From NCBI GenBank assembly GCA_003136555.1, contig PLEW01000036.1, forward strand, positions 6,640 through 70,639: a DNA stretch of 64,000 nucleotides, in the 5' to 3' direction. Source of the DNA: Planctomycetota bacterium (GTDB lineage: Bacteria > Planctomycetota > UBA11346). Shown in pieces: positions 1-64,000 of the stretch. The notes beneath the pieces are model-generated. The model had not been told where the DNA came from, did no database searches, and saw only the letters and a program-made list of their open reading frames with translations. Numbering within the stretch: the first letter of the stretch is position 1; every line of letters begins with the position of its first letter. Made by a program: the position numbers and the translations under genes.

Positions 1-1
1 G

Positions 2-1003
2 CTAGCGCGCGGGATCGAGGTCCCCAACGATGCCATGCCGGTGGCGGGCAGCGTGTTCTGGAACCTGGAGCAGTGGAATCCCCCCGCGGAATGGCGCACG
101 GCGTGTGCCCCGGAGCCGCCGCGCATGGTGGTCGAGCGGGTGGGGCCGGAGCCCTGGGAACGCCTGGTCAACCATGTCGGCCGGCACTTCAGCCTCGCCT
201 CCGCCGGCTTCAGCTACGGCAACATGGACCAGCCGGTGACGATGTGCGTCGACGGTGGCGGCAAGATCCCGATGATGAATCTGTTCATGGACGGCCGCGG
301 CGATCCTTATGGCCGCGAGAAGATCACCAGTGGGAGCGGGCCCCACCACAAGGCGCTGCACCTGGTCCCGTTCCTGGCTAGCGTGCAGCGCGATGCCGAG
401 GTCCTGGTCGCGCTCGCCATCGATCCGTCGGGGCGCAATCTCGGGCACAGCGAGGAAGAGATCACCCAGCTCAGCACCGAGCTCGTCCTGCCTCTCGTCG
501 ATGCCGTGCACATCAACGGACGCAGCATGCCGCTGAAGGACACGCCGATCCCGCCGGGCGCCGTGGTGGTGGTCGTCAAAGGCGACGTGGCACTGGGCAT
601 CAGAGTCCTCCAGGCACGCGGCGATGGCGGCGAGGCGGTGCCGGTGACGTTCCTGGTCGACGGTCGCGAGCATGGCGCCTGCCGACTGGCCATTCAGCAT
701 GCCACCGGCAAGCCCACCGTCCCCGCCTCGGCCGTGCTGTGGCTGCGCGCCGCCGAGGGTCTTGATGAGGCCGGCATCGCCCATTTCGCCTCCACCTTCG
801 CCGCGGCCAAGGCGACGGTCAGCGGCTCGCCCGCCCTGCTCACGCTCGAGGTAGCCGGCCAGTCAGCACCTATGGGCATGGAACTCGATCTGGTCCATGG
901 GACGCGCATGAGGCTGACCGGTGGTCAGGCAGATGACGGTGCGCCATTGCAAGTGAATGGGCACGCCATCGCCCAACCCCGCGGTCAGCCGGCGAGCCGC
1001 TGA
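2..1003 (+). CDS. hypothetical protein, 5' end probably outside the window
   Basis: ORF 35..1003 has diverse, protein-like composition. The frame stays open back to position 2. No motif recognised. Convergent with the downstream minus-strand gene. Confidence 0.45.
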   Translation, partial: LARGIEVPNDAMPVAGSVFWNLEQWNPPAEWRTACAPEPPRMVVERVGPEPWERLVNHVGRHFSLASAGFSYGNMDQPVTMCVDGGGKIPMMNLFMDGRGDPYGREKITSGSGPHHKALHLVPFLASVQRDAEVLVALAIDPSGRNLGHSEEEITQLSTELVLPLVDAVHINGRSMPLKDTPIPPGAVVVVVKGDVALGIRVLQARGDGGEAVPVTFLVDGREHGACRLAIQHATGKPTVPASAVLWLRAAEGLDEAGIAHFASTFAAAKATVSGSPALLTLEVAGQSAPMGMELDLVHGTRMRLTGGQADDGAPLQVNGHAIAQPRGQPASR

Positions 1004-1019
1004 CCACCGGCCTGCTGCC

Positions 1020-2201
1020 TCAGTGGACCACGGAGACGGTCGGTGGCTCCGCCCAGTCGTTCCAGCGGCGGTTGAGATCGCTGGCATCGGCCGCCCCATC
1101 GCCGACCACCAGGCGGTAGCGCAGCACCAGCGGCGTGGCCGGGACAATCGACCAGGCGCCGAGCTGCGACGGGGCGTAGCAGAAGAAGGGCTCGGTGGGA
1201 TTGATGCGCATCGGCTGGGGGCTGCGGTAGTTCTCGGGATGGTCGAGGACCGCCACGCCAGCGAGATGCCCATCGACCAGGCCGCCGAGGTGGCACCAGC
1301 GGCCGCGGGTCTCATTGGCATCGGCGCGCGTCTTGCCCTCGCTGGTGAGGACGATGAAGCTGTCCTTGCCGTCCCAGGCGCGGTTGCCGCGCACCCCCAG
1401 GCCGCCGTAGCGGTAGGGCGTCAGCACCAGCGGCCGGTCGGTGGCGCAGCGCTGGATGACCACCAGGTCGATGACCAGCACCGGATGGTCGCCCAGGGGC
1501 GCCTCGATGGTGACATCCCAGGTTTCATCGAGCACCGTCACCGCCGGGGTTGCGCCCAGATCCCGGTAGCGATGGCTGGCATGGAAGCCGGCCCAGCGCG
1601 CGCCGAACCAGACCGGATCGCGGCTCACCGCCTCGATGGTGCCGAGATGCTGGCCCATGTTCCAGAAATCGGGGGTGCGTCCGTCGAAGCTGGTCTTGGT
1701 CCAGGCGAACCACACGCCGTGCTGATGCTTATGGTCAGGTGGATAGTCATCGGTGACCAGGGCACCCGACGGCGTGAGCAGGCGGGCGATATAGCCGCCG
1801 CGCCGGAAGGCGGGGTCGACGCCGTCCGGCAGCTCGCCGGGACCGCCCTGGTAGGTGCACAGCTCCCGCCCGGCCTGCTCGACCCGCAGCGCATCGCCGA
1901 GCTCGCGCGCGGTCAGGACGGCTGGCGCCGGGGCCGCATCGGGGACGAGGTGGAAATGGCGCTGCTGGTGCGCGGCCATGTCGGGCAGGGTGGCATGCGC
2001 CACGCGGTGCACGTCGATCTGCGCCGCCGACGAAAACCCGTCCCCGCTCAATCGCCAGGTCCCGGCCGCCGTGCCAGCCGGCAGCGCAAGCTGGATAGTG
2101 GTGCCCTGGCGATCGTGGGCGCCGGCATCGACGATGATCTCGCAGCCCGGTTCGGCGGCCCGAGCGGACAGTGCCAGTGCAAGCAGGAGGATCGAGCGCA
2201 T
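1020..2201 (-). CDS. secreted PmoA-like (DUF6807-type) family protein, function unknown
   Basis: 393-aa ORF with a cleavable-looking signal peptide MRSILLLALALSARAAEP. The family assignment is from memory of DUF6807/PmoA-like proteins that are common in Planctomycetes/Verrucomicrobia. It is not a computed match. Confidence 0.55.
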   Translation of the reverse strand: MRSILLLALALSARAAEPGCEIIVDAGAHDRQGTTIQLALPAGTAAGTWRLSGDGFSSAAQIDVHRVAHATLPDMAAHQQRHFHLVPDAAPAPAVLTARELGDALRVEQAGRELCTYQGGPGELPDGVDPAFRRGGYIARLLTPSGALVTDDYPPDHKHQHGVWFAWTKTSFDGRTPDFWNMGQHLGTIEAVSRDPVWFGARWAGFHASHRYRDLGATPAVTVLDETWDVTIEAPLGDHPVLVIDLVVIQRCATDRPLVLTPYRYGGLGVRGNRAWDGKDSFIVLTSEGKTRADANETRGRWCHLGGLVDGHLAGVAVLDHPENYRSPQPMRINPTEPFFCYAPSQLGAWSIVPATPLVLRYRLVVGDGAADASDLNRRWNDWAEPPTVSVVH

Positions 2202-2351
2202 CGGGACTCCGCACAGGTGGGCTGCCTGCCCACGACGGGAGTCTGCCAGCCGCCCCGGAGCTGGCCATGGCCAAGCGGTCCGTCGGCGCGATCCGCGCAG
2301 ATTCCCGCTGTCTCCGCCAGGGTGCCCGCGACCAGTTGCGTCCCCAACGCC

Positions 2352-4427
2352 TCAGGTCCGCTGCTCCAGCGCCTCCTCGGCGACGAATTGGCGATGGAGC
2401 TCGGCATAGCGCCCCTGGGCGGCCAGCAGCTCGGCGTGGCTCCCCGACTCGACGATGCGGCCATGATGCAGCACCAGGATGCGGTCGCAGCTGCGGATGG
2501 TGGACAGGCGGTGGGCGATGATCACCGCCGACCGTCCAGACAGCAGCTTGCGCAGGCCATCCTGGACCAGCGCTTCGGTCTGGCTGTCGATATGCGCGGT
2601 CGCCTCATCGAGGATCAGCAGTTCCGGATCGTGGATGATCGCGCGCGCGAGCGCGATCAGCTGCCGCTCGCCGGAGGAGATGGTACCGCCGCGTTCGCCC
2701 AGGCGATGGGCGAGGCCGCCTGGCAGCCGTGCGAGCACGCGATCGGCATGCACGGCGGCGGCGCTGCGCAGCAGGAGGCTCTCGTCGCACGGCCGGAACA
2801 GGGTCAGATTGTCCGCCATGGTGCCGGCATAGAGCTGGACATCCTGGGAGACGGTAGCGATGCGGCTGCGCAGCCAGGCACGATCGCAGTCGCGCAGGTC
2901 GATGCCATCGGCGGTGATGCGGCCCTGCTGCGGATCGTGGGACCGCACCAGCAGGCTGGCGAGGGTGGACTTTCCCGAGCCGGTGGCCCCCACCAGCGCG
3001 ATGCGCTCCCCGGGCGCCACGGTGAATGAGACCTGCTCGAGCACCCAGGGCGGCGCGCTCCCGCCGCTGCGCCCAGGATAGCGGAACGACACCCCGCTGA
3101 TGCACAGCGTGCCGAGCTGCGGCGGCCGCAGGGTGCCGGTGGCCTGCTCCTGCGGCTGGTCGAGCAGGACGAAGATGCGTTCGCCCGCCGCCACCGCCGC
3201 CTGGGTCAGATTGTACTTTTCCGCCAGATCGCGGATGGGCGCGAATGCCATCTCGATATAGGACATGAAGGCGACCAGTCCGCCGATCGTCAGCCAGCCC
3301 CAGCTGACCGCATGGCCGCCGATCAGCAGCACCACCGCGGCGCATACCGTCCCGGTGAAGGCGATCAGGGGCAGGAACAGGCCATTGAGGCGCATCTGCC
3401 GCAGTCCGGTCAGGTATTCCGCCTGGTTGATGGTGGCGAAGCGCGCCTGCATCGCCACTTCCTGGGCCGAAGCCTGCACAGTGCGCCAACCGGTGAGCGA
3501 CTCGGCGAGGAAGCTGTTCAGTTGGCTGAGGCGGCTGCGCAGCTCGCGATTGATGGCTCGTGAGCGCTTGCGGAAGACCCAGCTGATCAGCAGCACCAAT
3601 GGCGAGCAGGACACGACTGCCAGCGCCAGGCGCCATTCCAGCAGGATCAGGAGGGCCATGCCGCCGACGATCATCAGGCAATCGCGGATGACGGTGATCA
3701 GCACGCCGGTGAAGAGCTCCTCGACCGCGGCAATGTCATTGGTCGCGCGGGTGACCAGGCGTCCGACCGGCTGGGCATCGTAGAACGAGGCCGGCAGGCG
3801 CAGCAGATGCCCGATCACCTCGGTGCGCAGATCGGTGATGATGCGCTGCCCGGTCGAGCGCAGCAGCCGCCCGAGCACGATATTGACCAGGAAGCGCACC
3901 ACCAGCACGCCGAGCAGCACCCCAGCAAGGTCCACCAGCAGCTGCACTTGGCCACGGCGCAGGTGCAGGCGCTCGGCCGCTGTACTGCCCGCCAGCTCAT
4001 CGACCGGCAGGAAGCGCCGCCCGGCGCAGGTGAGGACCGGGAGGATGGTGCCATCAGTGGGCGCCAGCTCGATGCAGCGCTGCACCTTTCCCTCGTGAGT
4101 CAGATCCAGCGCATCGGCCTGGGCGAGGGTGCCAGCGTCGACCATGAGCGCGCCACCATCGAGCGCGAGCGCCCCCTGGGCGCGCAAGTGGTCGCGCAGC
4201 GCTGAGGTCGCTTCTACCACGCGCCATGGCGGCGCGAGCGCCCGATCGATGATCACCTTGGTCGCCCAGGGGACCGCCAGATCGCAGAGGATGGCGCTGA
4301 CTGCCAGCACCAGGCACACCGCCATGGCCAGACGGTAGGGCTGTGCCCGCTGGATCAGCCTCCAGAGATCGCGATGAGCGATGCGCGTGACCAGCTGGGC
4401 CTCATCCAGGTCCACTCCCGAGCTCAT
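2352..4427 (-). CDS. ABC exporter, fused permease-ATPase (type I exporter fold) with an unusual ~95-aa extracytoplasmic loop between TM1 and TM2
   Basis: Walker A GATGSGKST, signature ISSGERQLIALARA, Walker B LLILDEAT. The N-terminal ABC_membrane-type TM region carries a long hydrophilic insert after TM1. Confidence 0.9.
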   Translation of the reverse strand: MSSGVDLDEAQLVTRIAHRDLWRLIQRAQPYRLAMAVCLVLAVSAILCDLAVPWATKVIIDRALAPPWRVVEATSALRDHLRAQGALALDGGALMVDAGTLAQADALDLTHEGKVQRCIELAPTDGTILPVLTCAGRRFLPVDELAGSTAAERLHLRRGQVQLLVDLAGVLLGVLVVRFLVNIVLGRLLRSTGQRIITDLRTEVIGHLLRLPASFYDAQPVGRLVTRATNDIAAVEELFTGVLITVIRDCLMIVGGMALLILLEWRLALAVVSCSPLVLLISWVFRKRSRAINRELRSRLSQLNSFLAESLTGWRTVQASAQEVAMQARFATINQAEYLTGLRQMRLNGLFLPLIAFTGTVCAAVVLLIGGHAVSWGWLTIGGLVAFMSYIEMAFAPIRDLAEKYNLTQAAVAAGERIFVLLDQPQEQATGTLRPPQLGTLCISGVSFRYPGRSGGSAPPWVLEQVSFTVAPGERIALVGATGSGKSTLASLLVRSHDPQQGRITADGIDLRDCDRAWLRSRIATVSQDVQLYAGTMADNLTLFRPCDESLLLRSAAAVHADRVLARLPGGLAHRLGERGGTISSGERQLIALARAIIHDPELLILDEATAHIDSQTEALVQDGLRKLLSGRSAVIIAHRLSTIRSCDRILVLHHGRIVESGSHAELLAAQGRYAELHRQFVAEEALEQRT

Positions 4428-6163
4428 ACGTGGTCCTCGACGGCCTGCTCGGCCTGCTGGAGCGCCGCGATCCGGGCATAGAGGCCATCGGCACGCAGGA
4501 GGTCCTCATGGCGGCCCCGCTCGACCACCCGGCCCTGGTCGAGCACCAGGATCTGGTCGGCATCGCAGAGCGTGCGTACGCGGTGGCTGATCACCACCGT
4601 GGTGCGTCCCTGGCGTGCCTGTCGGAGATTGCGCAGCAGCTGCGTCTCGGTCCCGGGATCGACCGCCGAGAGGCAGTCGTCGAGCACCAGGATGGGGGCA
4701 TCGCAGAGCAGCGCGCGGGCGATGGCGAGGCGCTGGCGCTGGCCGCCGGAGATGGTCACCCCCCGCTCCCCCAGCAGGGTGCCGTAGCCGGCAGGCATGC
4801 GCGCGATGTCGTCATGGAAGCAGGCCATGCGCGCCGCGGCTTCCACGGCGGCATCGCCGGCATCCGGCTGGGCGAAGGCGATGTTGTCGCGCACGCTGAC
4901 GGCGAAGACGAATGGCTCCTGCGGCACCAGGGCCACCTGCCGGCGCAGCTCGCCGAGGCCAAGCGCGCGGACATCGATGCCACCCACGCACACCCGCCCG
5001 GCGCTGGGATCGACCAGGCGGATCACCAGCTCGGCGAGAGTGGTCTTGCCCGAGGCCGTGGTACCGATCACGCCAAGGGTGGTGCCGGGAGGGATCGCGC
5101 AGGAGATGTCGGTGAGCGCATCGCCGGTGGCGCCGGGATGGCGCACCGTCACCGCCTCGAGGGCGATGCCTGCGCGCGCAGGGATAGCCTGGGGCAGGAG
5201 CGGATCGCGGATCTCCGGCTCGGTGTCGAGCACCTGCTGGATGCGCGCCATCGAGGCCATGCCGCGCGTCCAGAGATTGACCGACCAGCCGATCGCCATC
5301 ATCGGCCAGGTCATCAGCGCCAGGAAGGCGATGAAGGCGACTAGGCTGCCCAGGCTCAACGCGCCCTCCAAGACCGCACTGCCGCCATAGCGCAGCGCCA
5401 GGATCATCGCGGACCCGGCCAGCACCGCGATCACCGGATCGTAGAGCGCATCCAGACGCACCAGCTCCAGTCCGCGTGCGAGGGTGTGGCGGTTGGTCAC
5501 TTCCAGCTTGGCCGCATAATCGGCCTCATGGGCATGCAGGGCGATGGTCCTGATGCCGGAGAGCGCCTCACGGACCTCCTCGGTCAGGAGCGCGAAGGTC
5601 TCCTGCACGCGCTCGAAGCGGGTGTAGAGCCGCTTGCCCGCCTGCCATTGGAACAGGGCGATCAGCGCCAGGGGACTGCAGGCGATCAGCGCCAGGTTCG
5701 GCAGGATGTGCATCATCGCGGCGCTGCTGATGACGATGAGGAAGAGCGCGTCGAAGAGCGACAGCACCCCGAAGCCGCACGCCTGTGCAACCGCCTCGAG
5801 GTCATTGGTGGCCAGCGCCATCTGCTCACCGGTGCTGCGACGGTGGTGGAAGGCGCCATCCAGGCGCTGCAGCTGGGTGTAGAGCGCCAGGCGCAGGTCC
5901 CGGCGGATGCGTCGCGCCGCGCCGACGATCATCAGGCGCCAGAGATAGCGCAGGCCGATCATCGCGATCCCCACCACCACCATGCATGCCGCATAGGCGG
6001 ACAGGCGATCGGTGCGACCGTCGCCCAGGTCATCGATGGCGGCGCGGGTGAGGAAGGGGATCGCCATCTGGATCGCATCGACGATGCCCAGGGCGGCCAG
6101 CCCTAGGATCATGCGCAGACGATGGCGCCAGAGCCAGCGCAGAAGGAGATGCAGATTGCGCAT
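4424..6163 (-). CDS. ABC exporter, fused permease-ATPase; probable heterodimer partner of 2352..4427
   Basis: Walker A GTTASGKTT, signature ISGGQRQRLAIARAL, Walker B ILVLDDC. 4-nt overlap with the downstream ABC gene. Start placed at MRNLHLLLRWLW, preceded by AGGGG. Alternative starts lie at 6187 and 6280. Confidence 0.85.
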   Translation of the reverse strand: MRNLHLLLRWLWRHRLRMILGLAALGIVDAIQMAIPFLTRAAIDDLGDGRTDRLSAYAACMVVVGIAMIGLRYLWRLMIVGAARRIRRDLRLALYTQLQRLDGAFHHRRSTGEQMALATNDLEAVAQACGFGVLSLFDALFLIVISSAAMMHILPNLALIACSPLALIALFQWQAGKRLYTRFERVQETFALLTEEVREALSGIRTIALHAHEADYAAKLEVTNRHTLARGLELVRLDALYDPVIAVLAGSAMILALRYGGSAVLEGALSLGSLVAFIAFLALMTWPMMAIGWSVNLWTRGMASMARIQQVLDTEPEIRDPLLPQAIPARAGIALEAVTVRHPGATGDALTDISCAIPPGTTLGVIGTTASGKTTLAELVIRLVDPSAGRVCVGGIDVRALGLGELRRQVALVPQEPFVFAVSVRDNIAFAQPDAGDAAVEAAARMACFHDDIARMPAGYGTLLGERGVTISGGQRQRLAIARALLCDAPILVLDDCLSAVDPGTETQLLRNLRQARQGRTTVVISHRVRTLCDADQILVLDQGRVVERGRHEDLLRADGLYARIAALQQAEQAVEDHV

Positions 6164-6316
6164 CAGACCCCTGGCAGGGGGGGCCATTCGACCACCAGCA
6201 CGCACCCCGCCCACCTCCGCTTGGCTGACCTCGCAGAAGGCGTCACGGCTGACGTCTCGTGCAGTAGACCGGCGGGGCACAGGTGAGCCTGGACGAGGTG
6301 GGGCACCGCCACTGCC

Positions 6317-6400
6317 TCAGCCCTGGCGCAGGAACTGGATGTACTCCGCCCACAGGCTGTCGATGTCCTTGCCGGTCTCGGCGGTGAAGACATCGAGGAC
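6317..6400 (-). other. in-frame 27-codon continuation of the BSP peptidase ORF directly after the TAG, ending at TGA 6317..6319
   Basis: Reverse complement of 6320..6400 translates as VLDVFTAETGKDIDSLWAEYIQFLRQG. This is protein-like and resembles the conserved C-terminus of BSP-family proteins (..VDxLWxxYxxxY/FG). Confidence 0.5.
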
Positions 6401-7444
6401 CTAGCTGTTGGGGATGCGCATCGCGGCATTGAGCTTGAAGCAGATGCCCTTCTTCTTGTGGTCTTCGAGCCACATCAGGAACGCCGCGGTGGTCTTGTAG
6501 GCATCGGTGTACTTGGCCTTGTTCGGGTCCGGCTTGATCTCCACCGGCATGAACAGCCGGTTGCGGACGTAATCGGCCAGCCCCTCGGTGAGCCAGCCGA
6601 GATGATCGTGGCCTGAGACGCCGCTATATCCTTGGACGATATGGAAGGATTCGTGGATGATCAGCGCAGTATCGTCGGGGTGCTGGACGGCCCACAGCTT
6701 GGAGACATGGATCTCGGAGATGCCGTCGCCGGCGGTGGTCGCATAGGCCACGCCCTTGTTGAGATCGAACAGCAGCCGGACCACCGAGCGCTGCGGCGGA
6801 GCCTCCGGGGTATCGAACATATCGGTGAACGTGGGATACCATTCTTCGCACAGGGACTTGCAGGTCTCGGCGAACGGCTTGGCCTCCGGAGCGTCATGGT
6901 AATCGACCAGGAAGCGCGTGCGGAAGCGGATGGGCGGCAGCCTCGCGACCCCGGCGAGGGTGATTTCGTTGATCGCCAGGGGCGAGGAGTCTGCCTCGGT
7001 GACGAGGATGCGCAGGGCGCGCACCGACCCCTCGATGGAGGAGACCGTCGCATGGCCATCGGTGAAGGGCACTGCGGTCTGGAACGCCGCCCCGTCGTGC
7101 GACAGCGCCAATTCGCCATGCGCGAGCTGGTACTGGTGATCGGGCGTCCCGGTCGAGACCGAGATGCCGATGACGTGCAGATCCGCTGGCAGAGCCACGG
7201 TCAGGTCGTCGCCCGCCTTGACCCCGCCGCGGGTGAGGAAGTAGGTCGACGCGGAGCCGTCGAAGGCGAGCTTGGGCAGGTGGTGATCCTTGACCGGCAT
7301 GCTCGTGCTGACATCGATGGTCCCGCCGGCATTCGGCTGAGCCGCTGGAGGGGCAGCTGGGCCTTCTCCCGCGTCTGCCCTGGCCAGGGCACCCGAGCAC
7401 AGGAGGAAACTGCCGAGAAGCAGCAGTCGAACAGGCAGGTGCAT
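6401..7444 (-). CDS. secreted BSP-family (plant basic secretory protein / PF04450-like) putative zinc metallopeptidase with N-terminal F5/8 type C (discoidin-like) domain; ORF ends at an in-frame TAG
   Basis: Signal peptide MHLPVRLLLLGSFLLCSGALA. HEXXH motif in IIHESFHIVQGY. The discoidin-like N-terminal half reads LAFDGSASTYF...LRILVTEADSSPLAINEITL. Start chosen at the ATG at 7442..7444, preceded by AGGA. Confidence 0.75.
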   Translation of the reverse strand: MHLPVRLLLLGSFLLCSGALARADAGEGPAAPPAAQPNAGGTIDVSTSMPVKDHHLPKLAFDGSASTYFLTRGGVKAGDDLTVALPADLHVIGISVSTGTPDHQYQLAHGELALSHDGAAFQTAVPFTDGHATVSSIEGSVRALRILVTEADSSPLAINEITLAGVARLPPIRFRTRFLVDYHDAPEAKPFAETCKSLCEEWYPTFTDMFDTPEAPPQRSVVRLLFDLNKGVAYATTAGDGISEIHVSKLWAVQHPDDTALIIHESFHIVQGYSGVSGHDHLGWLTEGLADYVRNRLFMPVEIKPDPNKAKYTDAYKTTAAFLMWLEDHKKKGICFKLNAAMRIPNS

Positions 7445-7838
7445 GGGAAGTGGTCCTGTGGGTGGTCGCGCGGGATGATCCGGCAACCGGTGCATCCAAG
7501 CCAGTCTGCCTGGCTCTGAACCTGGAGGAAGTCCTCGTCCAGGCAGCGGGCGCACAGCGGTGTGTTTGCTATGCCGGACACGTTTCCAATATACTATACG
7601 CGATGACGATGAGGGTCAAGCCATCTTACATGCGCTTCTGCAGGCTGTCGCACCCTCCTGCCCGGTGCGCTCGCCGGTACGGCTCAGGGCGGCTTCGTGT
7701 GCACAGCCCGCTTGCCGCAGCGCGCACCTGGTCGGCACGCAGCGTGCAAGGGAGCGGGTCCCGGTCCTTGACTCGCCCCCCTGTCGGCGAGGTTCTCTGC
7801 CGCACTCCTCCCCTGTCCACCCCGTCCGGCGAGATCCA

Positions 7839-8726
7839 ATGCCACGCTCATCCCCCGTCGCCGCAAGCGGAACCTTCACCCTGGGCGACCGCACCATCCA
7901 CCGACTCGGTTTCGGCGCCATGCAGCTCACCGGGAAGGGCGTTTGGGGTCCGCCACGTGATCGCACCGCATGCCACCTGGTGCTGCGCCGGGCGCTCGAG
8001 CTCGGCATCGATTTCATCGATACCGCGGATTCCTATGGCCCTCATGTCAGCGAGGAGCTGATCAAGGAGGCGCTCCATCCCTATCCCGACGACCTGGTGA
8101 TCGCCACCAAGGCCGGCCTGCTGCGCACCGGACCGGATCGCTGGGTCCCTCTCGGCCGGCCGGATTACCTGCGCCAGGAATGCGAGATGAGCCTGCGGCG
8201 ACTCGGCGTGGAACGCATCGCTCTCTTCCAGCTGCACCGCATCGATCCGACCGTGCCAGCGGCCGAGCAGTTCGGCCTGCTGCGCGATCTGCAGCACGAG
8301 GGCAAGATCCAGCACGTCGGCCTCTCGGAAGTGACGGTGGCTGAGATCGAGGCGGCGCGGCGCATCGTGCCGATCGTCAGCGTCCAGAACCGCTACAACC
8401 TCATCGACCGTCAGGCCGAGGTCGTCCTGGCCCACTGCACGACCCACGGCATCGGCTTCATCCCCTGGTTCCCACTCGCCAACGGCCAGCTCTCGCGGCC
8501 CGGGAGCGTGCTCGACCGGCTGGCGGTCGAGACCGGCGCCAGCGCGAGCCAGCTCGCCCTGGCATGGCTGCTGCGCCGTTCTCCGGTGATGTTGCCGATC
8601 CCGGGCACCGCCTCAGTGGTCCACCTCGAGCAGAACTGCGCTGCCGCGCAGCTCCAGCTGACCGATGTCCAGCAGGCGGCGCTGACCAGCGCCGGAGCGT
8701 CCAGCGAGCGCAAGCAAGCAACCTGA
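7839..8726 (+). CDS. aldo/keto reductase family oxidoreductase
   Basis: AKR hallmarks IDTADSYG, conserved Lys region LVIATKAG, C-terminal [14 protein letters not shown]. Start at ATG 7839 (MPRSSPV), inside the longer ORF 7560..8726. Confidence 0.85.
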
Positions 8727-8759
8727 CGACGATCCCGCGAGCGCCCACGCGGTGCGCCA

Positions 8760-9035
8760 TCACTCCCGCTCGTTGACCACCGCGAGTCCATCGACGGCGG
8801 GCGGCGCACGACCGGCCGCCAGACCCCCGATGCAGATCGCCAGGCTCCATCCTGCCCACAGCACAAAGGCATGCGCGTAGGCGCCGGCACCAGGCTGCTG
8901 CTCCCGGCTCCATCCGGCGCTCAGCCAGATGAGGACCACCCAGGCAGCGCCCACGAGGGCGGTGGTGCGCATGGCTTCGCGAACGCAACGATCGCCCCAG
9001 GGCAGCAGGTACAACCGCTCCTGCCGCACACCCAC
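8760..9035 (-). CDS. possible small membrane protein (two predicted TM helices)
   Basis: ORF with hydrophobic stretches ALVGAAWVVLIWLSAGW and AFVLWAGWSLAICIGGLAA. Starts with GTG and has no clear RBS. Could be spurious in this GC-rich intergenic space. Confidence 0.2.
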   Translation of the reverse strand: MGVRQERLYLLPWGDRCVREAMRTTALVGAAWVVLIWLSAGWSREQQPGAGAYAHAFVLWAGWSLAICIGGLAAGRAPPAVDGLAVVNERE

Positions 9036-9318
9036 CGGAGGCAGACCACGCAGCGCTCGGGCGGCGGCACAGGTGAGACCGCCCCCTCATCGTGGACTGG
9101 AGTGGGCCCCGATGGATGACCTGGCGGCAGCATGAACACCTGACACGAGGGGCATCGTCCGACCCAGAGCGCTGACCAGCTGGTGTGAGAGCCGCGCTCC
9201 CTGTTCCCTCCGACGTTCACACCCTGCGCGTCGACAGCGGTGCATGGCGGATGATGCTCGGAAAGCGTGTGTCGATCCGTTCTCGGTGATCATGGCAACA
9301 GCATCAGCGCGTGGCCCA

Positions 9319-10665
9319 TCATGGCCAGGCGCCCGTCCCTGCCGGGAACCCATGGGCATCCCACCAACGAGCCAGCGCCGGCTTGGTCTCCCGCAGGATG
9401 CCTGCGATGGCGCTGCGGTCCGCAGCCGAGAGATGGGCATATGCGGCGCTCTGGTCCTGGCCGCCGAGGATCTCCGCTAAACGGCGGCTGATGTACTCCT
9501 CCAGTGGCTCAGGCAAGGCATCGAAAGCCTCGGAATAGATCAGGTAGCTGCAGGGGAAGCGCAGCAGCCGATGGACCAGGTCGAGCTGGAAGAGCGACCG
9601 CCCGTGCCGATCCCGCGGACCGCGCTCGGAGAAGCGCGCAGCGAAGGTCGAGGTCCCTGCCACTGCCTGCCCGAGCTCGGCTTCGCCGCTGAAGAGCAGG
9701 TAACGCAGCACCTCCTCACCGGCATTCGCGAGGGAGCGCTGGGTACTCTCCTGGAGTGCGTTGGTCGGGTGAGCGAGCGCAGCGCGGAATGCCGCGTCCT
9801 GGGCGAGCGCGACGCGCACCGCGAACCCGGCGGCGGTGATGCGATTGTGCATCTGGGTCTGGTGTCCGAGCATCAGCAGGGCCACCAGGTCACTGCCTGG
9901 CTCCGGATAGGCCGCCTCGTCGATCACCCCCTTCAGGTCCACGCGATTCGCCCCGGCTTCGCGGTCGACGTGCGCCGGCGCCGCAGCCTCATCGCAGGTC
10001 ATATTGCCGAGGTGGCGCAGGGCTCCATGTGTGCCGGTGACATACCAGCCGCCCCAGCGTAACGCGAGCGGGCTGCACTGATCGGTGAGATAGGTACCCG
10101 CCTTGAGGATGGCCTGCCCCTGGGCATCCGGGAAGACGGAGCGCATCATCAGCCCCGGCACCCCGCCGGTGAGCGTCTGGCCATCGTGGCAGATCAGGCA
10201 TTCGTCGTTCTTGCGCACCAGCCGTGGATGCGCGACCTGCTGCTGGTCCAGGACATAGAAGATCATCCCCTGCCGCGGATCGGTAGCGGCAATTTCCAGC
10301 GTGTCGCCGAGCGGGACGCGTCCGATATAGACCTCATCGTTGAAGTAGAGCGACCGCGGATGGTCGGGGCTGATGTGCTCCTTCTGCTGGCTGGTCTTCG
10401 AGAACACCAGGGTCTGGGAATCGCGGGGTACCGCCAAGGCCGCCAGCAGGGCGGGGAGATAGCCGAAGCGTTCGCTATAATCGAGGTGCTGGCGACCCTG
10501 CTCGAGCGCCCGATCGAGGAGCGCTACCGCATCCGCTGCCGGAGTCGTGGCATAGGCGATGGGGGGCAGGTTGTACTCGTCACCAGCGACGGGGATGCCT
10601 GGCAGCGCCAGGACCACGAGCAGCGCCACACCGTGCAGGCCATGCGCATGCCGCCGGTGGCGCAT
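9319..10665 (-). CDS. secreted protein with a single CxxCH haem-binding motif (c-type cytochrome-like), family unknown
   Basis: Signal peptide MRHRRHAHGLHGVALLVVLALPGIPVAG. CXXCH in NDECLICHDGQT. The start codon at 10663..10665 overlaps the rpiB stop. Confidence 0.65.
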   Translation of the reverse strand: MRHRRHAHGLHGVALLVVLALPGIPVAGDEYNLPPIAYATTPAADAVALLDRALEQGRQHLDYSERFGYLPALLAALAVPRDSQTLVFSKTSQQKEHISPDHPRSLYFNDEVYIGRVPLGDTLEIAATDPRQGMIFYVLDQQQVAHPRLVRKNDECLICHDGQTLTGGVPGLMMRSVFPDAQGQAILKAGTYLTDQCSPLALRWGGWYVTGTHGALRHLGNMTCDEAAAPAHVDREAGANRVDLKGVIDEAAYPEPGSDLVALLMLGHQTQMHNRITAAGFAVRVALAQDAAFRAALAHPTNALQESTQRSLANAGEEVLRYLLFSGEAELGQAVAGTSTFAARFSERGPRDRHGRSLFQLDLVHRLLRFPCSYLIYSEAFDALPEPLEEYISRRLAEILGGQDQSAAYAHLSAADRSAIAGILRETKPALARWWDAHGFPAGTGAWP

Positions 10666-11102
10666 CAGGCCGGCGGCGCGTCGATCTGGGCGATGCGACG
10701 GGCGTGGCGGCCGCCCTCGAACGGGGTATCGAGCCAGATGCTGACGATCTCGAGCGCCAGCGGCGTCGGCACCAGCCGGGCACCCATGGCGATGGCATTG
10801 GCATCGTTGTGTGCCCGGCCCAGCCGGGCGGTCTCGGTACTGAAACAGTAGGCGCAACGCACCCCCTTGACGCGGTTGGCGACAATGGCCTCGCCATTCC
10901 CAGAGCCGCCCAGGACAATGGCGCGATCGCAGACGCCCTGGGCCACTGCTTCCGCCGCCGGGCGGATGAAGAGCGGGTAATCGCACGACTCCTCCGAGTT
11001 GGTGCCGAAATCCCGCACCTCATGGCCGAGCTTCAGCAGCCACGCGGTGATCGGGGCCTTGAGCGGGAAGCCAGCATGGTCGGAGGCGATCGCGATGCGC
11101 AT
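10665..11102 (-). CDS. rpiB: ribose-5-phosphate isomerase B (RpiB/LacA/LacB family)
   Basis: 145-aa protein MRIAIASDHAGFPLK...ILGGSGNGEAIVANRVKGVRCAYC, a typical RpiB length and motif pattern. Confidence 0.9.
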   Translation of the reverse strand: MRIAIASDHAGFPLKAPITAWLLKLGHEVRDFGTNSEESCDYPLFIRPAAEAVAQGVCDRAIVLGGSGNGEAIVANRVKGVRCAYCFSTETARLGRAHNDANAIAMGARLVPTPLALEIVSIWLDTPFEGGRHARRIAQIDAPPA

Positions 11103-11314
11103 GGTACCACTTATGCCGGCATCCCGTCGCAGGGCAACACGAGGCCCGGGCTATGGCGCCAGGCCGTGGGGAATCGTGCGTGCGGCTCTGCATGAGCCCG
11201 CACTTGCCGGCACTCGGGTACGGCCATGCTGCTGCCACCCCGCATGCAGCGTCCTGGCCCCGGGCCCGACGCGTAGTCAGGCGGTCTCATCGCTCCTGCC
11301 GCCCGTGAGCCGTC

Positions 11315-12103
11315 ATGCCCCCGCCGCTTCCCCGCGATGCTCCACCTGGCCTGGCCCAGGGCGTCATCGCGCCGTCCCCACTGCCCACCAGCGGGTCTGC
11401 CGGCGGTCTCGCCGAGATCCTCACCGCCAGCCTGGCGGGCATGCGCCGCAACTTCCTTCCTGGGGCGGTCCTATGGTTCGTCGGAGTGCTCCTGATCGCC
11501 ACCTACTACGGCCTGCCGGCCGCGCGCCCGGTCTATGAGTACATGGCCCAGTGGAAGGCCAGCGGCGGCTTCGCCTTCTCGGCGGCCTCCTCGTCGCTGT
11601 GCGGTGGGGTGATCCCTTTCCTGGTCCTCTGGGCGCTCGGCCGCATCCCGCCCGGCCGCCACCTGGGCACCGCCGGCTTCCTGATCGGATTCTGGGCCGT
11701 CCGCGGCGTCGAGATCGATGGACTCTACCGCCTGCAGGGGCTGGTGTTCGGCACCGGGACCGATGTCTGGACGGTGGTCAAGAAGGTCGCCGTCGATCAG
11801 TTCGTCTACAGTCTACTGTGGTCTGCCCCCTTTTCCCTGCTGGCCTACCGCTGGAAGGATGCCGACTTCGACCTGGGCATCCTGCGCTGTGTACGCAATC
11901 GCCGTTTCTGGCTCGGCGAGATCCCGGTGGTGGTGATCTCGCTGTGGGGCGTGTGGGTGCCGGCAGTGGCGATCATCTATGCGCTGCCTGCCGATCTCCA
12001 GATCCCCCTCTTCAGCATCGTCTTGTGCTTCTGGGTGCTCCTGCTGGAGACCCTCGCAGCCGCACCGACATCCCCCGGTGCGATGCCTGGTCAAGCAGTC
12101 TAG
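11315..12103 (+). CDS. integral membrane protein, function unknown
   Basis: 262-aa ORF with several hydrophobic segments (FVGVLLIATYYGL, VIPFLVLWALG, VVVISLWGVWVPAVAIIYALP, LFSIVLCFWVLLL). Start uncertain; an alternative is the ATG at 11441. Confidence 0.55.
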   Translation: MPPPLPRDAPPGLAQGVIAPSPLPTSGSAGGLAEILTASLAGMRRNFLPGAVLWFVGVLLIATYYGLPAARPVYEYMAQWKASGGFAFSAASSSLCGGVIPFLVLWALGRIPPGRHLGTAGFLIGFWAVRGVEIDGLYRLQGLVFGTGTDVWTVVKKVAVDQFVYSLLWSAPFSLLAYRWKDADFDLGILRCVRNRRFWLGEIPVVVISLWGVWVPAVAIIYALPADLQIPLFSIVLCFWVLLLETLAAAPTSPGAMPGQAV

Positions 12104-12436
12104 GTCGCCATAGCCACATTCATTGGAGGACAGCATAGCGCGTGGGCTGTTGGTGGCGGCTCCATGCGTCAAGCATCGTAGCATGAGAGGGCCTGCGACG
12201 TGGAATCGGGCTGCACAGCGTGGCGACGATATCACAGAGACCTGGCAACGCTGCGATTCAGGCTGCGTACATGCCATGACCACCGGTGACGCTCAGGATA
12301 GCGTCGCGGCACGTACACACATGGGGGACACCATCCGTATCTCACATTGGGTCCGCTAGGAGCCGACCTGACGATTGGCCTTGCGACTACCGATCCCCCG
12401 CAGAACCTCTCACCCCCATCCTCTGGAACCCTTCCG

Positions 12437-12616
12437 ATGCCCACCATGGTCGATTATCAACGCATGCTCGCCAAGCTTCAGCGGCGGCATGTGGTCCTGA
12501 TCGCGGAAGCAGTCCGCCTGGCCAAGGGTCGTGACCGGCAGCACAAAGAGAAGGAGGCGGCAAAGTGCGCAGGGGATATCGCCAAGCTCGAAAAAACCAT
12601 CGCCCTGATCCATTGA
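12437..12616 (+). CDS. small hypothetical protein (59 aa, helical)
   Basis: ATG at 12437 inside ORF 12347..12616. Sequence MPTMVDYQRMLAKLQRRHVVLIAEAVRLAKGRDRQHKEKEAAKCAGDIAKLEKTIALIH. Sits in a locally lower-GC region. Confidence 0.3.
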   Translation: MPTMVDYQRMLAKLQRRHVVLIAEAVRLAKGRDRQHKEKEAAKCAGDIAKLEKTIALIH

Positions 12617-12831
12617 TGCGGCAGAGTCGGGGATTTCCCCGCCATGGCCTTGGTGGCCGTGGCCGCAGCAGCGCTAGCTGACAGTCATGTGCCACTTGCT
12701 TGCTCGTGTCTCCATTTGGCAAACCCGGTGGAACTGTGCAGCGCGTTGACATCGATCCGCCCAGACGGACAAGGACGCGCCATGACAACCGGATTCCGCC
12801 ATCAGACTGCCGGTGGGGCAGGACACCGCCC

Positions 12832-14298
12832 CTAGGCGATCAGCTCTTTGACCACCTTGCCGTACACATCGGTGAGGCGGTAATCGCGTCCGGCCTGGTG
12901 ATAGGTCAACCGCTCATGATCGAAGCCGAGCAGATGCAGGATGGTGGCCTGCAGATCGTGGACATGCACGGGGTTCTCGTCGATATGGAAGCCGAGCTCA
13001 TCCGTCTTGCCATAGCTGAAGCCGCGCTTCACCCCACCACCGGCCATCCACATGCTGAAGGCCGTCGGGTGATGGTCGCGGCCCAGGCTGCGGCCGAGGG
13101 CGGCATTGCTCTCGACCATCGGTGTACGGCCGAACTCGCCGCCCCAGATCACCAGGGTGTCGTCGAGCAGCCCGCGGCGCTTGAGATCAGTCACCAGCGC
13201 CGCCGTCGCCTGGTCGGTCTTCTGGCAGTTGTCCTTGTGGTTGCCGGTGACATCCGAATGCGCATCCCAACCTTCATGGTAGATGTTCACGAAGCGCACC
13301 CCGCGCTCGATCATCCGCCGGGCCAGCAAGCAGGCGCGGGAGAAGGTCGCCTTGTCGGGTGAGCAGCCATAGAGATCGAGGGTCTCCTTGCTCTCGCTGC
13401 TGAGATCCATCAGCTCCGGAGCCGAGGTCTGCAGGCGGAAGGCCAGCTCGTAGGAGGCGATGCGGGTGGCGATCTCAGGATCGCCATCGCTGGCGAGGCG
13501 CCGCTGGTTGAGCGCCCCCACCAGATCGAGGGAGTCGCGCTGGAGCTTGGCATCGATGCCGGCGGGGCTCGAGGTGTCGAGTATGGCATCGCCCTGATTG
13601 CGGAAGCGGCAACCGCTGTAGATCGTCGGCATGAAGCCGCTCGACCAGTTCGCCGAACCACCGCTGATGCCGGCCCCGGTGGACATTACCACATAGGCGG
13701 GCAGCGAGGTGGTCTCGGCGCCCAGACCGTAGACCACCCACGAGCCGAGGCTCGGGCGGCCCGGCTGCGAGAACCCGGTGTTCATGAAGATCTGCGCCGG
13801 GGCGTGATTGAACTGGTCGGTATGCATCGACTTGATCATGCAGATGTCGTCGGCAATGGTCGCGAGATGCGGGGTGATGGAGGACAGCTCGAGCCCGCTC
13901 TTCCCATATTTGGCGAAGGGGAAGCGCGGACCGAGTACCGCGGCATCCGGGCGGATGAAGGCATAGCGCTGACCGGCGATGACCGAGGGCGGCAGCGGCT
14001 TGCCTTCCAGCTTGGTCAGCTCTGGCTTGTAGTCGAAAAGATCGAGATGGCTGGGCGCGCCGGCCATGAACAGATGAATGACGCGCTTGGCCTTGGCGGG
14101 GAAGTGCGGCTGCTTGGGCGCCAAGGGTCCGGACGCGGCTGGTTCACCGGCCGGCGCGGAGCCGACCCCGAGCAGACTGCCCAGGGCGATGGTGCCCAGT
14201 CCCACCCCGCACTGGCCGAGGAAGCGCCGCCGGGCGGCGGCGCGGGCGTTGGTCAGGGCGGCATGCGGAATGTCGGTGGAGTAGCGCATGGTGGTCAA
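12832..14298 (-). CDS. DUF1501 domain protein (sulfatase-like fold), Tat-exported
   Basis: Twin-arginine signal AARRRFLGQCGVGLGTIALG. Characteristic DUF1501 blocks HLFMAGAPSHLDLFDYKP and WGGEFGRTP. The 4-nt overlap with the upstream PSD1 gene is typical of this conserved pair. Confidence 0.9.
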   Translation of the reverse strand: MTTMRYSTDIPHAALTNARAAARRRFLGQCGVGLGTIALGSLLGVGSAPAGEPAASGPLAPKQPHFPAKAKRVIHLFMAGAPSHLDLFDYKPELTKLEGKPLPPSVIAGQRYAFIRPDAAVLGPRFPFAKYGKSGLELSSITPHLATIADDICMIKSMHTDQFNHAPAQIFMNTGFSQPGRPSLGSWVVYGLGAETTSLPAYVVMSTGAGISGGSANWSSGFMPTIYSGCRFRNQGDAILDTSSPAGIDAKLQRDSLDLVGALNQRRLASDGDPEIATRIASYELAFRLQTSAPELMDLSSESKETLDLYGCSPDKATFSRACLLARRMIERGVRFVNIYHEGWDAHSDVTGNHKDNCQKTDQATAALVTDLKRRGLLDDTLVIWGGEFGRTPMVESNAALGRSLGRDHHPTAFSMWMAGGGVKRGFSYGKTDELGFHIDENPVHVHDLQATILHLLGFDHERLTYHQAGRDYRLTDVYGKVVKELIA

Positions 14299-17200
14299 CC
14301 CTTGGTGATGGCTTCATCGATGTTCAACAGGACACGTGCCAGCGCGGTCCAGGTGGCGCGCTCGACGGCATCGCCGGAAGCGCTGCCGGCCAGGATGGCG
14401 GGATCCAGTTCGTGCTTCTGGAAGCGGGCGCGCTCCTCGACGACGAAGTGCACCAGCTGGACCAGCTCCGCGGCTTGCGCCGGCCGCGTCACGCAGCGCC
14501 GGAAGAGCGCCTGCGCACGCTCCTCGTCGCTGCCGGGCGCAGCGGCGATGCTGCTGCCCAGGGCCTGCGCCGCTTCGAGGATCACCGTGTCGTTGAGCAG
14601 GGTGAGCGCCTGCAACGGCGAGTTGGAGATCTCGCGCAGGGCGATGCAGGCTTCCCCGCTCGGTCCATCGAAGGTCGAGAACATGGCATACGGCGCGGTC
14701 CGCTTGCTGAATGTATAGAGCCCGCGCCGATAGCGATCCTCGCCCTGGCTGACATGCCAGTCCAACTTGCCATAGGCCCCTTCGGTGGTGACGTTGGCGG
14801 GCTGGGGCGGATAGACGCTCGGCCCACCGAGCTTGGTCGATAGCAGGCCGGCGTCCTTCAGCATCGAGTCGCGGATGAGCTCGGCCTCGAGGCGGAAGCG
14901 CGGTCCGCGCGCCAGCAGAAGGTTGCCGGGATCCTTGGCCAGCGCCTCGGGACTCGCACGCGACGACTGCTGATAGGTGGCGCTCAGGACGATCTCACGA
15001 TGCAAGGTCTTCAACGACCAGCCCCGGTTGATGAACTCGACCGCCAGCCAGTCGAGCAGCGCTTGATTTGAAGGCGCATCGCCCTGGTAGCCGAAGTCAT
15101 CGACCGTGCGCACCAGGCCGCGGCCGAACAGCGCCGCCCACTGCCGGTTGACCGTCACGCGCGCGGTCAACGGGTTGGCCCGGTCGACCAGCCACTGGGC
15201 GAAGCCCAGGCGGTCGTGGCGCGCCGTTGCCGGCAGGGGATTGAGCACCGACAGGACGTCAGCCGTCACCGCATCGGTCGGCTGCAGGTATTCGCCGCGG
15301 TTGTGGATGTGGGTGATGCGACGGTGCTCGGCCGGGCGCTCGTTCATCACCAGGGTGGTGGGGAAGGCGCGCAATGACGCGCGCAGGGCATCGATCTCAG
15401 CATGCGCCGCAGCCAGCTCGGGGGCGACCAGGAGGTACTCCTGATAGAGGCGCTTGCGCTGCTCCTCGGTGCGCTGGCCGGCAGGAATGGTCAGCAGGTC
15501 GACGATCTCGGGCGGCAGCTCGCTCGCCCCGATGGGCACGGCATCGCTGGTGGCCGAGAAGCGGAAGCGCCCCAGCCCGGCGCTGAAGTAGCGCTCGAAC
15601 AGCATCGCCACGCTGAGGGTGCGCACCGTTCCCAGCGGCTGGTCGAGCGCGAAGACCGCAGTGTGGTAGCGGCCCTGGCCGCCATCGATCGACCAGATGG
15701 TGTCGGTCTTGCCGTCGATGGCATTGGCCGCATGGTTGCCGCCATTGGCGTAGCTCTCCAGGGCCTTGCTGAAATGCAGGGGCGTTCCGTCGGCCTGCGC
15801 GGTGAGCTCGCTGAGTCCGAAGTCCCCGGGCGCGCCTTCGTAGTACACCCGGCCGGGGCCGCGGTTGGGCAGATGCTCATCGGGGATCACTTCCAGGCGC
15901 AGCGCGGTGATGTGCTCGAGCAGGGAGGTGAAGGTCAGGGTATAGGTATCGCTCTTGGTCTGGTCGCCGCTTGCCAGCACCGAGTGGTCGTCGAGCACCG
16001 TCAGTACCGGCGCCACCGAGATCGCGGTCGCAGGCTGGAGCACCGTCCAATGGACGCTCTTGGCGGCCTCGCGCTCGAGCCAGGACTGGAAGCCCTGCTC
16101 GCGCTGCTGGCTGCGCAGCGCCTCGTCGCTCCCGGCGTGGCTACGCCGCCCGAGGCTGAGGCGGAAGTGCCCAAGGGTGTGCTGGTCGCCGAACTGCTGC
16201 TCGAGGCTGATGACGAAGTGGGCGCCGCCGGGGTGGTGCAGCGGCTGAGCGAAGGTGAAGGTCGCGGTGCGCAGCGCGTCCATGCTCTGGCCCTGCACCG
16301 CCCAGCCGGTCTTGGGATCGCCATCGATGGCGCCCTTGACGTCCCAGCCGTCCTGGGAGTAGTCGGCCTCGGCGTGCGCCAGGCGTACCGCCTGCGGCTT
16401 CTCGTGGCTGCCGGCCGGGACCACGGCGACGTGGAGTTCATTGATGACGAAGTTGCCGCCCGTCGAGCGACCGGGGCCGCCTTTGGGATTGGCCTGGTCG
16501 GGGAAAGCCTCGAGGCGCAGGGAGTCGCTGTCGTCCAGCGGCACATCGAATTCGACCACATAGGTGTCCTTGGCCGCGCTGTGCCCTGCCAGCTTCCACG
16601 ACGCATCGCTGAGGTGCTCGGCGGTTTCGCCGCTGGTGGTGATCAGCGTGCCGCTCTGCGGGCTGGTCCATTCGATCGGCTTGCTGACGGTGTAGCGGTT
16701 GGGCAGTTCGGCGACGATCGCCTTGATCTTGGCCTCGACCTCCTTCTCGCGCTGGCCATAGTCGGCCGGCTTGACCAGGTAGGTTGGCTCATCGGCATTG
16801 TCATAGAAGGCCATCAGCTGGTAGAATTCGCGTTGGGTGATGGGGTCATACTTGTGCGTATGGCATTGGGTGCATTGCAGGGTCAGCCCGAGCCAGGTCT
16901 TCCCGGTGGTGGCGACGCGATCGACCAGGGAGTAGAAGCGGTATTCGAGCGGATCGATGCCCCCTTCTTCGTTCAGCATGGTATTGCGGTGGAAGCCGGT
17001 GGCGATGATGGTCTGCGGCGTGGCATCCGGGACCAGGTCGCCGGCGATCTGGTCGATGGTGAAGCGGTCGAAGGGCAGATCGGCATTCAACGCTCCGATC
17101 ACCCAGTCGCGGTAGGGCCACATCGACCGCGGCCGGTCCTTTTCATAGCCGTTGGTGTCCGAGTAGCGTGCGAGGTCAAGCCAGCGACGGGCCCAGCGCT

Positions 17201-17900
17201 CGCCGTACTGCGGCATTGCCAGCAGACGATCGACCAGCTTCTCATAGGCATCCGGAGCGGTGTCGGCGACGAAGTCGTCCGCCTCGGCGGGCGTGGGCGG
17301 CAGGCCGATGAGGTCCAGGCTGACGCGGCGGATCAGCGTGTAGCGATCGGCCGGCGGCGACGGCTCCAGGCCCTCGGCCTCGAAGTGCGCCGCGACGAAA
17401 TGGTCGATCGGGGTGCGCGCCCAGGCGGCGTGCGCCACCACCGGCAGCGGCGCTTGCACCGGCGGCACGAAGGCCCAGTGCGGACGGTATTCGGCACCTG
17501 CTGCGATCCAGCGCTTGAGGATGTCCTTCTGGGGCGGGCTCAGGGTCTTTTGGCTCGCCGGCGGCGGCATCACCTCATCCTCATCGGTGCTGGTGATGCG
17601 CTTGATCAGTTCACTGTGCGCAACATTCCCGGGCACGATGGCGATGTCCCCGGATTTCGCCGGCTTGGTCGCCAGGTCTCGGACATCCAGTCGCAGCTTG
17701 CCCTTACGCGCCTTGTCATCAGGTCCATGGCACTTGAAGCAGGTGGAGGAGAGGATCGGCCGGACATCAGCATTGTAGTCGGGAGCGTCCGTATGCCCCT
17801 CGGCAGCGCGCACGGCCGCCGGCACGGCGACGAGCAGCACCAGCACGCCGACGATGGCGCCGGTGCGGACGCTGTGCTGTCTCCACTCGCTCCACCTCAT
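14295..17900 (-). CDS. giant PSCyt1/PSCyt2/PSD1 (DUF1549/DUF1553) family protein with internal discoidin-like repeats
   Basis: Haem-type motifs CFKCHGPDDKARKG (PSCyt1) and CTQCHTHKYDP (PSCyt2). C-terminal DUF1553-like region. Central region with F5/8-type-C-like segments. Start placed at MRWSEWRQ (17898..17900, RBS GAGGG) instead of the ORF start at 17987. Confidence 0.9.
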   Translation of the reverse strand: MRWSEWRQHSVRTGAIVGVLVLLVAVPAAVRAAEGHTDAPDYNADVRPILSSTCFKCHGPDDKARKGKLRLDVRDLATKPAKSGDIAIVPGNVAHSELIKRITSTDEDEVMPPPASQKTLSPPQKDILKRWIAAGAEYRPHWAFVPPVQAPLPVVAHAAWARTPIDHFVAAHFEAEGLEPSPPADRYTLIRRVSLDLIGLPPTPAEADDFVADTAPDAYEKLVDRLLAMPQYGERWARRWLDLARYSDTNGYEKDRPRSMWPYRDWVIGALNADLPFDRFTIDQIAGDLVPDATPQTIIATGFHRNTMLNEEGGIDPLEYRFYSLVDRVATTGKTWLGLTLQCTQCHTHKYDPITQREFYQLMAFYDNADEPTYLVKPADYGQREKEVEAKIKAIVAELPNRYTVSKPIEWTSPQSGTLITTSGETAEHLSDASWKLAGHSAAKDTYVVEFDVPLDDSDSLRLEAFPDQANPKGGPGRSTGGNFVINELHVAVVPAGSHEKPQAVRLAHAEADYSQDGWDVKGAIDGDPKTGWAVQGQSMDALRTATFTFAQPLHHPGGAHFVISLEQQFGDQHTLGHFRLSLGRRSHAGSDEALRSQQREQGFQSWLEREAAKSVHWTVLQPATAISVAPVLTVLDDHSVLASGDQTKSDTYTLTFTSLLEHITALRLEVIPDEHLPNRGPGRVYYEGAPGDFGLSELTAQADGTPLHFSKALESYANGGNHAANAIDGKTDTIWSIDGGQGRYHTAVFALDQPLGTVRTLSVAMLFERYFSAGLGRFRFSATSDAVPIGASELPPEIVDLLTIPAGQRTEEQRKRLYQEYLLVAPELAAAHAEIDALRASLRAFPTTLVMNERPAEHRRITHIHNRGEYLQPTDAVTADVLSVLNPLPATARHDRLGFAQWLVDRANPLTARVTVNRQWAALFGRGLVRTVDDFGYQGDAPSNQALLDWLAVEFINRGWSLKTLHREIVLSATYQQSSRASPEALAKDPGNLLLARGPRFRLEAELIRDSMLKDAGLLSTKLGGPSVYPPQPANVTTEGAYGKLDWHVSQGEDRYRRGLYTFSKRTAPYAMFSTFDGPSGEACIALREISNSPLQALTLLNDTVILEAAQALGSSIAAAPGSDEERAQALFRRCVTRPAQAAELVQLVHFVVEERARFQKHELDPAILAGSASGDAVERATWTALARVLLNIDEAITKG

Positions 17901-18020
17901 AGGACCCTCGCTGCTGGCATGCGTTAGGTGATACTCGGCTCGACCGCAAAACGATGCCGGGAATATCCCTGGCCAGTGCACCGCCACCGGGAGCGGACAT
18001 CCGTCGCCAGCACTCTCGGC

Positions 18021-18038
18021 GCCAGCGGGTCCGCTGGC
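18021..18038. promoter_or_regulatory. perfect 8-2-8 inverted repeat GCCAGCGG-GT-CCGCTGGC upstream of the PSD1 gene start
   Basis: Seen directly in the sequence, about 120 bp upstream of the chosen start and 34 bp upstream of ORF start 17987. Lies in a lower-GC intergenic region. Candidate operator. Confidence 0.3.
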
Positions 18039-18290
18039 AATGGAGCAAAACGTCAGCGAATGTGTGTTTTGGCCAGCGTGAGTGGCGAGGCTGGCACTCG
18101 AAGGATGCCGATCGATCTGCCTAAGTGTCTCTGTTCTTACCTATTATGTCTTCGTTCGCGGTTGATTCATCGACTGCAATCTTTGCCGGAGCCCACGATG
18201 ATGTGCTGGCTGTCTGAATGCTACTTTCAGGGTAAATCGATCCTAGTCCAGGGCATGCAGGCACAGCCGCACCCTCCACGATCGGATCAC

Positions 18291-18878
18291 CTAGCGACGC
18301 AGCTGCGCCGTCAACTGGGCGACCTCGGCAGACAGCGCATCCAACTTGTCGTGCAGGGCTTGGTCCCGAGTCTCCTCGGTCGACGGCGTCTTGGCGACGA
18401 AGGTCAGTGCGCCTCCGGGTTCGATTTCGGCTGCGTCGATGTCGCTGAGCGAATGGAATCCCTGCTTGTGGGCCGCCACCGTCAGTTCGTGCTCGGAGAT
18501 CAGTTCGCGATCGAGGTGGCGCTTGATCAGCCGGCCATCCTTGATCAGCACCGTGGCCTTGCCCTCGATCAGCTCATCCATGCGCCGGTGCCTGAAGAAG
18601 AAGCGCACCACCAGGTAGTTGAGCGTCAGCAGCGTGGCGGCGCCGATCATGCCGCCGCTCACCGAGGTGTCCTCACCGATGATGGCGTTCTGCACGGTAT
18701 TGGAGATCGACATGATCACCACCAGGTCGAAGGCGTTGAGCGATGCCATGGTGCGCTTGCCCGCCAGGCGGATGCCGATGATCAGGAAGGCATAAATCGC
18801 CACCGGCCGCAGGATCTTCTCCAGGATCGGGGCTCCGGGCACGAACAGGTGCTCGATCATGGTGCTAAAGTCGAACAT
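18291..18878 (-). CDS. DUF421 (YetF-like) membrane protein
   Basis: N-terminal TM segments followed by a conserved soluble domain (LIEGKATVLIKDGRLIKRHLDRELISEHELTVAAHKQG), typical of DUF421. Confidence 0.75.
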   Translation of the reverse strand: MFDFSTMIEHLFVPGAPILEKILRPVAIYAFLIIGIRLAGKRTMASLNAFDLVVIMSISNTVQNAIIGEDTSVSGGMIGAATLLTLNYLVVRFFFRHRRMDELIEGKATVLIKDGRLIKRHLDRELISEHELTVAAHKQGFHSLSDIDAAEIEPGGALTFVAKTPSTEETRDQALHDKLDALSAEVAQLTAQLRR

Positions 18879-19038
18879 GGCAGGGCTCCGAGAGAGACTG
18901 CATCCTGGCCGGACTCATCGCTCCGGGACCGCTACGGACGGCAGCCGGGATGCTGGACAGCTGCCACCCTGGTTGTCAATGGCGCCTCGGCATGGTCAAT
19001 CGCGCATCCAGCGCCGCGTTCGAGCCCGCAGGCGGCCG

Positions 19039-20709
19039 TCAGCGGGACGCGGGAGCGTGCGGGGTGAGCGCCAGGGAGCGCTCCGGCAGGGCCGGACTGC
19101 CATCATTGGTGCGGTAATCGATGCCCATGCGCTCCAGCAGGGGCGCCTGCCCCGCCAGCCGCTGCGTGAAGGAAGGCCAAGCACGTGCCGCTGGCGCCGA
19201 CCAGGCGACCTCAGCGAGGGCGCAGGCACGCGGCCACGCCATGTATTCGAGCTTGGGCATGCTCCAGATGTATTCGCTCCACAGCTGCCCCTGGCAGCCC
19301 AGGACCTGCATGATGCGCTCGCTCGCCGTGCCCTCCGGGATCGGCTCGAAGGTGTACACCTTCTCCAGCGGCAGGTTGCCGCCGATGGTCTGGAACAGGG
19401 GCGAGTCCGGGTGCGGTCCTTGCGAATAGTCGAAGTAGGTATGGGTGGTCGGCGACATCACCACGTCGTTGCCGTGCGCGAGCGCCGCAGTCGCCCATTT
19501 CCAGTTGCGCCACACCATCATGGTAGCGGTTGGTGACAGCCCGCCCTCCTGGATCTCGTCCCATCCGATCAGCCGCTTGCCGCGCTGGGTCAGCAGCTGC
19601 TCGACGCGCTGGATGAACCAGCTCTGCAGCTGGTGCTCGTCGGCCAGATGGTGCTCCTGCATCACCTGCTGGGCGAAGGGCGAGGCATGCCATTCGGTGA
19701 TCGGCGATTCATCGCCGCCGATGTGCACATACGCCCCGGGGAACAGCGGCAGCACCGCATCGAATACCGCAGCGATCATATGGAAGGTCTCCTCGCGCGG
19801 CGCGAGAGTATGGCGGTTGACGCCAAAGCGGGTGGCCACCACCGGTGTCGTCCAGCCGGGGATGTCAAAATTGCCGAGCTCGGGATAGGAGGCGATGGCG
19901 GCCGAGCTGTGGCCCGGCATTTCGAGTTCCGGGATGACGGTGATGAAGCGGGCGCTGGCGTGCTGCACCACCGTGCGGATGTCCTCCTGGGTATAGAAGC
20001 CGCCATAGGGGACGCCATCGCCCTTGCCCGCCTCGCCCATGCGCGGCGATTCCGCGCGCCAGGCGCCGACGCTGGTGAGCTTGGGATAGCCGGGCACCTC
20101 GATGCGCCAGCCCTGGTCCTCGGTGAGGTGCCAGTGGAAGGTGTTGAACTTGTAGGACGCCATCTGGTCGATGAAGCGGCACACCTCCGCGACGGTGAAG
20201 AAATGGCGGCCGCAATCGAGCATCAACCCTCGCCAATGGAAGCGCGGGGCATCCCGCACCTCCAGCGCAGGCACCTGGAAGCCGCCGGCGGTATCGCGGA
20301 CGATCAGCTGGAGCAGGGTCTGCATGCCATTGAACAGGCCATGCGGGGTGCGCGCGCTGATGGTGATCTGCCGTCCTCCGCTGGTGAGCGCGTACGCCTC
20401 CTCAGCCGCCCAGGCCGCACCGCTTGCCTGCAGCGCGGGATCGATGCGCAGCACGATGCCGCTGTCGGAAGCGCTGGGAGCGCGCGCCAGATGCACATGC
20501 AGCTCGGCCGCACAGCGGGCGCACAGGTCATCGGCGAGCGCGGCATCGGCACCGATGACCGCCACCGGCAGGCCCTCGACCAGCGCCACCGGGGAACCCG
20601 TCACCGGTGTCACCGCCAGCGGCTGCGGGATGAGGGCGGGTTCGGAGCCTTGGATGGCCTCGGCAGCGAGGACGGCGATGAGGGGAATGAGGGGTACCGT
20701 GCAGCGCAT
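19039..20709 (-). CDS. beta-N-acetylhexosaminidase, glycoside hydrolase family 20, secreted
   Basis: GH20 catalytic region FHWHLTEDQGWRIE and HIGGDE. Signal peptide MRCTVPLIPLIAVLAAEA after the start at 20707..20709 (RBS GAGGC). Confidence 0.9.
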   Translation of the reverse strand: MRCTVPLIPLIAVLAAEAIQGSEPALIPQPLAVTPVTGSPVALVEGLPVAVIGADAALADDLCARCAAELHVHLARAPSASDSGIVLRIDPALQASGAAWAAEEAYALTSGGRQITISARTPHGLFNGMQTLLQLIVRDTAGGFQVPALEVRDAPRFHWRGLMLDCGRHFFTVAEVCRFIDQMASYKFNTFHWHLTEDQGWRIEVPGYPKLTSVGAWRAESPRMGEAGKGDGVPYGGFYTQEDIRTVVQHASARFITVIPELEMPGHSSAAIASYPELGNFDIPGWTTPVVATRFGVNRHTLAPREETFHMIAAVFDAVLPLFPGAYVHIGGDESPITEWHASPFAQQVMQEHHLADEHQLQSWFIQRVEQLLTQRGKRLIGWDEIQEGGLSPTATMMVWRNWKWATAALAHGNDVVMSPTTHTYFDYSQGPHPDSPLFQTIGGNLPLEKVYTFEPIPEGTASERIMQVLGCQGQLWSEYIWSMPKLEYMAWPRACALAEVAWSAPAARAWPSFTQRLAGQAPLLERMGIDYRTNDGSPALPERSLALTPHAPASR

Positions 20710-20884
20710 CACCACAGCCTCCTGGTCGTCACCCCGCCATCGGGCGGTTGCGGGGTCGGTGGCCGTCCGCTGCCGGCACGCGCTTCGGCGCTGACCACCA
20801 GCGGCCGGTGGCCTCGATGCTCGGGATAACGCTGGCATCACACCCTGGCAGATCAGGGAAAATCCCGCATTCCAAACGGCCGGC

Positions 20885-21685
20885 ATGAGACAGAATGCCG
20901 ACATGGATCCAGTCTTCCGCCGCTGGTGGCGCTTGATCGATGATGTCCCGGACCGCCTGGGCGAGGTGCACCGCTGGCTCGACGGCCCGCCGCCGCCGCT
21001 GATCGGCGATGGTCATCTGCATGTCACTCCGACCTCGGTGGTCTGCCTCGAAGGGGTGGTGCGCATCGTCGCGCCCGATCGCCGCATAGATCTGCGCCCG
21101 GGCGACGCCCTGCTGGTGGCCGCGGGGGTATGGCACCGCCATGAGCCGCTGCGCACCGGCAGCGTGTGGTTCGGCCAGGGCTTCCTGCCGGTATGCTCGG
21201 ACGTGCTGATCGGCGATCACCAGCGGGCGTGGCGCGGCCGCCTGCCCAGCCAGCCGAGCCGACGCCTGATCGAGGAGGCGCTCATCACCGCCAATGATCC
21301 GATCCGCAGGACGCGCTTCGCCGAACTGGTGAAGCAGGTGCTGTCGGAGACCGTCGATGACCTGCCGTTCTCGAATCCCGCCCTGCAGCGCATGATCGCC
21401 CGCCTGTGGTCGAACCTGCACCGCAATGTCACGGTCGAGGACCTAGTGCATGCCAGCGGCCTGTCGCGGGCGCAGGCATATCGCATCTTCACCGAAGGCT
21501 ACGGCGTCCCGCCCAAGGAGGCCATTGCCACTGCCCGATTATGGTTGGCTGAAGGCCTGCTGGCCGCGCGGTTGCCGGTGGCCAATGTCGCCGATCGCTG
21601 CGGCTTCCCCAGCGCCGACACCTTCACCCGCGCCTGGAAGCGCGATCATGGGGTCTCCCCCAGCCAGTGGCGCCGCAGCTTGTAG
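20885..21685 (+). CDS. AraC-family transcriptional regulator (cupin-like N-domain + AraC HTH)
   Basis: C-terminal AraC HTH (VEDLVHASGLSRAQAYRIFTEGYGVPPKEAIATARLWLAEGLL...FPSADTFTRAWKRDHGVSPSQWRR). Divergent from the GH20 gene. Confidence 0.85.
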   Translation: MRQNADMDPVFRRWWRLIDDVPDRLGEVHRWLDGPPPPLIGDGHLHVTPTSVVCLEGVVRIVAPDRRIDLRPGDALLVAAGVWHRHEPLRTGSVWFGQGFLPVCSDVLIGDHQRAWRGRLPSQPSRRLIEEALITANDPIRRTRFAELVKQVLSETVDDLPFSNPALQRMIARLWSNLHRNVTVEDLVHASGLSRAQAYRIFTEGYGVPPKEAIATARLWLAEGLLAARLPVANVADRCGFPSADTFTRAWKRDHGVSPSQWRRSL

Positions 21686-22010
21686 CACTCAACTGCCACC
21701 GCCTGGCTGCCCGGCAGGCCCCATTGCCCTGCATTATGCAGGGGCTTGCCGGCCACCATATGCGCGTTCCGCAATAAGGGGGAAGGGTCCGTCCGTCCCG
21801 CCTGATGACGCCCGGCCAGCATGAGCCATGTCAACACAAGCAGTTAGGACGTTGATGGCGCCCTGGCCCGAGTGCTCGTCCGGAGGTCCCTCCGGTTGGC
21901 TGGTTTGGCACGACTTGCACAAGGGAGCAGCGAGCCTGTTGCCGACAGGTTGACGCATGGGAGTCCTCCCTGCGTTCCGGTGCACACCCGATCATCCAGG
22001 AGTCCTGATC

Positions 22011-22400
22011 ATGCCTCTCACCAAAGAACGTCGCGGATTCGCCGCGATGAGCGAAGCGAAGCAGCGCGAGATTTCCAGCAAGGGCGGCAAAGCCGCTCAC
22101 ATCAAAGGGACCGCCCATGAATTCAATCCCGAGGAAGCGCGCCGTGCCGGTCGACTCGGTGGCGAGGCGGTGAGCCAGAATCGTGAGCACATGGCGCAGA
22201 TCGGCTCCCGCGGCGGTCAGATCCGCGGCCAGAATGCCCTCAACCGCCTGCGTACGGACGACAACGGCCATGAAGCCATGCCTGCGATTCAGTCCACCGC
22301 TCCCGAGCGCGAGGACGCACACGTCCTGGCTGCCCAGCATGCACCGGCCGCCTTCGCTGGTGCCGGCGCCGGTGGAGGACATCAGGTAAGCGACCTGTGA
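22011..22400 (+). CDS. KGG-repeat general stress protein (YciG-like)
   Basis: KGG-type repeats SKGGKAAH, GRLGGEAVSQNREHMAQIGSRGG. Strong RBS AGGAGT 5 nt before the ATG at 22011. Confidence 0.7.
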   Translation: MPLTKERRGFAAMSEAKQREISSKGGKAAHIKGTAHEFNPEEARRAGRLGGEAVSQNREHMAQIGSRGGQIRGQNALNRLRTDDNGHEAMPAIQSTAPEREDAHVLAAQHAPAAFAGAGAGGGHQVSDL

Positions 22401-22405
22401 GCGCT

Positions 22406-22438
22406 GCCCTGCCGCGGCGCCAGGCGCTGCGGCAGGGC
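22406..22438 (+). terminator. GC-rich hairpin (10-bp stem GCCCTGCCGC / GCGGCAGGGC, 13-nt loop) just after the KGG gene stop; candidate intrinsic terminator without a clear U-tract
   Basis: Inverted repeat read directly from the sequence, 6 nt after the stop codon. Confidence 0.3.
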
Positions 22439-22567
22439 GACCCCTCGATCACCAGCACCAGCGGCAGGATGCGTCCGCCACCGAGGGCGTGACCTCGTGG
22501 ACAACCATGCCACCGTGGATGCCGGTGTGGTGCCGCGGTCGTCCCTCATCAATGACCAGGAGTCATC

Positions 22568-22825
22568 ATGTCGACCGTCGCGTCGCAGCTGGGCCTCCTG
22601 CTCCTAGGCACCCTGTTCCTGGCCGGGAGCATCGATGGCTGGCTGCTGTTGTCACCCATGCTCCGCCGAGCGAGACTGGGACGCGCCTTCCGGCGCTGGC
22701 GTGCCCGACGACGCTTCGCCTACAAGATGCGACAGCACTGGGGATCACCGCCCCGCTCATGCCATGACGAAATGGCCCGGGTCAAGGCCATGCGTCGGGG
22801 AGACACCCGGCACCGACTGTCCTAG
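22568..22825 (+). CDS. small hypothetical protein with N-terminal hydrophobic segment and Arg-rich tail
   Basis: Good RBS CAGGAGTCATC before ATG 22568. MSTVASQLGLLLLGTLFLAGSIDGWLLL, then a basic tail. Confidence 0.3.
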   Translation: MSTVASQLGLLLLGTLFLAGSIDGWLLLSPMLRRARLGRAFRRWRARRRFAYKMRQHWGSPPRSCHDEMARVKAMRRGDTRHRLS

Positions 22826-22874
22826 CGGAAGCGGGAGGGCACGGTTTGGGGCGTCTCGCCGGCCGAGCGCATCG

Positions 22875-23279
22875 TCAGGAAATCGCGGCTGCCAAGCGCT
22901 CGCGGCTCTCCAGCGGCAGCTCCACATCCTGGGCGAGCAGGAATCTCACCAGCACCTCGATGTCGTCACCGAACAGCGTCCGGCTCATCTGCCGCACGAC
23001 CTCGAGTTTATAGCTCGCTTCATCCACCAGGGCGCTGAAGACGTGGCTGCGCCCTCCACGCGTCTGGCTGAGGATATGCCGTCGTGACAGGTTGCGCATC
23101 ACCGTCAGGATGGTCGTATAGGCCAGCGGTGGCAATCCCGGCTCGCGGTTCAGGGCATCATGGACAGCATGCACGGTAGCGGGTCCGGTACGCCAGATGT
23201 ACTGCATCACGCGCAGTTGCAGCGGCCCGATGGCGTCCACGCACCAATCCTTAGGGCCAGGTATAGGCGGAGATGACAT
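22875..23279 (-). CDS. BlaI/MecI/CopY-family transcriptional repressor (no adjacent BlaR1-like gene)
   Basis: Winged-helix region LQLRVMQYIWRTGPATVHAVHDALNREPGLPPLAYTTILTVMRNLSRRHIL. Start at 23277..23279 with a strong RBS AAGGAG. Confidence 0.8.
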   Translation of the reverse strand: MSSPPIPGPKDWCVDAIGPLQLRVMQYIWRTGPATVHAVHDALNREPGLPPLAYTTILTVMRNLSRRHILSQTRGGRSHVFSALVDEASYKLEVVRQMSRTLFGDDIEVLVRFLLAQDVELPLESRERLAAAIS

Positions 23280-23659
23280 GCCGACTCCTTGGCGCGGTGG
23301 CAAACCCGGGCATCGACCGCTGGTCGCTAGCACAGCTACGTCGGGGCAGAGCAAATCCGGATGCCCGTGTTGCTGCGAGATGCGACTGCGTGCCCAGTCC
23401 GGGTTGCCGCAGCTCCTGATTCCGCATAGCGCCTCTCCCTGCACCCGCCAATCGCAGCACGCACCTGAGACTCGGCAAATGATGCGCTATCCTATACGAA
23501 TGTATCAGACAAATCAACTGATGCATTTACTAACCGTCTAGTTGACGCATCTGGACGCCCCTCCGAGCCACAACCTGATGATCAGTGGCCAAGCGGTACT
23601 CCCGAGTCTTAGATATCGCCTACGCGCAGCGCCGAGGCGCGGTTGGGCGCGCACATGGG

Positions 23660-24624
23660 CTACTGAGCCACCGAGGACTGCAGCGCACCTGGCGGCAGGG
23701 TGCCCTTGACGAGCGAGTGCTCACGCACGCTGCAGGTCCCATCCACGGCGCCGATCCAGCCCAGCAGCGCATCCGCATGAGCGCACAGCGCCTGGGCCGC
23801 CAGCACCTCTCGCCGCGCCTGGTGCCGCGGCATGCGACTCCCGGCGCTGGGCGCGCCCTGCTCCGTGATGTCGAAGATGCGCAGATCGTGCTCGTCCCGG
23901 CCCTGGTGGACCAGGAAGTAGAACCGCCTGACGCCATTCGACCTGATTCCGGCATGCAGGCGGCTCGCGAGGCTCAGCATCGCCGGCGACCGTACCGCCC
24001 GCCGCACCGCGCGCGCCTGGGCCCGACCGAGGCATGCGAGCGACCCGACCAGGTGGGCAAGGCACGATCGCGGTTCTGGTGCACAGCGAAGACGCCCTCA
24101 CTGCGATCGGGGACGGTCCAGGCCTCGAGCATGCTCGCACACGATGCGTTGGCCGCGAGCTCGCGCAGGCAGAGGCGGATCGCCCCGCAGGCAATGCGAA
24201 CGGTCACCGCCCGCAGCGGCGGCGGACGAACGGCCGAGGCCGCACAGACCTTGAGAGAGCCGTCGGTGAGCGCCTCGATGAGCATGCACTGCTCCGCCCG
24301 GGCGGTGCCCTGCTCGCGCGCGATCAGGACGATGCTGATGGCCAGGCGCCAGAGGTCGAGCTGATAATCGGCAATGACGCTCACTGCAACATCGTTGTGC
24401 TCGTATGCGAGGCTGAACGGAAAGGTCCCAGACACCCCGATGGTGCCCATCTGCAGATCGCCCGACCGCCAGCTCAGTGTCGCTTCGCTGCCGAAACACG
24501 CCAGATCCAGGCAGAAGACGACGTCATCCCAGAACAGCTGATCGGCCCCGCGCAAGACGGTGCTGGGCGAGATCGCCATGGCTGCCTGCGTGACCATGGC
24601 GCTTCTTGGCGGACAGGCCGGCAT
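23660..24624 (-). pseudogene. possible frameshifted gene: ORF 23974..24624 and ORF 23660..24007 look like consecutive halves of one coding region in different frames
   Basis: Both ORFs have protein-like composition and abut at about 24007-24040. Every other frame here is Arg/Pro/Ala junk. No family recognised. Confidence 0.3.
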
Positions 24625-25033
24625 CGGCTGCGCGCAGGCGCTAGATGGGCCAAGCCTCGCGCGCCGCGGGGCGGGTCAGCGGATGAGCCAAGCGGGTGCC
24701 TGAAGCCATGGCCGACTCCTCTAGATGCTGCGGATCTCCGCCCGACACATGCTCGCGCGCAGGCGGCAGCGTGCGAGCAGCGATCGAGGCGGCATCATCG
24801 GTGCGTCCAGGCATAGGTGACGCCGGACCAGGGCGCAATCCAGCACTGCGGCATGCACGATCGAATTACTACGGGCATGCGATGGCCAGGAATTCGTAGC
24901 ACAGAAACCACTCACGGATAGGCTGCGCCGTGATTTCCCCCTCTGCCCGGAGCGCTCGTGACGTGGTGCCGAATGGGCATCAGGGCGCGATGCGGCGCCG
25001 TGCGCTCAGGACCGACCATCAGGAGTCCCAGCC

Positions 25034-25576
25034 ATGCACAAGGAACCTGACCTGCGCCCCTGCGCACCGCCGCAGCTGCGGGTGGACTTCCGTCCGCGGC
25101 GCGCGCGCCCGGGCGTCTCGCGGGAGAGCGATGCGCTGTCGCTGCTCTTCCCTGCCGAAGCGGTGCGCGCGCTCATCCAGCGTGCGGGTGAGATGGGCCG
25201 CGCGATCGAATGGGTGATGGATGCCGCCGCCAGCCTGCGCATCGCCGGCTCGGCCGAACCCTGCGTCTGCGAGATCGGCTGCCGGGATGCTGGGCCAGGC
25301 GGCTTCCGCGTCCCCCTGCCGATGATCGACCTCGTGCGCCTGACCCAGCATCCGCATGACGCGCGCATGCTGGTGATCCGCTATGCCGATGACGAGTACT
25401 GGCTCGCCTGCATCACCATGACCGGCGCCGTGCATACCATCCGCCACCAGCCCACGGAGATGCTGCGCCAAGCTGACGACCTGCTGCTCGACATCGTCAC
25501 CCACCACGCCTGCGTGCAGGCGGACCTCCGCGACCGGATCGAGGATTATCTGCGTGAACGCCATCTGATCATCTGA
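25034..25576 (+). CDS. hypothetical protein (180 aa)
   Basis: RBS CAGGAG upstream of ATG 25034. Protein-like composition. First gene of a four-gene plus-strand cassette. Confidence 0.45.
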   Translation: MHKEPDLRPCAPPQLRVDFRPRRARPGVSRESDALSLLFPAEAVRALIQRAGEMGRAIEWVMDAAASLRIAGSAEPCVCEIGCRDAGPGGFRVPLPMIDLVRLTQHPHDARMLVIRYADDEYWLACITMTGAVHTIRHQPTEMLRQADDLLLDIVTHHACVQADLRDRIEDYLRERHLII

Positions 25577-25676
25577 GCGCTATCGCCACCCCGTGCCCGC
25601 CCGGGCGCGCGTGTAGATCCCGCATGCCCCACCACCGCTGCCTGCCGCCAAACCGACCCCCGAGGAGGTGATCGCC

Positions 25677-26705
25677 GTGATCCGAGACTTCCCACTCCCG
25701 TCCTTCGACACCATGATCGCGCAGTGCCGGCCGCAGCTGGAACGCCTGCGCCACATCCTGCACCTGCCGGCCGAGCAGGCGGTCGCGCCCTGCTCCGCGA
25801 ATGCCGGGCCGGCGGTGCAGCTCATCCGCCTGGTCGGCAACCTGCCGCTACGCTCCCTCGAAGAGGAGGGCGAGCCGGGATGCCTGGCGAGTCATCTGCT
25901 CCAGCTCGCGGCGACCAGCGCACGGCTCTACCAGGAGCGCCATCCCGAGCCGCCGCGTGGGGCCCGCGATCGTGCCGACTGGTGCCGCCGGCTGACCGCC
26001 ATCTGCCTGGCGGGCCTGCTGCGCGACATCGGCATCCTGTGGTACGTCGATGTGCGCGCCGGGAGCCACGAGTGGCCCATCCACCGAGCCCTGATCGATT
26101 GGAGCTTCGAGATCGCGCGTGCCGATCCCCGCATCACCAGCCTGCAGCTGCGCACACGCGCGGCTCCCCGCGATGCGCTAGCGGGACTGCGCCTGCCGAA
26201 TCTCTACTTCCTCTCGCGGCTCGTCCTCCCGGCGGTGGCCAGGTCATGGGGCTGGCAGACCGCCAACGACATCCTGGGCTCGCTGAGCCGCGGCGGCGGC
26301 GGCGGCACGCCGCGGGAAGACCTCCTGACCCTGGTCGAGGAGGCCCGCATCCACGACCTGGCCGAGCGCTCCCACGACCGCGTGATCCCGCCCCTGCCGG
26401 CCAGTCCCGCGTCCACCGCCACTGGTCAGCGGGTCGCGGAGCAGGGCGACGGCGAGGCCGGCGACGGACCGACCGGCCAAGCGGCGCTGGCGCAGGCCTT
26501 CCTGCTCGCCTTCCGCCAGCTGATGGCGCGCGCGGATGCCCCGCGCATCAACCATCACGAGGCCGATGTACTGGTCTCGCCCAGCCACACCCTGCTCGCC
26601 TTGACGCCGGCGCGGACGGATGGCGCCATCGCTTGGATCTGCGAGCACACGCCCGGACGTGGCGCAGGGCAGGAGCGCGGCCGACTGGCGAGCGGTGGTG
26701 CTTGA
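25677..26705 (+). CDS. hypothetical protein with a degenerate HD-like motif (AGLLRDIG)
   Basis: ORF 25668..26705. GGAGG at 25663..25667 suits the GTG at 25677 better than the GTG at 25668. No confident family. Confidence 0.5.
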   Translation: MIRDFPLPSFDTMIAQCRPQLERLRHILHLPAEQAVAPCSANAGPAVQLIRLVGNLPLRSLEEEGEPGCLASHLLQLAATSARLYQERHPEPPRGARDRADWCRRLTAICLAGLLRDIGILWYVDVRAGSHEWPIHRALIDWSFEIARADPRITSLQLRTRAAPRDALAGLRLPNLYFLSRLVLPAVARSWGWQTANDILGSLSRGGGGGTPREDLLTLVEEARIHDLAERSHDRVIPPLPASPASTATGQRVAEQGDGEAGDGPTGQAALAQAFLLAFRQLMARADAPRINHHEADVLVSPSHTLLALTPARTDGAIAWICEHTPGRGAGQERGRLASGGA

Positions 26706-26727
26706 GGCCGTGAGCGACTGCTCCGGC

Positions 26728-27087
26728 ATGTGGCGCCCATCCATGCGGGAGATGATCCATGCGCCCGGAAGCGACCAGGTCGCGATCGTGACCGATGACC
26801 AGGTCCGGCTGCTCTGGCGCGCAGCGTGCCTGGTCCTGCCCAACCACCTGCTCTGGGAGGAGGCTACGCTGGCGCGCCTGCAGCGCTTCGCCGGGCGCGT
26901 GCTGTGCTTCCGACATCCGCCGGGCGGACCGCCTTGCGCATTGGAATCGTGGGGCTTCACCCCCCTGGAGCTGGTGGCGCTGCTGCCTAGCGGCGGCACG
27001 CTCAGGCATGCCCTCAGCAGCGACTCCCCGCCACCGCCGTCAGCCGCGCCACCGCCGCCGCACAGCGGCTCAGATGCAGTTCCATGA
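26728..27087 (+). CDS. hypothetical protein (about 119 aa, Pro-rich tail)
   Basis: Internal ATG of ORF 26620..27087, chosen so the gene starts after the stop of the previous one. Weak RBS. Confidence 0.3.
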   Translation: MWRPSMREMIHAPGSDQVAIVTDDQVRLLWRAACLVLPNHLLWEEATLARLQRFAGRVLCFRHPPGGPPCALESWGFTPLELVALLPSGGTLRHALSSDSPPPPSAAPPPPHSGSDAVP

Positions 27088-27192
27088 CGCGCGGGGAATG
27101 CCTTCCCTTCTCGACACCATCCGGATGCTCCTCGCCATGCTGCCGACCTGCCCGTGCCGCGCCCGGCGATCTGCCGCCGCGCCCAATGCCCG

Positions 27193-27951
27193 ATGAAGGT
27201 CATCGCCGCCATCGCCGAGAAGGGCGGAGTCGGCAAGACCGCCATCGCCTGCGTGGTTGCTGCCGGATTGCGCCTGGCCGGAGCGCGCGTGCTGGTGGTG
27301 GGTCTGGACATCCAGCCGGCAGCGGCCGCGGTGTTCGCCCTGCCGCATCCTGGCGTCTCCGGCGTTGCCCAGCTCCTGCTCGGCGAGGAGGTCCAGCCGG
27401 TCGCTGGCCATCTGGATGTCGAGGTCCTCTCCGGCGGTCCGGCGTTGGATGGCGGCGACATCCGTGCGCTGCGTTCCGATGAGCTGCGCTTCGGCCTGCA
27501 GCGCCTGGCCGACCGCTATGACACGGTGGTGATCGATGTCGCCCCGGTGATCCTCCATCTCCACCGCCTGGCGCTCGATGCCGCCGACCTGGCACTGGTC
27601 ATCAGCGACGCCCAGTGCATGGAGAGCCTGGCCAGCCTGGCCAAGCTGATCGGCGAGATCGCCACCGCCAAGCAGCGGCAGGCCTACAGTCCCGGGGAGG
27701 TGATCCCAGTGATCAACAAGGTCAATCGCTCCCATACCCTGGACTGCCAGCTGGCCGATCAGGTGGCGGAGCGCTACGGCGCCGATCATACGATCATCGA
27801 GATCCCGCATGCGAACATCGTGCCGACTGCGATCGCACGCCGGCGTCCCGAGATGGCGCTGAATGCCCACAGCCCGGTCCAGCAGCCCTTCCGGCAGCTG
27901 ATCGCCCAGGCTGGGCAGCTGATCGTGCGCTCGCCGGAGTGGTCCGGCTAA
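27193..27951 (+). CDS. ParA/MinD-family P-loop ATPase
   Basis: Deviant Walker A AEKGGVGKT at the N-terminus. ParA-like length and layout. Start at ATG 27193 (MKVIAAIAEKGG). Confidence 0.8.
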   Translation: MKVIAAIAEKGGVGKTAIACVVAAGLRLAGARVLVVGLDIQPAAAAVFALPHPGVSGVAQLLLGEEVQPVAGHLDVEVLSGGPALDGGDIRALRSDELRFGLQRLADRYDTVVIDVAPVILHLHRLALDAADLALVISDAQCMESLASLAKLIGEIATAKQRQAYSPGEVIPVINKVNRSHTLDCQLADQVAERYGADHTIIEIPHANIVPTAIARRRPEMALNAHSPVQQPFRQLIAQAGQLIVRSPEWSG

Positions 27952-28205
27952 GGCGCGCCAGGTCCGGTGCTGCGCGCGTCGGCATCGACGAGCCTCTTGA
28001 TCGAGGGTTTGCCCTTGCCCGGCTTCACCCGTGCGCGTCCCACCTGGTCGATGAGGTACGAATCCTCGGTCAGGATGCGATTATCCGAGAAGGTGAGCGT
28101 CTTGCGCAGGGTACGGCAGGCCATGCGGTAGCCGCGCGCGCTGTCCGCACTGACGCGGAAGCTGACCGTCACGGTGACCATCCGTCGTAGTGCCCAGCGC
28201 GCCAT
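27948..28205 (-). CDS. small hypothetical protein (85 aa)
   Basis: Strong RBS AAGGAG-N6-ATG at 28203..28205. MARWALRRMVTVTVSFRVSADSARGY...VKPGKGKPSIKRLVD. Convergent with the ParA-like gene. Confidence 0.35.
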   Translation of the reverse strand: MARWALRRMVTVTVSFRVSADSARGYRMACRTLRKTLTFSDNRILTEDSYLIDQVGRARVKPGKGKPSIKRLVDADARSTGPGAP

Positions 28206-28861
28206 ACCCTGCTCCTTCACTCGCTCGTATCGCCTTGTGACCCCGGTGCATGCATGATGCACGCTCGACGCCGGCTTCCCCTGCCCGGGCCGGTGCCGAC
28301 CGGGCAGAGCATTGCCTGCTGGATGCTTCTGACAAGGGAGATCGTCATGCCATTGCCCAGACCTCGGTGCAGGCCTGAAGCGCGCATCATGCGACCACAC
28401 CGCGCCGTTCACGCCGGGTCTCCTGACCGGCCTCCATCGGACCTTGGCGGCTTCTTCATCAGCGACTGATCGGCGGAACCTCGCTGGCATCCTGGAGCAG
28501 GAGACTGGCGCCTGATCGCACGCGCCCCTGTGCCAGGTCCCCTGCTGGCCGCCGCGGGCTCGCTACCATGGCCTTCGGGCATCTACCTGCCCCGCTCTGC
28601 GCACGGTCGCCGGCCAGCGCTGGTAGCTGCGTGAACCCGCCGGCCGCGGCGATATCCCGATCCGCTCCGCTGCGCACGTTTCGGTGTCCACACCACGGGC
28701 CGGATCAACATCCCCGGTCATCAGCAGTAGAGCATTATTGCTATAACATGTTCGTGCGCTGGACAGGCATAGGGCCGGCTCGGCACCGCCAGGCGATGCT
28801 GCCGCCGTAGGCCTGAGACGCTGCCCGGACCCGATCATCCTGTCAGCCACCGTGGACGACC

Positions 28862-29743
28862 ATGATGCCCCAGCGCCTCCCCCTCCCATGCCCGCTCCCC
28901 CACCTCCTGCTGGTCGTCTCGTGCATCCTGGCGGGGCTGTTCCTGAGCGCCGCCGCTGCGGTGCCCGAGCCGTTCCCAGGCACCCCGAGCGACTATCACG
29001 GCTTCGTCCGGCATGAGTTCACCGCCAACGGCCAACGTTTCCTGGTCGTCGAGCCCAAGCAGCCGACGAGCGGTCGTCCGTGGATCTGGCGGGCGGAATT
29101 CTTCGATCATGAACCGCAGGCGGACCTCGCGCTGCTGGCCCTGGGCTGGCATGTGGTGCACAATCCCGATGCCGCCGGGCATTTCGGCGGCCCACTCGGC
29201 GTCGCCGCCTGGCAGCGCTGCTATCTGATCCTCACCGCCACCTATGGCCTGTCGACCAAGCCGGTGCTGGAGGGCTTCAGCCGTGGCGGGACGCTCGCCC
29301 TCGCCTGGGCGGTTGCCCATGCGGATGAGACCGGCGGCATCTACCTCGATGCGCCGCTGCTCGATATCCGCAGCCTGGCGAGCAAGCCCAAGACCGCGGA
29401 TCAGCAGGCGCTGTGGGCGGAGATCCTGCACCAGTATGATCTCACCGAGCAGACCGTGCCGGCCTACGACCAGGGTCCGCTGAACCACCTCGCGCCGCTG
29501 GCGGCCGCCAAGGTGCCCATCCTGCTGATCTGCGGCGATGCCGACCGCAGTGTGCCCTACGAGGAGAACGGCAAGATCCTCGACGAGCGCTACCGCGCTC
29601 TGGGCGGGCGACTGCAGCTCATCCTCAAGCCGGGCGGGGACCACCATCCGCATAGCCTGAAGGACCCCGCACCGATCGTGGCCTTCGCCGTCGGTGCGCT
29701 TTCTTCCCTGCACGCCGACCCCGCCATACCGCCGCGTCCCTGA
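28862..29743 (+). CDS. secreted alpha/beta-hydrolase-fold esterase/lipase-like protein
   Basis: Signal peptide. Nucleophile elbow GFSRGG (GxSxG). Probable acid/His residues in the ILLICGDAD...GGDHHPH region. Confidence 0.7.
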   Translation: MMPQRLPLPCPLPHLLLVVSCILAGLFLSAAAAVPEPFPGTPSDYHGFVRHEFTANGQRFLVVEPKQPTSGRPWIWRAEFFDHEPQADLALLALGWHVVHNPDAAGHFGGPLGVAAWQRCYLILTATYGLSTKPVLEGFSRGGTLALAWAVAHADETGGIYLDAPLLDIRSLASKPKTADQQALWAEILHQYDLTEQTVPAYDQGPLNHLAPLAAAKVPILLICGDADRSVPYEENGKILDERYRALGGRLQLILKPGGDHHPHSLKDPAPIVAFAVGALSSLHADPAIPPRP

Positions 29744-29827
29744 GGCCGGTACCGCTCACCACTGGCAGGCCTCGTGGGCGATGAAGCTGGCGGACCAGCA
29801 TGACCGTGCCTGGCCGCAGGCGGCGCG

Positions 29828-30093
29828 CCTATTTCTCCAGCGGCTTCTTCATCAGGTCGATGATGGCCTGCTTGCCCCTCTCCTTCAGGTCCTTGATGTC
29901 CTCCTTGCCTCGTCGGCCTTGACGCCGACCGCATCGAGGCGCGCACCCATTTTCCTGGCATATTCAAGTACGGATGCATACGATGCGTCGATCTTCTCGT
30001 TCACATTCCGGGTCGTGTCATCGATGCGCTTGATCGTATACCAGACACCGATCGCGGTAGCCGTGACGATGAGGATATTGCAGATGATTCAGG
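29828..30093 (-). pseudogene. decayed DUF948-like small membrane protein gene: no start codon, TGA directly before the N-terminal TM, and a 1-nt frameshift near 29905
   Basis: Reverse complement reads IICNILIVTATAIGVWYTIKRIDDTTRNVNEKIDASYASVLEYARKMGARLDAVGVKADEA. After a frame change it continues KEDIKDLKERGKQAIIDLMKKPLEK and ends at TAG. Local GC is clearly lower than in the surrounding genes. Confidence 0.35.
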
Positions 30094-30334
30094 TGGCGAG
30101 GATGCCCTTGAGGGTCAGCCTCTATGCGTTCACGGCTTCATTGTCGTGTGGCGCCGGCATAGCGTAGCCCTCTCAGCTGCCGCGGGTCCGATCGGGGCTG
30201 CGGCACCGCCCCGCACCCTGACGTGCGCGGCGGACCGTGCTGACCGGGAATCCCACGGTACGCGGAGGTACATCGGCGGGCTGCGCCTTCTCCGCTCTCC
30301 TCCAGCTGCCGACCATGCGCATGCGGCAGCGCAC

Positions 30335-31225
30335 TCAGCCGATGATCTGCAGCAGCTCGCGCGCTGCGGCGATATCCTCATTCATCGCGGTGATCACCGC
30401 CTTGAACGCGGTCTTGTCCAGGCCCAGATGCCGCCACGCCTGGGGATCGAGCTCGGAGGCATCGAAGCTCCCGGGAGAACGCATCCCGCGCAGGAAGCAC
30501 AGGTGCTCGACCACCATGCTCATCGCCGTCAGGCCAGGGACCTTCGCCTGCGCCAGATCATGCTGGTGGCGGATGGCATCGGTCAGGTCGGCATCGAGCT
30601 CCCACGTCTGGCAGAGCCAAGCCGCGATCTCGGCGTCATCGGTCTTGAGCACCTCGCGGGCGGCAGCGGTGAAGCTCAAAGAGCGCTCCTTGGCAATGGT
30701 GATGATGGCGCGGGTCTCTTCGGGGACGTTTTCGACCAGGATGAGCTTGCCGATGTCCTTGAGCAGGCCAAAAGTGAAGGCGTGTTCGGGATCGCAGACC
30801 TTGTTCATGCGGGCGATCGTCCTGCACATGCCGGCGGAGACGGCGCTGTGCAGCCAATACGCCTTCATGTTGAATTGCGCCTGCTCCTGCTTGAACAGGC
30901 TTACCACCGACACCGACAGGGCGATGGAGCGGATGGTGTCGAAGCCGAGCATGCTGACCGCCTGCTCGAGGCTGGTGACCGATTCGCGCACGCCATGGAC
31001 GGCGCTATTGATGAGCCGCAGCATCTTGGCGGACATGCCGGCATCCTTGACGATCACCGCGGTGATCATCGGCACGGTGGTGGCGGGATCATTGGCCATG
31101 CGCCCGACCCGCGTGGTGATCTCGGGCAGCGATGGGATGGTATGGATGCATTCGATGAGCTCGGCGAGCGAAGGGCGTTCCGATATCATGGTGGTGACCT
31201 CGCTGGGATCGCTGGGTGCTTGCAT
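30335..31225 (-). CDS. HDOD domain signalling protein
   Basis: HDOD region ...TIPSLPEITTRVGRMANDPATTVPMITAVIVKDAGMSAKMLRLINSAVHG... Last gene of the large minus-strand signalling block. Confidence 0.85.
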   Translation of the reverse strand: MQAPSDPSEVTTMISERPSLAELIECIHTIPSLPEITTRVGRMANDPATTVPMITAVIVKDAGMSAKMLRLINSAVHGVRESVTSLEQAVSMLGFDTIRSIALSVSVVSLFKQEQAQFNMKAYWLHSAVSAGMCRTIARMNKVCDPEHAFTFGLLKDIGKLILVENVPEETRAIITIAKERSLSFTAAAREVLKTDDAEIAAWLCQTWELDADLTDAIRHQHDLAQAKVPGLTAMSMVVEHLCFLRGMRSPGSFDASELDPQAWRHLGLDKTAFKAVITAMNEDIAAARELLQIIG

Positions 31226-31237
31226 GTGTCAACGCTC

Positions 31238-31732
31238 CTAAGACGGTACCGCGACCCGCACGTCAGCCGCGGGTAGCAGGATCATGCGCTCGCCCGGCCG
31301 CGTGCTGCGCAGCAGACGCAAGCCGACGCAGAGCATGCGGCATTCCTCGCGCTCCAGCCCGATCGCCAGCTGATCGAAGCCGTTCTCCAGGTATTCGACG
31401 CAGTCGGCGGTGCTCGCACCCATCACCTTGGCATAGCGCTCCAAGCTGTCCAGGCAGGCCTCCACCAGCTCCGGCTCGGTGCCGAAATCGGCGAGCGCGA
31501 TCACCGCGCGGATGGCGCCGCGCAGCGGATCTGGGCGGGGTGGGAGGACCGGTGGACGATGCATCGGTGTCATGGCCATCTCCTGAGCACATCCTGCGCC
31601 AAATGCCGATGGCGCGGCGCGCGGCGCGCTATCGTCACTGTCGGGCCCGGCGAGATCGATCATGCCGGCGGCGATGGCCAAGAGATGCGGGCGCGAACCG
31701 TCCACATGCCTGCACGTATCCTCGGATTTCAC
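31238..31732 (-). CDS. hypothetical protein
   Basis: ORF upstream of the HDOD gene on the same strand. The C-terminal half is protein-like (EPELVEACLDSLERYAKVMGASTADCVEYLENGFDQLAIGLE). True start uncertain; there are internal Met codons. Confidence 0.4.
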   Translation of the reverse strand: MKSEDTCRHVDGSRPHLLAIAAGMIDLAGPDSDDSAPRAAPSAFGAGCAQEMAMTPMHRPPVLPPRPDPLRGAIRAVIALADFGTEPELVEACLDSLERYAKVMGASTADCVEYLENGFDQLAIGLEREECRMLCVGLRLLRSTRPGERMILLPAADVRVAVPS

Positions 31733-32306
31733 AGCGGGAAGGATCGCTGCGCGGCGTGGCCGGCCGGGTGGCGCAGCGTGCCAACGGGATGCATGGGCCT
31801 GATCGCGCGTATACCGGCTTCCCCCGCCTCCGGCTCGATCGTGCTGCGGTCAACCCCAACCAATGTGGTTGGGGCCCCATTTCCTGGCTCTGGTCGGCTG
31901 GCGACCTGCATAGGCATCCCACAGCATCGGGGCGTACTGCAGCGCGTGAGCAGCTGCTTGGACAGGCCTGTGGGGCCGCACGGTGCGGAAGCCGGAGGAA
32001 GCCGCAGCGGGATGGCTGCTCACAGCGCGATCAGCAGCAGGTCGCATGCGGCTTGGGTCATCGCCAGCATGGCGGCGATGAACTCCGTGCCGTCGACCTG
32101 CTCGGGGCGTAGATGCGGCCACCGCTGCTGATCGATCACCTACCGACCGCAGTCGCCGGACGAGCGCATCGCCCGCCCCGCGCACCGCTGGTCGACGAGC
32201 ATGCGCATGGCGACCTGCTCGGGAACGGGGCGCCTAAAGATGGCGATCTGGCAGCGGGTGGCATCGACCAGGCCGCAGAGAGAGCACCGAAGGCACTGCT
32301 CCTGAG

Positions 32307-32738
32307 TTAGGGCGAGACCCCTTCACCTGGTCGGCCGGCAGCATCGCCGTCCGCCGCCATCGGCCCCGGGCGAGCAACCACCGGGCCGGTACGCGGCGCC
32401 GACGACTTGCGGAAGACCTCGGTCAGGGTCCCATGGATGGGCAGCAGCTTGTCCATCCGCGTCCTGGTCATCACCATGCGATTGCGCTCACTGACATGGA
32501 CCAGGTACAACGAGCCGTTGATCCGGCGGAAATCCCGGCACAGGCTGGCCAGGCTGCCGAAGGCGATGCTGGGGAGCTCGACCGCCTCTTCGCAATCGAT
32601 GATCACATGCTGGACCCCGCTATCGATGAACTGGCGGTTCACCTGATCGCGGAAGCCCAGCCAATCATTCTGGTCGAAGTGCCCGGGCAGCTCGATGACG
32701 CACTGCCCATTGACCATCCGGGTGTTCAGCATGGTCAT
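32307..32738 (-). CDS. STAS-domain protein (anti-sigma-factor antagonist-like)
   Basis: SpoIIAA-like layout (VIELPGHFD...HVIIDCEEAVELPSIAFGSLASLCRDF...LYLVHVSERNRMVMTRTRMDKLLPIH). The start overlaps the CheY stop (ATGA). Confidence 0.7.
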   Translation of the reverse strand: MTMLNTRMVNGQCVIELPGHFDQNDWLGFRDQVNRQFIDSGVQHVIIDCEEAVELPSIAFGSLASLCRDFRRINGSLYLVHVSERNRMVMTRTRMDKLLPIHGTLTEVFRKSSAPRTGPVVARPGPMAADGDAAGRPGEGVSP

Positions 32739-33130
32739 ACCGCCCCCGTTTCGGCTGCGCCGAGCGGAAGGCCTTGCGCCGCCTTTTCGACCGCACCGAT
32801 GATGCGATCGGCGTCGAACGGCTTGACGATGAAGTCGCAGATGCCGAGCTCGACGGCGCGGCGCATGGACTCGCGCTGATCGACCGCGGTGACCATGATC
32901 ACCTTCGCAGTGGGGTTGATCTGGCGGATGCCGGCGAGTGCGGCCAGGCCATCGGCATTCGGCATCACGATGTCGAGGGTGGTGATGTCCGGGCGCAGCT
33001 CGCGGTAGCGAGCGATGGCCTCGTTCCCATCCGCGGCCTCGCCGCAGATGCGGTAGCCGAGGGGCTCCAGCGCATCGCGGATGAGCTTGCGCATGAACAG
33101 CGCGTCGTCGACGATGAGAATGCTGATCAT
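32735..33130 (-). CDS. cheY: CheY-like single-domain response regulator
   Basis: MISILIVDDALFMRKLI...DIVMPNADG...VIMVTAVDQ...DFIVKPF. Receiver-domain Asp/Thr/Lys positions are all present. Confidence 0.9.
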   Translation of the reverse strand: MISILIVDDALFMRKLIRDALEPLGYRICGEAADGNEAIARYRELRPDITTLDIVMPNADGLAALAGIRQINPTAKVIMVTAVDQRESMRRAVELGICDFIVKPFDADRIIGAVEKAAQGLPLGAAETGAV

Positions 33131-33441
33131 CCCTGACTCCCCTGGCTTGACGCCTCGTCTGCGGACGGGGCGATGGCGAATTGCAGCGCCCCGAGCTGGC
33201 TGCGCACAGAGCGGTCCCCGGTGAAGGTCAGCGAGCCACCCTGCTTCTTCATCAGCTCGCTGGCACGCAGGATGAAGGCCAGGAAGGCCGGCGACGCCAT
33301 GACCGTGTCAGCGGCGAAGGCCATGGTGATGGCGGTCTTGCCGTTGCGGATCGCGGCGCGCAGATGCGACGCCAGGGCCTCCGCCCGGCTCTGGTCGATG
33401 ACGCCGCTGGCCTTGATGATGACTGCTGTGGAATCTGACAT
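33127..33441 (-). CDS. STAS-domain protein (anti-sigma-factor antagonist-like), second copy
   Basis: MSDSTAVIIKASGVIDQSRAEALASHLRAAIRNGKTAITMAFAADTVMASPAFLAFILRASELMKKQGGSLTFTGDRSVRSQ. Start at ATG 33439..33441 with RBS GGAGAG. ORF-track stop at 33127. Confidence 0.7.
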   Translation of the reverse strand: MSDSTAVIIKASGVIDQSRAEALASHLRAAIRNGKTAITMAFAADTVMASPAFLAFILRASELMKKQGGSLTFTGDRSVRSQLGALQFAIAPSADEASSQGSQG

Positions 33442-33482
33442 GGTTGCTCTCCGAGGAGGTGGTGGGCGCTCAGCGTTCCTGA

Positions 33483-34016
33483 TCACAGCTCGATGCGATT
33501 ATGGCCGAAGTCCTCGACCACGAGGGTGAGATCCTCAGGGGTGAATTCGACCCTCCGCCCCAGCCGTCCGCCGACATGGTGGGCGATGACCGGGATGCGC
33601 GCCGCTGCAAGCGCGTCGGTGACCGAGGCGATGTTGGATGCGCCGATGTCGCGAGTGTAGTCCAGCGCATGGTCGAACATGCGCGCCCCCCCGGCGAATT
33701 TGCAACGCAGGCGGCTGCGCGCTGCGCCATGGGCGGTCAGCGACTCCAGCAGGCAGTCCACCGCATGGTCCGCATACTTCCCCGGCAGCATGCCGCGTGG
33801 CCGGCCCTCGGCATGCGGCAGGAGCACGTGCGCCATGCCCGCCAGGCGGATCTCGGGGTCGTAGATCACCAGCCCGATGCAGCTGCCGAGGACGGACTGC
33901 AGGCGATTGGGAGAACGCGTGAGATGGACCTGGCCGATCAGCACCTTGATGTCCTTGATCTGGCCCTTGCGCACAGCTTCGGTGCTAATCATGGCCGGCT
34001 CCGCGAGTGATGGCAT
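33483..34016 (-). CDS. cheD: chemoreceptor glutamine deamidase CheD
   Basis: CheD core GQVHLTRSPNRLQSVLGSCIGLVIYDP...GMAHVLLP with the catalytic Cys-His arrangement. An alternative start at 33992 sits 4 nt after the cheC stop. Confidence 0.85.
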   Translation of the reverse strand: MPSLAEPAMISTEAVRKGQIKDIKVLIGQVHLTRSPNRLQSVLGSCIGLVIYDPEIRLAGMAHVLLPHAEGRPRGMLPGKYADHAVDCLLESLTAHGAARSRLRCKFAGGARMFDHALDYTRDIGASNIASVTDALAAARIPVIAHHVGGRLGRRVEFTPEDLTLVVEDFGHNRIEL

Positions 34017-34590
34017 GCAGCACTTCCGGCGACGGTAGGAACACCAGGTGGATGGTCGGCCCGGAGCCGATGCAGGCGATGCGCGCCGTCACCACCACCG
34101 CATCGTCGGCGCAGGCGGCGGATTCGATCAGCAGCGCATCCCAGGCCGCGGTGCCGACATCGACCAGGACCACCGGGGCTAAGGGCACGGCGACGATGTC
34201 CATGCGGCTGGCCATGCCATTCATCATCGAGGAGAAGAGGATGTTGGCGGTCTCCTGGAGCATCGAGCGCTCCATCTCGCCGATGCCTCCAGCCTGCTCC
34301 TCGCCGGGCAGTTTCCCGCCGAGGCAGACCACCAGCTGGGTGGCGTCAGCATAGGAGAGCTGCACCGCGGCATTGCCCGGCAGCCCGCCGTTCACCCGCG
34401 AGGCGATGGTGATGGTGGTCGCACCCGCATCCTCGCCTTCCTGGGGGATGAGATCGAGCCGGACTGAAGCGACCGAGCAGACCTCGATGCGGACCTCGCG
34501 GTGGAGCCAGCGGGACAGCATGGAGCCGGCATTGCCGGCCCCATGGCGCGCGCTGGCGGCGAGATCGTCGAGATGGATCTGGCTGATCAT
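33985..34590 (-). CDS. cheC: CheC-family CheY-P phosphatase
   Basis: CheC/CheX/FliY-type repeats (LQETANILFSSMMNGMASRM; ESAACADDAVVVTARIACIGSG). Start adjacent to the cheA stop. Confidence 0.75.
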   Translation of the reverse strand: MISQIHLDDLAASARHGAGNAGSMLSRWLHREVRIEVCSVASVRLDLIPQEGEDAGATTITIASRVNGGLPGNAAVQLSYADATQLVVCLGGKLPGEEQAGGIGEMERSMLQETANILFSSMMNGMASRMDIVAVPLAPVVLVDVGTAAWDALLIESAACADDAVVVTARIACIGSGPTIHLVFLPSPEVLHAITRGAGHD

Positions 34591-34591
34591 G

Positions 34592-37500
34592 TCAGGCTCC
34601 TGCGCTCAGCAGCGGACGCTTCGCGCACGCCAGGTCATGGATGCCATGGATGTCGAGGATCAGCGCGACCCCCCCATCCCCCAGCACGGTGGCGCCGCTC
34701 AATCCGCGCACCCGGTTGAACTGCGCCCCCAGGGGCTTGACCACGATCTCCTCGTCGCCGATCACCTGGTCGACGGCGATGGCGATGGTCTCGCTCCCGC
34801 CCTTGGTGATCACCGCCCGCAGCAGGCCGCCGGCGGCGGCCAGGGGCACGATGCCGACCACGCGCTGGAGGTCGACCAGGCTGATCACCTGGTCGCGCAG
34901 GAAGATGACCCTCCCCTTGCCGTCCACGCTGCGCACCTCACGGCCGTCGATCTCGACGATCTCGCGCACGCAGTCGAGGGGGAAGGCGAAGCGGGCATCG
35001 CCGATCTTCACCAGCAGGGAATCGATCATCGCCAGGGTCAGCGGCAGGGCGATGGTGAAGGTGGCGCCCTTGCCGGGCTCGGAGGCGATGGCGATGGTGC
35101 CCTTGAGCGAGAGCACCTTGCTGCGCACGATGTCCATGCCCACCCCGCGGCCTGAGATGTTGGTGATCGCGGCGGCGGTGGAGAAGCCGGGCAGGAAGAT
35201 GAACTGGTAGATCTCCTCGTTGGTCATGCGATTGGCCGCCTCGGCGGTCACCAGGCCACGCTCGATCGCCTTGCTCCTGATCCTCTCGACCGACAGGCCG
35301 CGCCCATCGTCACGAACCTGGATGCAGATGGTGCTGCCGCGATGGAAGGCCTCGAGGTGCACCATGCCCTGGGGGGCCTTGCCCGCCGCCACCCGTTCCG
35401 CGGGCGTCTCCATGCCGTGATCGATGCCGTTGCGGATGAGATGGGTGAGCGGATCGCCGATCTCATCGATGAGCTTCTTGTCGAGCTCGGTCGAGTCACC
35501 GGAGGTCACCAGCTTGGCGTCCCGACCACGCTCCTTGCACAAGTCGCGCACCAGCCGGTGGAAGCGCTGGAAGAGCGGGCCGATCGGCACCATGCGCGAT
35601 TGCATCACGCTGTGCTGCATGGCGCTGGTATGCCGGTGCAGTTCCAGGGTCGTGTCGCGGGTGCGCCGGATCTCGTCCTGCGCCCGGCGCAGGAGGGAGA
35701 TGCTGGAGAGCTGGCGCGCCGAGGCGGTGCCGCCGCCATCGCCGACTGCCAGCTGCTCGAGCGCCCGGGCATCCACGCCGTCGAGCAGCCGGACCAGCGT
35801 ATCGACCTGCTGGGTCAGCCGGGCCTTGGTGATGGCCAGCTCGCCGGCGGTATTCAGCAGGTGGTCGAGGCGCATGGTATCGACGCGCACCGTGTCGGCA
35901 GCGGCAACGCCATGCCCGGCTGCCACCTTGGCCTCCGGCTGGACGGAGGCATTTGGGCCGCCGGCGCTGCGCGCCGGGGCCTCGCCCGCGGCCAGGGGAT
36001 CGATTGACCAATCGCGCACCAGGTCGCAGGTGATCGCCTCGATGAGCTCGGCGAGCGGCGCGAGCGAGGAGATCACCGCGCACAGCGATAGGGAAGCGCC
36101 GGTGCCCTTCTCGAGATCGCCCCTGGTGGGGCGGGAATGGTGGATGGTCGCCACCTTGCCCAGGTTCTCGAGGATCATGCGGAAGCGCAGATCGGGCAGC
36201 TGCGTATGCGCTGCGAGCACCAACCGCACCTTCCACAGCGGCTGCCCCGTGCAGGCGGCGCGGGCGGCAGAGAGCTCTTGTTCGCTCGGCGACCACAACG
36301 GCAGGCTGGCCTGCTGCGCCGCCGCCTTGGCCAGCTGGCGGGCGCAGGCATCATCGAGGGCGGCGCAATCAGGGGACGACTCCTCGCCGCGCTCGACGCG
36401 ATCAATGCAGGTCTGCAGCGCATCCTTGGTGGCGAACAAGTCGCTCATCACCCCGGCATCGAGGCGCATGCGGCCATCACGGATCGCTGCCAGCAGGCTC
36501 TCGCCTTGGTGCGAGAGGCGGGCCATCTCGTCCAGGCCCATGCTCGCGCTGGCGCCCTTGAGCGAATGCAGATGGCGGAATACGGCGTCGACATGCAGCA
36601 TCTCCTCCGGACTGCCTTCGCAGGCCAGCAGCGACGCATCCAGCTCGGTGAGCGCTTCCCGCGAGGTGCCGATCCACAGGGGCAGGTGCCTGGCCATGTC
36701 CGGCTTGACCGCCAGGCGCTCATGGCGCCTGGATGCCTTAGCGGGATCGCGGCCGATGCGCATCGCCTCGGACGTGCTGCCTGGCCCCGACAGCAGCCAC
36801 GCCTCGCCCGGGGGCACCTCCAAGGCCGCCAGCAGCACGGCCGCATCCCCGGCGCAGAAGCCAAAGACGCCGATGCGCAGCTGGAAATCGCGCAGCGGCG
36901 CCCAGAGATCCTCCGGCCCGGAGACCAGCTGGATGATGCGTCGGATGCCCACGCCCTGGGAGATGGCGTCCATCGCCGCGGTGGCCCCACGGGAGAAATG
37001 CAGCAGGCTGTCGGCCTCGAAGAGCAGCGCGACCGCCTGCTTGCCCTCGCCCATCGCAACCATGGTCTCGCAGATGTCCTCCTCATCGAGCCGGCCATGC
37101 AGCCAGGACGGCGCCTGGCCGAGGTGCTCAGCGACCGGATCGTAGGCACGTGGGGGCAGGCTGGGAAGCTCCGCGGGCAGCGCCGGCTGCGGGAGCACGG
37201 CTGGCGCAGCGGTTGGCGGCCCCACGGGCGCGGCCGGTGCGCCAAGCACCCCTTCGAGGAGGCGGAGCGCCGGCTGGATGTCGACCTGGCTGGTGCAGCT
37301 GCCGGCGACATCCGCCATCAGCGAGCTGACCGTATCAAAGGAGCGGAACAGGGCATCGACCACCAGGGCGGTGAAGGTCACCTTGCCGTGCCGGATCAGA
37401 TCGAGCACGGATTCCATGAGGTGCGTGACCTGGGCGATATCGGTGAGCTTGAGGAAGCCGGCCGCACCCTTGAGGGAATGGGCGGCGCGGAACATCTCGG

Positions 37501-37633
37501 CGATGTCATCGGGACCGATGGCGCGCTGCTCGACCGCCAGCAGCCGGTCATTGAGCGTGGCGATATGCACACCCGCCTCGTCGAGGAAGCCGGTGACCGC
37601 ATCGGAATCGATGCCGAAATCATTGGCAGCCAT
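34592..37633 (-). CDS. cheA: chemotaxis histidine kinase CheA with two Hpt domains, dimerisation, HATPase and C-terminal CheW-like domains (no REC)
   Basis: Hpt boxes HSLKGAAGFLKL and HSLKGASASMGL. HATPase_c G-boxes (NGIDHGMETPAER..., SGRGVGMDIV). C-terminal CheW-like ...ILDIHGIHDL. Confidence 0.9.
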   Translation of the reverse strand: MAANDFGIDSDAVTGFLDEAGVHIATLNDRLLAVEQRAIGPDDIAEMFRAAHSLKGAAGFLKLTDIAQVTHLMESVLDLIRHGKVTFTALVVDALFRSFDTVSSLMADVAGSCTSQVDIQPALRLLEGVLGAPAAPVGPPTAAPAVLPQPALPAELPSLPPRAYDPVAEHLGQAPSWLHGRLDEEDICETMVAMGEGKQAVALLFEADSLLHFSRGATAAMDAISQGVGIRRIIQLVSGPEDLWAPLRDFQLRIGVFGFCAGDAAVLLAALEVPPGEAWLLSGPGSTSEAMRIGRDPAKASRRHERLAVKPDMARHLPLWIGTSREALTELDASLLACEGSPEEMLHVDAVFRHLHSLKGASASMGLDEMARLSHQGESLLAAIRDGRMRLDAGVMSDLFATKDALQTCIDRVERGEESSPDCAALDDACARQLAKAAAQQASLPLWSPSEQELSAARAACTGQPLWKVRLVLAAHTQLPDLRFRMILENLGKVATIHHSRPTRGDLEKGTGASLSLCAVISSLAPLAELIEAITCDLVRDWSIDPLAAGEAPARSAGGPNASVQPEAKVAAGHGVAAADTVRVDTMRLDHLLNTAGELAITKARLTQQVDTLVRLLDGVDARALEQLAVGDGGGTASARQLSSISLLRRAQDEIRRTRDTTLELHRHTSAMQHSVMQSRMVPIGPLFQRFHRLVRDLCKERGRDAKLVTSGDSTELDKKLIDEIGDPLTHLIRNGIDHGMETPAERVAAGKAPQGMVHLEAFHRGSTICIQVRDDGRGLSVERIRSKAIERGLVTAEAANRMTNEEIYQFIFLPGFSTAAAITNISGRGVGMDIVRSKVLSLKGTIAIASEPGKGATFTIALPLTLAMIDSLLVKIGDARFAFPLDCVREIVEIDGREVRSVDGKGRVIFLRDQVISLVDLQRVVGIVPLAAAGGLLRAVITKGGSETIAIAVDQVIGDEEIVVKPLGAQFNRVRGLSGATVLGDGGVALILDIHGIHDLACAKRPLLSAGA

Positions 37634-37635
37634 GA

Positions 37636-38499
37636 TCAGCGCTTCCTGTAGATGGTGGGACGCACGTAGGAGAATTCGCTGCTGCGATCGTTGAGGGTCT
37701 CTGCACCGCCCAGGATCAGCCAGCCACCCGATCTCAGCCGGGCGCTGACATGGCGCATCACCGTGGCCTTGCTCTCGCCGTCGAAGTAGATGAGCACGTT
37801 GCGCAGCAGGATCAGGTCGTAGGGCTTGCCCGAGGATGCCTGCTGGAGGTTGTGCTGGCGGAAGCTGACCAGGCGGCGCAGCTGCTCCTGCACCTGGTGC
37901 CCGCTGTTGTCGGGCAGCTTGGTGAAGTACTGCTTCAGGCAGCGCGGCGTCAGCTTCTGGAGCGCATAGGCGGAGTAGATGCCCCTGGCCGCGCGCTCGA
38001 GCACCTGGGTGTTGATGTCGGTGGCATCGATGTGCACGCCATGGGCGCTGCCAGAGAGGCCCGCGGTCAGGGCGATGGCCAGGGAGTAGGCCTCCTCACC
38101 GGTCGAGCTGGCGGCGCTCCAGGCGCGGAAATCGGCAGAGGCCGGCACCTGCTGCCGCCAGTGCGGCATGATGGTGCCGAGGAGGAAATCCCAGTGCTGC
38201 TTGTGGCGGAAGAAGAACGTCTCATTGGTGGTCAGGGCCTCGAGGCAGGCCTGGAACTCGTCCTGGTGGCCGGGTGCCGTGACATAGGCGTGGTAGGCGC
38301 TGAAGGAGGGCAGCTGGAGCGCCTCGACCCGCTTGCGCAACCGGCTCTGCACCAGGTTCTGCTTGGCATCCGCCAAGCGGATGCCGGTCTCGCGGTACAT
38401 CATCTCCTGGAACAGCTTCATGTCGCTATCGCTGAAGTGCAGCTCAGCGGGAGTCGTCAGAGACGAGGGGCTGATGCGGGTCGGCATGAGGGTGGTCAT
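37636..38499 (-). CDS. cheR: chemotaxis protein methyltransferase CheR
   Basis: CheR N-terminal and SAM-MTase domains (NETFFFRHKQHWDFL..., SAASSTGEEAYSLAIAL, LRNVLIYFD). Start at 38497..38499 inside ORF 37636..38628. Confidence 0.9.
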   Translation of the reverse strand: MTTLMPTRISPSSLTTPAELHFSDSDMKLFQEMMYRETGIRLADAKQNLVQSRLRKRVEALQLPSFSAYHAYVTAPGHQDEFQACLEALTTNETFFFRHKQHWDFLLGTIMPHWRQQVPASADFRAWSAASSTGEEAYSLAIALTAGLSGSAHGVHIDATDINTQVLERAARGIYSAYALQKLTPRCLKQYFTKLPDNSGHQVQEQLRRLVSFRQHNLQQASSGKPYDLILLRNVLIYFDGESKATVMRHVSARLRSGGWLILGGAETLNDRSSEFSYVRPTIYRKR

Positions 38500-38523
38500 T
38501 GGTCGCTCGTCCTGCCTATCCCT

Positions 38524-38540
38524 TTGCACCCGATGTGCCA
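38524..38540 (-). promoter_or_regulatory. sigma-54 (-24/-12) promoter consensus TGGCAC-ATCGG-GTGCAA on the minus strand, about 25-40 bp upstream of cheR
   Basis: Reverse complement of 38524..38540 is TGGCACATCGGGTGCAA. The GG and GC dinucleotides are spaced exactly as in the TGGCACG-N4-TTGCW consensus. An NtrC-type activator gene lies in the same block. Confidence 0.5.
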
Positions 38541-38570
38541 AGCCGCGGTCCCTACTCTGTACTGTCGTGC

Positions 38571-38654
38571 CAGGGAGTTGCATCGACAGCCCCGGGGGTC
38601 GACCCAAGAGTTGTGCCGCTGGCCCCAAGTGTTGGGACCAGGGCCCGATGTTGG
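38571..38654. repeat. array of about 21-bp spaced imperfect direct repeats (CCCAAGAGTTG / CCCAAGTGTTG / CCCGATGTTGG, plus GGGAGTTGCA) in the MCP-cheR intergenic region
   Basis: Read directly: units begin near 38603, 38624 and 38644, about 80-130 bp upstream of the sigma-54 consensus. Candidate activator binding sites. Confidence 0.4.
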
Positions 38655-38906
38655 GGTGCCCTGCGCACCACCGGGCCCTTCAGGGGGCCGCCGATCTGAT
38701 CACCGGGTCGGTGCGGAGGCGAGGCCGAGGCCACCGCTCTCGCCGCCAAGCCAGGCGCGGCCACGCTTCCCCTCCCGGCAGGCCGTGGTCGCAACGACGC
38801 CGACCGGTGCGACCAGGGGCATGGGCCACCCTGATCACACCGGTCGATGGGACAGCTGAAGCGGTGACGACACCCCTGGAGGCTCGGCTCCTGCCAGGGG
38901 CATCGC

Positions 38907-40682
38907 TCACTCGTGGTAGAGCGCTTTGCCGGCCGTCTCGAGCTCGCCGTCCTCCTCCTGGGCCAGCGACTGGCGGGACAAGGTGGCACGCGCGGGCGCA
39001 TGCCCCGCCGCGCCGTTGCGCTGGCCATTGCGGGTCGCCGACACCACACCGTTCCCCTGCCGGGTCAGGCCGGCTCGCGGTTCGGGCTTGGCCGCCGGGC
39101 GGCGCGCCGCCGCCAGCGCCGGACGGCGCTCGCGCTCGCTATCCTCGGCCAGGTGGAAGCGCGCGACCAGCTCCTGCAGGCGCTGGGCCTGCGCCGAGAG
39201 CTCCTCGGCGCTGGCGGCCATCTCCTCGGCCGAGGCCGAATTCTCCTCGGTGATCGCCGAGATGCCTTCCGCGCCCTTGCTCAGCTCCTTGGCGGTCACC
39301 GCCTGCTGCTCGGTGCTGGCGTTGATGCTCGCCATCCCCTGGCTGGTGCTGGTGATGCCCTCGATGATGGCATGCAGGGACTTGCCCACCTCATGCGACA
39401 GGGTGGCGCCATCCGTCACCCGCTTGCCCGATTCGTCGATCAGCTGCGCGATCTCCTGGGCGGCGGTGCTGCTGCGCTCGGCCAGCTTGCGCACCTCGTC
39501 CGCCACCACCGCGAAGCCCAAACCGTGCTCCCCCGCGCTGGCCGCTTCGATGGCGGCATTCAGGGCCAGGAGGTTGGTCTGGTTGGCGATCTGGTTGATC
39601 ACCCCGATGATCTTGGCGATCTGCGACGAGCTGTCGTTGATCGCCTTCATGCCGTCTATCGAGCGCTTGACCGTGGTGCTGCCGGCCTCGGCGGTGGCGC
39701 TGGTGCCCTGGGCGACGCGGTTCGCCTCGCCGGCCTTGGCCGCGACAAGCTCGATGCTCTTGGAGAGCTCCTGCACCGCCGCGCTGATCTCCTCCACCGA
39801 GCTGGCCTGGGTCTGCGCGCCGCTGCTGATGTTCTGCGCTGAGGCCGAGAGCTCCTCGCCCGAGGCAGCAGTCTGGTCGGCCGCCGCGCGGATCTCCGCC
39901 ATCACCCCATGCAGGGTCTCGACGGTGGTGTTGAGGGCGGCGGCCATCTCGCCGATCTCATCCTTGCCAACGCTGGGGATGCGCACGGTCAAATCGCCCT
40001 CGGCGACCTCCTGCATGGCCGATGCCATGCTGCGGATCGGACGCGAGATGCCGCGGGCGATCAGCCATGCGGTCACCAGGCCGATGACCACCGCCGCCAG
40101 GGTGGCGGCGCTGAGCAGCCACAGCGCGCGGGAGGCCACCTGGTCGGCGACCAGGCCCGCCTTCGCCGCCCCATCGTTGTTGATCTCGATGATGCGGTTG
40201 AGCGCCTTGTCGGCGCGGTAATAGGTGTCGCGCATGGCGCCGCCCATCAGCAAGGCGTGCGCCTCGTCCTTCTTGCCGATCTCAAGGAACTGCTTGCCGA
40301 ACTCCTGGTAGGCCTTCCAGTCGATCACGAACTGCTTGTAGATGGTGTTCTCCTCCTCGGTCTGCGGCAGCGGCTCGTAGATCTTCTGCCCGGCGGAGAA
40401 GACCGCGAGGGCCTTGACCATCTCGCCCTCATACTTCTCCATCGTCGCGGCATCGCTGGCGGTCAGGTGGGCATACTGCTGGCGGCGGTAGCTGCCGGCG
40501 CCCAGGCGCATCTCCTCGATCGAGTAGACCGAGGGCAGCCAGCGGTCCTTGATCACCGTGGTCTGCTCGGTGACCCGGTGCAGCTGGGTGATGGCGAACG
40601 CAGCCACCCCGATCAGCAGGGAGAGGACCAGGCCGAAGCCGAGCAGGAGCTTGGTCTGGATGCGGAGATTGGCGAGATTCAT
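38907..40682 (-). CDS. methyl-accepting chemotaxis protein (4HB-type periplasmic sensor, HAMP, MCP signalling domain)
   Basis: Two TM segments flank a helical periplasmic domain. HAMP ([25 protein letters not shown]). Highly conserved signalling hairpin [38 protein letters not shown]. Confidence 0.9.
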
Positions 40683-40741
40683 GGCTGTTCCTTCGTTGTC
40701 GTTGGTTGTTCGGTGAATGATGGTGGTGGAAGCGGTAGTGC

Positions 40742-41251
40742 TCAGACCGGCGCAGCGACGCTCTGGAGCTGGGCCTGCTCGCTGGTGGCGAGGACCTTCT
40801 CGATGTCGAGCAGCAGCTGCAGGTGGTCGTCGAGCCTGGCCACGCCGATGAGGTATTCACCAGCGATGCAGGCGATGGTGTCAGGCGGCGGCTGGATATT
40901 GGCCTTGGGGATCTTCATCACCCGCGAGACCGCATCGACGATCATCCCGACGATGCCGCCGTCCATGCGCGTGACCACGATGCGGGTGTGCTCATCAAGG
41001 CCGCAGCTGCCCATGCCGAAGCGCTTGCGCAGATCGACCACCGGGATGACGGTGCCGCGCAGGTTGATGATTCCCTCGATGTAGCCGGGCATCTGCGGCA
41101 CCTTGGTGATGCCTTCGACGAGGATGATCTCCTTGACCTTGATGATCTCGATGGCGTATTCCTCGGCTCCGAGGTTGAATGACACCACCTGCAGGTAGTC
41201 CTGCATCTTGAGGGTCATGCGCGATTGCTCGACGGTGGATACCTGGGTCAT
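40742..41251 (-). CDS. cheW: chemotaxis coupling protein CheW
   Basis: 169-aa CheW fold ([21 protein letters not shown]...[18 protein letters not shown]...MIVDAVSRV). Start at 41249..41251 inside ORF 40742..41839. Confidence 0.9.
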
Positions 41252-41286
41252 GACGTCTGCTCCTGTGATTGATCGTTGGGTGATGC

Positions 41287-43302
41287 CTAGGGGATGAAGT
41301 TCTTGACCATCAGCACGACATTGCCGCGCTGATTGAATTCGACGCGCGTCATGCGCGCCTGGACCATGGCGAGGCCGAAGCCGCCGCAGCGCTTGCCTGC
41401 CCGCTCGCGCAGCGCGGAGACGTGCAGCGGATCGAAGGAATCGAACAGGCGGTGGGTGTCGAAGCCGCTGCCTTCGTCGGCGATCTTGACCATCACCCGG
41501 TCGGGCATGATCAGGGTCGAGACGCGCACCGTGAGTTCGGGCGCGAAGCGGTTGCCCCACTCGATGCCGTTCATCGCCATCTCGCGGATCGACCACACCA
41601 GGTCGTCGAGCACCCCGGACGGCAGCGGCTGGCGCGCCAGGGCCTGGAGGTAGCGGGTCAGCAGTTCGACCGCCGCAGGCGAGGAGGAGATGACGAAGTC
41701 GAACCATTCGTTGCCGAGATTGTCGAACGCCACCAGGTCGCGGTCGGGATCGAACTGCAGGGCGTAGCGGAACGCGCGCTCGAACTCGCGCACATCGACC
41801 GGCTTGGTGAGGATGCCGGCGGGATTGAGATCGAAGCACTGTCGCGCCGCGCTGTCGATCGCATTGCCGGTCACCACCAGCACCGGGAGGTGGGGATGCA
41901 GGCGGCGGATCGAGCGGAAGAGGTCATGCCCGAGGGCATCAGGCAGGCCGAGATCGAGGATGACCAGGTCCGGCTGCTGCTCTGCCAGCGCCAACCGCGC
42001 GGCGGCGGCGGTCGAGCACGAGGTGGCGGTGATGCCAATTTTCGTCAGCACATGGCCGATCAGGGTGCAGATGATCGGGTCATCATCGATATGCAGGACG
42101 CGCTTGCCCGCGACGATGACGTGACGCTCGGGCGGCAGCGCCGTGCGCGGACGCAGCGCCAAGAGCGAAATGTCGTCGGCGAAGGCATGCAGCGGCACGG
42201 CGCTGGTGGCCATGTCGATGGCGCCGGTGAGCACACCGGTCAGATCCGTGCTCGCCTGGCCCAGCTGGGTCAGGCACCGCTGGCCGTGGGTGCAGGCGAT
42301 GGGATAGAGATCCTCGCTCAGGCCATCGGTGTAGGCGAGCAGCACCTCGCCATCAGCGAGCGTGGTCGAGCGCATCTCGCGTTCACCATCGGCGGCGACG
42401 CCCAGGGCGCTGCCTTCCGCCTCGAGCTTGCGGAAGCCGGTGGTGGCAGAGCACACCAACGGGGCGGGATGCCCAGCGGAGGCATAGACCAGCTCGCGGC
42501 TGGCTTCGTCATAGCGGGCGCAGAAGGCAGTGGCGTAGTACTCGCCCGGGAACAGCTCGCGCATCACGCTGTCGGCGCGCGCAAGGATCTCCGCCACCGG
42601 CACTCCCGCCTCGAGCGAGCTGAACCAGGTCCGCAGGGCGATCCCGCCGAAGGCGGCAGGGGTGCCATGCCCGCTGACGTCGGCGACGAACAGCAGCACC
42701 TGGCCCTGGCCATCGGCGCGCACGTCCATGTAGTCGCCGCCCAGGCCCGCCTGCGGCAGATGGCGGAGCGCCACATCGGTGTGGCGCAGCCAGGAGAAAT
42801 CGGAGGGGAAGATGCGCTGGTGCAGCCTGCGGGCGAACATGCGCTCGCGCGTCATCGCCGCGCGTAGGTTCTTCTCGGTATCGAGGCTCATCTCCATGCG
42901 ACGGATGGTGATGCGATCGGAGCGGCTGGCGGAGATCTGGTCTACCAGCAACCGCAGCTCATCGAGCTTGATCGGCTTGCGCATCAGGCCGACTGCGCCC
43001 TCCTCGACCGCCTGGCGCAGATCGCAGATCGCGCTGTGCGCGGTCATCAGCAGCACGTCGACGCCCGGGAAGAGGTTGCGCACTTTATGCAGCAGCTGCG
43101 TCCCACTGCCCCCCGGCATGCAGATGTCGGTGATCACCAGGTCGATGGCCCCGTCCGTGCGGCTGATCGCTGCGGTGGCAGCATCCACCGAGCTGGTGCC
43201 GATGGCCTGGTGACCGCAGCGGGCCAGGAAGGGCTCGATGGTATCGAGGATCAGGGGTTCATCATCGACAACTAGGATGCGCATGATGCGGTGCTCCGAC
43301 AT
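41287..43302 (-). CDS. four-domain partner-switching protein: REC - PP2C (SpoIIE/RsbU-like phosphatase) - REC - RsbW-like HATPase (anti-sigma-factor-type Ser kinase)
   Basis: REC1 MRILVVDDEPLIL...DICMPGGSG. PP2C motifs GGDYMDV, LFVADVSGHGTPAAFG, LLAYTDGLSE. REC2 VLHIDDDPIICTL...VILDLGLPD...VLVVTG. C-terminal GHKL-type EMAMNGIEWGN...ADEGSGFD. Start placed at 43300..43302. Confidence 0.85.
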   Translation of the reverse strand: MSEHRIMRILVVDDEPLILDTIEPFLARCGHQAIGTSSVDAATAAISRTDGAIDLVITDICMPGGSGTQLLHKVRNLFPGVDVLLMTAHSAICDLRQAVEEGAVGLMRKPIKLDELRLLVDQISASRSDRITIRRMEMSLDTEKNLRAAMTRERMFARRLHQRIFPSDFSWLRHTDVALRHLPQAGLGGDYMDVRADGQGQVLLFVADVSGHGTPAAFGGIALRTWFSSLEAGVPVAEILARADSVMRELFPGEYYATAFCARYDEASRELVYASAGHPAPLVCSATTGFRKLEAEGSALGVAADGEREMRSTTLADGEVLLAYTDGLSEDLYPIACTHGQRCLTQLGQASTDLTGVLTGAIDMATSAVPLHAFADDISLLALRPRTALPPERHVIVAGKRVLHIDDDPIICTLIGHVLTKIGITATSCSTAAAARLALAEQQPDLVILDLGLPDALGHDLFRSIRRLHPHLPVLVVTGNAIDSAARQCFDLNPAGILTKPVDVREFERAFRYALQFDPDRDLVAFDNLGNEWFDFVISSSPAAVELLTRYLQALARQPLPSGVLDDLVWSIREMAMNGIEWGNRFAPELTVRVSTLIMPDRVMVKIADEGSGFDTHRLFDSFDPLHVSALRERAGKRCGGFGLAMVQARMTRVEFNQRGNVVLMVKNFIP

Positions 43303-43614
43303 CCCTGCATTGCGTCGGCTGTGCCAGAACCGGGTGGAATCCCAGCGGTTGTGCTGCCAAGCCTTTGCGTCATCCAGGTGGCATCGCGCGTGGTGGCGAA
43401 CACCAACCCCTGGGGTCAGCGGCCCAGGGGTTGGGGTAGCGGCGGGGTGCAGCGACAGCTGCGGGAATGAGGGCGAAACGCGCGCACCCACAGACGCCTG
43501 ATGCGGCCTGCAGGGCGCGGAAAGGGGGGCGTAGACGAGGGTTGAGGACGCGCTGATCGGTACCAGAGCGCAGCAGGGCCAGGGGGCGCGCACCCGCGCT
43601 GCCCCGCGCAGGCA

Positions 43615-45240
43615 TCACGCTGGCGACGGCGCTTCCGGCAGCAGCAGGCGGAACGATGAGCCGGCGCCGGGGTGCGAGTCGAGCAGCAGATGACCGTGAT
43701 GCGCCACCATGCATCCGACCACGGTGGCCAGCCCCAGGCCGCTCCCCTGCCCGGGCGCTTTGGTGGTGAAGAAGGGCTCGAAGATGCGGTCCTGGATGGC
43801 CTCGGGGATGCCGATGCCGTCATCCGACACGCTGATGGCGGCGAAAATGCCCTGGATCTCCTGGGCGCAGATGCGGCAGCGATGGCCTGTGACCGTCTCG
43901 CGCGACACCCCGATGCGCACCCGCCCACCGGCCCGCAGCGCATCGCGGGCATTGATGCAGAGGTTGAGCAGGGCGTTGAAGAGCTGCTCGCGGCTGCCGC
44001 TCACGCACGGACCCGGCTGCTCGAGCGCGAGCTCCAGGGTCTTGCCATCGCCGATAGTGCAGCGCAGCAGGGACTCCAGGTCGGCGACCATCGGCGAGAG
44101 GCAGATGGCCGTCATCGCCGGCTGCCCATGGCGGGCGAAGGTGAGTAGATCGCGGACCAGCGCCGCCGCCGTGGTCGATGAGCGCTCGATGCAGGAGAGC
44201 CGATGGCTGGTCGCGGCATCGCCGCGGCAGACCTGCTGCACCAGTGAGAGATTGGCGAGGATCACCTGCAGGTGGTTGTTGAAATCATGCGCCAACCCGC
44301 CGGCGAGGCGCCCCAGCGCTTCCAGCTTCTCGCTCTGGTCGAGACGTTGGCGCTGGGCGAATGCATCGGTGATGTCCCACACCAGGCCGATCACGCGCTG
44401 GCTCGCGTCGGGAGCCCCGCTCTGGCGGCCGCGGATGCGGATGCGCCGGCGCACGCCGTGATGGGTCCACCAGGCATCGATCTCGATGGTCTGGCTGCCT
44501 GAGAATCCCTGCGACCAGGCGGCGATGATGGCGGGGCGCTCCTCGGCCGGGAATCCCGCCATCATCTCCTGCCATCCCATGACTGCCGAGTCGTGTTCAA
44601 GACCCAGGATCGCCGCGGCCTCATGACCGAAGGAGATGGCTGAGCCGGGGCCATCGATCTGCCAGGTGCCCATGCCGGCGGCCGCCAGCGCCAGATCGAG
44701 GCGTGCCTGGCGATCCAACGCCGCCCCCTCCGCCAGGTGGCGCAAGGCGCTCTCATCGACCGCCTGGCGCGCCAGGCGGTCGTTCGCGGTGCGCAGCGCG
44801 GCGGTCAGCTGGGCGACCGACAGGTGGACGGCGACCCGTGCCAGCAGCTCACCGACGATGACCGGCTTGGCGATGACATCGCTGGCGCCTACTGCAAACG
44901 ATCTGATGCGCTCCTCGGCATCCTGGCTGGCGCTGAGGAACAGCACCGGGATGCCGGCAGTGTGGGGGTCGTCGCGCAGGCGGCGGCAGGTCTCGATGCC
45001 ATCCATCTCCGGCATGCGGATATCGAGCAGGATGAGGTCCGGCCGGCGCGCGGTGACCGAACGCAGGGCATAGGCGCCTCCTGGTGCCTGCCGTACCGTC
45101 AGTCCGTGTGCGCCCAGGATCGCGCCGAGGACCTGGAGGTTCTCCGGCACGTCATCGACGATCAGCACTTCGCCGCTCAGCATCGGGGTACTGGCGGACG
45201 GTTCGTTGCTGGCAGCTTGAGGCATGGACGTCCAAGGCAT
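43615..45240 (-). CDS. hybrid histidine kinase REC-PAS-HisKA-HATPase (receiver at the N-terminus)
   Basis: [14 protein letters not shown]...[11 protein letters not shown]...VLFLSAS. PAS. H-box [13 protein letters not shown]-boxes [11 protein letters not shown] and [11 protein letters not shown]. Exact start ambiguous; Met candidates at 45240, 45225 and 45183. Confidence 0.85.
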
Positions 45241-45381
45241 GGACCAGCCAGTGCGAACGCCATGCCAGGCGAGGGCGCGCACCGCTTGGCCGTCCGCCAG
45301 GCACTTACGCCCATGCCCTGCAGTGAGCCACCCCAAACATCGGGGTTGCCCACCACCTCTTGGGGCGCCACCGGCCGCCGC

Positions 45382-46772
<1,391 letters not shown>

Positions 46773-46776
<4 letters not shown>

Positions 46777-47555
46777 GTGCTCTCCTGCTCGGCGATGCGA
46801 TGGTGCAGACGCACGGTCACGGTGGTGCCCGTGCCCGGCTGGCTGGCGATATCGAGCTGGCCGCTGCATTGGGTCAGCACCCCGCGGGCGGTGGCCAACC
46901 CGAGCCCGACGCCGCGATCGGGCCCCTTGGTGGTGAAGAAGGGCTCCCCGGCTTTGGCCAGGGTGGGGGCATCCATGCCGATGCCGTTATCGCTCACCCG
47001 CACGCTGACCGGATCGCTCGGCAGCACCCCCCCGTCGACGACGATGGAGATGCGTCCGCGTCCGGTCCCGGCCCGGGCGATGCAGGCATCCCCGGCGTTC
47101 GAGAGCAGGATCTGCACCACCTCCTGGATGCCGAAGGGATTGGCGCGCACACGTGCGCGCCCACCTTGGGCCGAGATCTCCAGGTCGATGCCGGCCGCCT
47201 GCAGGCGGGTGCCCATCAGGCGCACCGCCGCCCTGACCGCGGTCATCACCTCGACCGTGACCATGTCCAGCCGCGCACGCTCGTCGGCGAAGCCGCGCAC
47301 GCTCTGGATCAGGTCGTCGATGCGATCGGCCTCGGCGATGATGCGCCGCATTTTGGCCTTGATCTCCGCCTGCGAGATGTCCCAGCCCTCCTCCAGGCCG
47401 ATGAGGATGCCTTCGGCGAAGCCGCGGATGCCGCCCAGGGGCTGGTTGATCTCGTGGGCCATGCCGCCGGCCATGTCGGCCAGGCCCTTGAGCCGGTGCT
47501 GCTGCATGCGGCTGATCATCGCCGCGTCATCGTTATATCCGGGAACGGTGGTCAT
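46773..47555 (-). CDS. soluble histidine kinase (HisKA-HATPase only); probable cognate kinase of the NtrC-like regulator
   Basis: H-box MAHEINQPLGGI. N-box LLSNAGDA. G-boxes DNGIGMD and GVGLGL. ATGA overlaps at both ends. Confidence 0.85.
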
Positions 47556-49570
47556 TGGGGTCGGCCCTCGAGGAGTGTACCCATCAGCTGGGAGAGCTGC
47601 CGGATGCGCACCGGCTTCTCGATGAAGGCCGCCAGCCCATCCTGGCGCAGCGCGTCGATGTTCTCGCCGGCGGTATGCCCCGACATGAGCACGATGAGCG
47701 CGCCGGGGTCCGCCCGCCTGATCGCCCTGAAGACGCCCGCGCCGCTCTGCTTGGGCATGATCAGATCGATCAGGCCGATGGCGAAGCGCGGCTGGGTCTG
47801 CTGCCAGGCGGCGATGGCGGCATCGGGGTCGGCGACGGTGGTGACCTCCCAGCCGAGATGGCGCAGACCATCGGCGAGCACCTCGCGCACGGTGGCCTGG
47901 TCATCCAGCAGCAGCACGCGGCCGGTACGGTGCTGCATGGCGGTAGTGGCAACGCTCACCGGCGTGCTCGCCGCGGGCGCCGCGGAGCTGCCCAGATACA
48001 GGGAGACGGTGGTGCCGCGGCCGGCCGCCGAATCGAGCGACAGATAGCCGCCATGGGCGACCACGCAGCCCAGCACGGCCGAGAGCCCAAGGCCCGTCCC
48101 CTTGCCCTCCGGCTTGGTGGTGAAGAACGGCTCGAAGATGCGGCCCTGGATCGACTCGGGGATGCCGATGCCGGTGTCGGCGACCGTCAGGACGGCGAAG
48201 TCGCCGCTGAAGGCCCGGCGCGAGACCTGGCAGAAGGCCTGCTCCACCGCCCGCCGTTCGAGGCTCAGCGACAGGCGCCCACCGTCGGGCATCGCATCGC
48301 GGGCATTGATGCAGAGGTTCAGGATCGCGTTCTCGAGCTGCCCGGCATTGCCCGAGACGACGATCGGCCCCGCGGGGATGGCGGCGGTGAGGGTGATCGC
48401 CGTCCCGAGCGAGCGCGAGGCCATCTGCACGGTCTGGCGCAGCAGCTGGCAGAGGTCGATGGTTGAGCGCTCGAGATCGCGACGCTTGGCGAATGTCAGC
48501 AGGTCGCGGATGAGGATGGTGGAGGCTTCGGCGGCCTTGCTGATGTTGTCCAGGTGGGCGGCGGCCTGCGGCGAGCCGGCGCCATCCAGGTGCAGGATGT
48601 CGACCTCGGCGGTGATGATGGCGAGCTGGTTGTTGAAGTCGTGGGCCACCCCACCGGCCAGCAGTCCCAGGGCCTCCATGCGTTCGCTCTGGATCAGGCG
48701 ATCGCGCAGCTGGTGCTCCTCGGTGATGTCCCAGATCACCCCGGCCATCTGCACCGCACCCCCCCCCGCGCGCGGGGGCAGCGGCCGGCCACGCAGACGG
48801 ATGCGGGTGCGCGCAGGGCCGTCCCCGCCTGCCGCAGCGGCGACTGGCGGAGTCCACCAGCCCTCGAGGTCGAAGCTCCCGCGGTTGCGCAGCGCACGTT
48901 CGAAGCGCAGGGCGATGCCCTCCTGCTCGGCCTGCGGGAAGGTCTGGATGATATCAGACCAGGCGAGCTGATGCTCCGCGGCCAGACCGAGGATGGCCCG
49001 GGCCCGCTCGTCGCAGCGGAAGGCGGCGCTGACCGGGTCGATCTCCCAGGCGCCCAGGGTAGCCGCTGCGAGCACCAGATCGAGGCGGGCGAGACGCTCG
49101 GCGGCGACCGTCTCGGCATCCCCGCGCCGGTTGGTCTCGGCCAGCACCTGGTCGGAGAGGCGGGCATTGGCCTGATCGAGCGCCTGGCGGGTGCGCCCGA
49201 GGGCGAGGTGGGTGGTGACCCGAGCGAGGACCTCCTCGGCCTGGAAGGGCTTGGAGATGAAGTCCTCGCCGCCGACGCGGAAGCTCTCGATGCGGTCGGC
49301 GGCGGCGTCGCTGGCGCTGAGGAACAGTACCGGGATGGTGGCGCTGGCGGGATCGAGCCTGAGCCGGCGGCAGGTCTCGAAGCCATCCAGCTCAGGCATC
49401 TGCACATCCAGGAGGATGAGGTCCGGGCGACGAGCCTGGACCGAGCGCAGCGCCATCGTCCCGCTGGAGGCGACCCGCACCTTCAGCCCATGGTCACGCA
49501 GCAGGTCGCTGAGCACGCGCAGGTTCTCCGGCGTGTCGTCGACTAGCAGGACTTCGCCGTCGCTGCTCAT
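47552..49570 (-). CDS. hybrid histidine kinase REC-PAS-HisKA-HATPase-REC
   Basis: N-terminal [14 protein letters not shown]...[12 protein letters not shown]-box [13 protein letters not shown]-boxes DTGIGIPE and [10 protein letters not shown]-terminal [13 protein letters not shown]...GLIDLIMP. Start at 49568..49570 with RBS GGAGGGGAG. Confidence 0.9.
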
Positions 49571-52095
49571 GACTCCCCTCCGGACGCGGCGACCAGGGCA
49601 TGCAGCCGGTCGAAGGCGCAGGCCTGCGCCAGCTCGCTGATCCCATCCGCCAGTCTGCGGTTCGACCAGGTGGCGGTCTGGGTGGAGATGGCGTGCAGGT
49701 CGCCGATGATGATCGCTTCGCGGATGCGGCCGAGATCCTCGTGCGGCAGGGCTGCCAGAGCGTTGCGCAGCTCGCCATCCGCGCCCGCTGCCGGGAGGCG
49801 CGGCGACTCCGAACCGCGTTCGCGCCACACGAAGTGGATGCCCAGCAGCTGTTCGATGGTGATGAACAGGTGGTCTTCACGGTAGGGCTTGTGCACGATC
49901 TCATCGCAGCCGCCCGCACGGATGCGCTGGCTGTCGGACTCGAAGGCGGCCGCGGTCAGGGCGATGATCGCCGGAGCCGGGCCGGGCAGCTGGCGGATCG
50001 CCGCGGCAGCGCTCAGGCCATCCAGGACCGGCATGTCGATGTCCATCAGGATGAGGTCGATGTGCTGCTCGCGGCAGGCAGCGATGGCGGCCTGGCCCTG
50101 GTCGACCGCCACCACCTGGCAGCCGGCCTGCGCGAGGATCTCCTGCAGCAGCGCCCGGCTCGCGGCATGGTCCTCGGCGACCAGCACCCGGGGCGCCGCC
50201 TGTCCGGGAACCAGGCCGATGACATCGCGGCGTACCGCCGCCCGGATCGCCGAATCGACGATGATGGCGGGAATCGCCAGAGTGAAGGCCGATCCGCGCC
50301 CTGGAGTGCTCTCCACTGTCAAGCGACCGCCCATGACCTTGGCAAAGCCGCGGCTGAGCGCCAGGCCCAGGCCCGAGCCATCGCCGCCGAGGCGGGCTGA
50401 ACGGGTCTGGACGAAGGGATGGAACAGCGTGGCGAGGTCCTCGGCGCTGATGCCGCAGCCGCTATCGCTGACGGTGACGCTCAGCTGAGTGTCCTGCCAC
50501 GAGGCCATCAGGGCGACACAACCCCTGGCGGTGAACTTGATGGCGTTGGACAGCAGGTTGAAGAGCACCTGGCGGAGCTTGCGCTGATCGGCGCGGATAC
50601 AGCGGGGCACATCCGCGGCCATGGTGACGCTCAGCTCCAGCCCCTTCTCGTGCGCCCGCTGGAGGAACAGGCTCTTGATGTTGTCGAGCAGGCCGTGCAG
50701 ATCGAAATCCTCGGGCAGGGCGGTGGTCTGCCCGGCCTCGATGCGCGACATCTCGAGCACATCGTTGATCAGCGACAGCAGGTGCTCGCCCGAGCGGTTG
50801 ATCACCTCCACCGCCTGGCGCTGCTGCGGGGCCAGGCGGTGATCGCGTACGAGCATCTGGGCATAGCCGAGGACCGCATTGAGCGGGGTGCGGATCTCAT
50901 GCGACATGCTGGCGAGGAAGTCACTCTTGGCGCGGTTGGCCTGTTCGGCCGATTCCTTGGCGCTGAGATAGGACTTCTCAAGCTGCTGGGCCTGGTCGAG
51001 GGCGGCGACGGCATCCTGCCGCGCCCGCTCCGCCTCGGTGATGGCGCGCTGCAGTTCGCCGGTGCGTATCGCAACCAGGTCCTCGAGCCGGTGGCGGTAG
51101 CCGGTCAGCTCGGCATCCTTGGCGGTGCGCTCGGTGATGTCCTCGTTGATCCCGACCATGCGCAGCGCTCGCCCCTGGGCATCGCGGATGCCGATGAAGC
51201 AGGAGCGGATGAGCCGGATGCTGCCATCTTGCCGGCAGATGCGGAAGGTGTGGTCCTGGTCCGGGCCATGCTCGACCGCTGCGGCGAGCAGCGCGGTGGT
51301 GGCGGCGCGGTCGAGCGGATGCACCAGCCCCACCCAGGCATCGAATCCGCGTGCGCTGGCGGCCGGTGCGCTGCCGTAGATGCGGCCCATGTTCTCGTCC
51401 CACACCAGCCGGCTGGTGCGCACCTCCCAATCCCACACCCCCAAACCCGAGGTGCGGGTGGCCAGGCTGAGGCGCTCGCGGCCGGCAAGCAGATCCGCTT
51501 GCGCCGCCCGCTCGCGCATCTGCAGCCCGAGCAGGTTGCCGAAGAACAGCACCGCGAAGGGATAGGTGAGCGGTACCGGCAGGATGCGCGTCAGGAAGCC
51601 ATCCAGGACCATCTGGAGGGGCAGCAGGAAGGCGGTGACCAGCCCCCAGGCGAACAGCATCAGCCCGAGGACGAGGTGATGCTTGAGGCGCAGCAGCTCC
51701 GGGCGGCCACCGACCCAGAAGAACACCACCGCACCGGCCGCCCCGCCGCCCATGATGGCGCAGATGCCGGAGAGCGCACCCAGGCCGCCGAGATGGAGGC
51801 GGTAGGCCGCCACCACATTCACCGCCACCAGCGCTGCGGGGATGCCGTAGAAGGCCCCGGCCAGGGCGACCAGCACCACCCGGGCATCGACGATCACGCC
51901 ATTGGCGAGGTGGATCGGCACCTGCATGCCGATCAGGGCGATGCCGGCGAACAGGCCGCCCATCACCAGGCTGAGCAGCCCCGGGTGAGCCAGGGGCAGG
52001 CGTAAGCGGATCTGGTTCTCCAGTCCGAGGAACACCAGCACCAGGGCCATGTTCTCGCCCAGGCCTACCAGCAGATCGATCGGTGAGATCATCAC
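49567..52095 (-). CDS. membrane-bound hybrid sensor histidine kinase (multi-TM sensor - PAS - HisKA - HATPase - REC - C-terminal helical domain)
   Basis: About 6 N-terminal TM helices. PAS (WDWEVRTSRLVWDENMGRIYG). H-box MSHEIRTPLNAV. G-boxes DSGCGISAE and GSGLGLALS. REC VLVAEDHAASR...ILMDIDMPVLDG. First gene of the block; GTG/ATG start at 52095/52092. Confidence 0.9.
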   Translation of the reverse strand: MMISPIDLLVGLGENMALVLVFLGLENQIRLRLPLAHPGLLSLVMGGLFAGIALIGMQVPIHLANGVIVDARVVLVALAGAFYGIPAALVAVNVVAAYRLHLGGLGALSGICAIMGGGAAGAVVFFWVGGRPELLRLKHHLVLGLMLFAWGLVTAFLLPLQMVLDGFLTRILPVPLTYPFAVLFFGNLLGLQMRERAAQADLLAGRERLSLATRTSGLGVWDWEVRTSRLVWDENMGRIYGSAPAASARGFDAWVGLVHPLDRAATTALLAAAVEHGPDQDHTFRICRQDGSIRLIRSCFIGIRDAQGRALRMVGINEDITERTAKDAELTGYRHRLEDLVAIRTGELQRAITEAERARQDAVAALDQAQQLEKSYLSAKESAEQANRAKSDFLASMSHEIRTPLNAVLGYAQMLVRDHRLAPQQRQAVEVINRSGEHLLSLINDVLEMSRIEAGQTTALPEDFDLHGLLDNIKSLFLQRAHEKGLELSVTMAADVPRCIRADQRKLRQVLFNLLSNAIKFTARGCVALMASWQDTQLSVTVSDSGCGISAEDLATLFHPFVQTRSARLGGDGSGLGLALSRGFAKVMGGRLTVESTPGRGSAFTLAIPAIIVDSAIRAAVRRDVIGLVPGQAAPRVLVAEDHAASRALLQEILAQAGCQVVAVDQGQAAIAACREQHIDLILMDIDMPVLDGLSAAAAIRQLPGPAPAIIALTAAAFESDSQRIRAGGCDEIVHKPYREDHLFITIEQLLGIHFVWRERGSESPRLPAAGADGELRNALAALPHEDLGRIREAIIIGDLHAISTQTATWSNRRLADGISELAQACAFDRLHALVAASGGES

Positions 52096-52554
52096 CCCGC
52101 TCCTGCTGGCAAACGGCAGTCGCGGCGGCCCGGGTTGCCGGTCTGCCCACGCACCAGTCCCGGGTCAGCAACGACCTGGCACACCCCGACCACGGACATG
52201 GCGAGCAGGACGGCACAGCGGCGACCTTGGAGCGAGGACATGGCGGGTGATCCGAGCGCGGCAGGCACGGATACCATGAGTCTAACCACAAAAAATGGGG
52301 TTTGTAAAGGCGGAGTTCGCGGACACCGCCCGTCCGGACTACGGGACCTACCCTGCGCTCAGCTGATCAGCGACTGCGCCCGCCCGCCCATTGTCACCAC
52401 CCCCCTATGCGACTACCTATCCGTCTAGCACAAGGGCATGTTATGGCCGGGGCGTGGTGCCTCCGACAGTCTCGATGTGGCGTTGCACGGGTCGGTCCAG
52501 GAGCGCCTGGTGCTGGTGGCCCTCTACAGGGACCGGCAGGCGCTCCGGTTGACC

Positions 52555-53295
52555 TTAGGGTGCGGTGATGGGGAGGAGCTTGATGTTGCGGAAGGACACC
52601 GAGCCATGATCGCCTTGCAGGGCGATGAAGCCCTTCTCGGCCTTGGCGAAGCCGGGCATCTTGGCGAACTTGCTCTTGGCGACTCGCGCATTGAAGTCGT
52701 CGCTGCCGAGCACGTAGGTGAAGTACGACACCCCGTTGATGATGTGCTCGCACTTGGTCGGGCTGAGGATCAGGCGGACATGATTCCACTCGCCCACCGG
52801 CTTGGTCGCATCCAGGGTCTTGCCGGTCGCGGGATCGATGGGCGGCTGGTAGAGCGCATAGAGCCAGCCGCAGCGCACCGGATCGGCAGCCTTGACGTTA
52901 TCCTCGAGCTGGAACTCGGGTCCCGTCGCCCAGACCGCGCCACCGGCATTGGTGACGTGGTACATGATGCCGCTGTTGCCCGCTACCGAGATGTTGTAAT
53001 CCAGGTCGAGCTCGAACCAGCCGTACTCGCCGGTGGTGACGATGTCGCCGGCATTGTGCGGGTCGGCGCAGACCAGCATGCCATCCTTGACTACCCAGCC
53101 AGGGCGGATGCCGTCCTGCCTGAAGTTGTGCCAGCCGGTGAAATCCTTGCCGTTGAAGAGCAGCTGCCAGCCGGCCGCCTTCTCCTGATCCGTCAGGGTA
53201 TTGCTTGCCGCCTCATCGGCGCACGCGAACGATGGGAGGGACAGCGCCAGGAGCGCGAGCACGGTCGAGGAGGTGGGTGTCATACGGGTCGCCAT
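52555..53295 (-). CDS. secreted DUF1080 (3-keto-disaccharide hydrolase-like, LamG-fold) protein
   Basis: Signal peptide MATRMTPTSSTVLALLALSLPSFA. DUF1080 blocks WQLLFNGKDFTGW, GEWNHVRLILSPTKCEHIINGV, GFIALQGDHGSVSFRNIKL. Confidence 0.8.
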   Translation of the reverse strand: MATRMTPTSSTVLALLALSLPSFACADEAASNTLTDQEKAAGWQLLFNGKDFTGWHNFRQDGIRPGWVVKDGMLVCADPHNAGDIVTTGEYGWFELDLDYNISVAGNSGIMYHVTNAGGAVWATGPEFQLEDNVKAADPVRCGWLYALYQPPIDPATGKTLDATKPVGEWNHVRLILSPTKCEHIINGVSYFTYVLGSDDFNARVAKSKFAKMPGFAKAEKGFIALQGDHGSVSFRNIKLLPITAP

Positions 53296-53909
53296 CGTGC
53301 GGCAAAGGCGACGGCGGCAAGCCCAAAGGAGACCTGTGGTGACCACGCTGTGCGCGGCACCCGGCGCAGCCGCTCGGGTACCCACCCGCCGCTCGACCAG
53401 CGATCACCAGGGTGCCGGTGCGGCGGACGGGAATCGTCCCGCGCCGCATCCCGCACGCACGCAATGCCAGAGTCGGTGCCCGCAGGCATCGATGCCATCA
53501 TCCTGGGTGAGATGGCCAGCAAGGCAGGTGCTGCGGTAGGGCGTCGGCTCCCCTCTGCCTGGTGCCGGCGCGCGCGTCTCCGACCCGATGAACGGGGGTG
53601 GGCAGCCGGCACGTGGTCGAGCCGGCTGGGCGACCACGGCCCCGCGCCCGCCTGCATCGGCATGGCTGGCGGCAAGCCGCAGTCCCCGGAATGCACCCCC
53701 CGGAGCATGCGGCTCGCCGCCACGATCCTGCTGATCGGTGACGGTGAGCGGTGCTGGTCCTGCTGTCGGCATCATCGGTCCTCCCTGCGGCATGGGCGCT
53801 CGCGCTGCACCGCCCCGTTCTTCCGGGACGGCGCCGGACTCTGTCCCTGTTTTCGGGGACGCAAGCAGAAAGGTCCCGACATTCTGGGACCATCGGCTAT
53901 GCTCTGGCC

Positions 53910-54239
53910 ATGACAACGTTCGGGGCCCTGCTGGAAACCTTGCTCGCACGCCGCCAGTTCTCCACCCGCTCGTTTGCACGCGCGGTGAAATCCAGCAAAT
54001 CCAGCATCTCAGGCATCACCAATGGCGAACGGACGCCCCCCCTCGACCGGCTGGAGAAGTGGTGCGATGCGCTCGGCCTGCGTGGCCAGGAGCGCCAGCA
54101 GTTCCTCGATCTCGCCGCCCTCGCCCACCTCCCCCAGGAAGCTCGACCCCGCTTCTTCGCCTGGTACGACGAGTACCATCGCCTGAAAGCCGACTATGCC
54201 GAACTGCTCGCCCAGACGCGGCGGGTCGCTGAGCGCTGA
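53910..54239 (+). CDS. XRE-family helix-turn-helix transcriptional regulator
   Basis: N-terminal HTH_XRE-like LLETLLARRQFSTRSFARAVKSSKSSISGITNGERTPPLDRLEKW. ATG at 53910 inside a GTG-initiated longer ORF. Confidence 0.6.
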   Translation: MTTFGALLETLLARRQFSTRSFARAVKSSKSSISGITNGERTPPLDRLEKWCDALGLRGQERQQFLDLAALAHLPQEARPRFFAWYDEYHRLKADYAELLAQTRRVAER

Positions 54240-54477
54240 GGCGCGAGCCGGCAGCGCTCGCAACTGCAGGTCCTAGTGCGCGCCTGTGCTCGAGCCCGGA
54301 CCCTCAGACCCGCACCGTGACGTTCGTACTGGAGGGTCGCGTGGCGCGTCTCCGCCGCCGGGATGCAGGTCAGGAAGCTGGTCAGCACCACCTCATCCGC
54401 CCGTCTCGTACCAGGGTGGACAGCCGCCCTGCGACGCTCACCCTCGTGAGCCGTATGACCTCGTTCCGGAAGTGCTT

Positions 54478-55184
<707 letters not shown>

Positions 55185-55188
<4 letters not shown>

Positions 55189-56435
55189 ACCTCCTGCGCA
55201 TCGTCCTGACCAGCCTGCGTCAGCACCTCTTCTCCTCCGGCCTGGCGGCGATGAGCATCGCCCTGGGCGTCGCGTTGCTGCTGGCGGTGACATCGCTGCG
55301 TGAGCAGGCCCATCGGCAGTTCACCCAGGTCGGCCTCGGCGTCGATGCCGTGCTCGGTCCCAAGGGCTCGCCGTTGCAGATCGCCCTCAACGCCCTCTAC
55401 CACCTCGAGGAGATGCCGGGGCGCATTGCCTGGACCTACTACCAGGCGGTCAAGGCCAATCCCATGGTCGCGGATGGCTTCGCCTTCATCACCGGACACT
55501 CCTATGCGGGCTACCGGGTCAACGCGGTGGAGTCGCGCTTCCTCACCGATTTCGAATACCTGCCCGGGCACCGCTTCTCAGTCGCCGCCGCCGATGGCGG
55601 CTCAGGCCGCCTGTTCTCCGGCAAGGATGAGGCGGTCGCCGGCGCCGAGGTGGCGCGCGCTCTCGGGCTGCAGCTCGGCCAGACCTTCAACCCGACCTGC
55701 GGGGTGACCGCCGGCGACCCGGTCCATGTCAACGATCACATCGCCTTCGTCGGCATCCTCGCCCCCACCGGCACCCCGCACGACCGCGCCATCTACATCC
55801 CGCTGGAGTCCTTCTACACGCTCGAAGGACATGGAGCCTCGGTCGCCGCCATGGTCAAGGATCTCGACCACCGCGAGATCAGCGGCGCCTACCTGAAGCT
55901 CCAGCGCATCCGCGGCGACGCCTACAATCCCGGGGTGACGGAACTGCAATATGACATCAACCAATCGACCAAGGCCCAGCTGGTCATGCCTGCCGAGGTC
56001 ATGCCCCGGTTGTTCCTCATCATCGGCTGGGTCGACCAGGTGCTGTGGGCGGTGGGCATGATGGTGGCCCTGCTCGCCGCCGCATTCCTCGCCTTCGCCC
56101 TAGTGGCGACCCTGCGCGAACGGCGACGGGATCTCGCCCTGCTGCGCGCCCTGGGCGCCCGGCGCCGCACCATCTTCGGTCTGGTCCTCGCCCAGGCGCT
56201 GGCGATCAGCCTGGCCGGGGCAGTGATCGGTTGGCTGCTCGGCCACCTGCTCACCGGGATCGGCTGCCATTTCGTCAAGGCCGAGACCGGCATGAGCTTC
56301 ACCACCTGGTATTGGTCATCCGCCGACTTCGGTCTGCTCCCCGCCGCGCTCGTGCTCGGCACGCTGGCCGGTCTGTGGCCTGCCATCCAAGCCTACCGCC
56401 TCGGCCTGCTGGCCACCCTCAAACCCCAATCGTAA
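55185..56435 (+). CDS. ABC transporter permease, FtsX-like (LolC/E / MacB family)
   Basis: N-terminal TM, a large extracytoplasmic domain, and three C-terminal TMs in an FtsX-like arrangement (ALLAAAFLAFALVATLRERRRDLALLRALGA...). 4-nt overlap with the ATPase gene. Confidence 0.8.
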
Positions 56436-56442
56436 GGCCTGT

Positions 56443-56931
56443 ATGCACCATCTCAGCTGCGCCGCCCTGCTCCTCGGCCTGCTCGCCAGCCCCGCCAACG
56501 CCGAGGAGGCGACCCATGGCCACATCGCCGTCCATGGCGGCTGCCTGAACGAGATCGGCGGCTGCGAGAACGGCCATGCCGAGGTCAAGATCGAGGGCAC
56601 CCGCCTGCGCATGTGGCTGGTCGGGGGTGGTAACAACACCACCACCGCCATGCGCGTCCCCGATGCCAGCATCGCCCTGGCCATCACCATCGGCACCGGC
56701 CAGCCGCCGCGCACGCTGGTGCTGGCGGCCAAGCCGCTGATACTGGCCGAGGAGACCATCGGCGCATGCTCCTACTTCGAGGCGAACGCCGATTGGCTGG
56801 CAGGGGTCGCCGCGCTGAAGGCCACCGGGTCGGTGCAGTTCAACGGCAAGAAGGCCGATCTGGTGATCGAATGGCCGCATGGCTTCGATCCCGACCATGA
56901 TGTCCCCGCGGCAACGCCGGCCGCCAAGTAA
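56443..56931 (+). CDS. secreted hypothetical protein
   Basis: Signal peptide MHHLSCAALLLGLLASPANA. Gene begins 8 nt after the permease gene stop. Confidence 0.55.
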   Translation: MHHLSCAALLLGLLASPANAEEATHGHIAVHGGCLNEIGGCENGHAEVKIEGTRLRMWLVGGGNNTTTAMRVPDASIALAITIGTGQPPRTLVLAAKPLILAEETIGACSYFEANADWLAGVAALKATGSVQFNGKKADLVIEWPHGFDPDHDVPAATPAAK

Positions 56932-56953
56932 CCATCCTGACCGCGAGCTCCCC

Positions 56954-58096
56954 ATGAGTCCTGGTGCGTCACCGATCCCAGCCTCCACCCGCTTCGGCAT
57001 CCGCCGGCCGCGGCTGTTCCGCACCGGCATCGTGCTGCTGGTGGCGATGATCGTCACCGACGTCATCGCCTACCCGCAACTGGTCCCGCATGCGCAGCCG
57101 GCGACGGCGCTGACGGCCACCGCCGTGCCGGTGGTGCTGCGCAGCGAGACCGGGCCCGGCGGCCATGCCACCATCGGCGTGGCCGAATCCTCCAGCAGCA
57201 CCGGCGGCCTCTCGTTCGCGCTGCTGGGCAAGTGGGCCTTCCACCCCTCCGGCAGCGTCCCCTGCCCACCGATCATCCAGGCCCACGACGGCAAGGCCGC
57301 CACGCTGGTGGGGTTCATGTACCCGCTCGGCCAGGGCGACCGCATCAAGGCCTTCTGCCTGCTGCGCAATACGCAGACCTGCTGCTTCGGACCGCGACCG
57401 CAGTTCAACCAGTATGTCTTCGTCGAATGCAGCGAACCAGTGGCCTTCGAGCGCCGCCGGCCGGTGCAGGTGAGCGGACGCTTCGTGGTCGACCCCCAGC
57501 CGACGCAAGGCTACATCTACCGCTTCGAAGGCGCCTCGGTCGCCGCCGTCGGCGGCTTCGATGAGCCCGTCGACGCCCGGGTCTATGCCGAGGCCAACCA
57601 CCTCACCCTGTGGGATTGGTCCACCCTCGGAGCGCTAGCGGCCGCCGATCCCGACCACCCCGCCCTGCCGGCGGGCCTGACCGGACTCGACGGCCACACC
57701 GTGGTGGTCGAGGGCTACATCCACCAGCGCGACCCCGGACCCCCCGCGGTGATCACCGTCGGCCTGCATCCCCCGCCCGGACGGCCCGATGGCCATGTGC
57801 CCACGCTGTTCGACGCCATGAGCGTGATGCCGGCCCCCGGGACCGCCCTGCCGCAGGATTGGGAGGATCGCGGTGTCTGGCAGGGCATCCTGCACATCAC
57901 CAGCGACCCCAAGGGTTGGGATGAGAATGGCATCGTGCACGTCGACCAGGCCACGGTGTGCGCCCACCTGCCGGATGCCGGCTCAAGGTCCACCGCCCTC
58001 GCCATTCTCATTGCGACCTTCCAGGTTATACTGTTCGGCGGCTTCCTGGTCTCCACCCTGGGACGACGGGCTGTGCCGTCTCCTGACGCCCCCTGA
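56954..58096 (+). CDS. membrane-anchored protein with two DUF3299-like repeats
   Basis: N-terminal TM (IVLLVAMIVTDVIAY). Segment ...GFMYPLGQGDRIKAFCLLRNTQTCCFGPRPQFNQYVFVEC... resembles the DUF3299 signature (C..PPPP.NQ). Second similar module (GHTVVVEGYIHQRD...). C-terminal TM. Family call from memory. Confidence 0.55.
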   Translation: MSPGASPIPASTRFGIRRPRLFRTGIVLLVAMIVTDVIAYPQLVPHAQPATALTATAVPVVLRSETGPGGHATIGVAESSSSTGGLSFALLGKWAFHPSGSVPCPPIIQAHDGKAATLVGFMYPLGQGDRIKAFCLLRNTQTCCFGPRPQFNQYVFVECSEPVAFERRRPVQVSGRFVVDPQPTQGYIYRFEGASVAAVGGFDEPVDARVYAEANHLTLWDWSTLGALAAADPDHPALPAGLTGLDGHTVVVEGYIHQRDPGPPAVITVGLHPPPGRPDGHVPTLFDAMSVMPAPGTALPQDWEDRGVWQGILHITSDPKGWDENGIVHVDQATVCAHLPDAGSRSTALAILIATFQVILFGGFLVSTLGRRAVPSPDAP

Positions 58097-58104
58097 GGTG
58101 CCTG

Positions 58105-59085
58105 ATGCGCTGTGCCCTCCTGTCCCCCCTGCTGCTCGCCTGGCTCGTCTGCCTGATGCCACTGAGCGCCGGTGAGCCCTTGACCAAGGACAGCGACGCC
58201 ACGATTGCGCTCGTCAATGGCGAGAGCATCAGCGAAAGCGAACTGATGCGTGGAGTCCCCAAGGGCCTATTCGGCCGCAGCCGCCAATGGGCGCGCGAAG
58301 CGCGCCTCGGTCAATTGATCGACCTGATGCTGATGCGCCAGTACCTCGACTCGATCAAGGAAGTCGCCGATCCTGGCGTGGTCGCCGCCGGTTTCGCCGA
58401 GGTCATGAAGCACCCGCCGATCATGGGCTGCGGCTGCTCCTACCAGAACTTCGACGACTACCTGAGCCAGAACTGCTATACTGCGGATGATGCGCGCCTG
58501 GTGGTGGCGATCGAACTGGGCCTGACCAAGGCGGTCGACGACGCGTGGGAGAAGGCCAATCCCGGCAGCGCTGGCAAGGCCGCGCTGATCGCCCGCGAGG
58601 GTGCCGATGTGCGCAGCAAGTACCGGCGCTTCTGGCGCATGCCCATCTCCCTCGGGGTGGACGAGCACAACGACGACCCGGCGCATCGCGGTCCCGGCTT
58701 TGCCAAGGCCGAGGCGATCATGAGCCGCCTGCACGCGGGTGAGGATTTCACCGCCGTGGCCAAGGACATCGGCGGGACGGCCGATTGGGCCAAATGCGGC
58801 GGCTTCGCCGGCATGGTCGCAGTCGAGGATGCCGTCCTCTTCGGCCTCGACCAGGCTCATCTGGCGGCCCTCGCCGAAGGCCAGGTGGCCGGCCCCCTGC
58901 CGGGCTACATGGGATACCAGATCGTGCGCTGGGGCTCGCTGACGGACGCGGATGTGCTCGAGTACCTGAAGAACATCTTCGATACCCACACCCGCGATGA
59001 GATCCGCGACGCCGCCACCGCGCGTAAGCAGGTCGAGTATGTCGGTAGCGGCAAGGCCCTGGCTCCGCGCAAAGAAGCCCACTAG
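58105..59085 (+). CDS. periplasmic SurA/PrsA-like peptidyl-prolyl isomerase / chaperone
   Basis: Signal peptide MRCALLSPLLLAWLVCLMPLSA. SurA_N-like ALVNGESISESEL. Parvulin-like region FTAVAKDIGG...GGFAGMV...GYQIVRW. Confidence 0.7.
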   Translation: MRCALLSPLLLAWLVCLMPLSAGEPLTKDSDATIALVNGESISESELMRGVPKGLFGRSRQWAREARLGQLIDLMLMRQYLDSIKEVADPGVVAAGFAEVMKHPPIMGCGCSYQNFDDYLSQNCYTADDARLVVAIELGLTKAVDDAWEKANPGSAGKAALIAREGADVRSKYRRFWRMPISLGVDEHNDDPAHRGPGFAKAEAIMSRLHAGEDFTAVAKDIGGTADWAKCGGFAGMVAVEDAVLFGLDQAHLAALAEGQVAGPLPGYMGYQIVRWGSLTDADVLEYLKNIFDTHTRDEIRDAATARKQVEYVGSGKALAPRKEAH

Positions 59086-59363
59086 GACTGCACACCGCTC
59101 CGGCGGCCATGCGCCCGGTCACCCATCGATCCTAACGCGCAGCGGCCTCTGCACATCGCCTGCGTCCGCTGGAATCTCTGCTTGAGCTTGCTGGCCTGAT
59201 GCGCGCGAACGCCTGCTTCAGTCATGAACACCACTGGCTGGTGGTCTTCACGCGCCGTGCCGCTACTCTTCCCGGCGATGTCCTCCCCCGACCGCCGCCA
59301 CCGATGACAATATGGTGACACGATGACGATGCGCGTGCCCCTCAAAGCCCCGGAACGACGATC

Positions 59364-59645
59364 ATGAGCTCCTCTGGTGAGCGGCCAGCGATCCGCCAAT
59401 CCACCGCGATGTTCATGCGCAGCGCCCTGCAGTCCGCCGCAGATGATGCCCTCATCGTCACCTGCCCCGTCTGCATCAAAGCGACCGTTCCCATCCCCGA
59501 TCCGCAGCGCCCGCGCCACGAGACCCACTGCTACCGCTGCGGCGCCGACTACCTCATCCGCGCCTGTTCGGCATGCGGCTCGGCGGCCATCATCCCGCGC
59601 GCACGGCCCGACGCGGCCGCCCCGTTGTGCGAAGCGTGCAGCTGA
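59364..59645 (+). CDS. small Cys-rich (four CxxC) zinc-ribbon protein
   Basis: CPVC...CYRC...CSAC...CEAC spacing typical of a double zinc ribbon. No clear RBS. Confidence 0.4.
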   Translation: MSSSGERPAIRQSTAMFMRSALQSAADDALIVTCPVCIKATVPIPDPQRPRHETHCYRCGADYLIRACSACGSAAIIPRARPDAAAPLCEACS

Positions 59646-59791
59646 GCAATCGACCCCCGGGACCAGCGTCCGGGGAGGATACCCGCGAGTGATCCGTTAT
59701 CGGTGGGAGTGCCGTCCCGTCAGGCCGTCCGTCGCGCCACTACCCGAAAATAAATATATTGGGTTTGACCAGCTTTGGATAGGCTGGGGCG

Positions 59792-60106
59792 ATGCGCATA
59801 TCCCCACCCAAGACGTCCCGCCTCCTCTCCATCCTGCGTGCCGCCGCCGCCGCGCAGGGCCTCAATCCTTACCGGATTGCCAAGTCGAGCGGCCTGCCGC
59901 TGACCACCGTCCAGCGCCTGCTGAACATCAAGCTCAACGTCCCCCTGCGCAATGTCGAGATGCTGATGGAAGCGCTGGGACTCAACCTGCAGGTCGTCGA
60001 GGGCAAGAAGCTCCGTGCCGCGACCGCCAAGCCCGCGAAGAGCACCAAGGCCGCGAAGGGCAAATCCACAGCGCGCGGCCGCGGCCGTCCGCGTTCCCGC
60101 CGCTGA
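59792..60106 (+). CDS. HTH DNA-binding protein with C-terminal AT-hook-like Lys/Arg tail (possible nucleoid-associated protein)
   Basis: N-terminal HTH-like LNPYRIAKSSGLPLTTVQRLLN. Tail KAKSTKAAKGKSTARGRGRPRSRR contains an RGRP AT-hook core. AT-rich putative promoter upstream (GAAAATAAATATATTGGGTTTGACC). Confidence 0.5.
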   Translation: MRISPPKTSRLLSILRAAAAAQGLNPYRIAKSSGLPLTTVQRLLNIKLNVPLRNVEMLMEALGLNLQVVEGKKLRAATAKPAKSTKAAKGKSTARGRGRPRSRR

Positions 60107-60235
60107 GCGAGCGATCACCCGCTGCGTCCAGGCCGACGCGATTCCCTGCGGCCGGCGTGCAGGCGCGTCGCCGATGCCGGTGACCCCCGCCCGCAGCCGC
60201 TTTGCCTGCCGCATGCCCCCGCCAGACTGCCGCGC

Positions 60236-61300
60236 ATGCCCCCGCCGCTGATCATCCGCTTTGGCGCCCTCGGGGACATGGTGCTCACCACCCCGGCGCT
60301 GCGCGCCCTGGCGGCGCGCCACGGCCAGCCCTGCGACATCGCCTGCATCGGTGGCTGGGCGCGAGCGCTCTTCCAGGGCCTGCCCTACGTCGGAGCGGTG
60401 CACACCATCGCCAGCCGGGGGGCGCCCTACCTCATCAGCCCCGACCAATGGCGGCTGGTCGCCGCACTGCGCACCTATCGCGGCGGATCCGCCTACCTCA
60501 TGGACGGCGACCGCAAGAGCGACTGGTTCGCGACCCATGCCGGACTGACGCTGTCCGGCTCGATGCGCACCATGCAGCAGCGGATGAACCATCACCAGAT
60601 CGAGGGCCAGGCGCGGGTCTGCGGCTTCGCCGATGCCGGCGGCGCCTATACCGACGGCTTCATCCCGGTCCCGGAGCTCATGGTCAGCGCCGGCGAGCAG
60701 GCCGAGTGCCAGGCTTGGCTGGCGCGCCGCATCCCTTCTGGCAGCACGGTGGTGCTCATGCATCCGGGCAACAAGAAGACCATGAGCTGGCGCAAGCGCT
60801 CGGGCAACCTCAAGGAGTGGCCGCACGGGCACTGGGTGGCGGTCGCACAGGCCGTGCTCAGCGCCCTGCCGCAGGCGCGCGTGCTGCTGACCGGCACCGC
60901 CAGCGAAGCGCGCATGACCATCCCCATCGCCGCCGCCTGCGCCGATGAGCGGGTGCTCTCCGTCGCCGGCGAGACGCCGCTGCGCCGGCTGTTCGCCCTG
61001 CTGCGCAGCGCGCACAGCCTGATCAGCGTCGACACCGGTCCGGCGCATGCCGCCGCCGCGCTCGGCTGCCCGCTGGTGGTGCTCTTCGGCCAGACCGACC
61101 CGCGCGCCAACCGCCCGGTGAGCGCGCATGCCCCGGTGCAGGTGGTGACCGGTCCCCCCGGCGCCCCGGTGCTGGATGGCGAGGGCGGCTGGCGCGCCCA
61201 TCACCAGATGAGCGCCATCCTCCCGCAAGCGGTGATCGCCGCCTGGCGCTCCCTGGGCGCAGCCGATGGCGCCCAGCTCAGCGCGTCATCCGCTCGATGA
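60236..61300 (+). CDS. glycosyltransferase family 9 (LPS heptosyltransferase, WaaC/WaaF-like)
   Basis: GT9 N-terminal IRFGALGDMVLTTPALRALA. C-terminal ...SVDTGPAHAAAALGCPLVVLFG. Confidence 0.85.
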   Translation: MPPPLIIRFGALGDMVLTTPALRALAARHGQPCDIACIGGWARALFQGLPYVGAVHTIASRGAPYLISPDQWRLVAALRTYRGGSAYLMDGDRKSDWFATHAGLTLSGSMRTMQQRMNHHQIEGQARVCGFADAGGAYTDGFIPVPELMVSAGEQAECQAWLARRIPSGSTVVLMHPGNKKTMSWRKRSGNLKEWPHGHWVAVAQAVLSALPQARVLLTGTASEARMTIPIAAACADERVLSVAGETPLRRLFALLRSAHSLISVDTGPAHAAAALGCPLVVLFGQTDPRANRPVSAHAPVQVVTGPPGAPVLDGEGGWRAHHQMSAILPQAVIAAWRSLGAADGAQLSASSAR

Positions 61301-62753
61301 TCTTGGTGGTGCTGCGGCTGTCGAGCAGCGGTGCGAGCACCACCCGGCCGCCCCAGGAGCGCACCTCGGCCGCTCCGACCACCTGATCCTCGCGGTAATC
61401 GGCGCCCTTGACCAGCACGTCCGGCCTGAGGGCGTTGATCAGCGCCAGGGGCGTCTGCTCGGCGAAGATCACCACCGCATCCACCGCCGCCAGGGCCGCC
61501 AGCACGGTGGCGCGATCGCCCTCCGGATTGAGCGGCCGGCTCGGCCCCTTGAGCGCGCGCACCGAGGAGTCGGCGTTAACGCCCACCACCAGGCGGTCGC
61601 CGGCCTGGCGCGCGTAGGCCAGCAGCCCGACATGCCCGGCGTGGACGAGGTCGAAGCAGCCGTTGGTGAACACCACCCGCTCACCCTGCGCACGCCAGCG
61701 CGCGCACAGCGCCTGCACCTCCGCGAGCGCGAGCACTTTGCTGCCGAGGCGCGCGCCCACGTCGCTGTCCAGGCTGGCGAGCAGCTCGTCGAGATGCACG
61801 CTCACCGTGCCGACCTTGCCCACCACGATGCCGGCGGCGAGATTGGCCAGACGCACCGCGTCCAAGGGCGCGATCCCCGCCTGCGGCACAGCCAGGCAGG
61901 CCGCCAGCACCGCGATCACGGTATCGCCCGCACCCGAGACGTCGAAGACCTCGCGCGCGGTGGCGGGGATCTGGTGCACCGTCCGCTCGTCGATCAGGGC
62001 GATGCCATGCTCGCCGCGGGTGAAGGTGAGGAAGTCGAGCCCGAGGCGCTGGCGCAGCTCCTGGCCGCCACGCACCAGGGCGGCCTGATCGCTGGCCTCG
62101 ACCCCGCTGGCCTGCGCCAGCTCGCCGGTGTTGGGGGTGATGGTGGTGGCACCGGCGTATTTGCTGAAGTCGCGGCCCTTGGGATCGACCAGCACCGGGA
62201 TGCCGCGCCGGCGGGCGGCACTGATCACCGCCTGGCACAGCGCCGGCGCGCACATGCCCTTGGCGTAGTCGGAGAGCACCAGGGCGCCCAGCCCATCGAG
62301 GCGCGCCTCGACCGCGGCGATGAAGCGCTCCACGGTCGCCGACCCAAGGCCGCCCAGCTGCTCATCATCGATGCGCAGCATCTGGTGATGGCCGCCGATC
62401 ACCCGCGTCTTGACGATGGTCGAGAAGCGCTCATCGGCGAGTACCGCATCGGCCCCGATGCCGTGCGCGACCACCAGCTCGCGCAGTCGCCGGCCGGCAT
62501 CATCCGCGCCGACGACGCCCACCAGGTCGACCCGTAGGCCGAGCTCGCAGAGATTGCTGGCGACGTTGGCGGCCCCGCCCGGCGACCAGGAGCGCGAGAG
62601 CACGCGCACCACCGGCACCGGGGCCTCGGGGGAGATGCGCGTCACCTCGCCGCGCACATGGCAATCGAGCATCAGGTCGCCCAGGACCATCACCCGTGCG
62701 CCGGTGAAGCGCTGGGCGACCAGGTGGCGGATGCGGTCAGGATCGCTGAACAT
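61278..62753 (-). CDS. hldE: bifunctional D-beta-D-heptose 7-phosphate kinase / D-beta-D-heptose 1-phosphate adenylyltransferase
   Basis: N-terminal PfkB-type kinase (VMVLGDLMLD...GGAANVA). C-terminal cytidylyltransferase with HxGH motif VVFTNGCFDLVHAGHVGLL. Confidence 0.9.
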   Translation of the reverse strand: MFSDPDRIRHLVAQRFTGARVMVLGDLMLDCHVRGEVTRISPEAPVPVVRVLSRSWSPGGAANVASNLCELGLRVDLVGVVGADDAGRRLRELVVAHGIGADAVLADERFSTIVKTRVIGGHHQMLRIDDEQLGGLGSATVERFIAAVEARLDGLGALVLSDYAKGMCAPALCQAVISAARRRGIPVLVDPKGRDFSKYAGATTITPNTGELAQASGVEASDQAALVRGGQELRQRLGLDFLTFTRGEHGIALIDERTVHQIPATAREVFDVSGAGDTVIAVLAACLAVPQAGIAPLDAVRLANLAAGIVVGKVGTVSVHLDELLASLDSDVGARLGSKVLALAEVQALCARWRAQGERVVFTNGCFDLVHAGHVGLLAYARQAGDRLVVGVNADSSVRALKGPSRPLNPEGDRATVLAALAAVDAVVIFAEQTPLALINALRPDVLVKGADYREDQVVGAAEVRSWGGRVVLAPLLDSRSTTKIIERMTR

Positions 62754-63340
62754 CAGGTGCCTTGCTGGCTGCGGGCGGCGACATGGTCATCGACCAGCTC
62801 GCACACCAGGTGGCCGATGAGGATATGGGCCTCCTGCACCCGGGCGGTGACGCCCGAGGGCACCGCCAGGAGGAGGTCGCTGAGCGCGCGCAGCTGGCCG
62901 CCACCAGCACCGGTAAGGGCGACCACGGTGGCGCCCACGGCGCGCGCGGCCTCAGCCCCCTTCACCACATTGCGGCTGCTGCCCGAGGTCGAGATCGCAA
63001 CCACCACATCTCCACGACCGGCCAGGGCGCTGACCTGGCGGGCGAAGACCTGCTCGAAGCCGTAATCATTGGCCACCGCGGTCAGCAGGCTGGTATCGGT
63101 GCTGAGTGCCAGCGAGCGCAGGCCGCGGCGCTCGCGCTGGAAGCGTCCGATCAGCTCGGCGCTGAGGTGCTGGGCATCGCCGGCACTGCCGCCATTGCCC
63201 ATCCACAGCACTGTGCCGCCGCCATCGAGGCAGGTGATCAGGCGCGCGGCAAAGGAGAGGATGTCCGGCAGCAGGCCCTCCAGCTGCTGGATGACCTCCT
63301 GATGCTGGCGCAGGATGGCGAGGGCGGCCGTGGCGCTCAT
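62753..63340 (-). CDS. gmhA: D-sedoheptulose 7-phosphate isomerase (SIS domain)
   Basis: SIS phosphosugar-binding motif WMGNGGSAGDAQH and AISTSGSS. 195 aa. Confidence 0.9.
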   Translation of the reverse strand: MSATAALAILRQHQEVIQQLEGLLPDILSFAARLITCLDGGGTVLWMGNGGSAGDAQHLSAELIGRFQRERRGLRSLALSTDTSLLTAVANDYGFEQVFARQVSALAGRGDVVVAISTSGSSRNVVKGAEAARAVGATVVALTGAGGGQLRALSDLLLAVPSGVTARVQEAHILIGHLVCELVDDHVAARSQQGT

Positions 63341-63891
63341 GGCATGGTCCTTGTCGGCATGCTCGTGCCGGTCAGCTCAGTGGCAAAGGCCAGGAGATCG
63401 TCCCACACCGGGACCTCGGGGTAGTGCGCATGCGCCTCGCGTCCCTTGCCGGTCAATACCAGCGCCGGCCGGCAGCCCGCGGAGCGGCCCGCCTCGACAT
63501 CGCGCTCGGCATCGCCGACGAACCAGGTGACGGCCGGATCGAAATCCCAAGTGGCACGCGCCTGCTCGATCAGCCCCGGCTTGGGCTTGCGGCAGGCGCA
63601 GTTCGCCGACGGCGCATGGGTGCAGACGAAGAACTGGTCGATGCGTCCACCGGCGACGGCGATCCACGCCTGCAGTCGCTGGTGCATCAGCGCCAGGGTC
63701 TCCTCGCTCAGCAGCCCGCGCCCGACCACCGCCTGGTTGGTGATCACCAGCACGCGGTAGCCGGCACGGCAGAGTGCCGCCACTGCGCGATCCGCCCCCG
63801 GCTCGAGCACCAGATCCTCGAGCACGGTCACCGAAGCTGGACGGTCGACGTTCAGCACGCCATCGCGATCGAGCAGCACGACCCGGCTCAC
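63337..63891 (-). CDS. gmhB: D,D-heptose 1,7-bisphosphate phosphatase (HAD family)
   Basis: HAD motif I VVLLDRDGVLN. Cys cluster CACRKPKPG typical of GmhB. Motif III/IV GDAERD. Confidence 0.85.
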   Translation of the reverse strand: MSRVVLLDRDGVLNVDRPASVTVLEDLVLEPGADRAVAALCRAGYRVLVITNQAVVGRGLLSEETLALMHQRLQAWIAVAGGRIDQFFVCTHAPSANCACRKPKPGLIEQARATWDFDPAVTWFVGDAERDVEAGRSAGCRPALVLTGKGREAHAHYPEVPVWDDLLAFATELTGTSMPTRTMP

Positions 63892-64000
63892 CGGTACCAG
63901 CCCTCGGAGGCGTGCAGCACATCCAGGTAGGCATTGATCCCGGCCTCCAGGGTGGTGGCCGGTTGCTGGTAGCCGGTGGCGCGCAGGCGCCTGAGGTCGG
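63888..64000 (-). CDS. hldD: ADP-L-glycero-D-manno-heptose 6-epimerase, C-terminal fragment (gene continues beyond the window)
   Basis: Reverse complement ends ...LRRLRATGYQQPATTLEAGINAYLDVLHASEGWYR, resembling the HldD/RfaD C-terminus (..GY.KPF.TV.EGV.EY..WL..). Stop at 63888..63890. Confidence 0.55.
   Translation of the reverse strand, partial: DLRRLRATGYQQPATTLEAGINAYLDVLHASEGWYR

Follow-up and report, generated by a model that had tools for sequence, protein, structure and literature searches.

Chemosensory (Che) genes have been described together with partner-switching genes in several bacteria. In ancestral "stage 1/2" F7 chemosensory systems, a serine phosphatase accompanies two or one STAS genes (PMC7184735). 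The che1 locus of S. oneidensis encodes CrsR, which has a REC-PP2C-anti-sigma organization, and the STAS protein CrsA (PMC9855816, PMC6482189); the HptB-HsbR-HsbA and CrsR-CrsA systems serve as precedents (PMC6482189). F7 systems of stages 1/2 do not control a motor in the species studied and are tied to stress responses (PMC7184735, PMC9855816). It has also been suggested that a REC-PP2C-kinase may influence a chemoreceptor by way of its STAS target (PMC9239204). The output of the Che3 system of M. xanthus is the NtrC homologue CrdA, on which the kinase CrdS acts too (PMC3147164), and in the Che3 system of R. centenum the REC-histidine kinase CheS3 receives phosphate from CheA3 (PMC3868531).

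The cluster described here, from an uncultured planctomycete, is a rare variant of the known pairing of Che, STAS, and REC-PP2C-kinase genes. A sequence-only reading of the locus had called the fusion of a Che pathway, a partner-switching module, and a kinase cascade unusual; the pairing of the first two is already seen in the ancestral F7 systems and Shewanella CrsR/CrsA. The variant features are a fusion protein with two receiver (REC) domains, a CheA with two Hpt domains, and the presence of CheC and CheD without CheB. Unlike M. xanthus Che3, the cluster has its own CheY, CheC phosphatase, and complete partner-switch module. The new result is the three predicted sigma-54-type promoters paired with tandem palindromic sites.

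Gene content and conservation of the cluster

The block occupies positions 30335–52095 of the window, the whole 64-kb stretch of DNA analysed, and contains 17 genes, not 20 as counted earlier. All are on the minus strand; 16 have domain support and one is a 111-residue ORFan (Table 1). No convincing plus-strand gene, as judged by GC3, interrupts the run. At least five transcription units are predicted, separated by intergenic gaps of 156, 330, 407, and 733 nt. Within units, the genes of HK1, HK2, HK3, and the NtrC-type protein overlap by 4 bp, including HK2 with both of its neighbours, and the other units have gaps of 1–59 nt or short overlaps.

The domain assignments of the sequence-only reading all hold in searches with Pfam and family profiles, the latter settling two weak Pfam cases. 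The searches confirm MCP, CheW, CheA, CheR, CheC, CheD, CheY, two STAS proteins, and the REC-PP2C-REC-RsbW-like, NtrC-type, and HDOD proteins; the count of four histidine kinases, three of them hybrid, is correct according to Pfam. No cheB, sigma-factor, flagellar, or pilus genes were found among the Pfam-scanned open reading frames of the 64-kb window. The label "CheB-less" applies to that window only; a Brocadiaceae-type relative carries cheB directly after the second STAS gene. Planctomycetota-type gene content, recognized previously, is evident in the window from the Pfam families PSCyt1/PSCyt2/PSD1, DUF1501, and 3keto-disac_hyd, and the nearest relatives are Planctomycetota metagenome-assembled genomes (MAGs).

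Table 1 Features of the cluster, all on the minus strand (positions in the window)
Feature	Coordinates	Description and evidence
Sigma-70-like promoter candidate	52279..52308	TTTACA-N18-TAGACT, upstream of HK1-HK2-HK3-NtrC operon; consensus scan
HK1	49567..52092	Membrane hybrid histidine kinase: 5TMR-LYT, PAS_3, HisKA, HATPase_c, REC; Pfam, matching gene call in colinear contig L001
HK2	47552..49570	REC-(PAS-like)-HisKA-HATPase-REC hybrid kinase; Pfam, gene calls; orthologues in L002, L010, L011
HK3	46773..47555	Soluble HisKA-HATPase kinase without sensor domain; Pfam
NtrC-type enhancer-binding protein	45382..46776	REC, sigma-54 AAA+ with GSFTGA loop, HTH_8; Pfam Sigma54_activat 211 bits
UAS upstream of HK4	45331..45365	CCCCAAgaggTGGTGggcaaCCCCGAtgtTTGGGG; similar elements upstream of HK4 in L009, L011
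Sigma-54-type -24/-12	45252..45267	TGGCATggcgtTCGCA; TGG 42 nt from HK4 start codon
HK4	43615..45225	REC-(PAS-like)-HisKA-HATPase; HK2 paralogue without C-terminal REC; Pfam
UAS upstream of PP2C gene	43401..43436	Tandem palindromes CCCCAAccccTGGGccgctgaCCCCAggggTTGGTG; invariant islands in six-locus alignment A4
Sigma-54-type -24/-12	43311..43326	TGGCACagccgACGCA; TGG 42 nt from PP2C start codon
Four-domain (PP2C) protein	41287..43284	REC1-PP2C(SpoIIE)-REC2-RsbW-like (HATPase_c_2) bifunctional response regulator, 665 residues; Pfam
CheW	40742..41251	Pfam 135 bits; directly after PP2C gene in all relatives
MCP	38907..40682	4HB periplasmic sensor (4HB_MCP_1), HAMP, 36H-length signalling domain (MCPsignal); Pfam
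UAS upstream of cheR	38623..38656	CCCCAAcatcGGGccctggtCCCAAcacTTGGGG and further CACAActcTTGGG repeat; conserved in L002, L009, L014 (alignment A5)
Sigma-54-type -24/-12	38525..38540	TGGCACatcggGTGCA; TGG 41 nt from cheR start codon
CheR methyltransferase	37636..38499	Pfam CheR 168 bits, CheR_N 57 bits
CheA	34592..37633	Two Hpt (P1), then P2, P3, P4, P5; no receiver domain; Pfam
CheC-family CheY-P phosphatase (predicted)	33985..34590	Single active-site motif S109-x3-E113-x2-N116-x22-P139, invariant in alignment A3
CheD receptor deamidase	33483..33992	Pfam 87.8 bits
STASa	33127..33441	Short anti-sigma-antagonist-like protein; Pfam STAS_2 24.9 bits, below cut-off
CheY-like response regulator	32735..33130	Single domain; Pfam REC 101 bits
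STASb	32307..32738	Anti-sigma-antagonist-like protein with Pro/Gly-rich tail; Pfam STAS PF01740, 42.5 bits
Non-coding gap	31574..32306	733 nt; perfect palindrome CCCCAACCAcatTGGTTGGGG at 31853-31875
p111-HDOD two-gene unit	30335..31573	p111, 111-residue ORFan, 31238-31573; HDOD 30335-31225

Planctomycetota, two MAGs (one Brocadiaceae and one deltaproteobacterial), and an unclassified bacterium share the order PP2C-cheW-mcp-cheR-cheA-cheC-cheD-(cheY)-STAS. In the cross-phylum loci, the REC-PP2C-kinase gene is always the first of its operon. The kinase-NtrC genes usually adjoin the core of Che and partner-switch genes, and the order HK-NtrC-PP2C-Che recurs in loci with 39–72% identical PP2C proteins and GC contents of 32 to 68%.

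Chemosensory core and partner-switch module

Residues 183–509 of the MCP align with residues 189–515 of E. coli Tsr with one single-residue gap in the membrane-proximal part; the signalling domain is gap-free, and the methylation and deamidation sites are Tsr-like. The 36H receptor, together with CheC and CheD, points to a putative F-type (F7/F8-like) lineage of the Che system; the membership in the "alternative cellular function" class proposed earlier is not supported. The two Hpt domains of CheA, the only ones in the window, are separated by a conserved domain of about 170 residues of unknown type. Both histidine motifs, FRAAHSxKG and FRxxHxxKG, are invariant in eight loci, and the kinase core matches the structures of CheA from E. 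coli and T. maritima. The CheC-like protein scores only 23 bits in Pfam, and its profile matches T. maritima CheC (1XKR/2F9Z) with E = 2.6e-26. CheD may possibly also be a methylesterase, as its best NCBIfam model is the Thermotoga-type deamidase/methylesterase, with a score below the cut-off of that model. Orthologues of CheY in relatives are 60–80% identical.

The four-domain protein belongs to a small family of about 19 clusters at 90% identity, and approximately 8–10 full-length representatives at 50% identity are present among 1.84e9. Many REC-PP2C proteins of about 380 residues match its residues 2–378, and REC-HATPase_c_2 proteins of about 285 residues, a complete one of which adjoins a STAS gene, match residues 393–663. 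These matches support a predicted origin of the protein as a fusion of a REC-PP2C phosphatase with a REC-RsbW-type serine kinase. Residues D7/D8/D53/K103 of REC1, the metal-binding Asp motifs of PP2C, and the N, G1, and G2 boxes of the kinase are conserved in alignment A1. The three most distant members have a degenerate REC2 or none, and therefore the integration of signals by two receivers is not family-wide. The profile of STASa matches the anti-sigma antagonist TM1442 (E = 1.2e-7) and RsbV (E = 2.9e-5), with a serine in the phospho-site column in four of five homologues, and Ser57 of STASb aligns with phospho-Ser58 of SpoIIAA. REC1, PP2C, and the RsbW-like domain thus look catalytically competent, and the STAS proteins retain a phosphorylatable serine. 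The genes nearby encode no candidate target for the RsbW-like domain.

Sigma-54-type promoters and the kinase-NtrC operon

A tandem palindromic site (CCCCAA...TTGGKG), a putative upstream activating site (UAS), lies 64–75 nt upstream of each of the three predicted sigma-54-type promoters (TGGCAY-N5-nnGCA). The promoters precede HK4, PP2C-cheW-mcp, and cheR...STAS, coincide exactly with the gaps of 156, 330, and 407 nt, and have similar counterparts at orthologous positions elsewhere. Upstream of the PP2C gene, the UAS half-sites are at -150/-120 in the window and at -151/-121 in the related locus L002, where the counterpart of the -24/-12 element, TGGCACgacggATGCA, has an identical offset. The TGGCA and GC of this element are invariant in alignment A4, as are the TTGGCA and GCA of the cheR element in A5; UAS half-sites and TGGCA...GC form the sole invariant islands of both alignments. 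The cheR element is one of the two matches with at most one mismatch in the window.

The window contains three copies of the composite pattern CCCCAA-N20-26-TTGGKG-N55-85-TGGCAY, all of them intergenic, in the sense orientation, and with the TGG 41–42 nt ahead of a start codon. The pattern is absent from 100 dinucleotide shuffles of the window; this statistic is circular, since the pattern had been built in part on the window itself, along with L002 and L004–L006. The pattern is also present at the orthologous position upstream of PP2C in four loci outside the derivation set (L008, L009, L010, and L016). Both ACCCCAA/TTGGKGT palindromes and GG-N10-GC/GT sites are seen in the PP2C-upstream regions of L004, L005, and L006, with GC contents of 32–49%. 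Five cross-phylum PP2C-upstream regions have a single 7-mer in common, ACCCCAA, and 500 dinucleotide shuffles gave no shared 7-mer at all. The -12 elements are imperfect (ACGCA, GTGCA, and TCGCA versus TTGCA), and TGGCAC-N5-TTGCW with up to two mismatches has 25 matches in the window versus 31 expected by chance. Since plain consensus matches are not above chance, the case for sigma-54 rests on position, pairing with the UAS, and conservation. No sigma-54 site was recognized before cheR of L005. In L011, HK4 is followed by a standalone Hpt gene, a REC gene, and then PP2C; the two inserted genes occupy the place directly before PP2C, where the UAS is absent.

HK3 is the likely cognate kinase of the NtrC-type enhancer-binding protein (EBP), because their genes overlap by 4 bp. 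The HK3-NtrC pair is found again in L002, L004, L006, L008, L010, and L011, in all of which an EBP orthologue with the conserved recognition helix adjoins the cluster; the available sequence of L005 includes no EBP gene. The helix-turn-helix motif RWNRxxAAxxLxISYExLRWxIxK is common to the EBP orthologues across phyla and missing from an unrelated EBP. No NCBIfam equivalog scores above its cut-off for the protein. HK4 is present in L009 and L011 and absent from L002. HK1 has a C-terminal extension of about 95 residues after its REC domain; this is no Hpt domain, as it has no Pfam Hpt match and its histidine is not conserved in L002 or L011. The HK1-HK2-HK3-NtrC operon is probably read from a sigma-70-type promoter. 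The candidate element was the only promoter-like match in a consensus scan of positions 41000–54500 and is weak evidence by itself, because the mean for shuffled sequences was 1.0.

The UAS and -24/-12 promoters precede the Che and partner-switch operons, and therefore the kinase-NtrC operon probably gates their expression. This suggests that the kinases and the sigma-54 activator turn on the Che and partner-switch genes and do not serve as their output. The cascade of kinases that feeds the sigma-54 activator reads better as an upstream transcriptional gate than as an output or a parallel branch of equal rank.

A proposed two-tier signalling cluster and its alternatives

The cluster may function in two tiers, with the kinase-NtrC tier inducing the Che and partner-switch tier, a reading to which we assign a probability of roughly 0.55. 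The analysis shows which genes are present, that catalytic residues and gene order are conserved, and that promoter and UAS elements are conserved too; how kinases pair with receivers, in which direction the switch works, and what it controls are inferred. The first tier would be the translationally coupled HK1-HK2-HK3-NtrC operon, which would sense membrane or redox-type cues and phosphorylate the EBP, most likely via HK3. The activated EBP would bind the tandem palindromes (CCCCAA-N4-TGGGG / CCCCA-N4-TTGGKG) and turn on the three promoters driving HK4, PP2C-cheW-mcp, and cheR-cheA-cheC-cheD-STASa-cheY-STASb. The second tier would be an induced chemosensory array of the 36H MCP with its periplasmic four-helix-bundle sensor, CheW, and the dual-Hpt CheA. 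The array would adapt through methylation by CheR and deamidation, and perhaps demethylation, by CheD. CheA would phosphorylate CheY, which CheC would dephosphorylate, as well as the four-domain protein at its receivers. The hybrid kinases may feed all of these targets by a phosphorelay through one Hpt domain of CheA, a relay for which the Hpt and REC genes inserted in L011 and the invariance of both CheA histidine motifs speak. The balance between PP2C and the RsbW-type kinase would set the phosphorylation of STASa and STASb, and partner swapping between the STAS proteins and the RsbW-like domain would release or capture a target, possibly a sigma factor or another effector.

It is possible, if rather unlikely, that the Che pathway has the NtrC-type activator as its output, whether or not the activator is also the gate, as in the Che3-CrdS/CrdA system of Myxococcus xanthus. 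CheA or a CheS3-like REC-kinase such as HK4 would modulate phosphorylation of the activator, and the block would be a single integrated circuit whose end point is sigma-54-dependent transcription and which may feed back positively on its own operons. This is close to the sequence-only reading. Besides the M. xanthus precedent, this agrees with the N-terminal receivers of HK4 and HK2, comparable to R. centenum CheS3, with the EBP-kinase and Che genes being kept together across phyla, and with the position of HK4 behind a UAS and sigma-54 promoter, as in a feedback loop. However, unlike Che3, the cluster has obvious outputs of its own in CheY, CheC, and the partner switch, translational coupling ties the EBP to its own kinase HK3, and HK4 is missing in L002. 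The predicted EBP sites before the Che operons place the EBP upstream of Che, at least for expression.

An ordinary chemotaxis pathway steering planctomycete swarmer cells that move by flagella or pili is distinctly improbable. CheY would signal to the motor, CheC would end the signal, and STAS/PP2C would modulate the receptor array in an accessory role instead of forming an output of their own, consistent with the suggested action of a REC-PP2C-kinase on a chemoreceptor. Taxis receptors are typically transmembrane proteins with a periplasmic 4HB sensor, as the MCP is, and its 36H length is that of E. coli-type receptors. Flagellar classes typically include CheC and CheD, and the combination of CheY with CheC could indicate ordinary control of motility. 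By contrast, the scanned window has no flagellar or pilus gene, and the closest described systems, F7 stage 1/2, are stress-linked and have no motor control in the species studied. The tight cross-phylum linkage to the REC-PP2C-kinase gene, always first in its operon, argues that the partner switch is central. A juxtaposition of unrelated same-strand operons with motifs shared by chance or composition, for which the number of transcription units, the probably unrelated p111-HDOD neighbour, and the chance-level frequency of plain sigma-54 matches could speak, is highly implausible given the recurrent gene order across divergent loci, the finding of UAS and promoter elements at the corresponding sites of loci outside the pattern derivation, and the empty shuffle controls; cross-phylum synteny and the cis-elements common to the operons bear out the earlier view of a functionally linked signalling cluster.

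That view had also included the HDOD protein. Its domain is real (Pfam 187.7 bits, with more than 150 clusters at 47–74% identity), but p111-HDOD is probably a separate neighbouring unit and no core part of the Che system: the HDOD orthologues in L023, L024, and L025 have no adjoining Che genes. The 733-nt gap between this unit and STASb has no coding signal, no gene called in L001, and no Rfam match; it also holds a TGGCAC element at about position 31787 with a poor -12 region. In L024, a homologue of p111 lies directly upstream of HDOD.

Gene content and transcription units

The window has a GC content of about 68%, and real genes were told from shadow open reading frames (ORFs) by the GC content of third codon positions (GC3). 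The signalling block consists of 17 minus-strand genes with no convincing plus-strand gene between them; 16 of them have domain support and one is a 111-residue ORFan (p111). The count of twenty genes in the sequence-only reading was too high; all the domains that it named are borne out by Pfam, with the CheC-like protein and STASa, which are weak there, secured by family profiles. Pfam identifies an HDOD protein, two STAS proteins (STASa and STASb), CheY, CheD, a CheC-like protein, CheR, CheW, an NtrC-type activator, and four histidine kinases (HK1–HK4), of which three are hybrids. The receptor (MCP) has the organization 4HB_MCP_1–HAMP–MCPsignal. CheA is 1013 residues long and contains two Hpt stretches and P2, dimerisation, HATPase, and CheW domains, and lacks a receiver. 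The family profile of STASa matches TM1442, RsbV, and SpoIIAA. None of ten proteins has an NCBIfam equivalog above the cut-off. The middle regions of HK2 and HK4 have no Pfam PAS match and are PAS-like by eye only. Among the ORFs of the window scanned against Pfam, there is no CheB, sigma factor, anti-sigma factor, or flagellar gene. The earlier description of the system as CheB-less thus holds for the scanned ORFs of the 64-kb window, but not for a Brocadiaceae-type relative (L007), in which cheB follows STASb at the end of the cluster.

The gene starts follow those of a metagenome contig (L001) that is colinear with the window and identical to it. The genes of HK1, HK2, HK3, and the NtrC-type activator are connected by successive 4-bp overlaps. 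They are followed by gaps of 156 nt before HK4, 330 nt before PP2C-cheW-mcp, 407 nt before cheR-cheA-cheC-cheD-STASa-cheY-STASb, a unit with an internal spacing of -8 to 41 nt, and 733 nt of non-coding sequence before p111-HDOD. Because of this spacing, what was described as a single block is predicted to comprise at least five transcription units. A scan for intrinsic terminators gave no matches in 29500–41500; in 41000–54500 there were four, which equals the chance expectation, and none of them is at a unit boundary. No RNA family was identified with Rfam at gathering thresholds anywhere in the window, the 733-nt and 407-nt gaps included. The 733-nt gap was considered as a decayed cheB or other gene; however, none of its ORFs has the GC3 of a coding sequence, and the colinear contig has no gene call there.

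Coordinates of features in the window and in homologous loci of relatives
Feature	Sequence	Position	Strand	Remark
PSCyt1/PSCyt2/PSD1 protein, then DUF1501 protein	window	12832–17987	minus	1230 aa (PSCyt1/PSCyt2/PSD1)
Sigma-54-like site, two mismatches	window	14341–14326		TGGCACgtgtcCTGTT; directly upstream of DUF1501 start
DUF2252 ORF	window	23660–24007	minus	profile positions 226–330
DUF2252 ORF	window	23974–24624	minus	profile positions 8–112
Signalling block	window	30335–52095	minus	17 genes
Part of block with conserved synteny	window	32307–52095	minus	
Perfect palindrome	window	31853–31875		CCCCAACCAcatTGGTTGGGG; in gap upstream of p111-HDOD
CheA gene	window	34592–37633	minus	
UAS-like sequence	window	52283–52301		ACCCCAttttTTGTGGTT; in spacer of sigma-70-like candidate
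Sigma-70-like candidate	window	52308–52279		TTTACA-N18-TAGACT; upstream of HK1
Porin gene and hairpin	L002	16041–17830		OprB family; between second mcp and cheR
PP2C gene next to STASb 3′ half	L008	4687–4950		
Hpt and receiver genes	L011	9226–9988		between HK4 and PP2C gene
UAS-like sequence	L024	9330–9370		CCACAAcCTGGGGtgcgaCCCCAAcctTTGTGG; upstream of unlinked p111-like/HDOD pair

The block encodes a four-domain protein of the organization REC1–PP2C–REC2–RsbW-like. It is rare: there are approximately 19 clusters at 90% identity among 5.8e9 proteins, and an exhaustive HMMER search of 1.84e9 clusters at 50% identity gave approximately 8–10 full-length representatives. It is encoded in nine of 185,579 species-representative genomes, all of which are metagenome-assembled genomes (MAGs): seven from Planctomycetota, one from Brocadiaceae, and one from a deltaproteobacterium. 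Wherever the available DNA suffices, the gene order downstream of PP2C is cheW-mcp-cheR-cheA-cheC-cheD-(cheY)-STAS-(cheC2-cheY)-STAS. In the Planctomycetota loci, and likewise in the deltaproteobacterial MAG, an orthologous HK3-NtrC pair is found directly upstream, usually accompanied by hybrid kinases; in 'bacterium M21' the pair is oriented divergently. This synteny across Planctomycetota and relatives from other phyla rules out chance juxtaposition for the part of the block from HK1 to STASb. The observation made in the sequence-only reading was thus largely correct, and the system is real and conserved.

The relatives differ in details. In three loci from outside the Planctomycetota clade (L004, L005, and L007), cheD is followed by an additional cheY, and a divergent CheC paralogue, with 16–20% identity to the first CheC, is encoded before the last CheY-STAS pair; both are absent from the window and its Planctomycetota clade. 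In the Planctomycetota MAG GL61_DN_concoct_175 (L008), the PP2C gene directly precedes the 3′ half of STASb, the product of which is 78% identical to residues 54–111 of STASb from the window. The Che core from cheW to cheY is missing there, and HK2-HK3-NtrC-PP2C and the predicted enhancer and sigma-54 promoter are kept. Either the deletion is a natural one, or the locus is an assembly chimera.

The p111-HDOD pair is a neighbouring unit of its own, because the closest orthologues of the HDOD protein, which has more than 150 clusters at 47–74% identity, are found in unrelated neighbourhoods, one of them preceded by a p111 homologue. The p111 protein belongs to no Pfam family and forms two clusters among 5.8e9 proteins, with one additional distant homologue recognized by context. 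The gap upstream of the pair contains a palindrome resembling the predicted enhancer of the block, and in a related genome (L024) a similar sequence precedes a p111-like/HDOD pair that is not linked to such a block. The -12 element upstream of p111-HDOD is poor, and no better one was recognized there. As judged from these sites, the pair may be under the same activator.

Predicted sigma-54 promoters and enhancer sites

All three large intergenic gaps inside the block contain, on the coding strand, a -24/-12 element (TGGCATggcgtTCGCA, TGGCACagccgACGCA, and TGGCACatcggGTGCA) with its TGG 41–42 nt before the start codon. A tandem palindrome of the form CCCCAA-N4-TGGGG...CCCCA-N3/4-TTGGKG, a predicted enhancer (UAS), is positioned 64–75 nt upstream of each element. 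There are exactly three copies of the composite pattern in the window, and 100 dinucleotide-preserving shuffles yielded none; however, this statistic is partly circular, because the pattern was derived from the window sites together with those of loci L002 and L004–L006. Independently of the derivation, the pattern is present at the orthologous position upstream of the PP2C gene in four additional Planctomycetota loci (L008, L009, L010, and L016). The half-sites are at -151/-121 in L002 and at -150/-120 in the window, and the distance from TGG to ATG is 42 nt in both. The UAS half-sites and TGGCA...GC are the sole invariant islands in alignments of the regions upstream of the PP2C gene (six loci) and of cheR (four loci). 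In the loci from other phyla, which are much more AT-rich, the region before the PP2C gene has ACCCCAA/TTGGKGT palindromes together with GG-N10-GC/GT sites. The sequence ACCCCAA is the only 7-mer common to all five cross-phylum upstream regions, and none of 500 dinucleotide shuffles produced any shared 7-mer. The plain sigma-54 consensus is not enriched above chance, with 25 sites found and 31 expected at up to two mismatches, and two found and 2.3 expected at up to one. Therefore, the argument for sigma-54 draws only on the position of the elements, their pairing with the UAS, and their conservation.

The enhancer-binding protein of the block has Pfam matches to Response_reg (103.9 bits), Sigma54_activat (211 bits), and HTH_8 (23.5 bits), and its translation includes a GSFTGA loop of the GAFTGA type. 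The adjacent activators of the relatives share the helix-turn-helix sequence RWNRxxAAxxLxISYExLRWxIxK, which is absent from an unrelated enhancer-binding protein. Because conserved UAS and -24/-12 elements precede the Che and PP2C operons and the activators share this motif, the HK1-HK2-HK3-NtrC operon appears to be the transcriptional gate of the Che/partner-switch operons. The sequence-only reading had the kinases feeding a sigma-54 activator in parallel to the Che pathway; the predicted activator sites in front of the Che operons reverse this emphasis.

In Planctomycetota bacterium LBMAG53 (L002), the second mcp is separated from cheR by a porin gene of the OprB family and by a strong hairpin resembling a terminator; these are followed by a UAS and the site TGGCATgatacGCGCA. 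The arrangement fits a separate cheR promoter. Upstream of HK1 in the window there is a sigma-70-like candidate promoter, the spacer of which includes a sequence resembling the second UAS palindrome ACCCCAggggTTGGTGTT. The activator may bind and repress its own promoter; no equivalent was recognized in L002, the one relative inspected.

Chemosensory core and the proposed dual-enzyme output protein

Residues 183–509 of the MCP align with residues 189–515 of E. coli Tsr with one single-residue gap, which is membrane-proximal; the signalling domain is gap-free. The almost gap-free alignment assigns the receptor to the 36H length class. The MCP has a single HAMP domain, an N-terminal membrane topology with 4HB_MCP_1, and Tsr-like Glu/Gln modification sites, of which those with Gln need deamidation. 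The CheC-like family contains one of the two CheC active-site motifs, namely the second (S-x3-E-x2-N-x22-P), with S109, E113, N116, and P139 invariant in all eight sequences, and its profile matches the T. maritima CheC structures 1XKR/2F9Z with E=2.6e-26. The cheD gene adjoins and overlaps cheC, and the best NCBIfam model of CheD is the Thermotoga-type deamidase/methylesterase, with a score below the cut-off. The window encodes CheR, CheD, and CheC but no CheB, so that adaptation would depend on CheD, which may take the place of CheB.

The His motifs of both Hpt domains of CheA are invariant in all eight loci, and the protein is similarly close to CheA from E. coli (320 bits) and T. maritima (290 bits) in a comparison with the PDB. 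Between the Hpt domains, residues ~165–320 form a conserved domain of ~170 residues (HLGxxPxWLxGxLxxxD...), which is also present in the orthologues. It has no Pfam match in the window protein; the corresponding region of the M21 orthologue has a weak precomputed match to FimL_C. The C-terminal extension of HK1 was considered as a further Hpt domain and rejected, as it has no Pfam match even at E=10 and its single His is not kept in L002 and L011. The two Hpt domains of CheA are therefore the only ones in the block. Locus L011 encodes a standalone Hpt protein of 130 residues (44.9 bits against Pfam Hpt) and a 125-residue single-domain receiver in overlapping or near-abutting frames next to the PP2C gene. 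The arrangement suggests an HptB-like phosphorelay into the PP2C/kinase protein of that locus.

The four-domain protein (665 aa) matches SpoIIE with 119.9 bits and HATPase_c_2 with 54.1 bits in Pfam. In the family alignment, the residues D7, D8, D53, and K103 of REC1 are invariant. The metal-binding motifs of the PP2C domain (GGD182-184, D187, D202-x-x-G-H-G, D320-G-L, and DD370-371) and the N, G1, and G2 boxes of the RsbW-like domain (E568/N572, D603xGxG607, and G630..G634G635xG637) are kept, which makes both enzymatic activities plausible. The second receiver is canonical in the window, the Planctomycetota clade, and M21; two distant members have a degenerate version, and the deltaproteobacterial protein has a deletion in its place. 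An exhaustive search identified many REC-PP2C proteins (~380 aa) that match residues 2–378 and many REC-HATPase_c_2 proteins (~285 aa) that match residues 393–663; one of the latter is complete and adjoins a STAS gene. Because the halves exist as separate proteins, the four-domain protein looks like a fusion of two receiver-controlled enzymes, and their separate occurrence suggests separable inputs. Protein P0227, which resembles a standalone REC-RsbW protein, is in fact a truncated family member at a contig end. Both STAS proteins have a Ser at the phospho-site position: that of STASa aligns with the phospho-site of TM1442, and Ser57 of STASb with Ser58 of SpoIIAA.

Relation to known systems and proposed mechanism

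Earlier work has described Che clusters that combine STAS genes with a gene for a serine phosphatase response regulator. The 'stage 1' F7 cluster contains an anti-sigma antagonist, cheY, cheA, two cheW, an aer2-like 36H receptor, cheR, cheD, and cheB, and in addition mcpA, another antagonist, and a serine phosphatase (PMC7184735). Examples of ancestral ('stage 1/2') F7 systems, all from gamma-proteobacteria, are V. cholerae cluster III, P. aeruginosa Che2, and S. oneidensis Che1 (PMC7184735, PMC9855816), and their function has been described as unknown or 'possibly RpoS control' (PMC7184735, PMC9855816). In S. oneidensis, RpoS is controlled by CrsR and CrsA, both encoded at the che1 locus (PMC9855816, PMC6482189). 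Campylobacterota classes with STAS genes are on record, as is a REC-PP2C-kinase that may act on a receptor (PMC9239204), and M. xanthus Che3-CrdS/CrdA is a known linkage of a Che system to an NtrC-type activator (PMC3147164). A literature search for planctomycete Che clusters with STAS genes, or for sigma-54 control of Che operons, returned nothing relevant.

The block shares with ancestral F7 a 36H receptor, the combination of CheA, CheW, CheR, CheD, and CheY in one cluster, one or two STAS genes (two in the block) with a serine phosphatase/kinase response regulator, and the absence of flagellar genes nearby; the likeness is at the level of gene content and receptor alignment. A 36H receptor together with CheC and CheD is more typical of F classes than of ACF, and the ACF membership previously suggested is therefore unsupported. 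There are six differences from ancestral F7. The receptor is a transmembrane 4HB-HAMP protein and not an Aer2-like soluble PAS-HAMP protein; CheC is present without CheB in the window, whereas F7 combines cheD, cheR, and cheB; CheA has two Hpt domains; the phosphatase/kinase has a second receiver; sigma-54 promoters and a neighbouring operon of kinases and enhancer-binding protein are predicted to provide control; and the host phyla are Planctomycetota and others instead of Proteobacteria. The gene order is also different. The novelty claimed in the sequence-only reading was thus too strong, because the general design was already known (PMC7184735); the block is a rare variant and not a new kind of system. 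What is added is that a dedicated sigma-54 activator appears, from the conserved sites, to gate the expression of the chemosensory/partner-switch operons.

The proposed output resembles the HptB-HsbR-HsbA and CrsR-CrsA systems, in which a response regulator with PP2C and RsbW-like kinase/anti-sigma domains acts on a STAS protein (PMC6482189); this likeness is by description, and a sequence search gave only remote REC-PP2C and REC-HATPase_c_2 matches. The block has a receiver with a phospho-acceptor Asp, a PP2C domain, a GHKL/RsbW-like domain, and nearby STAS proteins with a Ser. In Pseudomonas, several hybrid kinases feed HsbR through an Hpt protein, and the block has three hybrid kinases; the standalone Hpt gene beside the PP2C gene in L011 recalls the P. 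aeruginosa HptB-HsbR-HsbA relay (PMC6482189). In Shewanella, the CrsR/CrsA genes are inside the Che cluster, as in the block. By contrast, HsbR and CrsR have three domains (REC-PP2C-kinase) rather than four, and the block has two STAS proteins and no Hpt outside CheA. HsbR/CrsR systems act on RpoS, FlgM, and HsbD, whereas no candidate target was recognized among the scanned ORFs of the window.

The linkage of a Che-like cluster to an NtrC-type activator with its own histidine kinase is shared with M. xanthus Che3 (PMC3147164), and a REC-HK in a Che cluster with R. centenum Che3, which has CheS3 (PMC3868531). However, M. xanthus Che3 has no CheY and uses the activator as its output, whereas the block has a conserved CheY, CheC, and a partner switch, and predicted activator sites in front of its own Che operons distinguish it from the Che3 systems. 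The CheC profile match, the adjacent overlapping CheD, and the receptor Gln sites are common to the CheC-CheD module of Thermotoga and Bacillus; the block differs in having one CheC motif and in the absence of CheB, CheV, and FliY from the window.

In the proposed mechanism, signals would enter through HK1 and HK2, and HK3 would phosphorylate the activator. Bound to the enhancer sites, the activator would open the three sigma-54 promoters. These two steps are based on sequence and comparative evidence; the subsequent ones are based on conserved catalytic residues and on analogy with HsbR/HsbA and CrsR/CrsA. The induced MCP-CheW-CheA array would signal to CheY, which CheC would reset, and to the receivers of the PP2C/kinase protein, and the hybrid kinases may join by phosphorelay. 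The balance of kinase and phosphatase would set the phosphorylation of STASa and STASb, which would swap partners with the RsbW-like domain and thereby control some target.

A more far-reaching reading, to which as a whole we assign a probability of roughly one in four, is that the loci represent a distinct, rare, cross-phylum Che class with a sigma-54 licence, a dual-enzyme output, and CheD in place of CheB. A dedicated sigma-54 activator would recognize the conserved CCCCAA/TTGGKG enhancer. The output would be a fusion of a REC-PP2C phosphatase and a REC-RsbW kinase, each independently controlled by its receiver. One Hpt domain would carry the input of CheA, and the second, or a standalone Hpt protein, that of the hybrid kinases. 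Depending on their phosphorylation, the two STAS proteins would act on something other than a sigma factor, or on a target that is new in another respect, and CheD would substitute for the missing CheB methylesterase.

Che pathways that do not serve motility are common and poorly understood, and to our knowledge there is almost no signalling genetics in Planctomycetota. The cluster is a compact, testable version of a STAS/phosphatase Che system in this phylum. It offers three handles: the predicted enhancer and three predicted sigma-54 promoters that tie the kinase/activator operon to the Che operons, the two-receiver phosphatase/kinase, for each half of which separate proteins exist, and CheA, whose pair of invariant Hpt domains could direct phosphate to different receivers. 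Confirmation of the mechanism would mean that a two-component/sigma-54 hierarchy can include a chemosensory array as one of its inducible parts, and that the partner-switch concept of HsbR/CrsR reaches beyond Proteobacteria.

The remaining genes of the window are typical of Planctomycetota and include PSCyt/PSD1, DUF1501, and DUF1080-type proteins. Two overlapping adjacent ORFs that match different parts of the DUF2252 profile look like two pieces of a single gene that is interrupted by a frameshift or by an error in the assembly. The pairing of a PSCyt1/PSCyt2/PSD1 gene with a DUF1501 gene is characteristic of the phylum, and in the window a sigma-54-like site precedes the DUF1501 start.

Follow-up and report, generated by a model that had tools for sequence, protein, structure and literature searches.

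Does the short -24/-12-like motif ahead of a chemotaxis-like cheR gene in a member of the Planctomycetota mark a genuine sigma-54 promoter, and, if so, which protein reads it? The question arises in a window of 64,000 nucleotides (the whole stretch of DNA that was analysed; contig PLEW01000036.1) from an uncultured organism known only from metagenome contigs. A sequence-only reading of this DNA had placed a sigma-54 promoter and enhancer-type sites in front of cheR and had nominated the NtrC-family activator encoded in the same block as their likely binder, a proposal for which comparison with relatives now provides support. Our preferred reading, to which we assign a probability of roughly 0.78, is that 38540..38524 would be the sigma-54 promoter of the cheR operon, equipped with an enhancer of dyad-symmetric sites, and one of three such units under a phosphorelay-fed activator.

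The gap between mcp and cheR

The candidate promoter, P_cheR (TGGCACATCGGGTGCAA; 38524..38540, minus strand), lies inside a 407-bp gap that extends from the mcp stop codon (38907) to the cheR ATG (38499), gene boundaries that are matched by independent gene calls on identical metagenome contigs. It is co-oriented with cheR, with the C of its -12 element 27 nt before the ATG and a predicted transcription start near 38514-38512. Compared with TGGCAC-N5-TTGCW, TGGCACATCGGGTGCA carries a single mismatch (G for T at -14); the motif is present on the minus strand as originally described, with GG and GC exactly 10 nt apart. The scan with a sigma-54 position weight matrix (PWM) that had been recommended, carried out with a matrix derived from relatives only, puts 38540..38524 first in the whole window (18.9 bits). 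A second TGGCAC at 38571 was rejected as a promoter, as there is no GC at -12. Neither a sigma-70-like promoter nor a U-tract terminator was found in 38400-39000. Two strong RNA hairpins are located directly past the mcp stop codon (38801..38906, minus strand; MFE -77.4 kcal/mol, z = -3.26, none of 200 shuffles as stable), and similar hairpins follow mcp in two relatives (L007 and L009). They are probably a transcript boundary or a stabiliser before P_cheR, and a separate promoter for cheR makes sense given terminator-like hairpins after mcp.

Further upstream, a 21-nt direct repeat is apparent (38603-38623 and 38624-38644; spacing 21, 71% identity). The copies had been interpreted as direct repeats; they are better read as dyad-symmetric sites of the type CACCCCAA-N3-TTGGGGTG (CCCAA-N3-TTGGG). 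Counting dyad centres in nucleotides upstream of the T of TGG(CAC) in the promoter, the proximal dyad 3 (CCCAAGAGTTGTG, on the minus strand CACAACTCTTGGG; 38603..38615) is centred at -69 with one mismatch and 12.0 bits, and dyad 2 (CCCAAGTGTTGGG; 38624..38636), 21 bp away, is a perfect CCCAA-N3-TTGGG centred at -90 that scores 18.0 bits. A weak distal dyad 1 (minus strand CCCAACATCGGGC; 38643..38655; centre about -110), a further 19-20 bp away, has two mismatches and no counterpart in relatives. The previous description of three or four repeats at intervals of about 21 bp is thus accurate for two clear copies and a weak one; a fourth copy is unsupported, the stretch near 38575-38590 (CCAGGGAGTTGCA) having been rejected for four mismatches and a position out of phase.

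Three units in the gene block and in its relatives

The block on the minus strand comprises three units, and Pfam agrees with the gene labels originally given (cheR, cheA, cheC, cheD, STAS, cheY, NtrC-like activator, kinases and REC-PP2C). Unit 1 is a gene for a REC-HisKA-HATPase histidine kinase (43615..45225). Unit 2 (38907..43284) contains the REC-PP2C-REC-HATPase_c_2 gene (41287-43284), cheW (40742-41251) and mcp (38907-40682). In unit 3 (32307..38499) cheR, cheA, a cheC-like gene, cheD, a STAS gene, cheY (32735-33130) and another STAS gene are tightly packed or overlapping. The REC-PP2C protein matches Response_reg twice, SpoIIE (1.6e-34) and HATPase_c_2 (2e-14), and the STAS proteins of the cluster match STAS (6e-11) and STAS_2 (2e-5).

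This block contains three occurrences of one composite, in which two dyads at a spacing of 20-21 bp precede TGGCAY-N7-GCA. P_pp2c (TGGCACAGCCGACGCAA; 43310..43326, minus strand) has its -12 C 28 nt before the ATG at 43284 and is the second-best PWM match in the window; its dyads, CCCAACCCCTGGG (43435..43423) and CCCAGGGGTTGGT (43414..43402), are 21 bp apart with centres at -103/-82. This site had been called a weaker candidate, a ranking that comparison reverses, as it is the best-conserved promoter of the set, found in nine of nine relatives that have the gap. P_rechk (TGGCATGGCGTTCGCAC; 45251..45267, minus strand; 14.7 bits) likewise has its -12 C 28 nt before an ATG (45225), and its dyads, CCCAAGAGGTGGT (45364..45352) and CCCGATGTTTGGG (45344..45332), are 20 bp apart with centres at -91/-71, score 16.6 and 16.4 bits and begin 18 nt past the stop codon of the activator gene. 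Both promoters show two mismatches to the sigma-54 consensus with GG and GC intact. This third unit before the histidine kinase gene (45267..45251) did not feature in the sequence-only reading; an alternative ATG of that gene at 45240 coincides with about +1 of P_rechk. With PWMs from relatives only, the three promoters rank first, second and fifth in the window, and the six sites of the three regions are among its nine best dyad matches. It is very likely that the motif before cheR represents a genuine sigma-54 promoter, that the sites upstream of it are activator-binding sites, and that its unit is one of three that put the chemotaxis-like cluster under the adjacently encoded activator.

How much of this pattern might be expected by chance? 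Taken alone, the promoter motif is not enriched over shuffles in this window of 68% GC: there are 2 matches versus 2.26 expected with one mismatch, 25 versus 31 with two, and 4 versus 2.8 for TGGCAY-N7-GCA. Occurrence at random frequency had been put forward as an observation that would count against the promoter, and by count that is what is seen, whereas placement and combination are far from chance. Stand-alone enrichment was rejected as evidence for want of any excess over shuffles; the argument for the promoter is built on its context and its conservation. Of the four TGGCAY-N7-GCA matches, three fall in the three intergenic gaps of the block, at 27-28 nt from the ATG that follows; the fourth (40012-40027) is inside mcp, lacks dyads and is taken as chance. 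The dyad is enriched in the window (5 matches versus 1.18 expected; by PWM, 11 versus 1.8 +/- 1.3), and the combination is non-random, with three composites of a promoter and two phased dyads in the window and none in 300 dinucleotide shuffles. Near 31783, downstream of dyads at 31852-31891, TGGCACGCTGCGCCACC was rejected as a promoter owing to its wrong GG-GC spacing.

Conservation was assessed in about ten genomes with 42-73% protein identity; PWM scans of these relatives are partly circular, as the same loci supplied training sites. Within the gaps, conserved islands are confined to the promoter and the dyads, and the distances between these are fixed. In front of the PP2C gene the invariant islands are CCCCAA..CTG, AC.CCA....TTGG.G, TGGCAC...GC and the ATG, with no others, and TGGCAC...GC is invariant in seven aligned orthologous regions. 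Ahead of cheR, TTGGCA...GCA is invariant in the aligned relatives, and P_cheR is conserved in four of them (L007, L009, L021 and L024). An initial scan of ortholog cheR upstream regions, allowing at most two mismatches to TGGCAC-N5-TTGCW, was too strict and gave no matches; the variants there, TGGCAT...GCGCA, have three mismatches and an intact GG-N10-GC. Counterparts of P_rechk are present in L021, L023 and, weakly, L009. The dyad centres recur at fixed offsets (PP2C -103/-82, cheR -90/-69, REC-histidine kinase -91/-71): in the PP2C region they stand at -101 to -104 and -81 to -82 in six genomes (L009, L018, L019, L021, L022 and L024), as a proximal dyad alone at -81 in L007 and as a pair at -78/-57 in L020. 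Across regulatory regions the centres range from -57 to -110, and in 15 of 18 regions dyads are paired at 20-21 bp (one at 22, one at 24). L020 also carries, before cheW, two dyads 20 bp apart and TGGCACGCGCTGTGCAA, a unit that was outside PWM training. The position of the promoter-plus-enhancer cassette varies: it is found before cheR, before cheW, or not at all. Four close relatives (L008, L010, L013 and L025) have neither an mcp-cheR gap nor a cheR promoter, hence P_cheR is dispensable and lineage-variable. In an AT-rich clade (L011 and L012) the PWMs find no composite, and candidate variant motifs are present. A scan of metagenome contigs for the exact composite returned nine matches, close to the chance estimate, with no che cluster among them and none from the population of the window, and thus lends no additional support.

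It could be argued that the motif ahead of cheR is a chance match in GC-rich DNA with incidental repeats, and that cheR is read from upstream or from a sigma-70-type promoter; the motif counts equal the chance expectation, and some relatives do without a separate cheR promoter. This explanation is strongly disfavoured, and we regard it as hardly credible, in view of the three composites set against none in the shuffles, of the conservation, across about ten genomes with diverged flanks, of both the composite and its position, and of the lack of a sigma-70-like site in the mcp-cheR gap and of any Rfam family in 30000-53000. More generally, context together with phylogenetic footprinting can validate a sigma-54 motif that by itself is statistically unremarkable.

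The activator and the reader of the dyads

What protein might bind these sites? The binder proposed on the grounds of linkage and co-occurrence is an NtrC-family enhancer-binding protein (45382..46776, minus strand) with a receiver (REC), an AAA+ sigma-54 interaction domain and a Fis-type HTH (Pfam: Response_reg 7e-30, Sigma54_activat 1e-62, AAA_lid_14 7e-23, HTH_8 4e-5). Among proteins of solved structure, its best relatives are Aquifex NtrC1 and NtrC4. Walker A reads GETGSGKD, Walker B LFLDEIGD, and the sigma-54 contact loop GSFTGA, where GAFTGA is canonical; the Ser variant is found here and in L007, and GAFTGA in L018, L019, L022, L023, L011 and L026. We assume that the variant is functional. 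The Fis-type HTH is highly conserved among orthologs, which is consistent with a conserved DNA site. The protein falls below the NCBIfam cut-offs for AtoC (397 versus 714 bits), NtrC (383 versus 559), NtrX (333 versus 600) and ZraR (306 versus 760) and is not to be named NtrC, AtoC, ZraR or NtrX. No rpoN was found among the Pfam-scanned genes, which cover part of the ORFs of the window; that the genome has it is an assumption based on the intact activator and on literature at the level of the phylum, where sigma-54 promoters and regulons are treated as a Planctomycetota feature (PMC12316311).

Upstream sensor genes belong to the same operon as the activator (46773..52095, minus strand): a 5TM-PAS hybrid kinase (49567-52095), a REC-REC kinase (47552 to about 49580) and a soluble HisKA kinase (46773-47555) whose gene overlaps the activator start. 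The synteny of this kinase-activator operon is kept in L018, L022 and L023. Ahead of the operon stands a sigma-70-like promoter, TTTACA-N18-TAGACT (52279..52308, minus strand), whose spacer is filled by a lone dyad (52302..52284; 16.1 bits), and L018 retains this arrangement as a conserved island. The lone dyad had not been reported before for this DNA. Its placement suggests a candidate autorepression site. NtrC represses its own operon via sites at glnAp1 and glnL.

The dyads and promoters might be real and yet be read by another NtrC-family activator encoded elsewhere, for instance a nitrogen regulator, with the local activator serving other targets. The scan of metagenome contigs picked up such a case: on L034, an unrelated contig of 68% GC, a perfect sigma-54 promoter (TGGCACGCCCATTGCT) and tandem dyads 21 bp apart (CCCAAACCTTGGG and CCCAAGATCTGGG) stand directly before glnB-glnA, and these CCCAA-N3-YTGGG dyads imply that similar sites are read by other NtrC-family proteins. 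The dyad of the cluster is also similar to the site of enteric NtrC, GCACCA-N3-TGGTGC. Planctomycetes encode many NtrC-family activators (PMC12316311). Against this, an activator ortholog is adjacent wherever the region is visible (L007, L009, L018, L019, L021, L022, L023 and L026), the dyads accompany the local activator gene in nine loci, the most distant of which (L026) has an activator of 45% identity, and the composite, dyads included, is missing from two related che clusters without that gene (L025 and L013). Moreover, one dyad pair starts directly behind the stop codon of the activator gene, in two genomes the promoter of the activator operon contains a lone dyad, and the HTH of the activator is conserved in step with the dyad. 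A reader encoded elsewhere is, in our estimation, quite improbable.

Proposed mechanism and comparison with known systems

Based on these observations, we propose that the upstream kinases would phosphorylate the NtrC-family activator (45382-46776) at its receiver domain, and that this protein would then oligomerise on tandem dyads, loop to the sigma-54 holoenzyme at -24/-12 and open the promoter by ATP hydrolysis. At cheR the enhancer would consist of two, possibly three, CCCAA-N3-TTGGG dyads, 20-21 bp apart on one helical face and about 95-135 bp upstream of the predicted start; the other two units would drive the REC-histidine kinase, and the REC-PP2C-REC-anti-sigma-kinase-like gene together with cheW and mcp. 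If opening is driven by the activator, the chemosensory and partner-switching pathway would be made only when the phosphorelay is active. The activator may in addition repress its own operon via the lone dyad between -35 and -10. In this scheme we infer activator binding, sigma-54 dependence, transcription starts and phosphotransfer partners. A feed-forward arrangement had been suggested; the evidence fits instead a linear cascade from kinases to activator to three sigma-54 units, with likely feedback. A wider proposition stands, to our mind, evenly balanced: that a dedicated NtrC-family activator with a new DNA site, CACCCCAA-N3-TTGGGGTG, would activate three sigma-54 promoters in series, repress its own sigma-70-type promoter and thereby gate, in Planctomycetota and in 'bacterium M21', a distant relative, the synthesis of a complete chemosensory and partner-switch pathway, its promoter-plus-enhancer cassette relocating between genes.

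Could the activator be mainly an output of the Che pathway, controlled by CheA in the manner of CrdA, with its sites forming a positive autoregulatory loop? In Myxococcus xanthus, CrdA is encoded beside che3, phosphorylated by CrdS and dephosphorylated by CheA3 (PMC3147164), and here too an activator and its cognate small kinase adjoin a che cluster. The present cluster, however, keeps CheY and a REC-PP2C/STAS partner switch that could serve as outputs, and L018 and L019 keep the activator-PP2C pair and its promoter without cheA and cheR; therefore CheA is not required for the role of the activator. We find this account unlikely as the main explanation; it can coexist with the cascade that we favour.

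What are the implications of such a cascade? To our knowledge, transcriptional control has hardly been charted in Planctomycetota, and a literature search found no description of this regulon. The analysis yields a concrete predicted regulon, conserved in about ten genomes: one activator, a 13-19 bp operator, three sigma-54 promoters with predicted starts and a candidate autorepression site. Should the wider proposition hold, this poorly studied phylum would have its first defined operator and activator regulon. The mechanism is textbook sigma-54/enhancer-binding-protein control, and so the gain is a new instance, well supported by computation, of an ordinary kind rather than a new principle.

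The closest paradigm is enteric NtrC at glnAp2, where a -24/-12 promoter is preceded, at a distance of about 100-140 bp, by tandem dyads that lie on the same side of the helix, the cognate kinase is encoded beside the activator, and a further site over a sigma-70 promoter gives autorepression. The planctomycete locus shares the receiver-AAA+-Fis-HTH activator, the tandem dyads, the adjacent kinase and a site overlapping a sigma-70-like promoter, and the two dyads are alike in flavour. It differs in that its targets are signalling genes rather than those of nitrogen assimilation, in its three serial promoters within one co-directional cluster and in its input from several hybrid kinases. As in the FleQ, FlrA/FlrC, FlbD and FlgR hierarchies, sigma-54 and an enhancer-binding protein would act over motility-related genes, and for Planctomycetia sigma-54 promoters are reported in front of genes for motility, for histidine kinases and for CheY-like receivers (PMC12316311). 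Unlike those flagellar hierarchies, there are no flagellar genes here, and the activator is specific to the cluster rather than a master regulator. The combination of che genes with a PP2C/anti-sigma-kinase/STAS module suggests a non-motility output.

The M. xanthus Che3 system has CrdA as its pathway output and lacks CheY (PMC3147164). As at the present locus, genes for an NtrC-like activator and for a kinase of its own adjoin a chemosensory cluster that acts on gene expression; the difference is that CheY and REC-PP2C/STAS modules are present here, so that the locus is not of the Che3/CrdA type. Since the predicted sites of the activator precede che genes, control would run at least partly in the opposite direction. 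The architecture, and the architecture only, further matches Shewanella oneidensis Che1 CrsR/CrsA, with a REC, PP2C and HATPase_c_2 regulator and a STAS antagonist. CrsR carries a PP2C phosphatase domain. CrsR/CrsA, with the anti-sigma domain of CrsR, and Pseudomonas HsbR/HsbA are comparison systems described previously (PMC9855816, PMC6482189), and a literature search found no description of sigma-54/activator control of either cluster. In contrast to CrsR and HsbR, the protein encoded here has a second receiver domain, and two STAS proteins are present. If our model holds, a multi-kinase phosphorelay would license a Che-like system with a partner switch as its likely output and a sigma factor as its probable target, a layered signalling design of interest for the study of non-motility Che systems.

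Predicted sigma-54 promoters and phased dyads in the block

The window has a GC content of 68%, and genes beyond the chemotaxis block encode the planctomycete-specific domains PSCyt1, PSD1 and DUF1501. In a CheR search the nearest genome records are Planctomycetota MAGs, and the identical CheR protein is found on 66-88 kb contigs from many ENA and JGI metagenomes. Pfam bears out the minus-strand gene map of the sequence-only reading: a 5TM-PAS hybrid kinase (49567-52095), a REC-REC kinase (47552 to about 49580), a soluble HisKA kinase (46773-47555) overlapping the activator start, the NtrC-family activator (45382-46776), a REC-histidine kinase (43615-45225), a REC-PP2C-REC-HATPase_c_2 protein (41287-43284; start 43284 per independent gene calls), cheW (40742-41251), mcp (38907-40682) and, across a 407-bp gap, cheR (37636-38499), followed by cheA, a weak cheC, cheD, STAS, cheY and STAS as far as 32307. 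Upstream of cheR, TGGCACATCGGGTGCAA is present at 38540..38524 (minus strand) as originally described, with one mismatch to TGGCAC-N5-TTGCW, and the cheR ATG lies 27 nt past its -12 C. A repeat search reveals a 21-nt direct repeat at 21-bp spacing (38603-38644), each unit of which holds one CCCAA-N3-TTGGG dyad; the copy at 38624-38636 is perfect, whereas that at 38603-38615 has one mismatch. The three or four repeats once proposed thus reduce to these two copies and a weak third (38643-38655), the fourth being absent.

What distinguishes this arrangement from chance? The promoter motif alone is not enriched in the window, whether in its one-mismatch form (2 matches versus 2.26 expected), in a looser form (25 versus 31) or as TGGCAY-N7-GCA (4 versus 2.8). 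Raw frequency therefore goes against the sequence-only reading, which had named matches at a random rate as its own refutation. All four TGGCAY-N7-GCA matches are on the minus strand inside the block, and three of them occupy its three intergenic gaps, before cheR, before the REC-PP2C gene (43326..43310) and before the REC-kinase gene (45267..45251), with an ATG 27-28 nt past each -12 C. Each of these predicted sigma-54 promoters has two dyads upstream, 20-21 bp apart (43435..43423 and 43414..43402 for REC-PP2C; 45364..45352 and 45344..45332 for REC-kinase), and the dyad pattern is itself enriched in the window (5 versus 1.18 expected). A composite was taken to require a promoter PWM score of 14 bits or more and, 50-125 nt upstream of that promoter, two dyads scoring no less than 11 bits each at a spacing of 19-23 bp. 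By this definition the window contains three and 300 dinucleotide-preserving shuffles contain none. Two very stable hairpins without U-tracts directly follow the mcp stop (38906-38867 and 38846-38801, minus strand; -77.4 kcal/mol, z = -3.26), and analogous hairpins follow mcp in two orthologous loci (L007, L009). They suggest a transcript boundary, which would explain a promoter belonging to cheR itself.

Conservation of the composites in relatives

Orthologous loci were fetched via CheR (L007-L017) and via REC-PP2C homologs and their contigs (L018-L026). The gene order activator, (REC-kinase), PP2C, cheW, mcp, cheR to STAS is kept at 42-76% protein identity. TGGCAC-N7-GC(A) stands upstream of the PP2C gene in nine of nine relatives having an intergenic gap; the annotated ATG is 24-32 nt past the -12 C in eight, and in L024, where it is just 2 nt past, the start looks mis-called. 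TGGCA(C/T)-N7-GCA precedes cheR in L007, L009, L021 and L024. In promoter-anchored regions the dyad offsets are fixed within otherwise unalignable sequence: -101 to -104 and -81 to -82 before PP2C in most relatives (L007 has only the proximal site, L020 a pair at -78/-57), about -90 and -69 before cheR, and about -91 and -71 before the REC-kinase gene. In MAFFT alignments the invariant columns are CCCCAA..CTG, AC.CCA....TTGG.G, TGGCAC...GC and ATG upstream of PP2C, and TTGGCA...GCA upstream of cheR. The invariant PP2C columns, together with the three composites against none in shuffles, effectively exclude the reading of motif and repeats as pure chance.

PWMs trained solely on the relatives' sites and scanned over both strands of the entire window rank the cheR, REC-PP2C and REC-kinase promoters first, second and fifth, and six of the nine top dyad matches are the six sites of these three regions. 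Outside the training set, L020 carries two dyads 20 bp apart and TGGCACGCGCTGTGCAA before cheW. In the AT-rich 'bacterium M21' (L026, 42-45% identity), where the activator operon and the PP2C gene diverge, the region between them contains CACCCCCAAAAGTTGGGGTTAG and the canonical TGGCTTGGGCATTGCAT. In two related che clusters that lack an adjacent activator (L025, L013), the PWM scan finds neither promoters nor dyads in composite arrangement. Both the mcp-cheR gap and the cheR promoter are absent from L008, L010, L013 and L025. Because the cheR promoter is missing in some relatives and L020 has a composite before cheW, we read the predicted cheR promoter as a lineage-variable internal one, the cassette lying at differing gene boundaries among genomes. 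In the AT-rich clade of L011 and L012 (about 1860-1955 and 9840-9945), the candidate promoters TGGAACACTTATTGTAA and TGGTACGAAGTTTGTAT have TTGT, not TTGC, at -12, each about 70-75 nt downstream of a common TTGGTGCCAA motif; promoter and operator alike may have a variant form in this lineage.

Three further sites in the window deserve mention. Between the last STAS gene and a small ORF (31238-31573), which has AGGAG as a good ribosome-binding site, two tandem dyads stand at a spacing of 21 bp (31852-31891; PWM 14.3 and 7.2). The ORF is followed by an HDOD gene that is not conserved as a neighbour among relatives. These dyads could mark a fourth target, or one that has decayed; a TGGCAC at about 31783 was ruled out as a sigma-54 promoter by its wrong -24/-12 spacing. 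The top single dyad score (19.3 bits) belongs to GACCCCAAGGGTTGGGATG at 57905-57923, inside a DUF3299-like gene and with no partner dyad or promoter nearby. The third-best promoter match, CGGCACGCAGCGTGCAA (7733-7749, plus strand), sits in a divergent intergenic region (7556-7840) free of CCCAA dyads, with an ATG about 90 nt downstream, and could belong, as a sigma-54 promoter, to a different regulon.

The activator and its candidate sites

The activator has a receiver, Walker A (GETGSGKD) and Walker B (LFLDEIGD) motifs and a Fis-type HTH. Its sigma-54 contact loop (residues around 222-227) reads GSFTGA here and in L007, whereas six other orthologs have the canonical GAFTGA. The strong conservation of the HTH (RWNRRAAAK.L.ISYEALRWRI.K) among orthologs fits a conserved operator. 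The protein falls under every NCBIfam equivalog cut-off (best AtoC, 397 versus 714, and NtrC, 383 versus 559) and is an unnamed NtrC-family member; among solved structures, Aquifex NtrC1 and NtrC4 come nearest. In L019 the ortholog is split into an AAA+ part (1033-2247) and an HTH part (2237-2368) in different frames, a frameshift or assembly error, and the dyads and promoter downstream are intact.

A different NtrC-family protein might instead bind these sites. An unrelated 68% GC contig (L034, 3915-4026) carries tandem dyads CCCAAACCTTGGG and CCCAAGATCTGGG and a perfect TGGCACGCCCATTGCT before glnB-glnA (4033-5917), so that a nitrogen regulon elsewhere apparently uses dyads of this kind and similar sites are evidently read by related activators. 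A reverse search for exactly this composite pattern in a metagenome collection gave nine matches, about the chance estimate, none of them in a che cluster and one of them L034; a similar composite precedes a 1236-aa patatin-like protein in L030 (946-1069). Linkage favours the local activator as the dyad binder, and we consider a foreign one improbable.

NtrC represses its own synthesis at glnAp1 and glnL. The kinase/activator operon is preceded by a sigma-70-like promoter, TTTACA-N18-TAGACT (52279-52308), whose spacer is filled by a lone CCCAA-type dyad (52302..52284; both minus strand), and L018 has the same arrangement as a conserved island (5440-5475). By analogy, this suggests that the operon may be autorepressed.

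Proposed mechanism and known systems

Since the composites are conserved and linked to the activator, the interpretation of a sigma-54 promoter with candidate activator sites before cheR is supported in this corrected form. We infer that the kinases would phosphorylate the activator, which would assemble on the phased dyads and reach sigma-54 holoenzyme via DNA looping. ATP hydrolysis would then open three promoters: one (predicted start near 45241) for the REC-kinase, which may feed back; a second (near 43300) for the PP2C/anti-sigma-kinase-like regulator, cheW and mcp; and a third (near 38514) for the genes from cheR to STAS. What the data fit is a cascade, probably with feedback, and not the feed-forward arrangement first suggested. 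CheA could also act on the activator, as in the CrdA arrangement (PMC3147164); this is compatible with the proposed cascade, but L018 and L019 keep the activator-PP2C-promoter unit without cheA and cheR.

Our literature search found no description of this che-cluster regulon or its operator. Planctomycetia sigma-54 promoters have been surveyed computationally and include those of histidine kinases and CheY-like receivers (PMC12316311). The design is a classical NtrC-type enhancer/sigma-54 one. The regulated module resembles Shewanella Che1 with CrsR/CrsA (PMC9855816) in domain architecture only: REC-PP2C-REC-HATPase_c_2, the first gene of the second unit, and the two STAS proteins of the third (33127-33486 and 32307-32738) place a CrsR/CrsA-like partner-switch architecture in a che cluster. 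By that analogy, the architecture points to a sigma-factor output, not motility.

Follow-up and report, generated by a model that had tools for sequence, protein, structure and literature searches.

Partner-switching modules and chemosensory arrays are two of the main signalling devices of bacteria, and the described regulators most similar in layout to the protein analysed here join a Ser kinase and a PP2C phosphatase on one chain. HsbR phosphorylates HsbA in its unphosphorylated form, while phosphorylation of its receiver (REC) domain activates its PP2C domain (PMC6482189). CrsR behaves like HsbR and binds RpoS (PMC6482189), and crsR and crsA are located within the che1 locus of Shewanella (PMC9855816), where the link between Che1 and CrsR has so far been inferred only genetically. 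SypE, an RsbW-like kinase-REC-PP2C protein, controls Ser56 of SypA (PMC10120452). The target of our analysis is a gene in a 64,000-nt stretch of DNA from a Planctomycetota bacterium (hereafter the window). A preliminary description of this gene had presented the placement of a phosphatase and a kinase on one chain as its novelty, a claim that does not stand, as HsbR, CrsR, SypE and Rv1364c all precede it.

The window ORF at 41287-43302, which lies on the minus strand like every feature located below, is a single uninterrupted frame encoding, in order, a REC domain, a PP2C domain, a second REC domain and an RsbW-like kinase. Its codon-position GC content (0.68/0.48/0.86) is typical for genes of this window of ~68% GC, while the plus-strand ORFs that overlap it show shadow-frame composition. 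The preliminary description was right about the reading frame but probably not about its start at ATG 43302. All homologues, as well as the database call P0001 (665 aa), have the N-terminus MRILVV, which corresponds to ATG 43284, located 18 nt downstream. In addition, GGAG precedes ATG 43284, and ATG 43302 coincides with the predicted start site of a putative, conserved sigma-54-type promoter (43311-43326). The gene therefore most likely extends over 41287..43284 and encodes 665 aa from ATG 43284; residue numbers in this text follow the 671-aa version beginning at ATG 43302. Fusion of a REC-PP2C gene and a REC-kinase gene by a sequencing or assembly error, or a gene in decay, was rejected as practically inconceivable: nothing favours it, the frame is unbroken with coding-type GC3 throughout, the identical protein is present on 56 contigs from several sources, and ~17 diverged full-length homologues have the same colinear four-domain chain.

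A Pfam search and motif alignments agree on four domains in the order REC-PP2C-REC-kinase, as had been proposed, and the earlier wording that each enzyme is preceded by its own REC domain describes this layout fairly. Specifically, Response_reg matches two stretches of the protein (total E = 6.9e-43), the second at residues 402-510, SpoIIE/PP2C matches residues 199-384 (E = 1.2e-34), and HATPase_c_2 matches residues 539-667 (E = 1.6e-14). REC1 (42928..43284; residues 7-125) keeps the acidic pair D13/D14, the phospho-acceptor D59, T87 and K109, of which D13, D14 and D59 are invariant across the family. The long helical linker that connects REC1 to PP2C (42733..42927; residues 126-190) is modelled as a single helix over residues 113-162 and, with 78% identity in the close clade, is among the best-conserved segments of the protein. 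The PP2C/SpoIIE-type Ser phosphatase domain (42139..42732; residues 191-388) contains the motifs GGDxxD, DVSGHG, AGHP, TDG and DD, which align with those of Rv1364c and Pseudomonas aeruginosa RssB. Its key residues are D190, D193, D208, G211, H212, D326, D376 and D377, among which D190, D208, D326 and D376/D377 are conserved, so that the catalytic Asp residues expected from the preliminary description are present.

REC2 (41758..42111; residues 398-515, 118 residues) sits within the linker between PP2C and kinase and contains D406-D408, D450, T478 and K500. It is followed by a conserved pre-kinase segment (41668..41757; residues 516-545), FDPDRDLVAFDNLGNEWFDFVISSS, which is kept even in relatives without REC2. 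The RsbW/SpoIIAB-like GHKL domain of the Ser kinase/anti-sigma type (41290..41667; residues 546-671) has intact N (E574, N578), G1 (D609, G611, G613) and G2 (G640, G641, G643) boxes; E574, N578, D609, G611, G613 and the GGxG box are conserved, and the domain is the best conserved of the whole protein. It aligns to Bacillus subtilis RsbW (PDB 6m36) throughout the N, G1 and G2 motifs, in agreement with the Pfam result and with the RsbW-like assignment made in the preliminary description. Catalytic and phospho-acceptor residues are thus apparently complete, and the domains are predicted to be catalytically competent. In the AlphaFold2 model of the full chain, the single domains are confident, while the inter-domain packing, including that between REC2 and the kinase, is unreliable (pTM 0.43). 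In a fold search, the model resembles RssB of P. aeruginosa (REC-PP2C) and Rv1364c (RsbU and RsbW domains).

The target is the first gene of an operon with the order target-CheW-MCP-CheR-CheA-CheC-CheD-STAS-CheY-STAS, whose Che genes are partly translationally coupled. CheW (40742..41251) begins 35 nt past the target stop codon and is followed by an MCP chemoreceptor (38907..40682; 4HB_MCP-HAMP-MCPsignal), the CheR methyltransferase (37636..38499; start revised to ATG 38499) and CheA (34592..37633). CheA carries two Hpt domains, each with an HSLKG motif (His52 and His356), followed by P2, dimerisation, HATPase and CheW domains. The remaining Che genes encode a CheC/CheX-like protein with a weak Pfam match (33985..34590), CheD (33483..34016) and a CheY-like single-domain receiver (32735..33130). 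This gene order, always with the target at its head, is kept in at least 8 loci, whose relatives of the target show 36-73% identity and come from several lineages, and REC and STAS genes again follow the distant singleton four-domain protein P0106. Since it combines the core proteins CheA, CheW, MCP and CheR with an output protein that is not flagellar, and adds CheC-like, CheD and CheY proteins, all in a single cluster, the operon is classified from its gene content as a predicted chemosensory pathway with an alternative, non-motility output.

The STAS genes of the operon fall into two conserved paralogue families, each retaining a Ser at the column of the SpoIIAA phospho-site. STAS protein 1 (33127..33441) has a STAS_2 match below the Pfam cut-off and has Ser50 at the canonical phospho-site column; a PDB sequence search with it gave no match. 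STAS protein 2 (32307..32738) contains the motif LPSIAFG and aligns to SpoIIAA/TM1442, with Ser57 at the position of their phosphorylated Ser. Among 9 orthologues, 8 keep the Ser at this column. The preliminary description had seen in the target a bifunctional switch for the neighbouring STAS proteins. Single-domain STAS proteins with an aligned Ser are indeed encoded in the operon; that REC2 acts as an independent phospho-switch for the kinase is something that we infer.

Upstream of the target lie a REC-HisKA-HATPase kinase (43615..45336), directly adjacent and present in only some of the orthologous loci, an NtrC-family sigma-54 activator (45382..46869; REC-AAA+-HTH_8), and a group of three histidine kinases (46773..52095). 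This group comprises a HisKA-HATPase kinase (46773-47555), a REC-REC hybrid kinase (47552-49828) and a 5TM-LYT-PAS hybrid kinase (49567-52095). The histidine kinases and the NtrC-type activator are conserved neighbours of the target; the activator adjoins it in the Planctomycetota loci L001 and L003-L005, the deltaproteobacterial locus L008 and the distant loci L016 and L021. In line with the preliminary description, the target thus has CheA and several histidine kinases as conserved neighbours and potential phosphodonors for its REC domains.

As a sign of sigma-54 control, we took a GG-N10-GC (−24/−12) element upstream of the first gene together with an enhancer-binding protein nearby. A putative element of this type, TGGCACagccgACGCA (TGGCAC-N5-ACGCA), is found upstream of the target at 43311..43326, and a second, TGGCACatcggGTGCA, at 38525..38540, just 5′ of the probable cheR start. 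Counts of the motif in the window do not rise above chance, either with two mismatches (25 matches vs 31 expected) or as the exact pattern (2 vs 1.5), so it is conservation across loci that argues for the putative elements. The element upstream of the target recurs at an unchanged distance in orthologous loci, although the sequence around it is not conserved; it lies 40-50 nt before the ATG in L001, L002, L003, L005, L017 and L021, and is weaker in L008 and L016. The element ahead of cheR is conserved as well. The operon is probably transcribed in a sigma-54-dependent manner, driven by the adjacent NtrC-type regulator.

The four-domain form is rare. Among the best 150 of 3,447 strong matches to 1.84 billion representatives, it makes up at least about 8-10 clusters at 50% identity, a lower bound, and a search over one genome per species (185,579 species) gave about eight matching loci, seven of them four-domain and mostly from Planctomycetota metagenome-assembled genomes. 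A search seeded with the distant P0106 returned no more four-domain relatives, only the Hpt-REC-PP2C-kinase variant P0249, and literature searches did not find a two-receiver variant of REC-PP2C-kinase regulators. The nearest outgroups in the representative search are unnamed REC-PP2C-kinase proteins, and the source names of the relatives are all generic ('RsbU', 'SpoIIE family', 'CheY-like'). Stand-alone REC-PP2C proteins exist, and so do stand-alone REC-HATPase_c_2 proteins (such as P0180 and P0159, both on contigs too short to show their gene context), which makes a REC-gated RsbW-like kinase a recurring module.

REC2 is both retained and lost within the family. The window protein has a full set of REC2 active-site residues, as do 14 of the 18 other relatives that carry REC2, and D450 is missing only from the two most divergent of these, P0134 and P0136. 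REC2 is degenerate in these two and in P0016 and P0018, where its phospho-acceptor Asp survives although other residues have drifted. REC2 is missing altogether from P0019, P0097 and L008, three members found in the same che cluster or belonging to the family, which have a three-domain layout. In a neighbour-joining tree drawn without support values, the REC2-less forms P0019 and P0097 nest within the REC2-bearing clade, which suggests repeated loss of REC2 and favours loss in P0019 and P0097 over insertion. The two halves of REC2 differ in conservation: the N-terminal half is variable (41% identity) and is the least conserved and fastest-evolving part of the protein, while the C-terminal half (72%), the pre-kinase segment and the kinase are all highly conserved. 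In receivers, the N-terminal half usually holds the phosphodonor-docking helix alpha1. The presence of two Hpt domains in CheA and the presence of REC2 show no clean co-occurrence across the clusters compared. CheA has two HSLKG motifs in the Planctomycetota clusters and one in the cluster of P0017 (L016), where REC2 is intact; one is also found in L008, which has no REC2, and in L017, where REC2 is degenerate.

We consider it reasonably likely that the target is a bifunctional partner-switch response regulator of the HsbR/CrsR type, which sets the Ser phosphorylation of small STAS proteins and through which a chemotaxis-like, non-motility operon of a Planctomycetota-type genome produces its output. 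In the scheme that we infer for the enzymatic activities, the phosphodonors, the direction of control by REC2 and the downstream target, the operon would be transcribed from sigma-54-dependent promoters through the adjacent NtrC-type regulator, and its receiver domains would be phosphorylated by the MCP-CheW-CheA array, by the conserved neighbouring histidine kinases, or by both. Phosphorylation of REC1 at D59 would turn on PP2C through the long conserved helical linker, as in HsbR, CrsR and other REC-PP2C regulators, and PP2C would then dephosphorylate the phosphorylated STAS protein. The C-terminal RsbW-like domain would use ATP to phosphorylate the Ser of STAS1 (S50), of STAS2 (S57) or of both, and might in addition bind a partner, for instance a sigma factor. 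REC2, with D450, stands directly before the kinase and could be the kinase's own phospho-input, such that kinase and phosphatase might be set reciprocally or by two phosphodonors, in contrast to the single REC of HsbR and CrsR. The output would be the phosphorylation state of the STAS protein or proteins.

How many inputs the switch receives is the point on which the readings of REC2 diverge. REC2 might truly receive a second phospho-signal and with it control the RsbW-like kinase, separately from the gating of PP2C by REC1, such that one chain computes two phosphorelay signals, for example from the two Hpt domains of CheA or from CheA and the sigma-54-linked kinases next door, and writes them onto two STAS effectors; we hold this only tentatively. 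The retention of the five canonical receiver residues in the window protein and most REC2-bearing relatives, and a phospho-acceptor Asp that outlasts the other residues in P0016 and P0018, form the pattern expected under selection for phosphorylation in this clade. These observations speak against a single-input switch, an alternative that we rate as rather doubtful too, in which REC2 would be an unphosphorylated pseudo-receiver serving as a spacer, dimerisation element or scaffold, and REC1 alone would toggle kinase and phosphatase as in three-domain HsbR and CrsR. Its absence from P0019, P0097 and L008 with the surrounding che/STAS cluster unchanged, the four degenerate copies, the repeated loss suggested by the tree and the fast evolution of its N-terminal half fit a pseudo-receiver, as does the predicted dimerisation of SypE via its REC domain (PMC10120452). 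Since REC2 is absent or degenerate in some members, the core switch can do without it, and its role may be purely structural.

The output can also be read differently while the proposed HsbR/CrsR-type switch is retained. The C-terminal domain may mainly sequester a sigma factor, as CrsR and the D3 domain of HsbR do with RpoS, with the STAS proteins as releasing antagonists and STAS phosphorylation as the reset step; this reading can coexist with the main explanation, from which it departs in what the output is, and we give it limited credence. That the C-terminal domain aligns with the anti-sigma kinase RsbW and is better conserved than any other domain of the protein favours it, but neither a sigma factor nor an anti-sigma factor gene is found within the cluster, no sigma factor gene is found in or beside the conserved cluster at any locus examined, and the STAS protein is itself the downstream effector in the HsbA and SypA systems. 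Much less probable is an arrangement of two separate modules, in which REC1-PP2C and REC2-kinase would each have a STAS paralogue of its own as substrate (STAS1 vs STAS2) and drive two parallel outputs instead of a push-pull cycle. Two paralogue families, each with its Ser, and stand-alone versions of both halves would suit such an arrangement; against it, the REC2-less L008 cluster has a STAS2-type match only, the distant P0106 locus has one STAS gene, and the characterised fusions all act on a single STAS protein.

The target family is a compact, strongly conserved example of a link between an array and a partner switch in a poorly studied phylum. Because kinase and phosphatase each have their own receiver, point mutations of D59 and D450 could pull the opposing activities apart and make testable how receiver phosphorylation selects kinase or phosphatase output, a question shared with HsbR, CrsR and SypE. 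If the reading of REC2 as a second input is true, a chemosensory array of Planctomycetota would have a two-input push-pull Ser-phosphorylation switch as its output. The family offers a natural, potentially two-input variant and better annotation, where databases say only 'RsbU' or 'SpoIIE family phosphatase'.

Among the known systems, the roles of PP2C phosphatase, GHKL Ser kinase and STAS protein with a conserved Ser are the same in RsbU/RsbW/RsbV of B. subtilis and in SpoIIE/SpoIIAB/SpoIIAA, where, in contrast to the target, they fall to separate proteins, the input is not two-component and the anti-sigma function of the kinase is proven. In Rv1364c of Mycobacterium tuberculosis (PDB 3ke6), one chain holds an RsbU-like PP2C and an RsbW-like kinase. 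No other PDB sequence matches the target PP2C better, and the fold match covers both PP2C and kinase. Rv1364c has an N-terminal PAS sensor, a fused C-terminal STAS domain and no REC domains. SypE/SypA of Vibrio fischeri likewise combines kinase, REC and PP2C on one chain with Ser phosphorylation of a STAS effector (PMC10120452). The order of SypE, kinase-REC-PP2C with a single central REC, differs from the REC-PP2C-REC-kinase order of the target, and SypE belongs to a polysaccharide locus instead of a che operon.

HsbR/HsbA of the P. aeruginosa HptB pathway, with REC, PP2C and kinase, is the best mechanistic model for REC1-PP2C and kinase of the target; it differs in having one REC and in being fed by an Hpt protein from hybrid kinases, with no che cluster, and its outputs, FlgM, HsbD and RpoS, are known. 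CrsR/CrsA of Shewanella oneidensis resembles the target both in its chain, which carries REC, PP2C and a GHKL kinase/anti-sigma domain (PMC6482189), and in its operon, shared with cheA, cheW, cheR, cheD and MCP genes and a single-domain STAS gene (PMC9855816). CheB is encoded in the Shewanella locus, together with a single STAS gene, whereas the window cluster lacks CheB and has a CheC-like protein and two STAS genes; moreover, the target heads its operon behind a putative sigma-54-type promoter, unlike CrsR. Compared with HsbR and CrsR at the level of layout and published descriptions, the target is assigned to the HsbR/CrsR type on its N-terminal REC, central PP2C, C-terminal RsbW-like kinase and nearby STAS gene, while CrsR has a single REC and the target two, with REC2 intervening where the three-domain HsbR/CrsR layout joins PP2C straight to the kinase. 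The architecture had been called uncommon in the preliminary description, which is borne out for the four-domain form in the database survey and not for the REC-PP2C-kinase fusion, already characterised in these systems; the only uncommon feature of the target is the second REC between PP2C and kinase, and it is not a new enzyme type.

The minus-strand reading frame at 41287-43302 encodes 671 residues if translated from the ATG at 43302, and residue numbers below refer to this version. The stretch has a GC content of ~68%, and codon-position GC analysis marks the minus strand from 41287 to 43614 as coding (GC1/2/3 = 0.68/0.48/0.86). Long plus-strand ORFs over the gene show a shadow-frame composition. 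The Pfam search recovered four domains: two copies of Response_reg (the second at 402-510; E = 6.9e-43 for both in total), SpoIIE/PP2C (199-384, E = 1.2e-34) and HATPase_c_2 (539-667, E = 1.6e-14). We refer to the N-terminal receiver (7-125) as REC1 and to the receiver between the phosphatase and the kinase (398-515) as REC2. NCBIfam gave no more than partial matches, to regulators that contain receivers (RssB, for example), so the whole chain is without a curated family.

The catalytic residues and the predicted structure agree with these assignments. In a family alignment of 26 sequences, the window protein keeps every canonical residue of REC1 (D13, D14, D59, T87 and K109), PP2C (D190, D193, D208, G211, H212, D326, D376 and D377), REC2 (D406-D408, D450, T478 and K500) and the kinase (E574, N578, D609, G611, G613, G640, G641 and G643). 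The C-terminal domain aligns with Bacillus subtilis RsbW (PDB 6m36) through the E..N, DxGxG and GGxGL boxes, and the PP2C domain aligns with Rv1364c (3ke6) and Pseudomonas aeruginosa RssB (3eq2/3es2) through GGDxxD, DVxGHG, AGHP, TDG and DDxxLL. The AlphaFold2 model (mean pLDDT 78.6, pTM 0.43) contains two receiver folds and a GHKL-like C-terminus, with REC1 and PP2C joined by one long helix (113-162), and the top Foldseek matches in the PDB are RssB, a REC-PP2C protein, and the RsbU+RsbW fragment of Rv1364c. Together, the Pfam, residue and structural evidence confirms the preliminary description of two receivers, a PP2C phosphatase and an RsbW-like kinase on a single chain, and the loss of catalytic residues that it had allowed for does not apply.

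The four-domain protein is rare and almost absent outside uncultured Planctomycetota and a small number of other lineages. When 5.8 billion proteins were searched with a word index, only ~19 clusters gave full-length matches, at 36-100% identity, and their named sources include a Planctomycetota MAG, a Desulfobacterales MAG and 'bacterium M21'. Exhaustive profile searching of 1.84 billion representatives clustered at 50% identity yielded 3,447 matches at E <= 1e-30; domain HMMs built from the target family were used to sort the best 150 of these, and a sample was re-checked with Pfam. Among those best 150 are 14 three-domain REC-PP2C-kinase proteins, full REC-PP2C-REC-kinase chains (P0012, P0016, P0017, P0018, P0095, P0096 and the distant singleton P0106), a few fragments, and P0134 and P0136 with a degenerate middle domain, which sets a lower bound of 8-10 four-domain clusters; the same list also contains stand-alone REC-HATPase_c_2 proteins and one with a REC-kinase-REC-kinase layout. 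A scan of 185,579 species, each represented by a single genome, confirmed 15 loci with any relative; about eight (L001-L007, L009), in Planctomycetota or Brocadiaceae MAGs, hold the target family, and a ninth, L008 in a deltaproteobacterial MAG, has a copy without REC2. The architecture had been called uncommon, and for the four-domain form these counts bear this out. Source annotations of the relatives are all generic.

Several relatives depart from the common pattern. In P0013 (L005), E-N replaces the last PP2C Asp pair, and in P0015 the G1/G2 glycines of the kinase are gone and Pfam gives no HATPase_c_2 match; judged from sequence, both proteins look partly inactivated. Stand-alone REC-HATPase_c_2 proteins of ~280 aa (P0180, P0159, P0186, P0215, P0226 and P0235; L019, L020) and P0173, a single REC-kinase-REC-kinase protein, are receiver-gated RsbW-like kinases without a phosphatase, for which we found no described function.

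From 52.1 kb to 32.3 kb, every gene lies on the minus strand. A 5TM-LYT-PAS hybrid kinase, a REC-REC hybrid kinase, a HisKA-HATPase kinase, an NtrC-family sigma-54 activator and a REC-HisKA-HATPase kinase precede the target, and CheW, starting 35 nt past the target stop, is followed by an MCP, CheR, CheA (34592-37633), a CheC-like protein, CheD, a small STAS protein (STAS1, 33127-33441), a CheY-like receiver and a second STAS protein (STAS2, 32307-32738), which ends the cluster. The genes from cheR through STAS2 abut or overlap. STAS1 falls short of the Pfam gathering threshold, and a sequence search of the PDB gave no match for it. The block at 45382-52095 (-) comprises the NtrC-family activator and three histidine kinases, of which one combines a 5TM-LYT membrane sensor with PAS; several maximal ORFs in this block overlap by ~100-260 nt, so revised start codons are probably needed. 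Downstream of the cluster lie an HDOD-domain protein (30335-31225 (-)) and a 164-aa ORF without a Pfam match (31238-31732 (-)), which are probably not members of the unit, since they do not follow it in L008.

Comparison by tblastn with the window neighbours and by gene calls on the relatives' contigs showed that, of the loci with enough sequence for a judgement, most contain the same module. The conserved order is target-CheW-MCP(s)-CheR-CheA-CheC-like-CheD-STAS-REC-STAS behind at least one histidine kinase, and it is kept in Planctomycetota loci, in the deltaproteobacterial locus lacking REC2 and around the distant members P0017, P0018 and P0096; in P0106, a REC gene and then a STAS gene lie directly downstream. 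Nearly all related loci have the histidine-kinase/activator block together with the target, in most of them on the same strand and in L016 and L021 divergently, and an NtrC-type activator precedes the target in most, on the same strand or divergent. The phosphorylated Ser of TM1442 and SpoIIAA aligns with Ser57 (LPSIAFG) of STAS2, and this column is Ser in 8/9 sequences from both STAS paralogue families, including Ser50 of STAS1.

Upstream of the target is a sigma-54-type element, TGGCACagccgACGCA, at 43311-43326 (-). In the Planctomycetota loci L001, L002, L003 and L005, this -24/-12 element (TGGCAC-N5-nnGCA) recurs 40-50 nt before the ATG, within flanking sequence that is not conserved; L017 and L021 carry related GG-N10-GC elements, also at 40-50 nt, and L008 and L016 have weaker versions. 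Because of the conserved element, we move the likely start from 43302, which coincides with the transcription start expected from it, to the ATG at 43284, which has GGAG upstream and yields a product beginning MRILVVDDEP. All homologues and the database version P0001 (665 aa, 100% identical) start at this position. The reading frame proposed initially thus stands, with its start corrected, and the gene is most likely 41287-43284. A second, exact element (TGGCAC-N5-GTGCA) at 38525-38540 (-) falls within the maximal cheR ORF, the true start of which is probably ATG 38499 (MTTLMP...), ~26 nt past the 3' end of the element, and similar elements lie upstream of cheR in L002, L005 and L007. Within the window alone, the -24/-12 motif count is at chance level, without enrichment. 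The conservation of the elements, together with the NtrC-type activator as a regular neighbour, points to probable sigma-54/NtrC-type control of the operon.

We propose that the target would be the output enzyme of a chemotaxis-like pathway, determining whether the STAS protein(s) of the operon are phosphorylated on Ser. Specifically, phosphorylated REC1 would activate PP2C via the helical linker, by analogy with the partner-switch regulators HsbR (P. aeruginosa) and CrsR (Shewanella oneidensis) and other REC-PP2C regulators, while the RsbW-like domain would phosphorylate the STAS Ser and possibly sequester a partner. That domain might act chiefly as an anti-sigma factor, a role that would be compatible with the proposed mechanism; the kinase domains of HsbR and CrsR also bind RpoS (PMC6482189), but no sigma gene is linked to the target. 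Candidate phosphodonors are the conserved neighbouring kinases and CheA, which has two Hpt (P1) domains with HSLKG histidines (His52 and His356), and the stand-alone CheY may act as a competing sink for phosphate. Planctomycetota CheA orthologues likewise have two Hpt domains, and those of L008, L016 and L017 a single canonical motif; Hpt number shows no clean correlation with REC2 presence across the loci compared.

REC2, which sits in the PP2C-kinase linker, would provide the kinase with its own phospho-input. The main rival is that REC2 is structural only, and its loss or decay in several lineages favours this. Relatives without REC2 join the PP2C end straight to the conserved pre-kinase segment; two of them, P0019 and P0097, fall within the REC2-bearing clade of a neighbour-joining tree (shared domains, no support values), which suggests secondary loss. 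REC2 is wholly degenerate in P0134 and P0136, and in P0016 and P0018 its Asp is kept but the acidic pair and/or the T/K residues are missing. On the side of a phospho-input, the window protein and 14/18 other REC2-bearing sequences have canonical residues at all five active-site positions of the receiver. Receivers typically signal to the next domain by the alpha4-beta5-alpha5 face, which in REC2 is part of the conserved C-terminal half. Within the close clade, mean pairwise identity is 83% for the pre-kinase segment, 81% for the kinase, 78% for the REC1-PP2C linker helix, 72% for the C-terminal half of REC2 and 41% for its N-terminal half. The C-terminal conservation fits coupling to the kinase, and the variability of the N-terminal half makes a fixed phosphodonor less likely.

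The preliminary interpretation holds in part, since the presence of both enzymes on one chain is not novel. When HsbR is unphosphorylated, it phosphorylates HsbA, a STAS protein, and phosphorylation of the HsbR receiver switches it to PP2C dephosphorylation; homologues are described as widespread in Proteobacteria (PMC6482189). crsR and crsA, the latter encoding the STAS partner of CrsR, belong to the ten-gene che1 operon with cheA, cheY, cheW, cheR, cheD, cheB and two MCPs (PMC9855816), and SypE of Vibrio fischeri, a kinase-REC-PP2C protein, controls Ser56 of SypA (PMC10120452). Fusion of the opposing enzymes, receiver control and the che-operon setting are thus all established. P0249 (770 aa), a relative with an Hpt-REC-PP2C-HATPase_c_2 layout, fuses an Hpt domain to a partner-switch regulator, comparable to the phosphorelay step in which HptB feeds HsbR. 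We found no description in the literature of a two-receiver version of such a regulator. The target departs from the strict single-REC, three-domain form of HsbR and CrsR and is most aptly viewed as a variant of their class with two receivers, one that very probably acts in a like way. The che1 operon includes cheB (PMC9855816), whereas the che cluster of the window has no CheB and contains a CheC-like protein. Set against these systems, the distinctive feature of the target is REC2, in a rare protein placed within a strongly conserved che-STAS operon.
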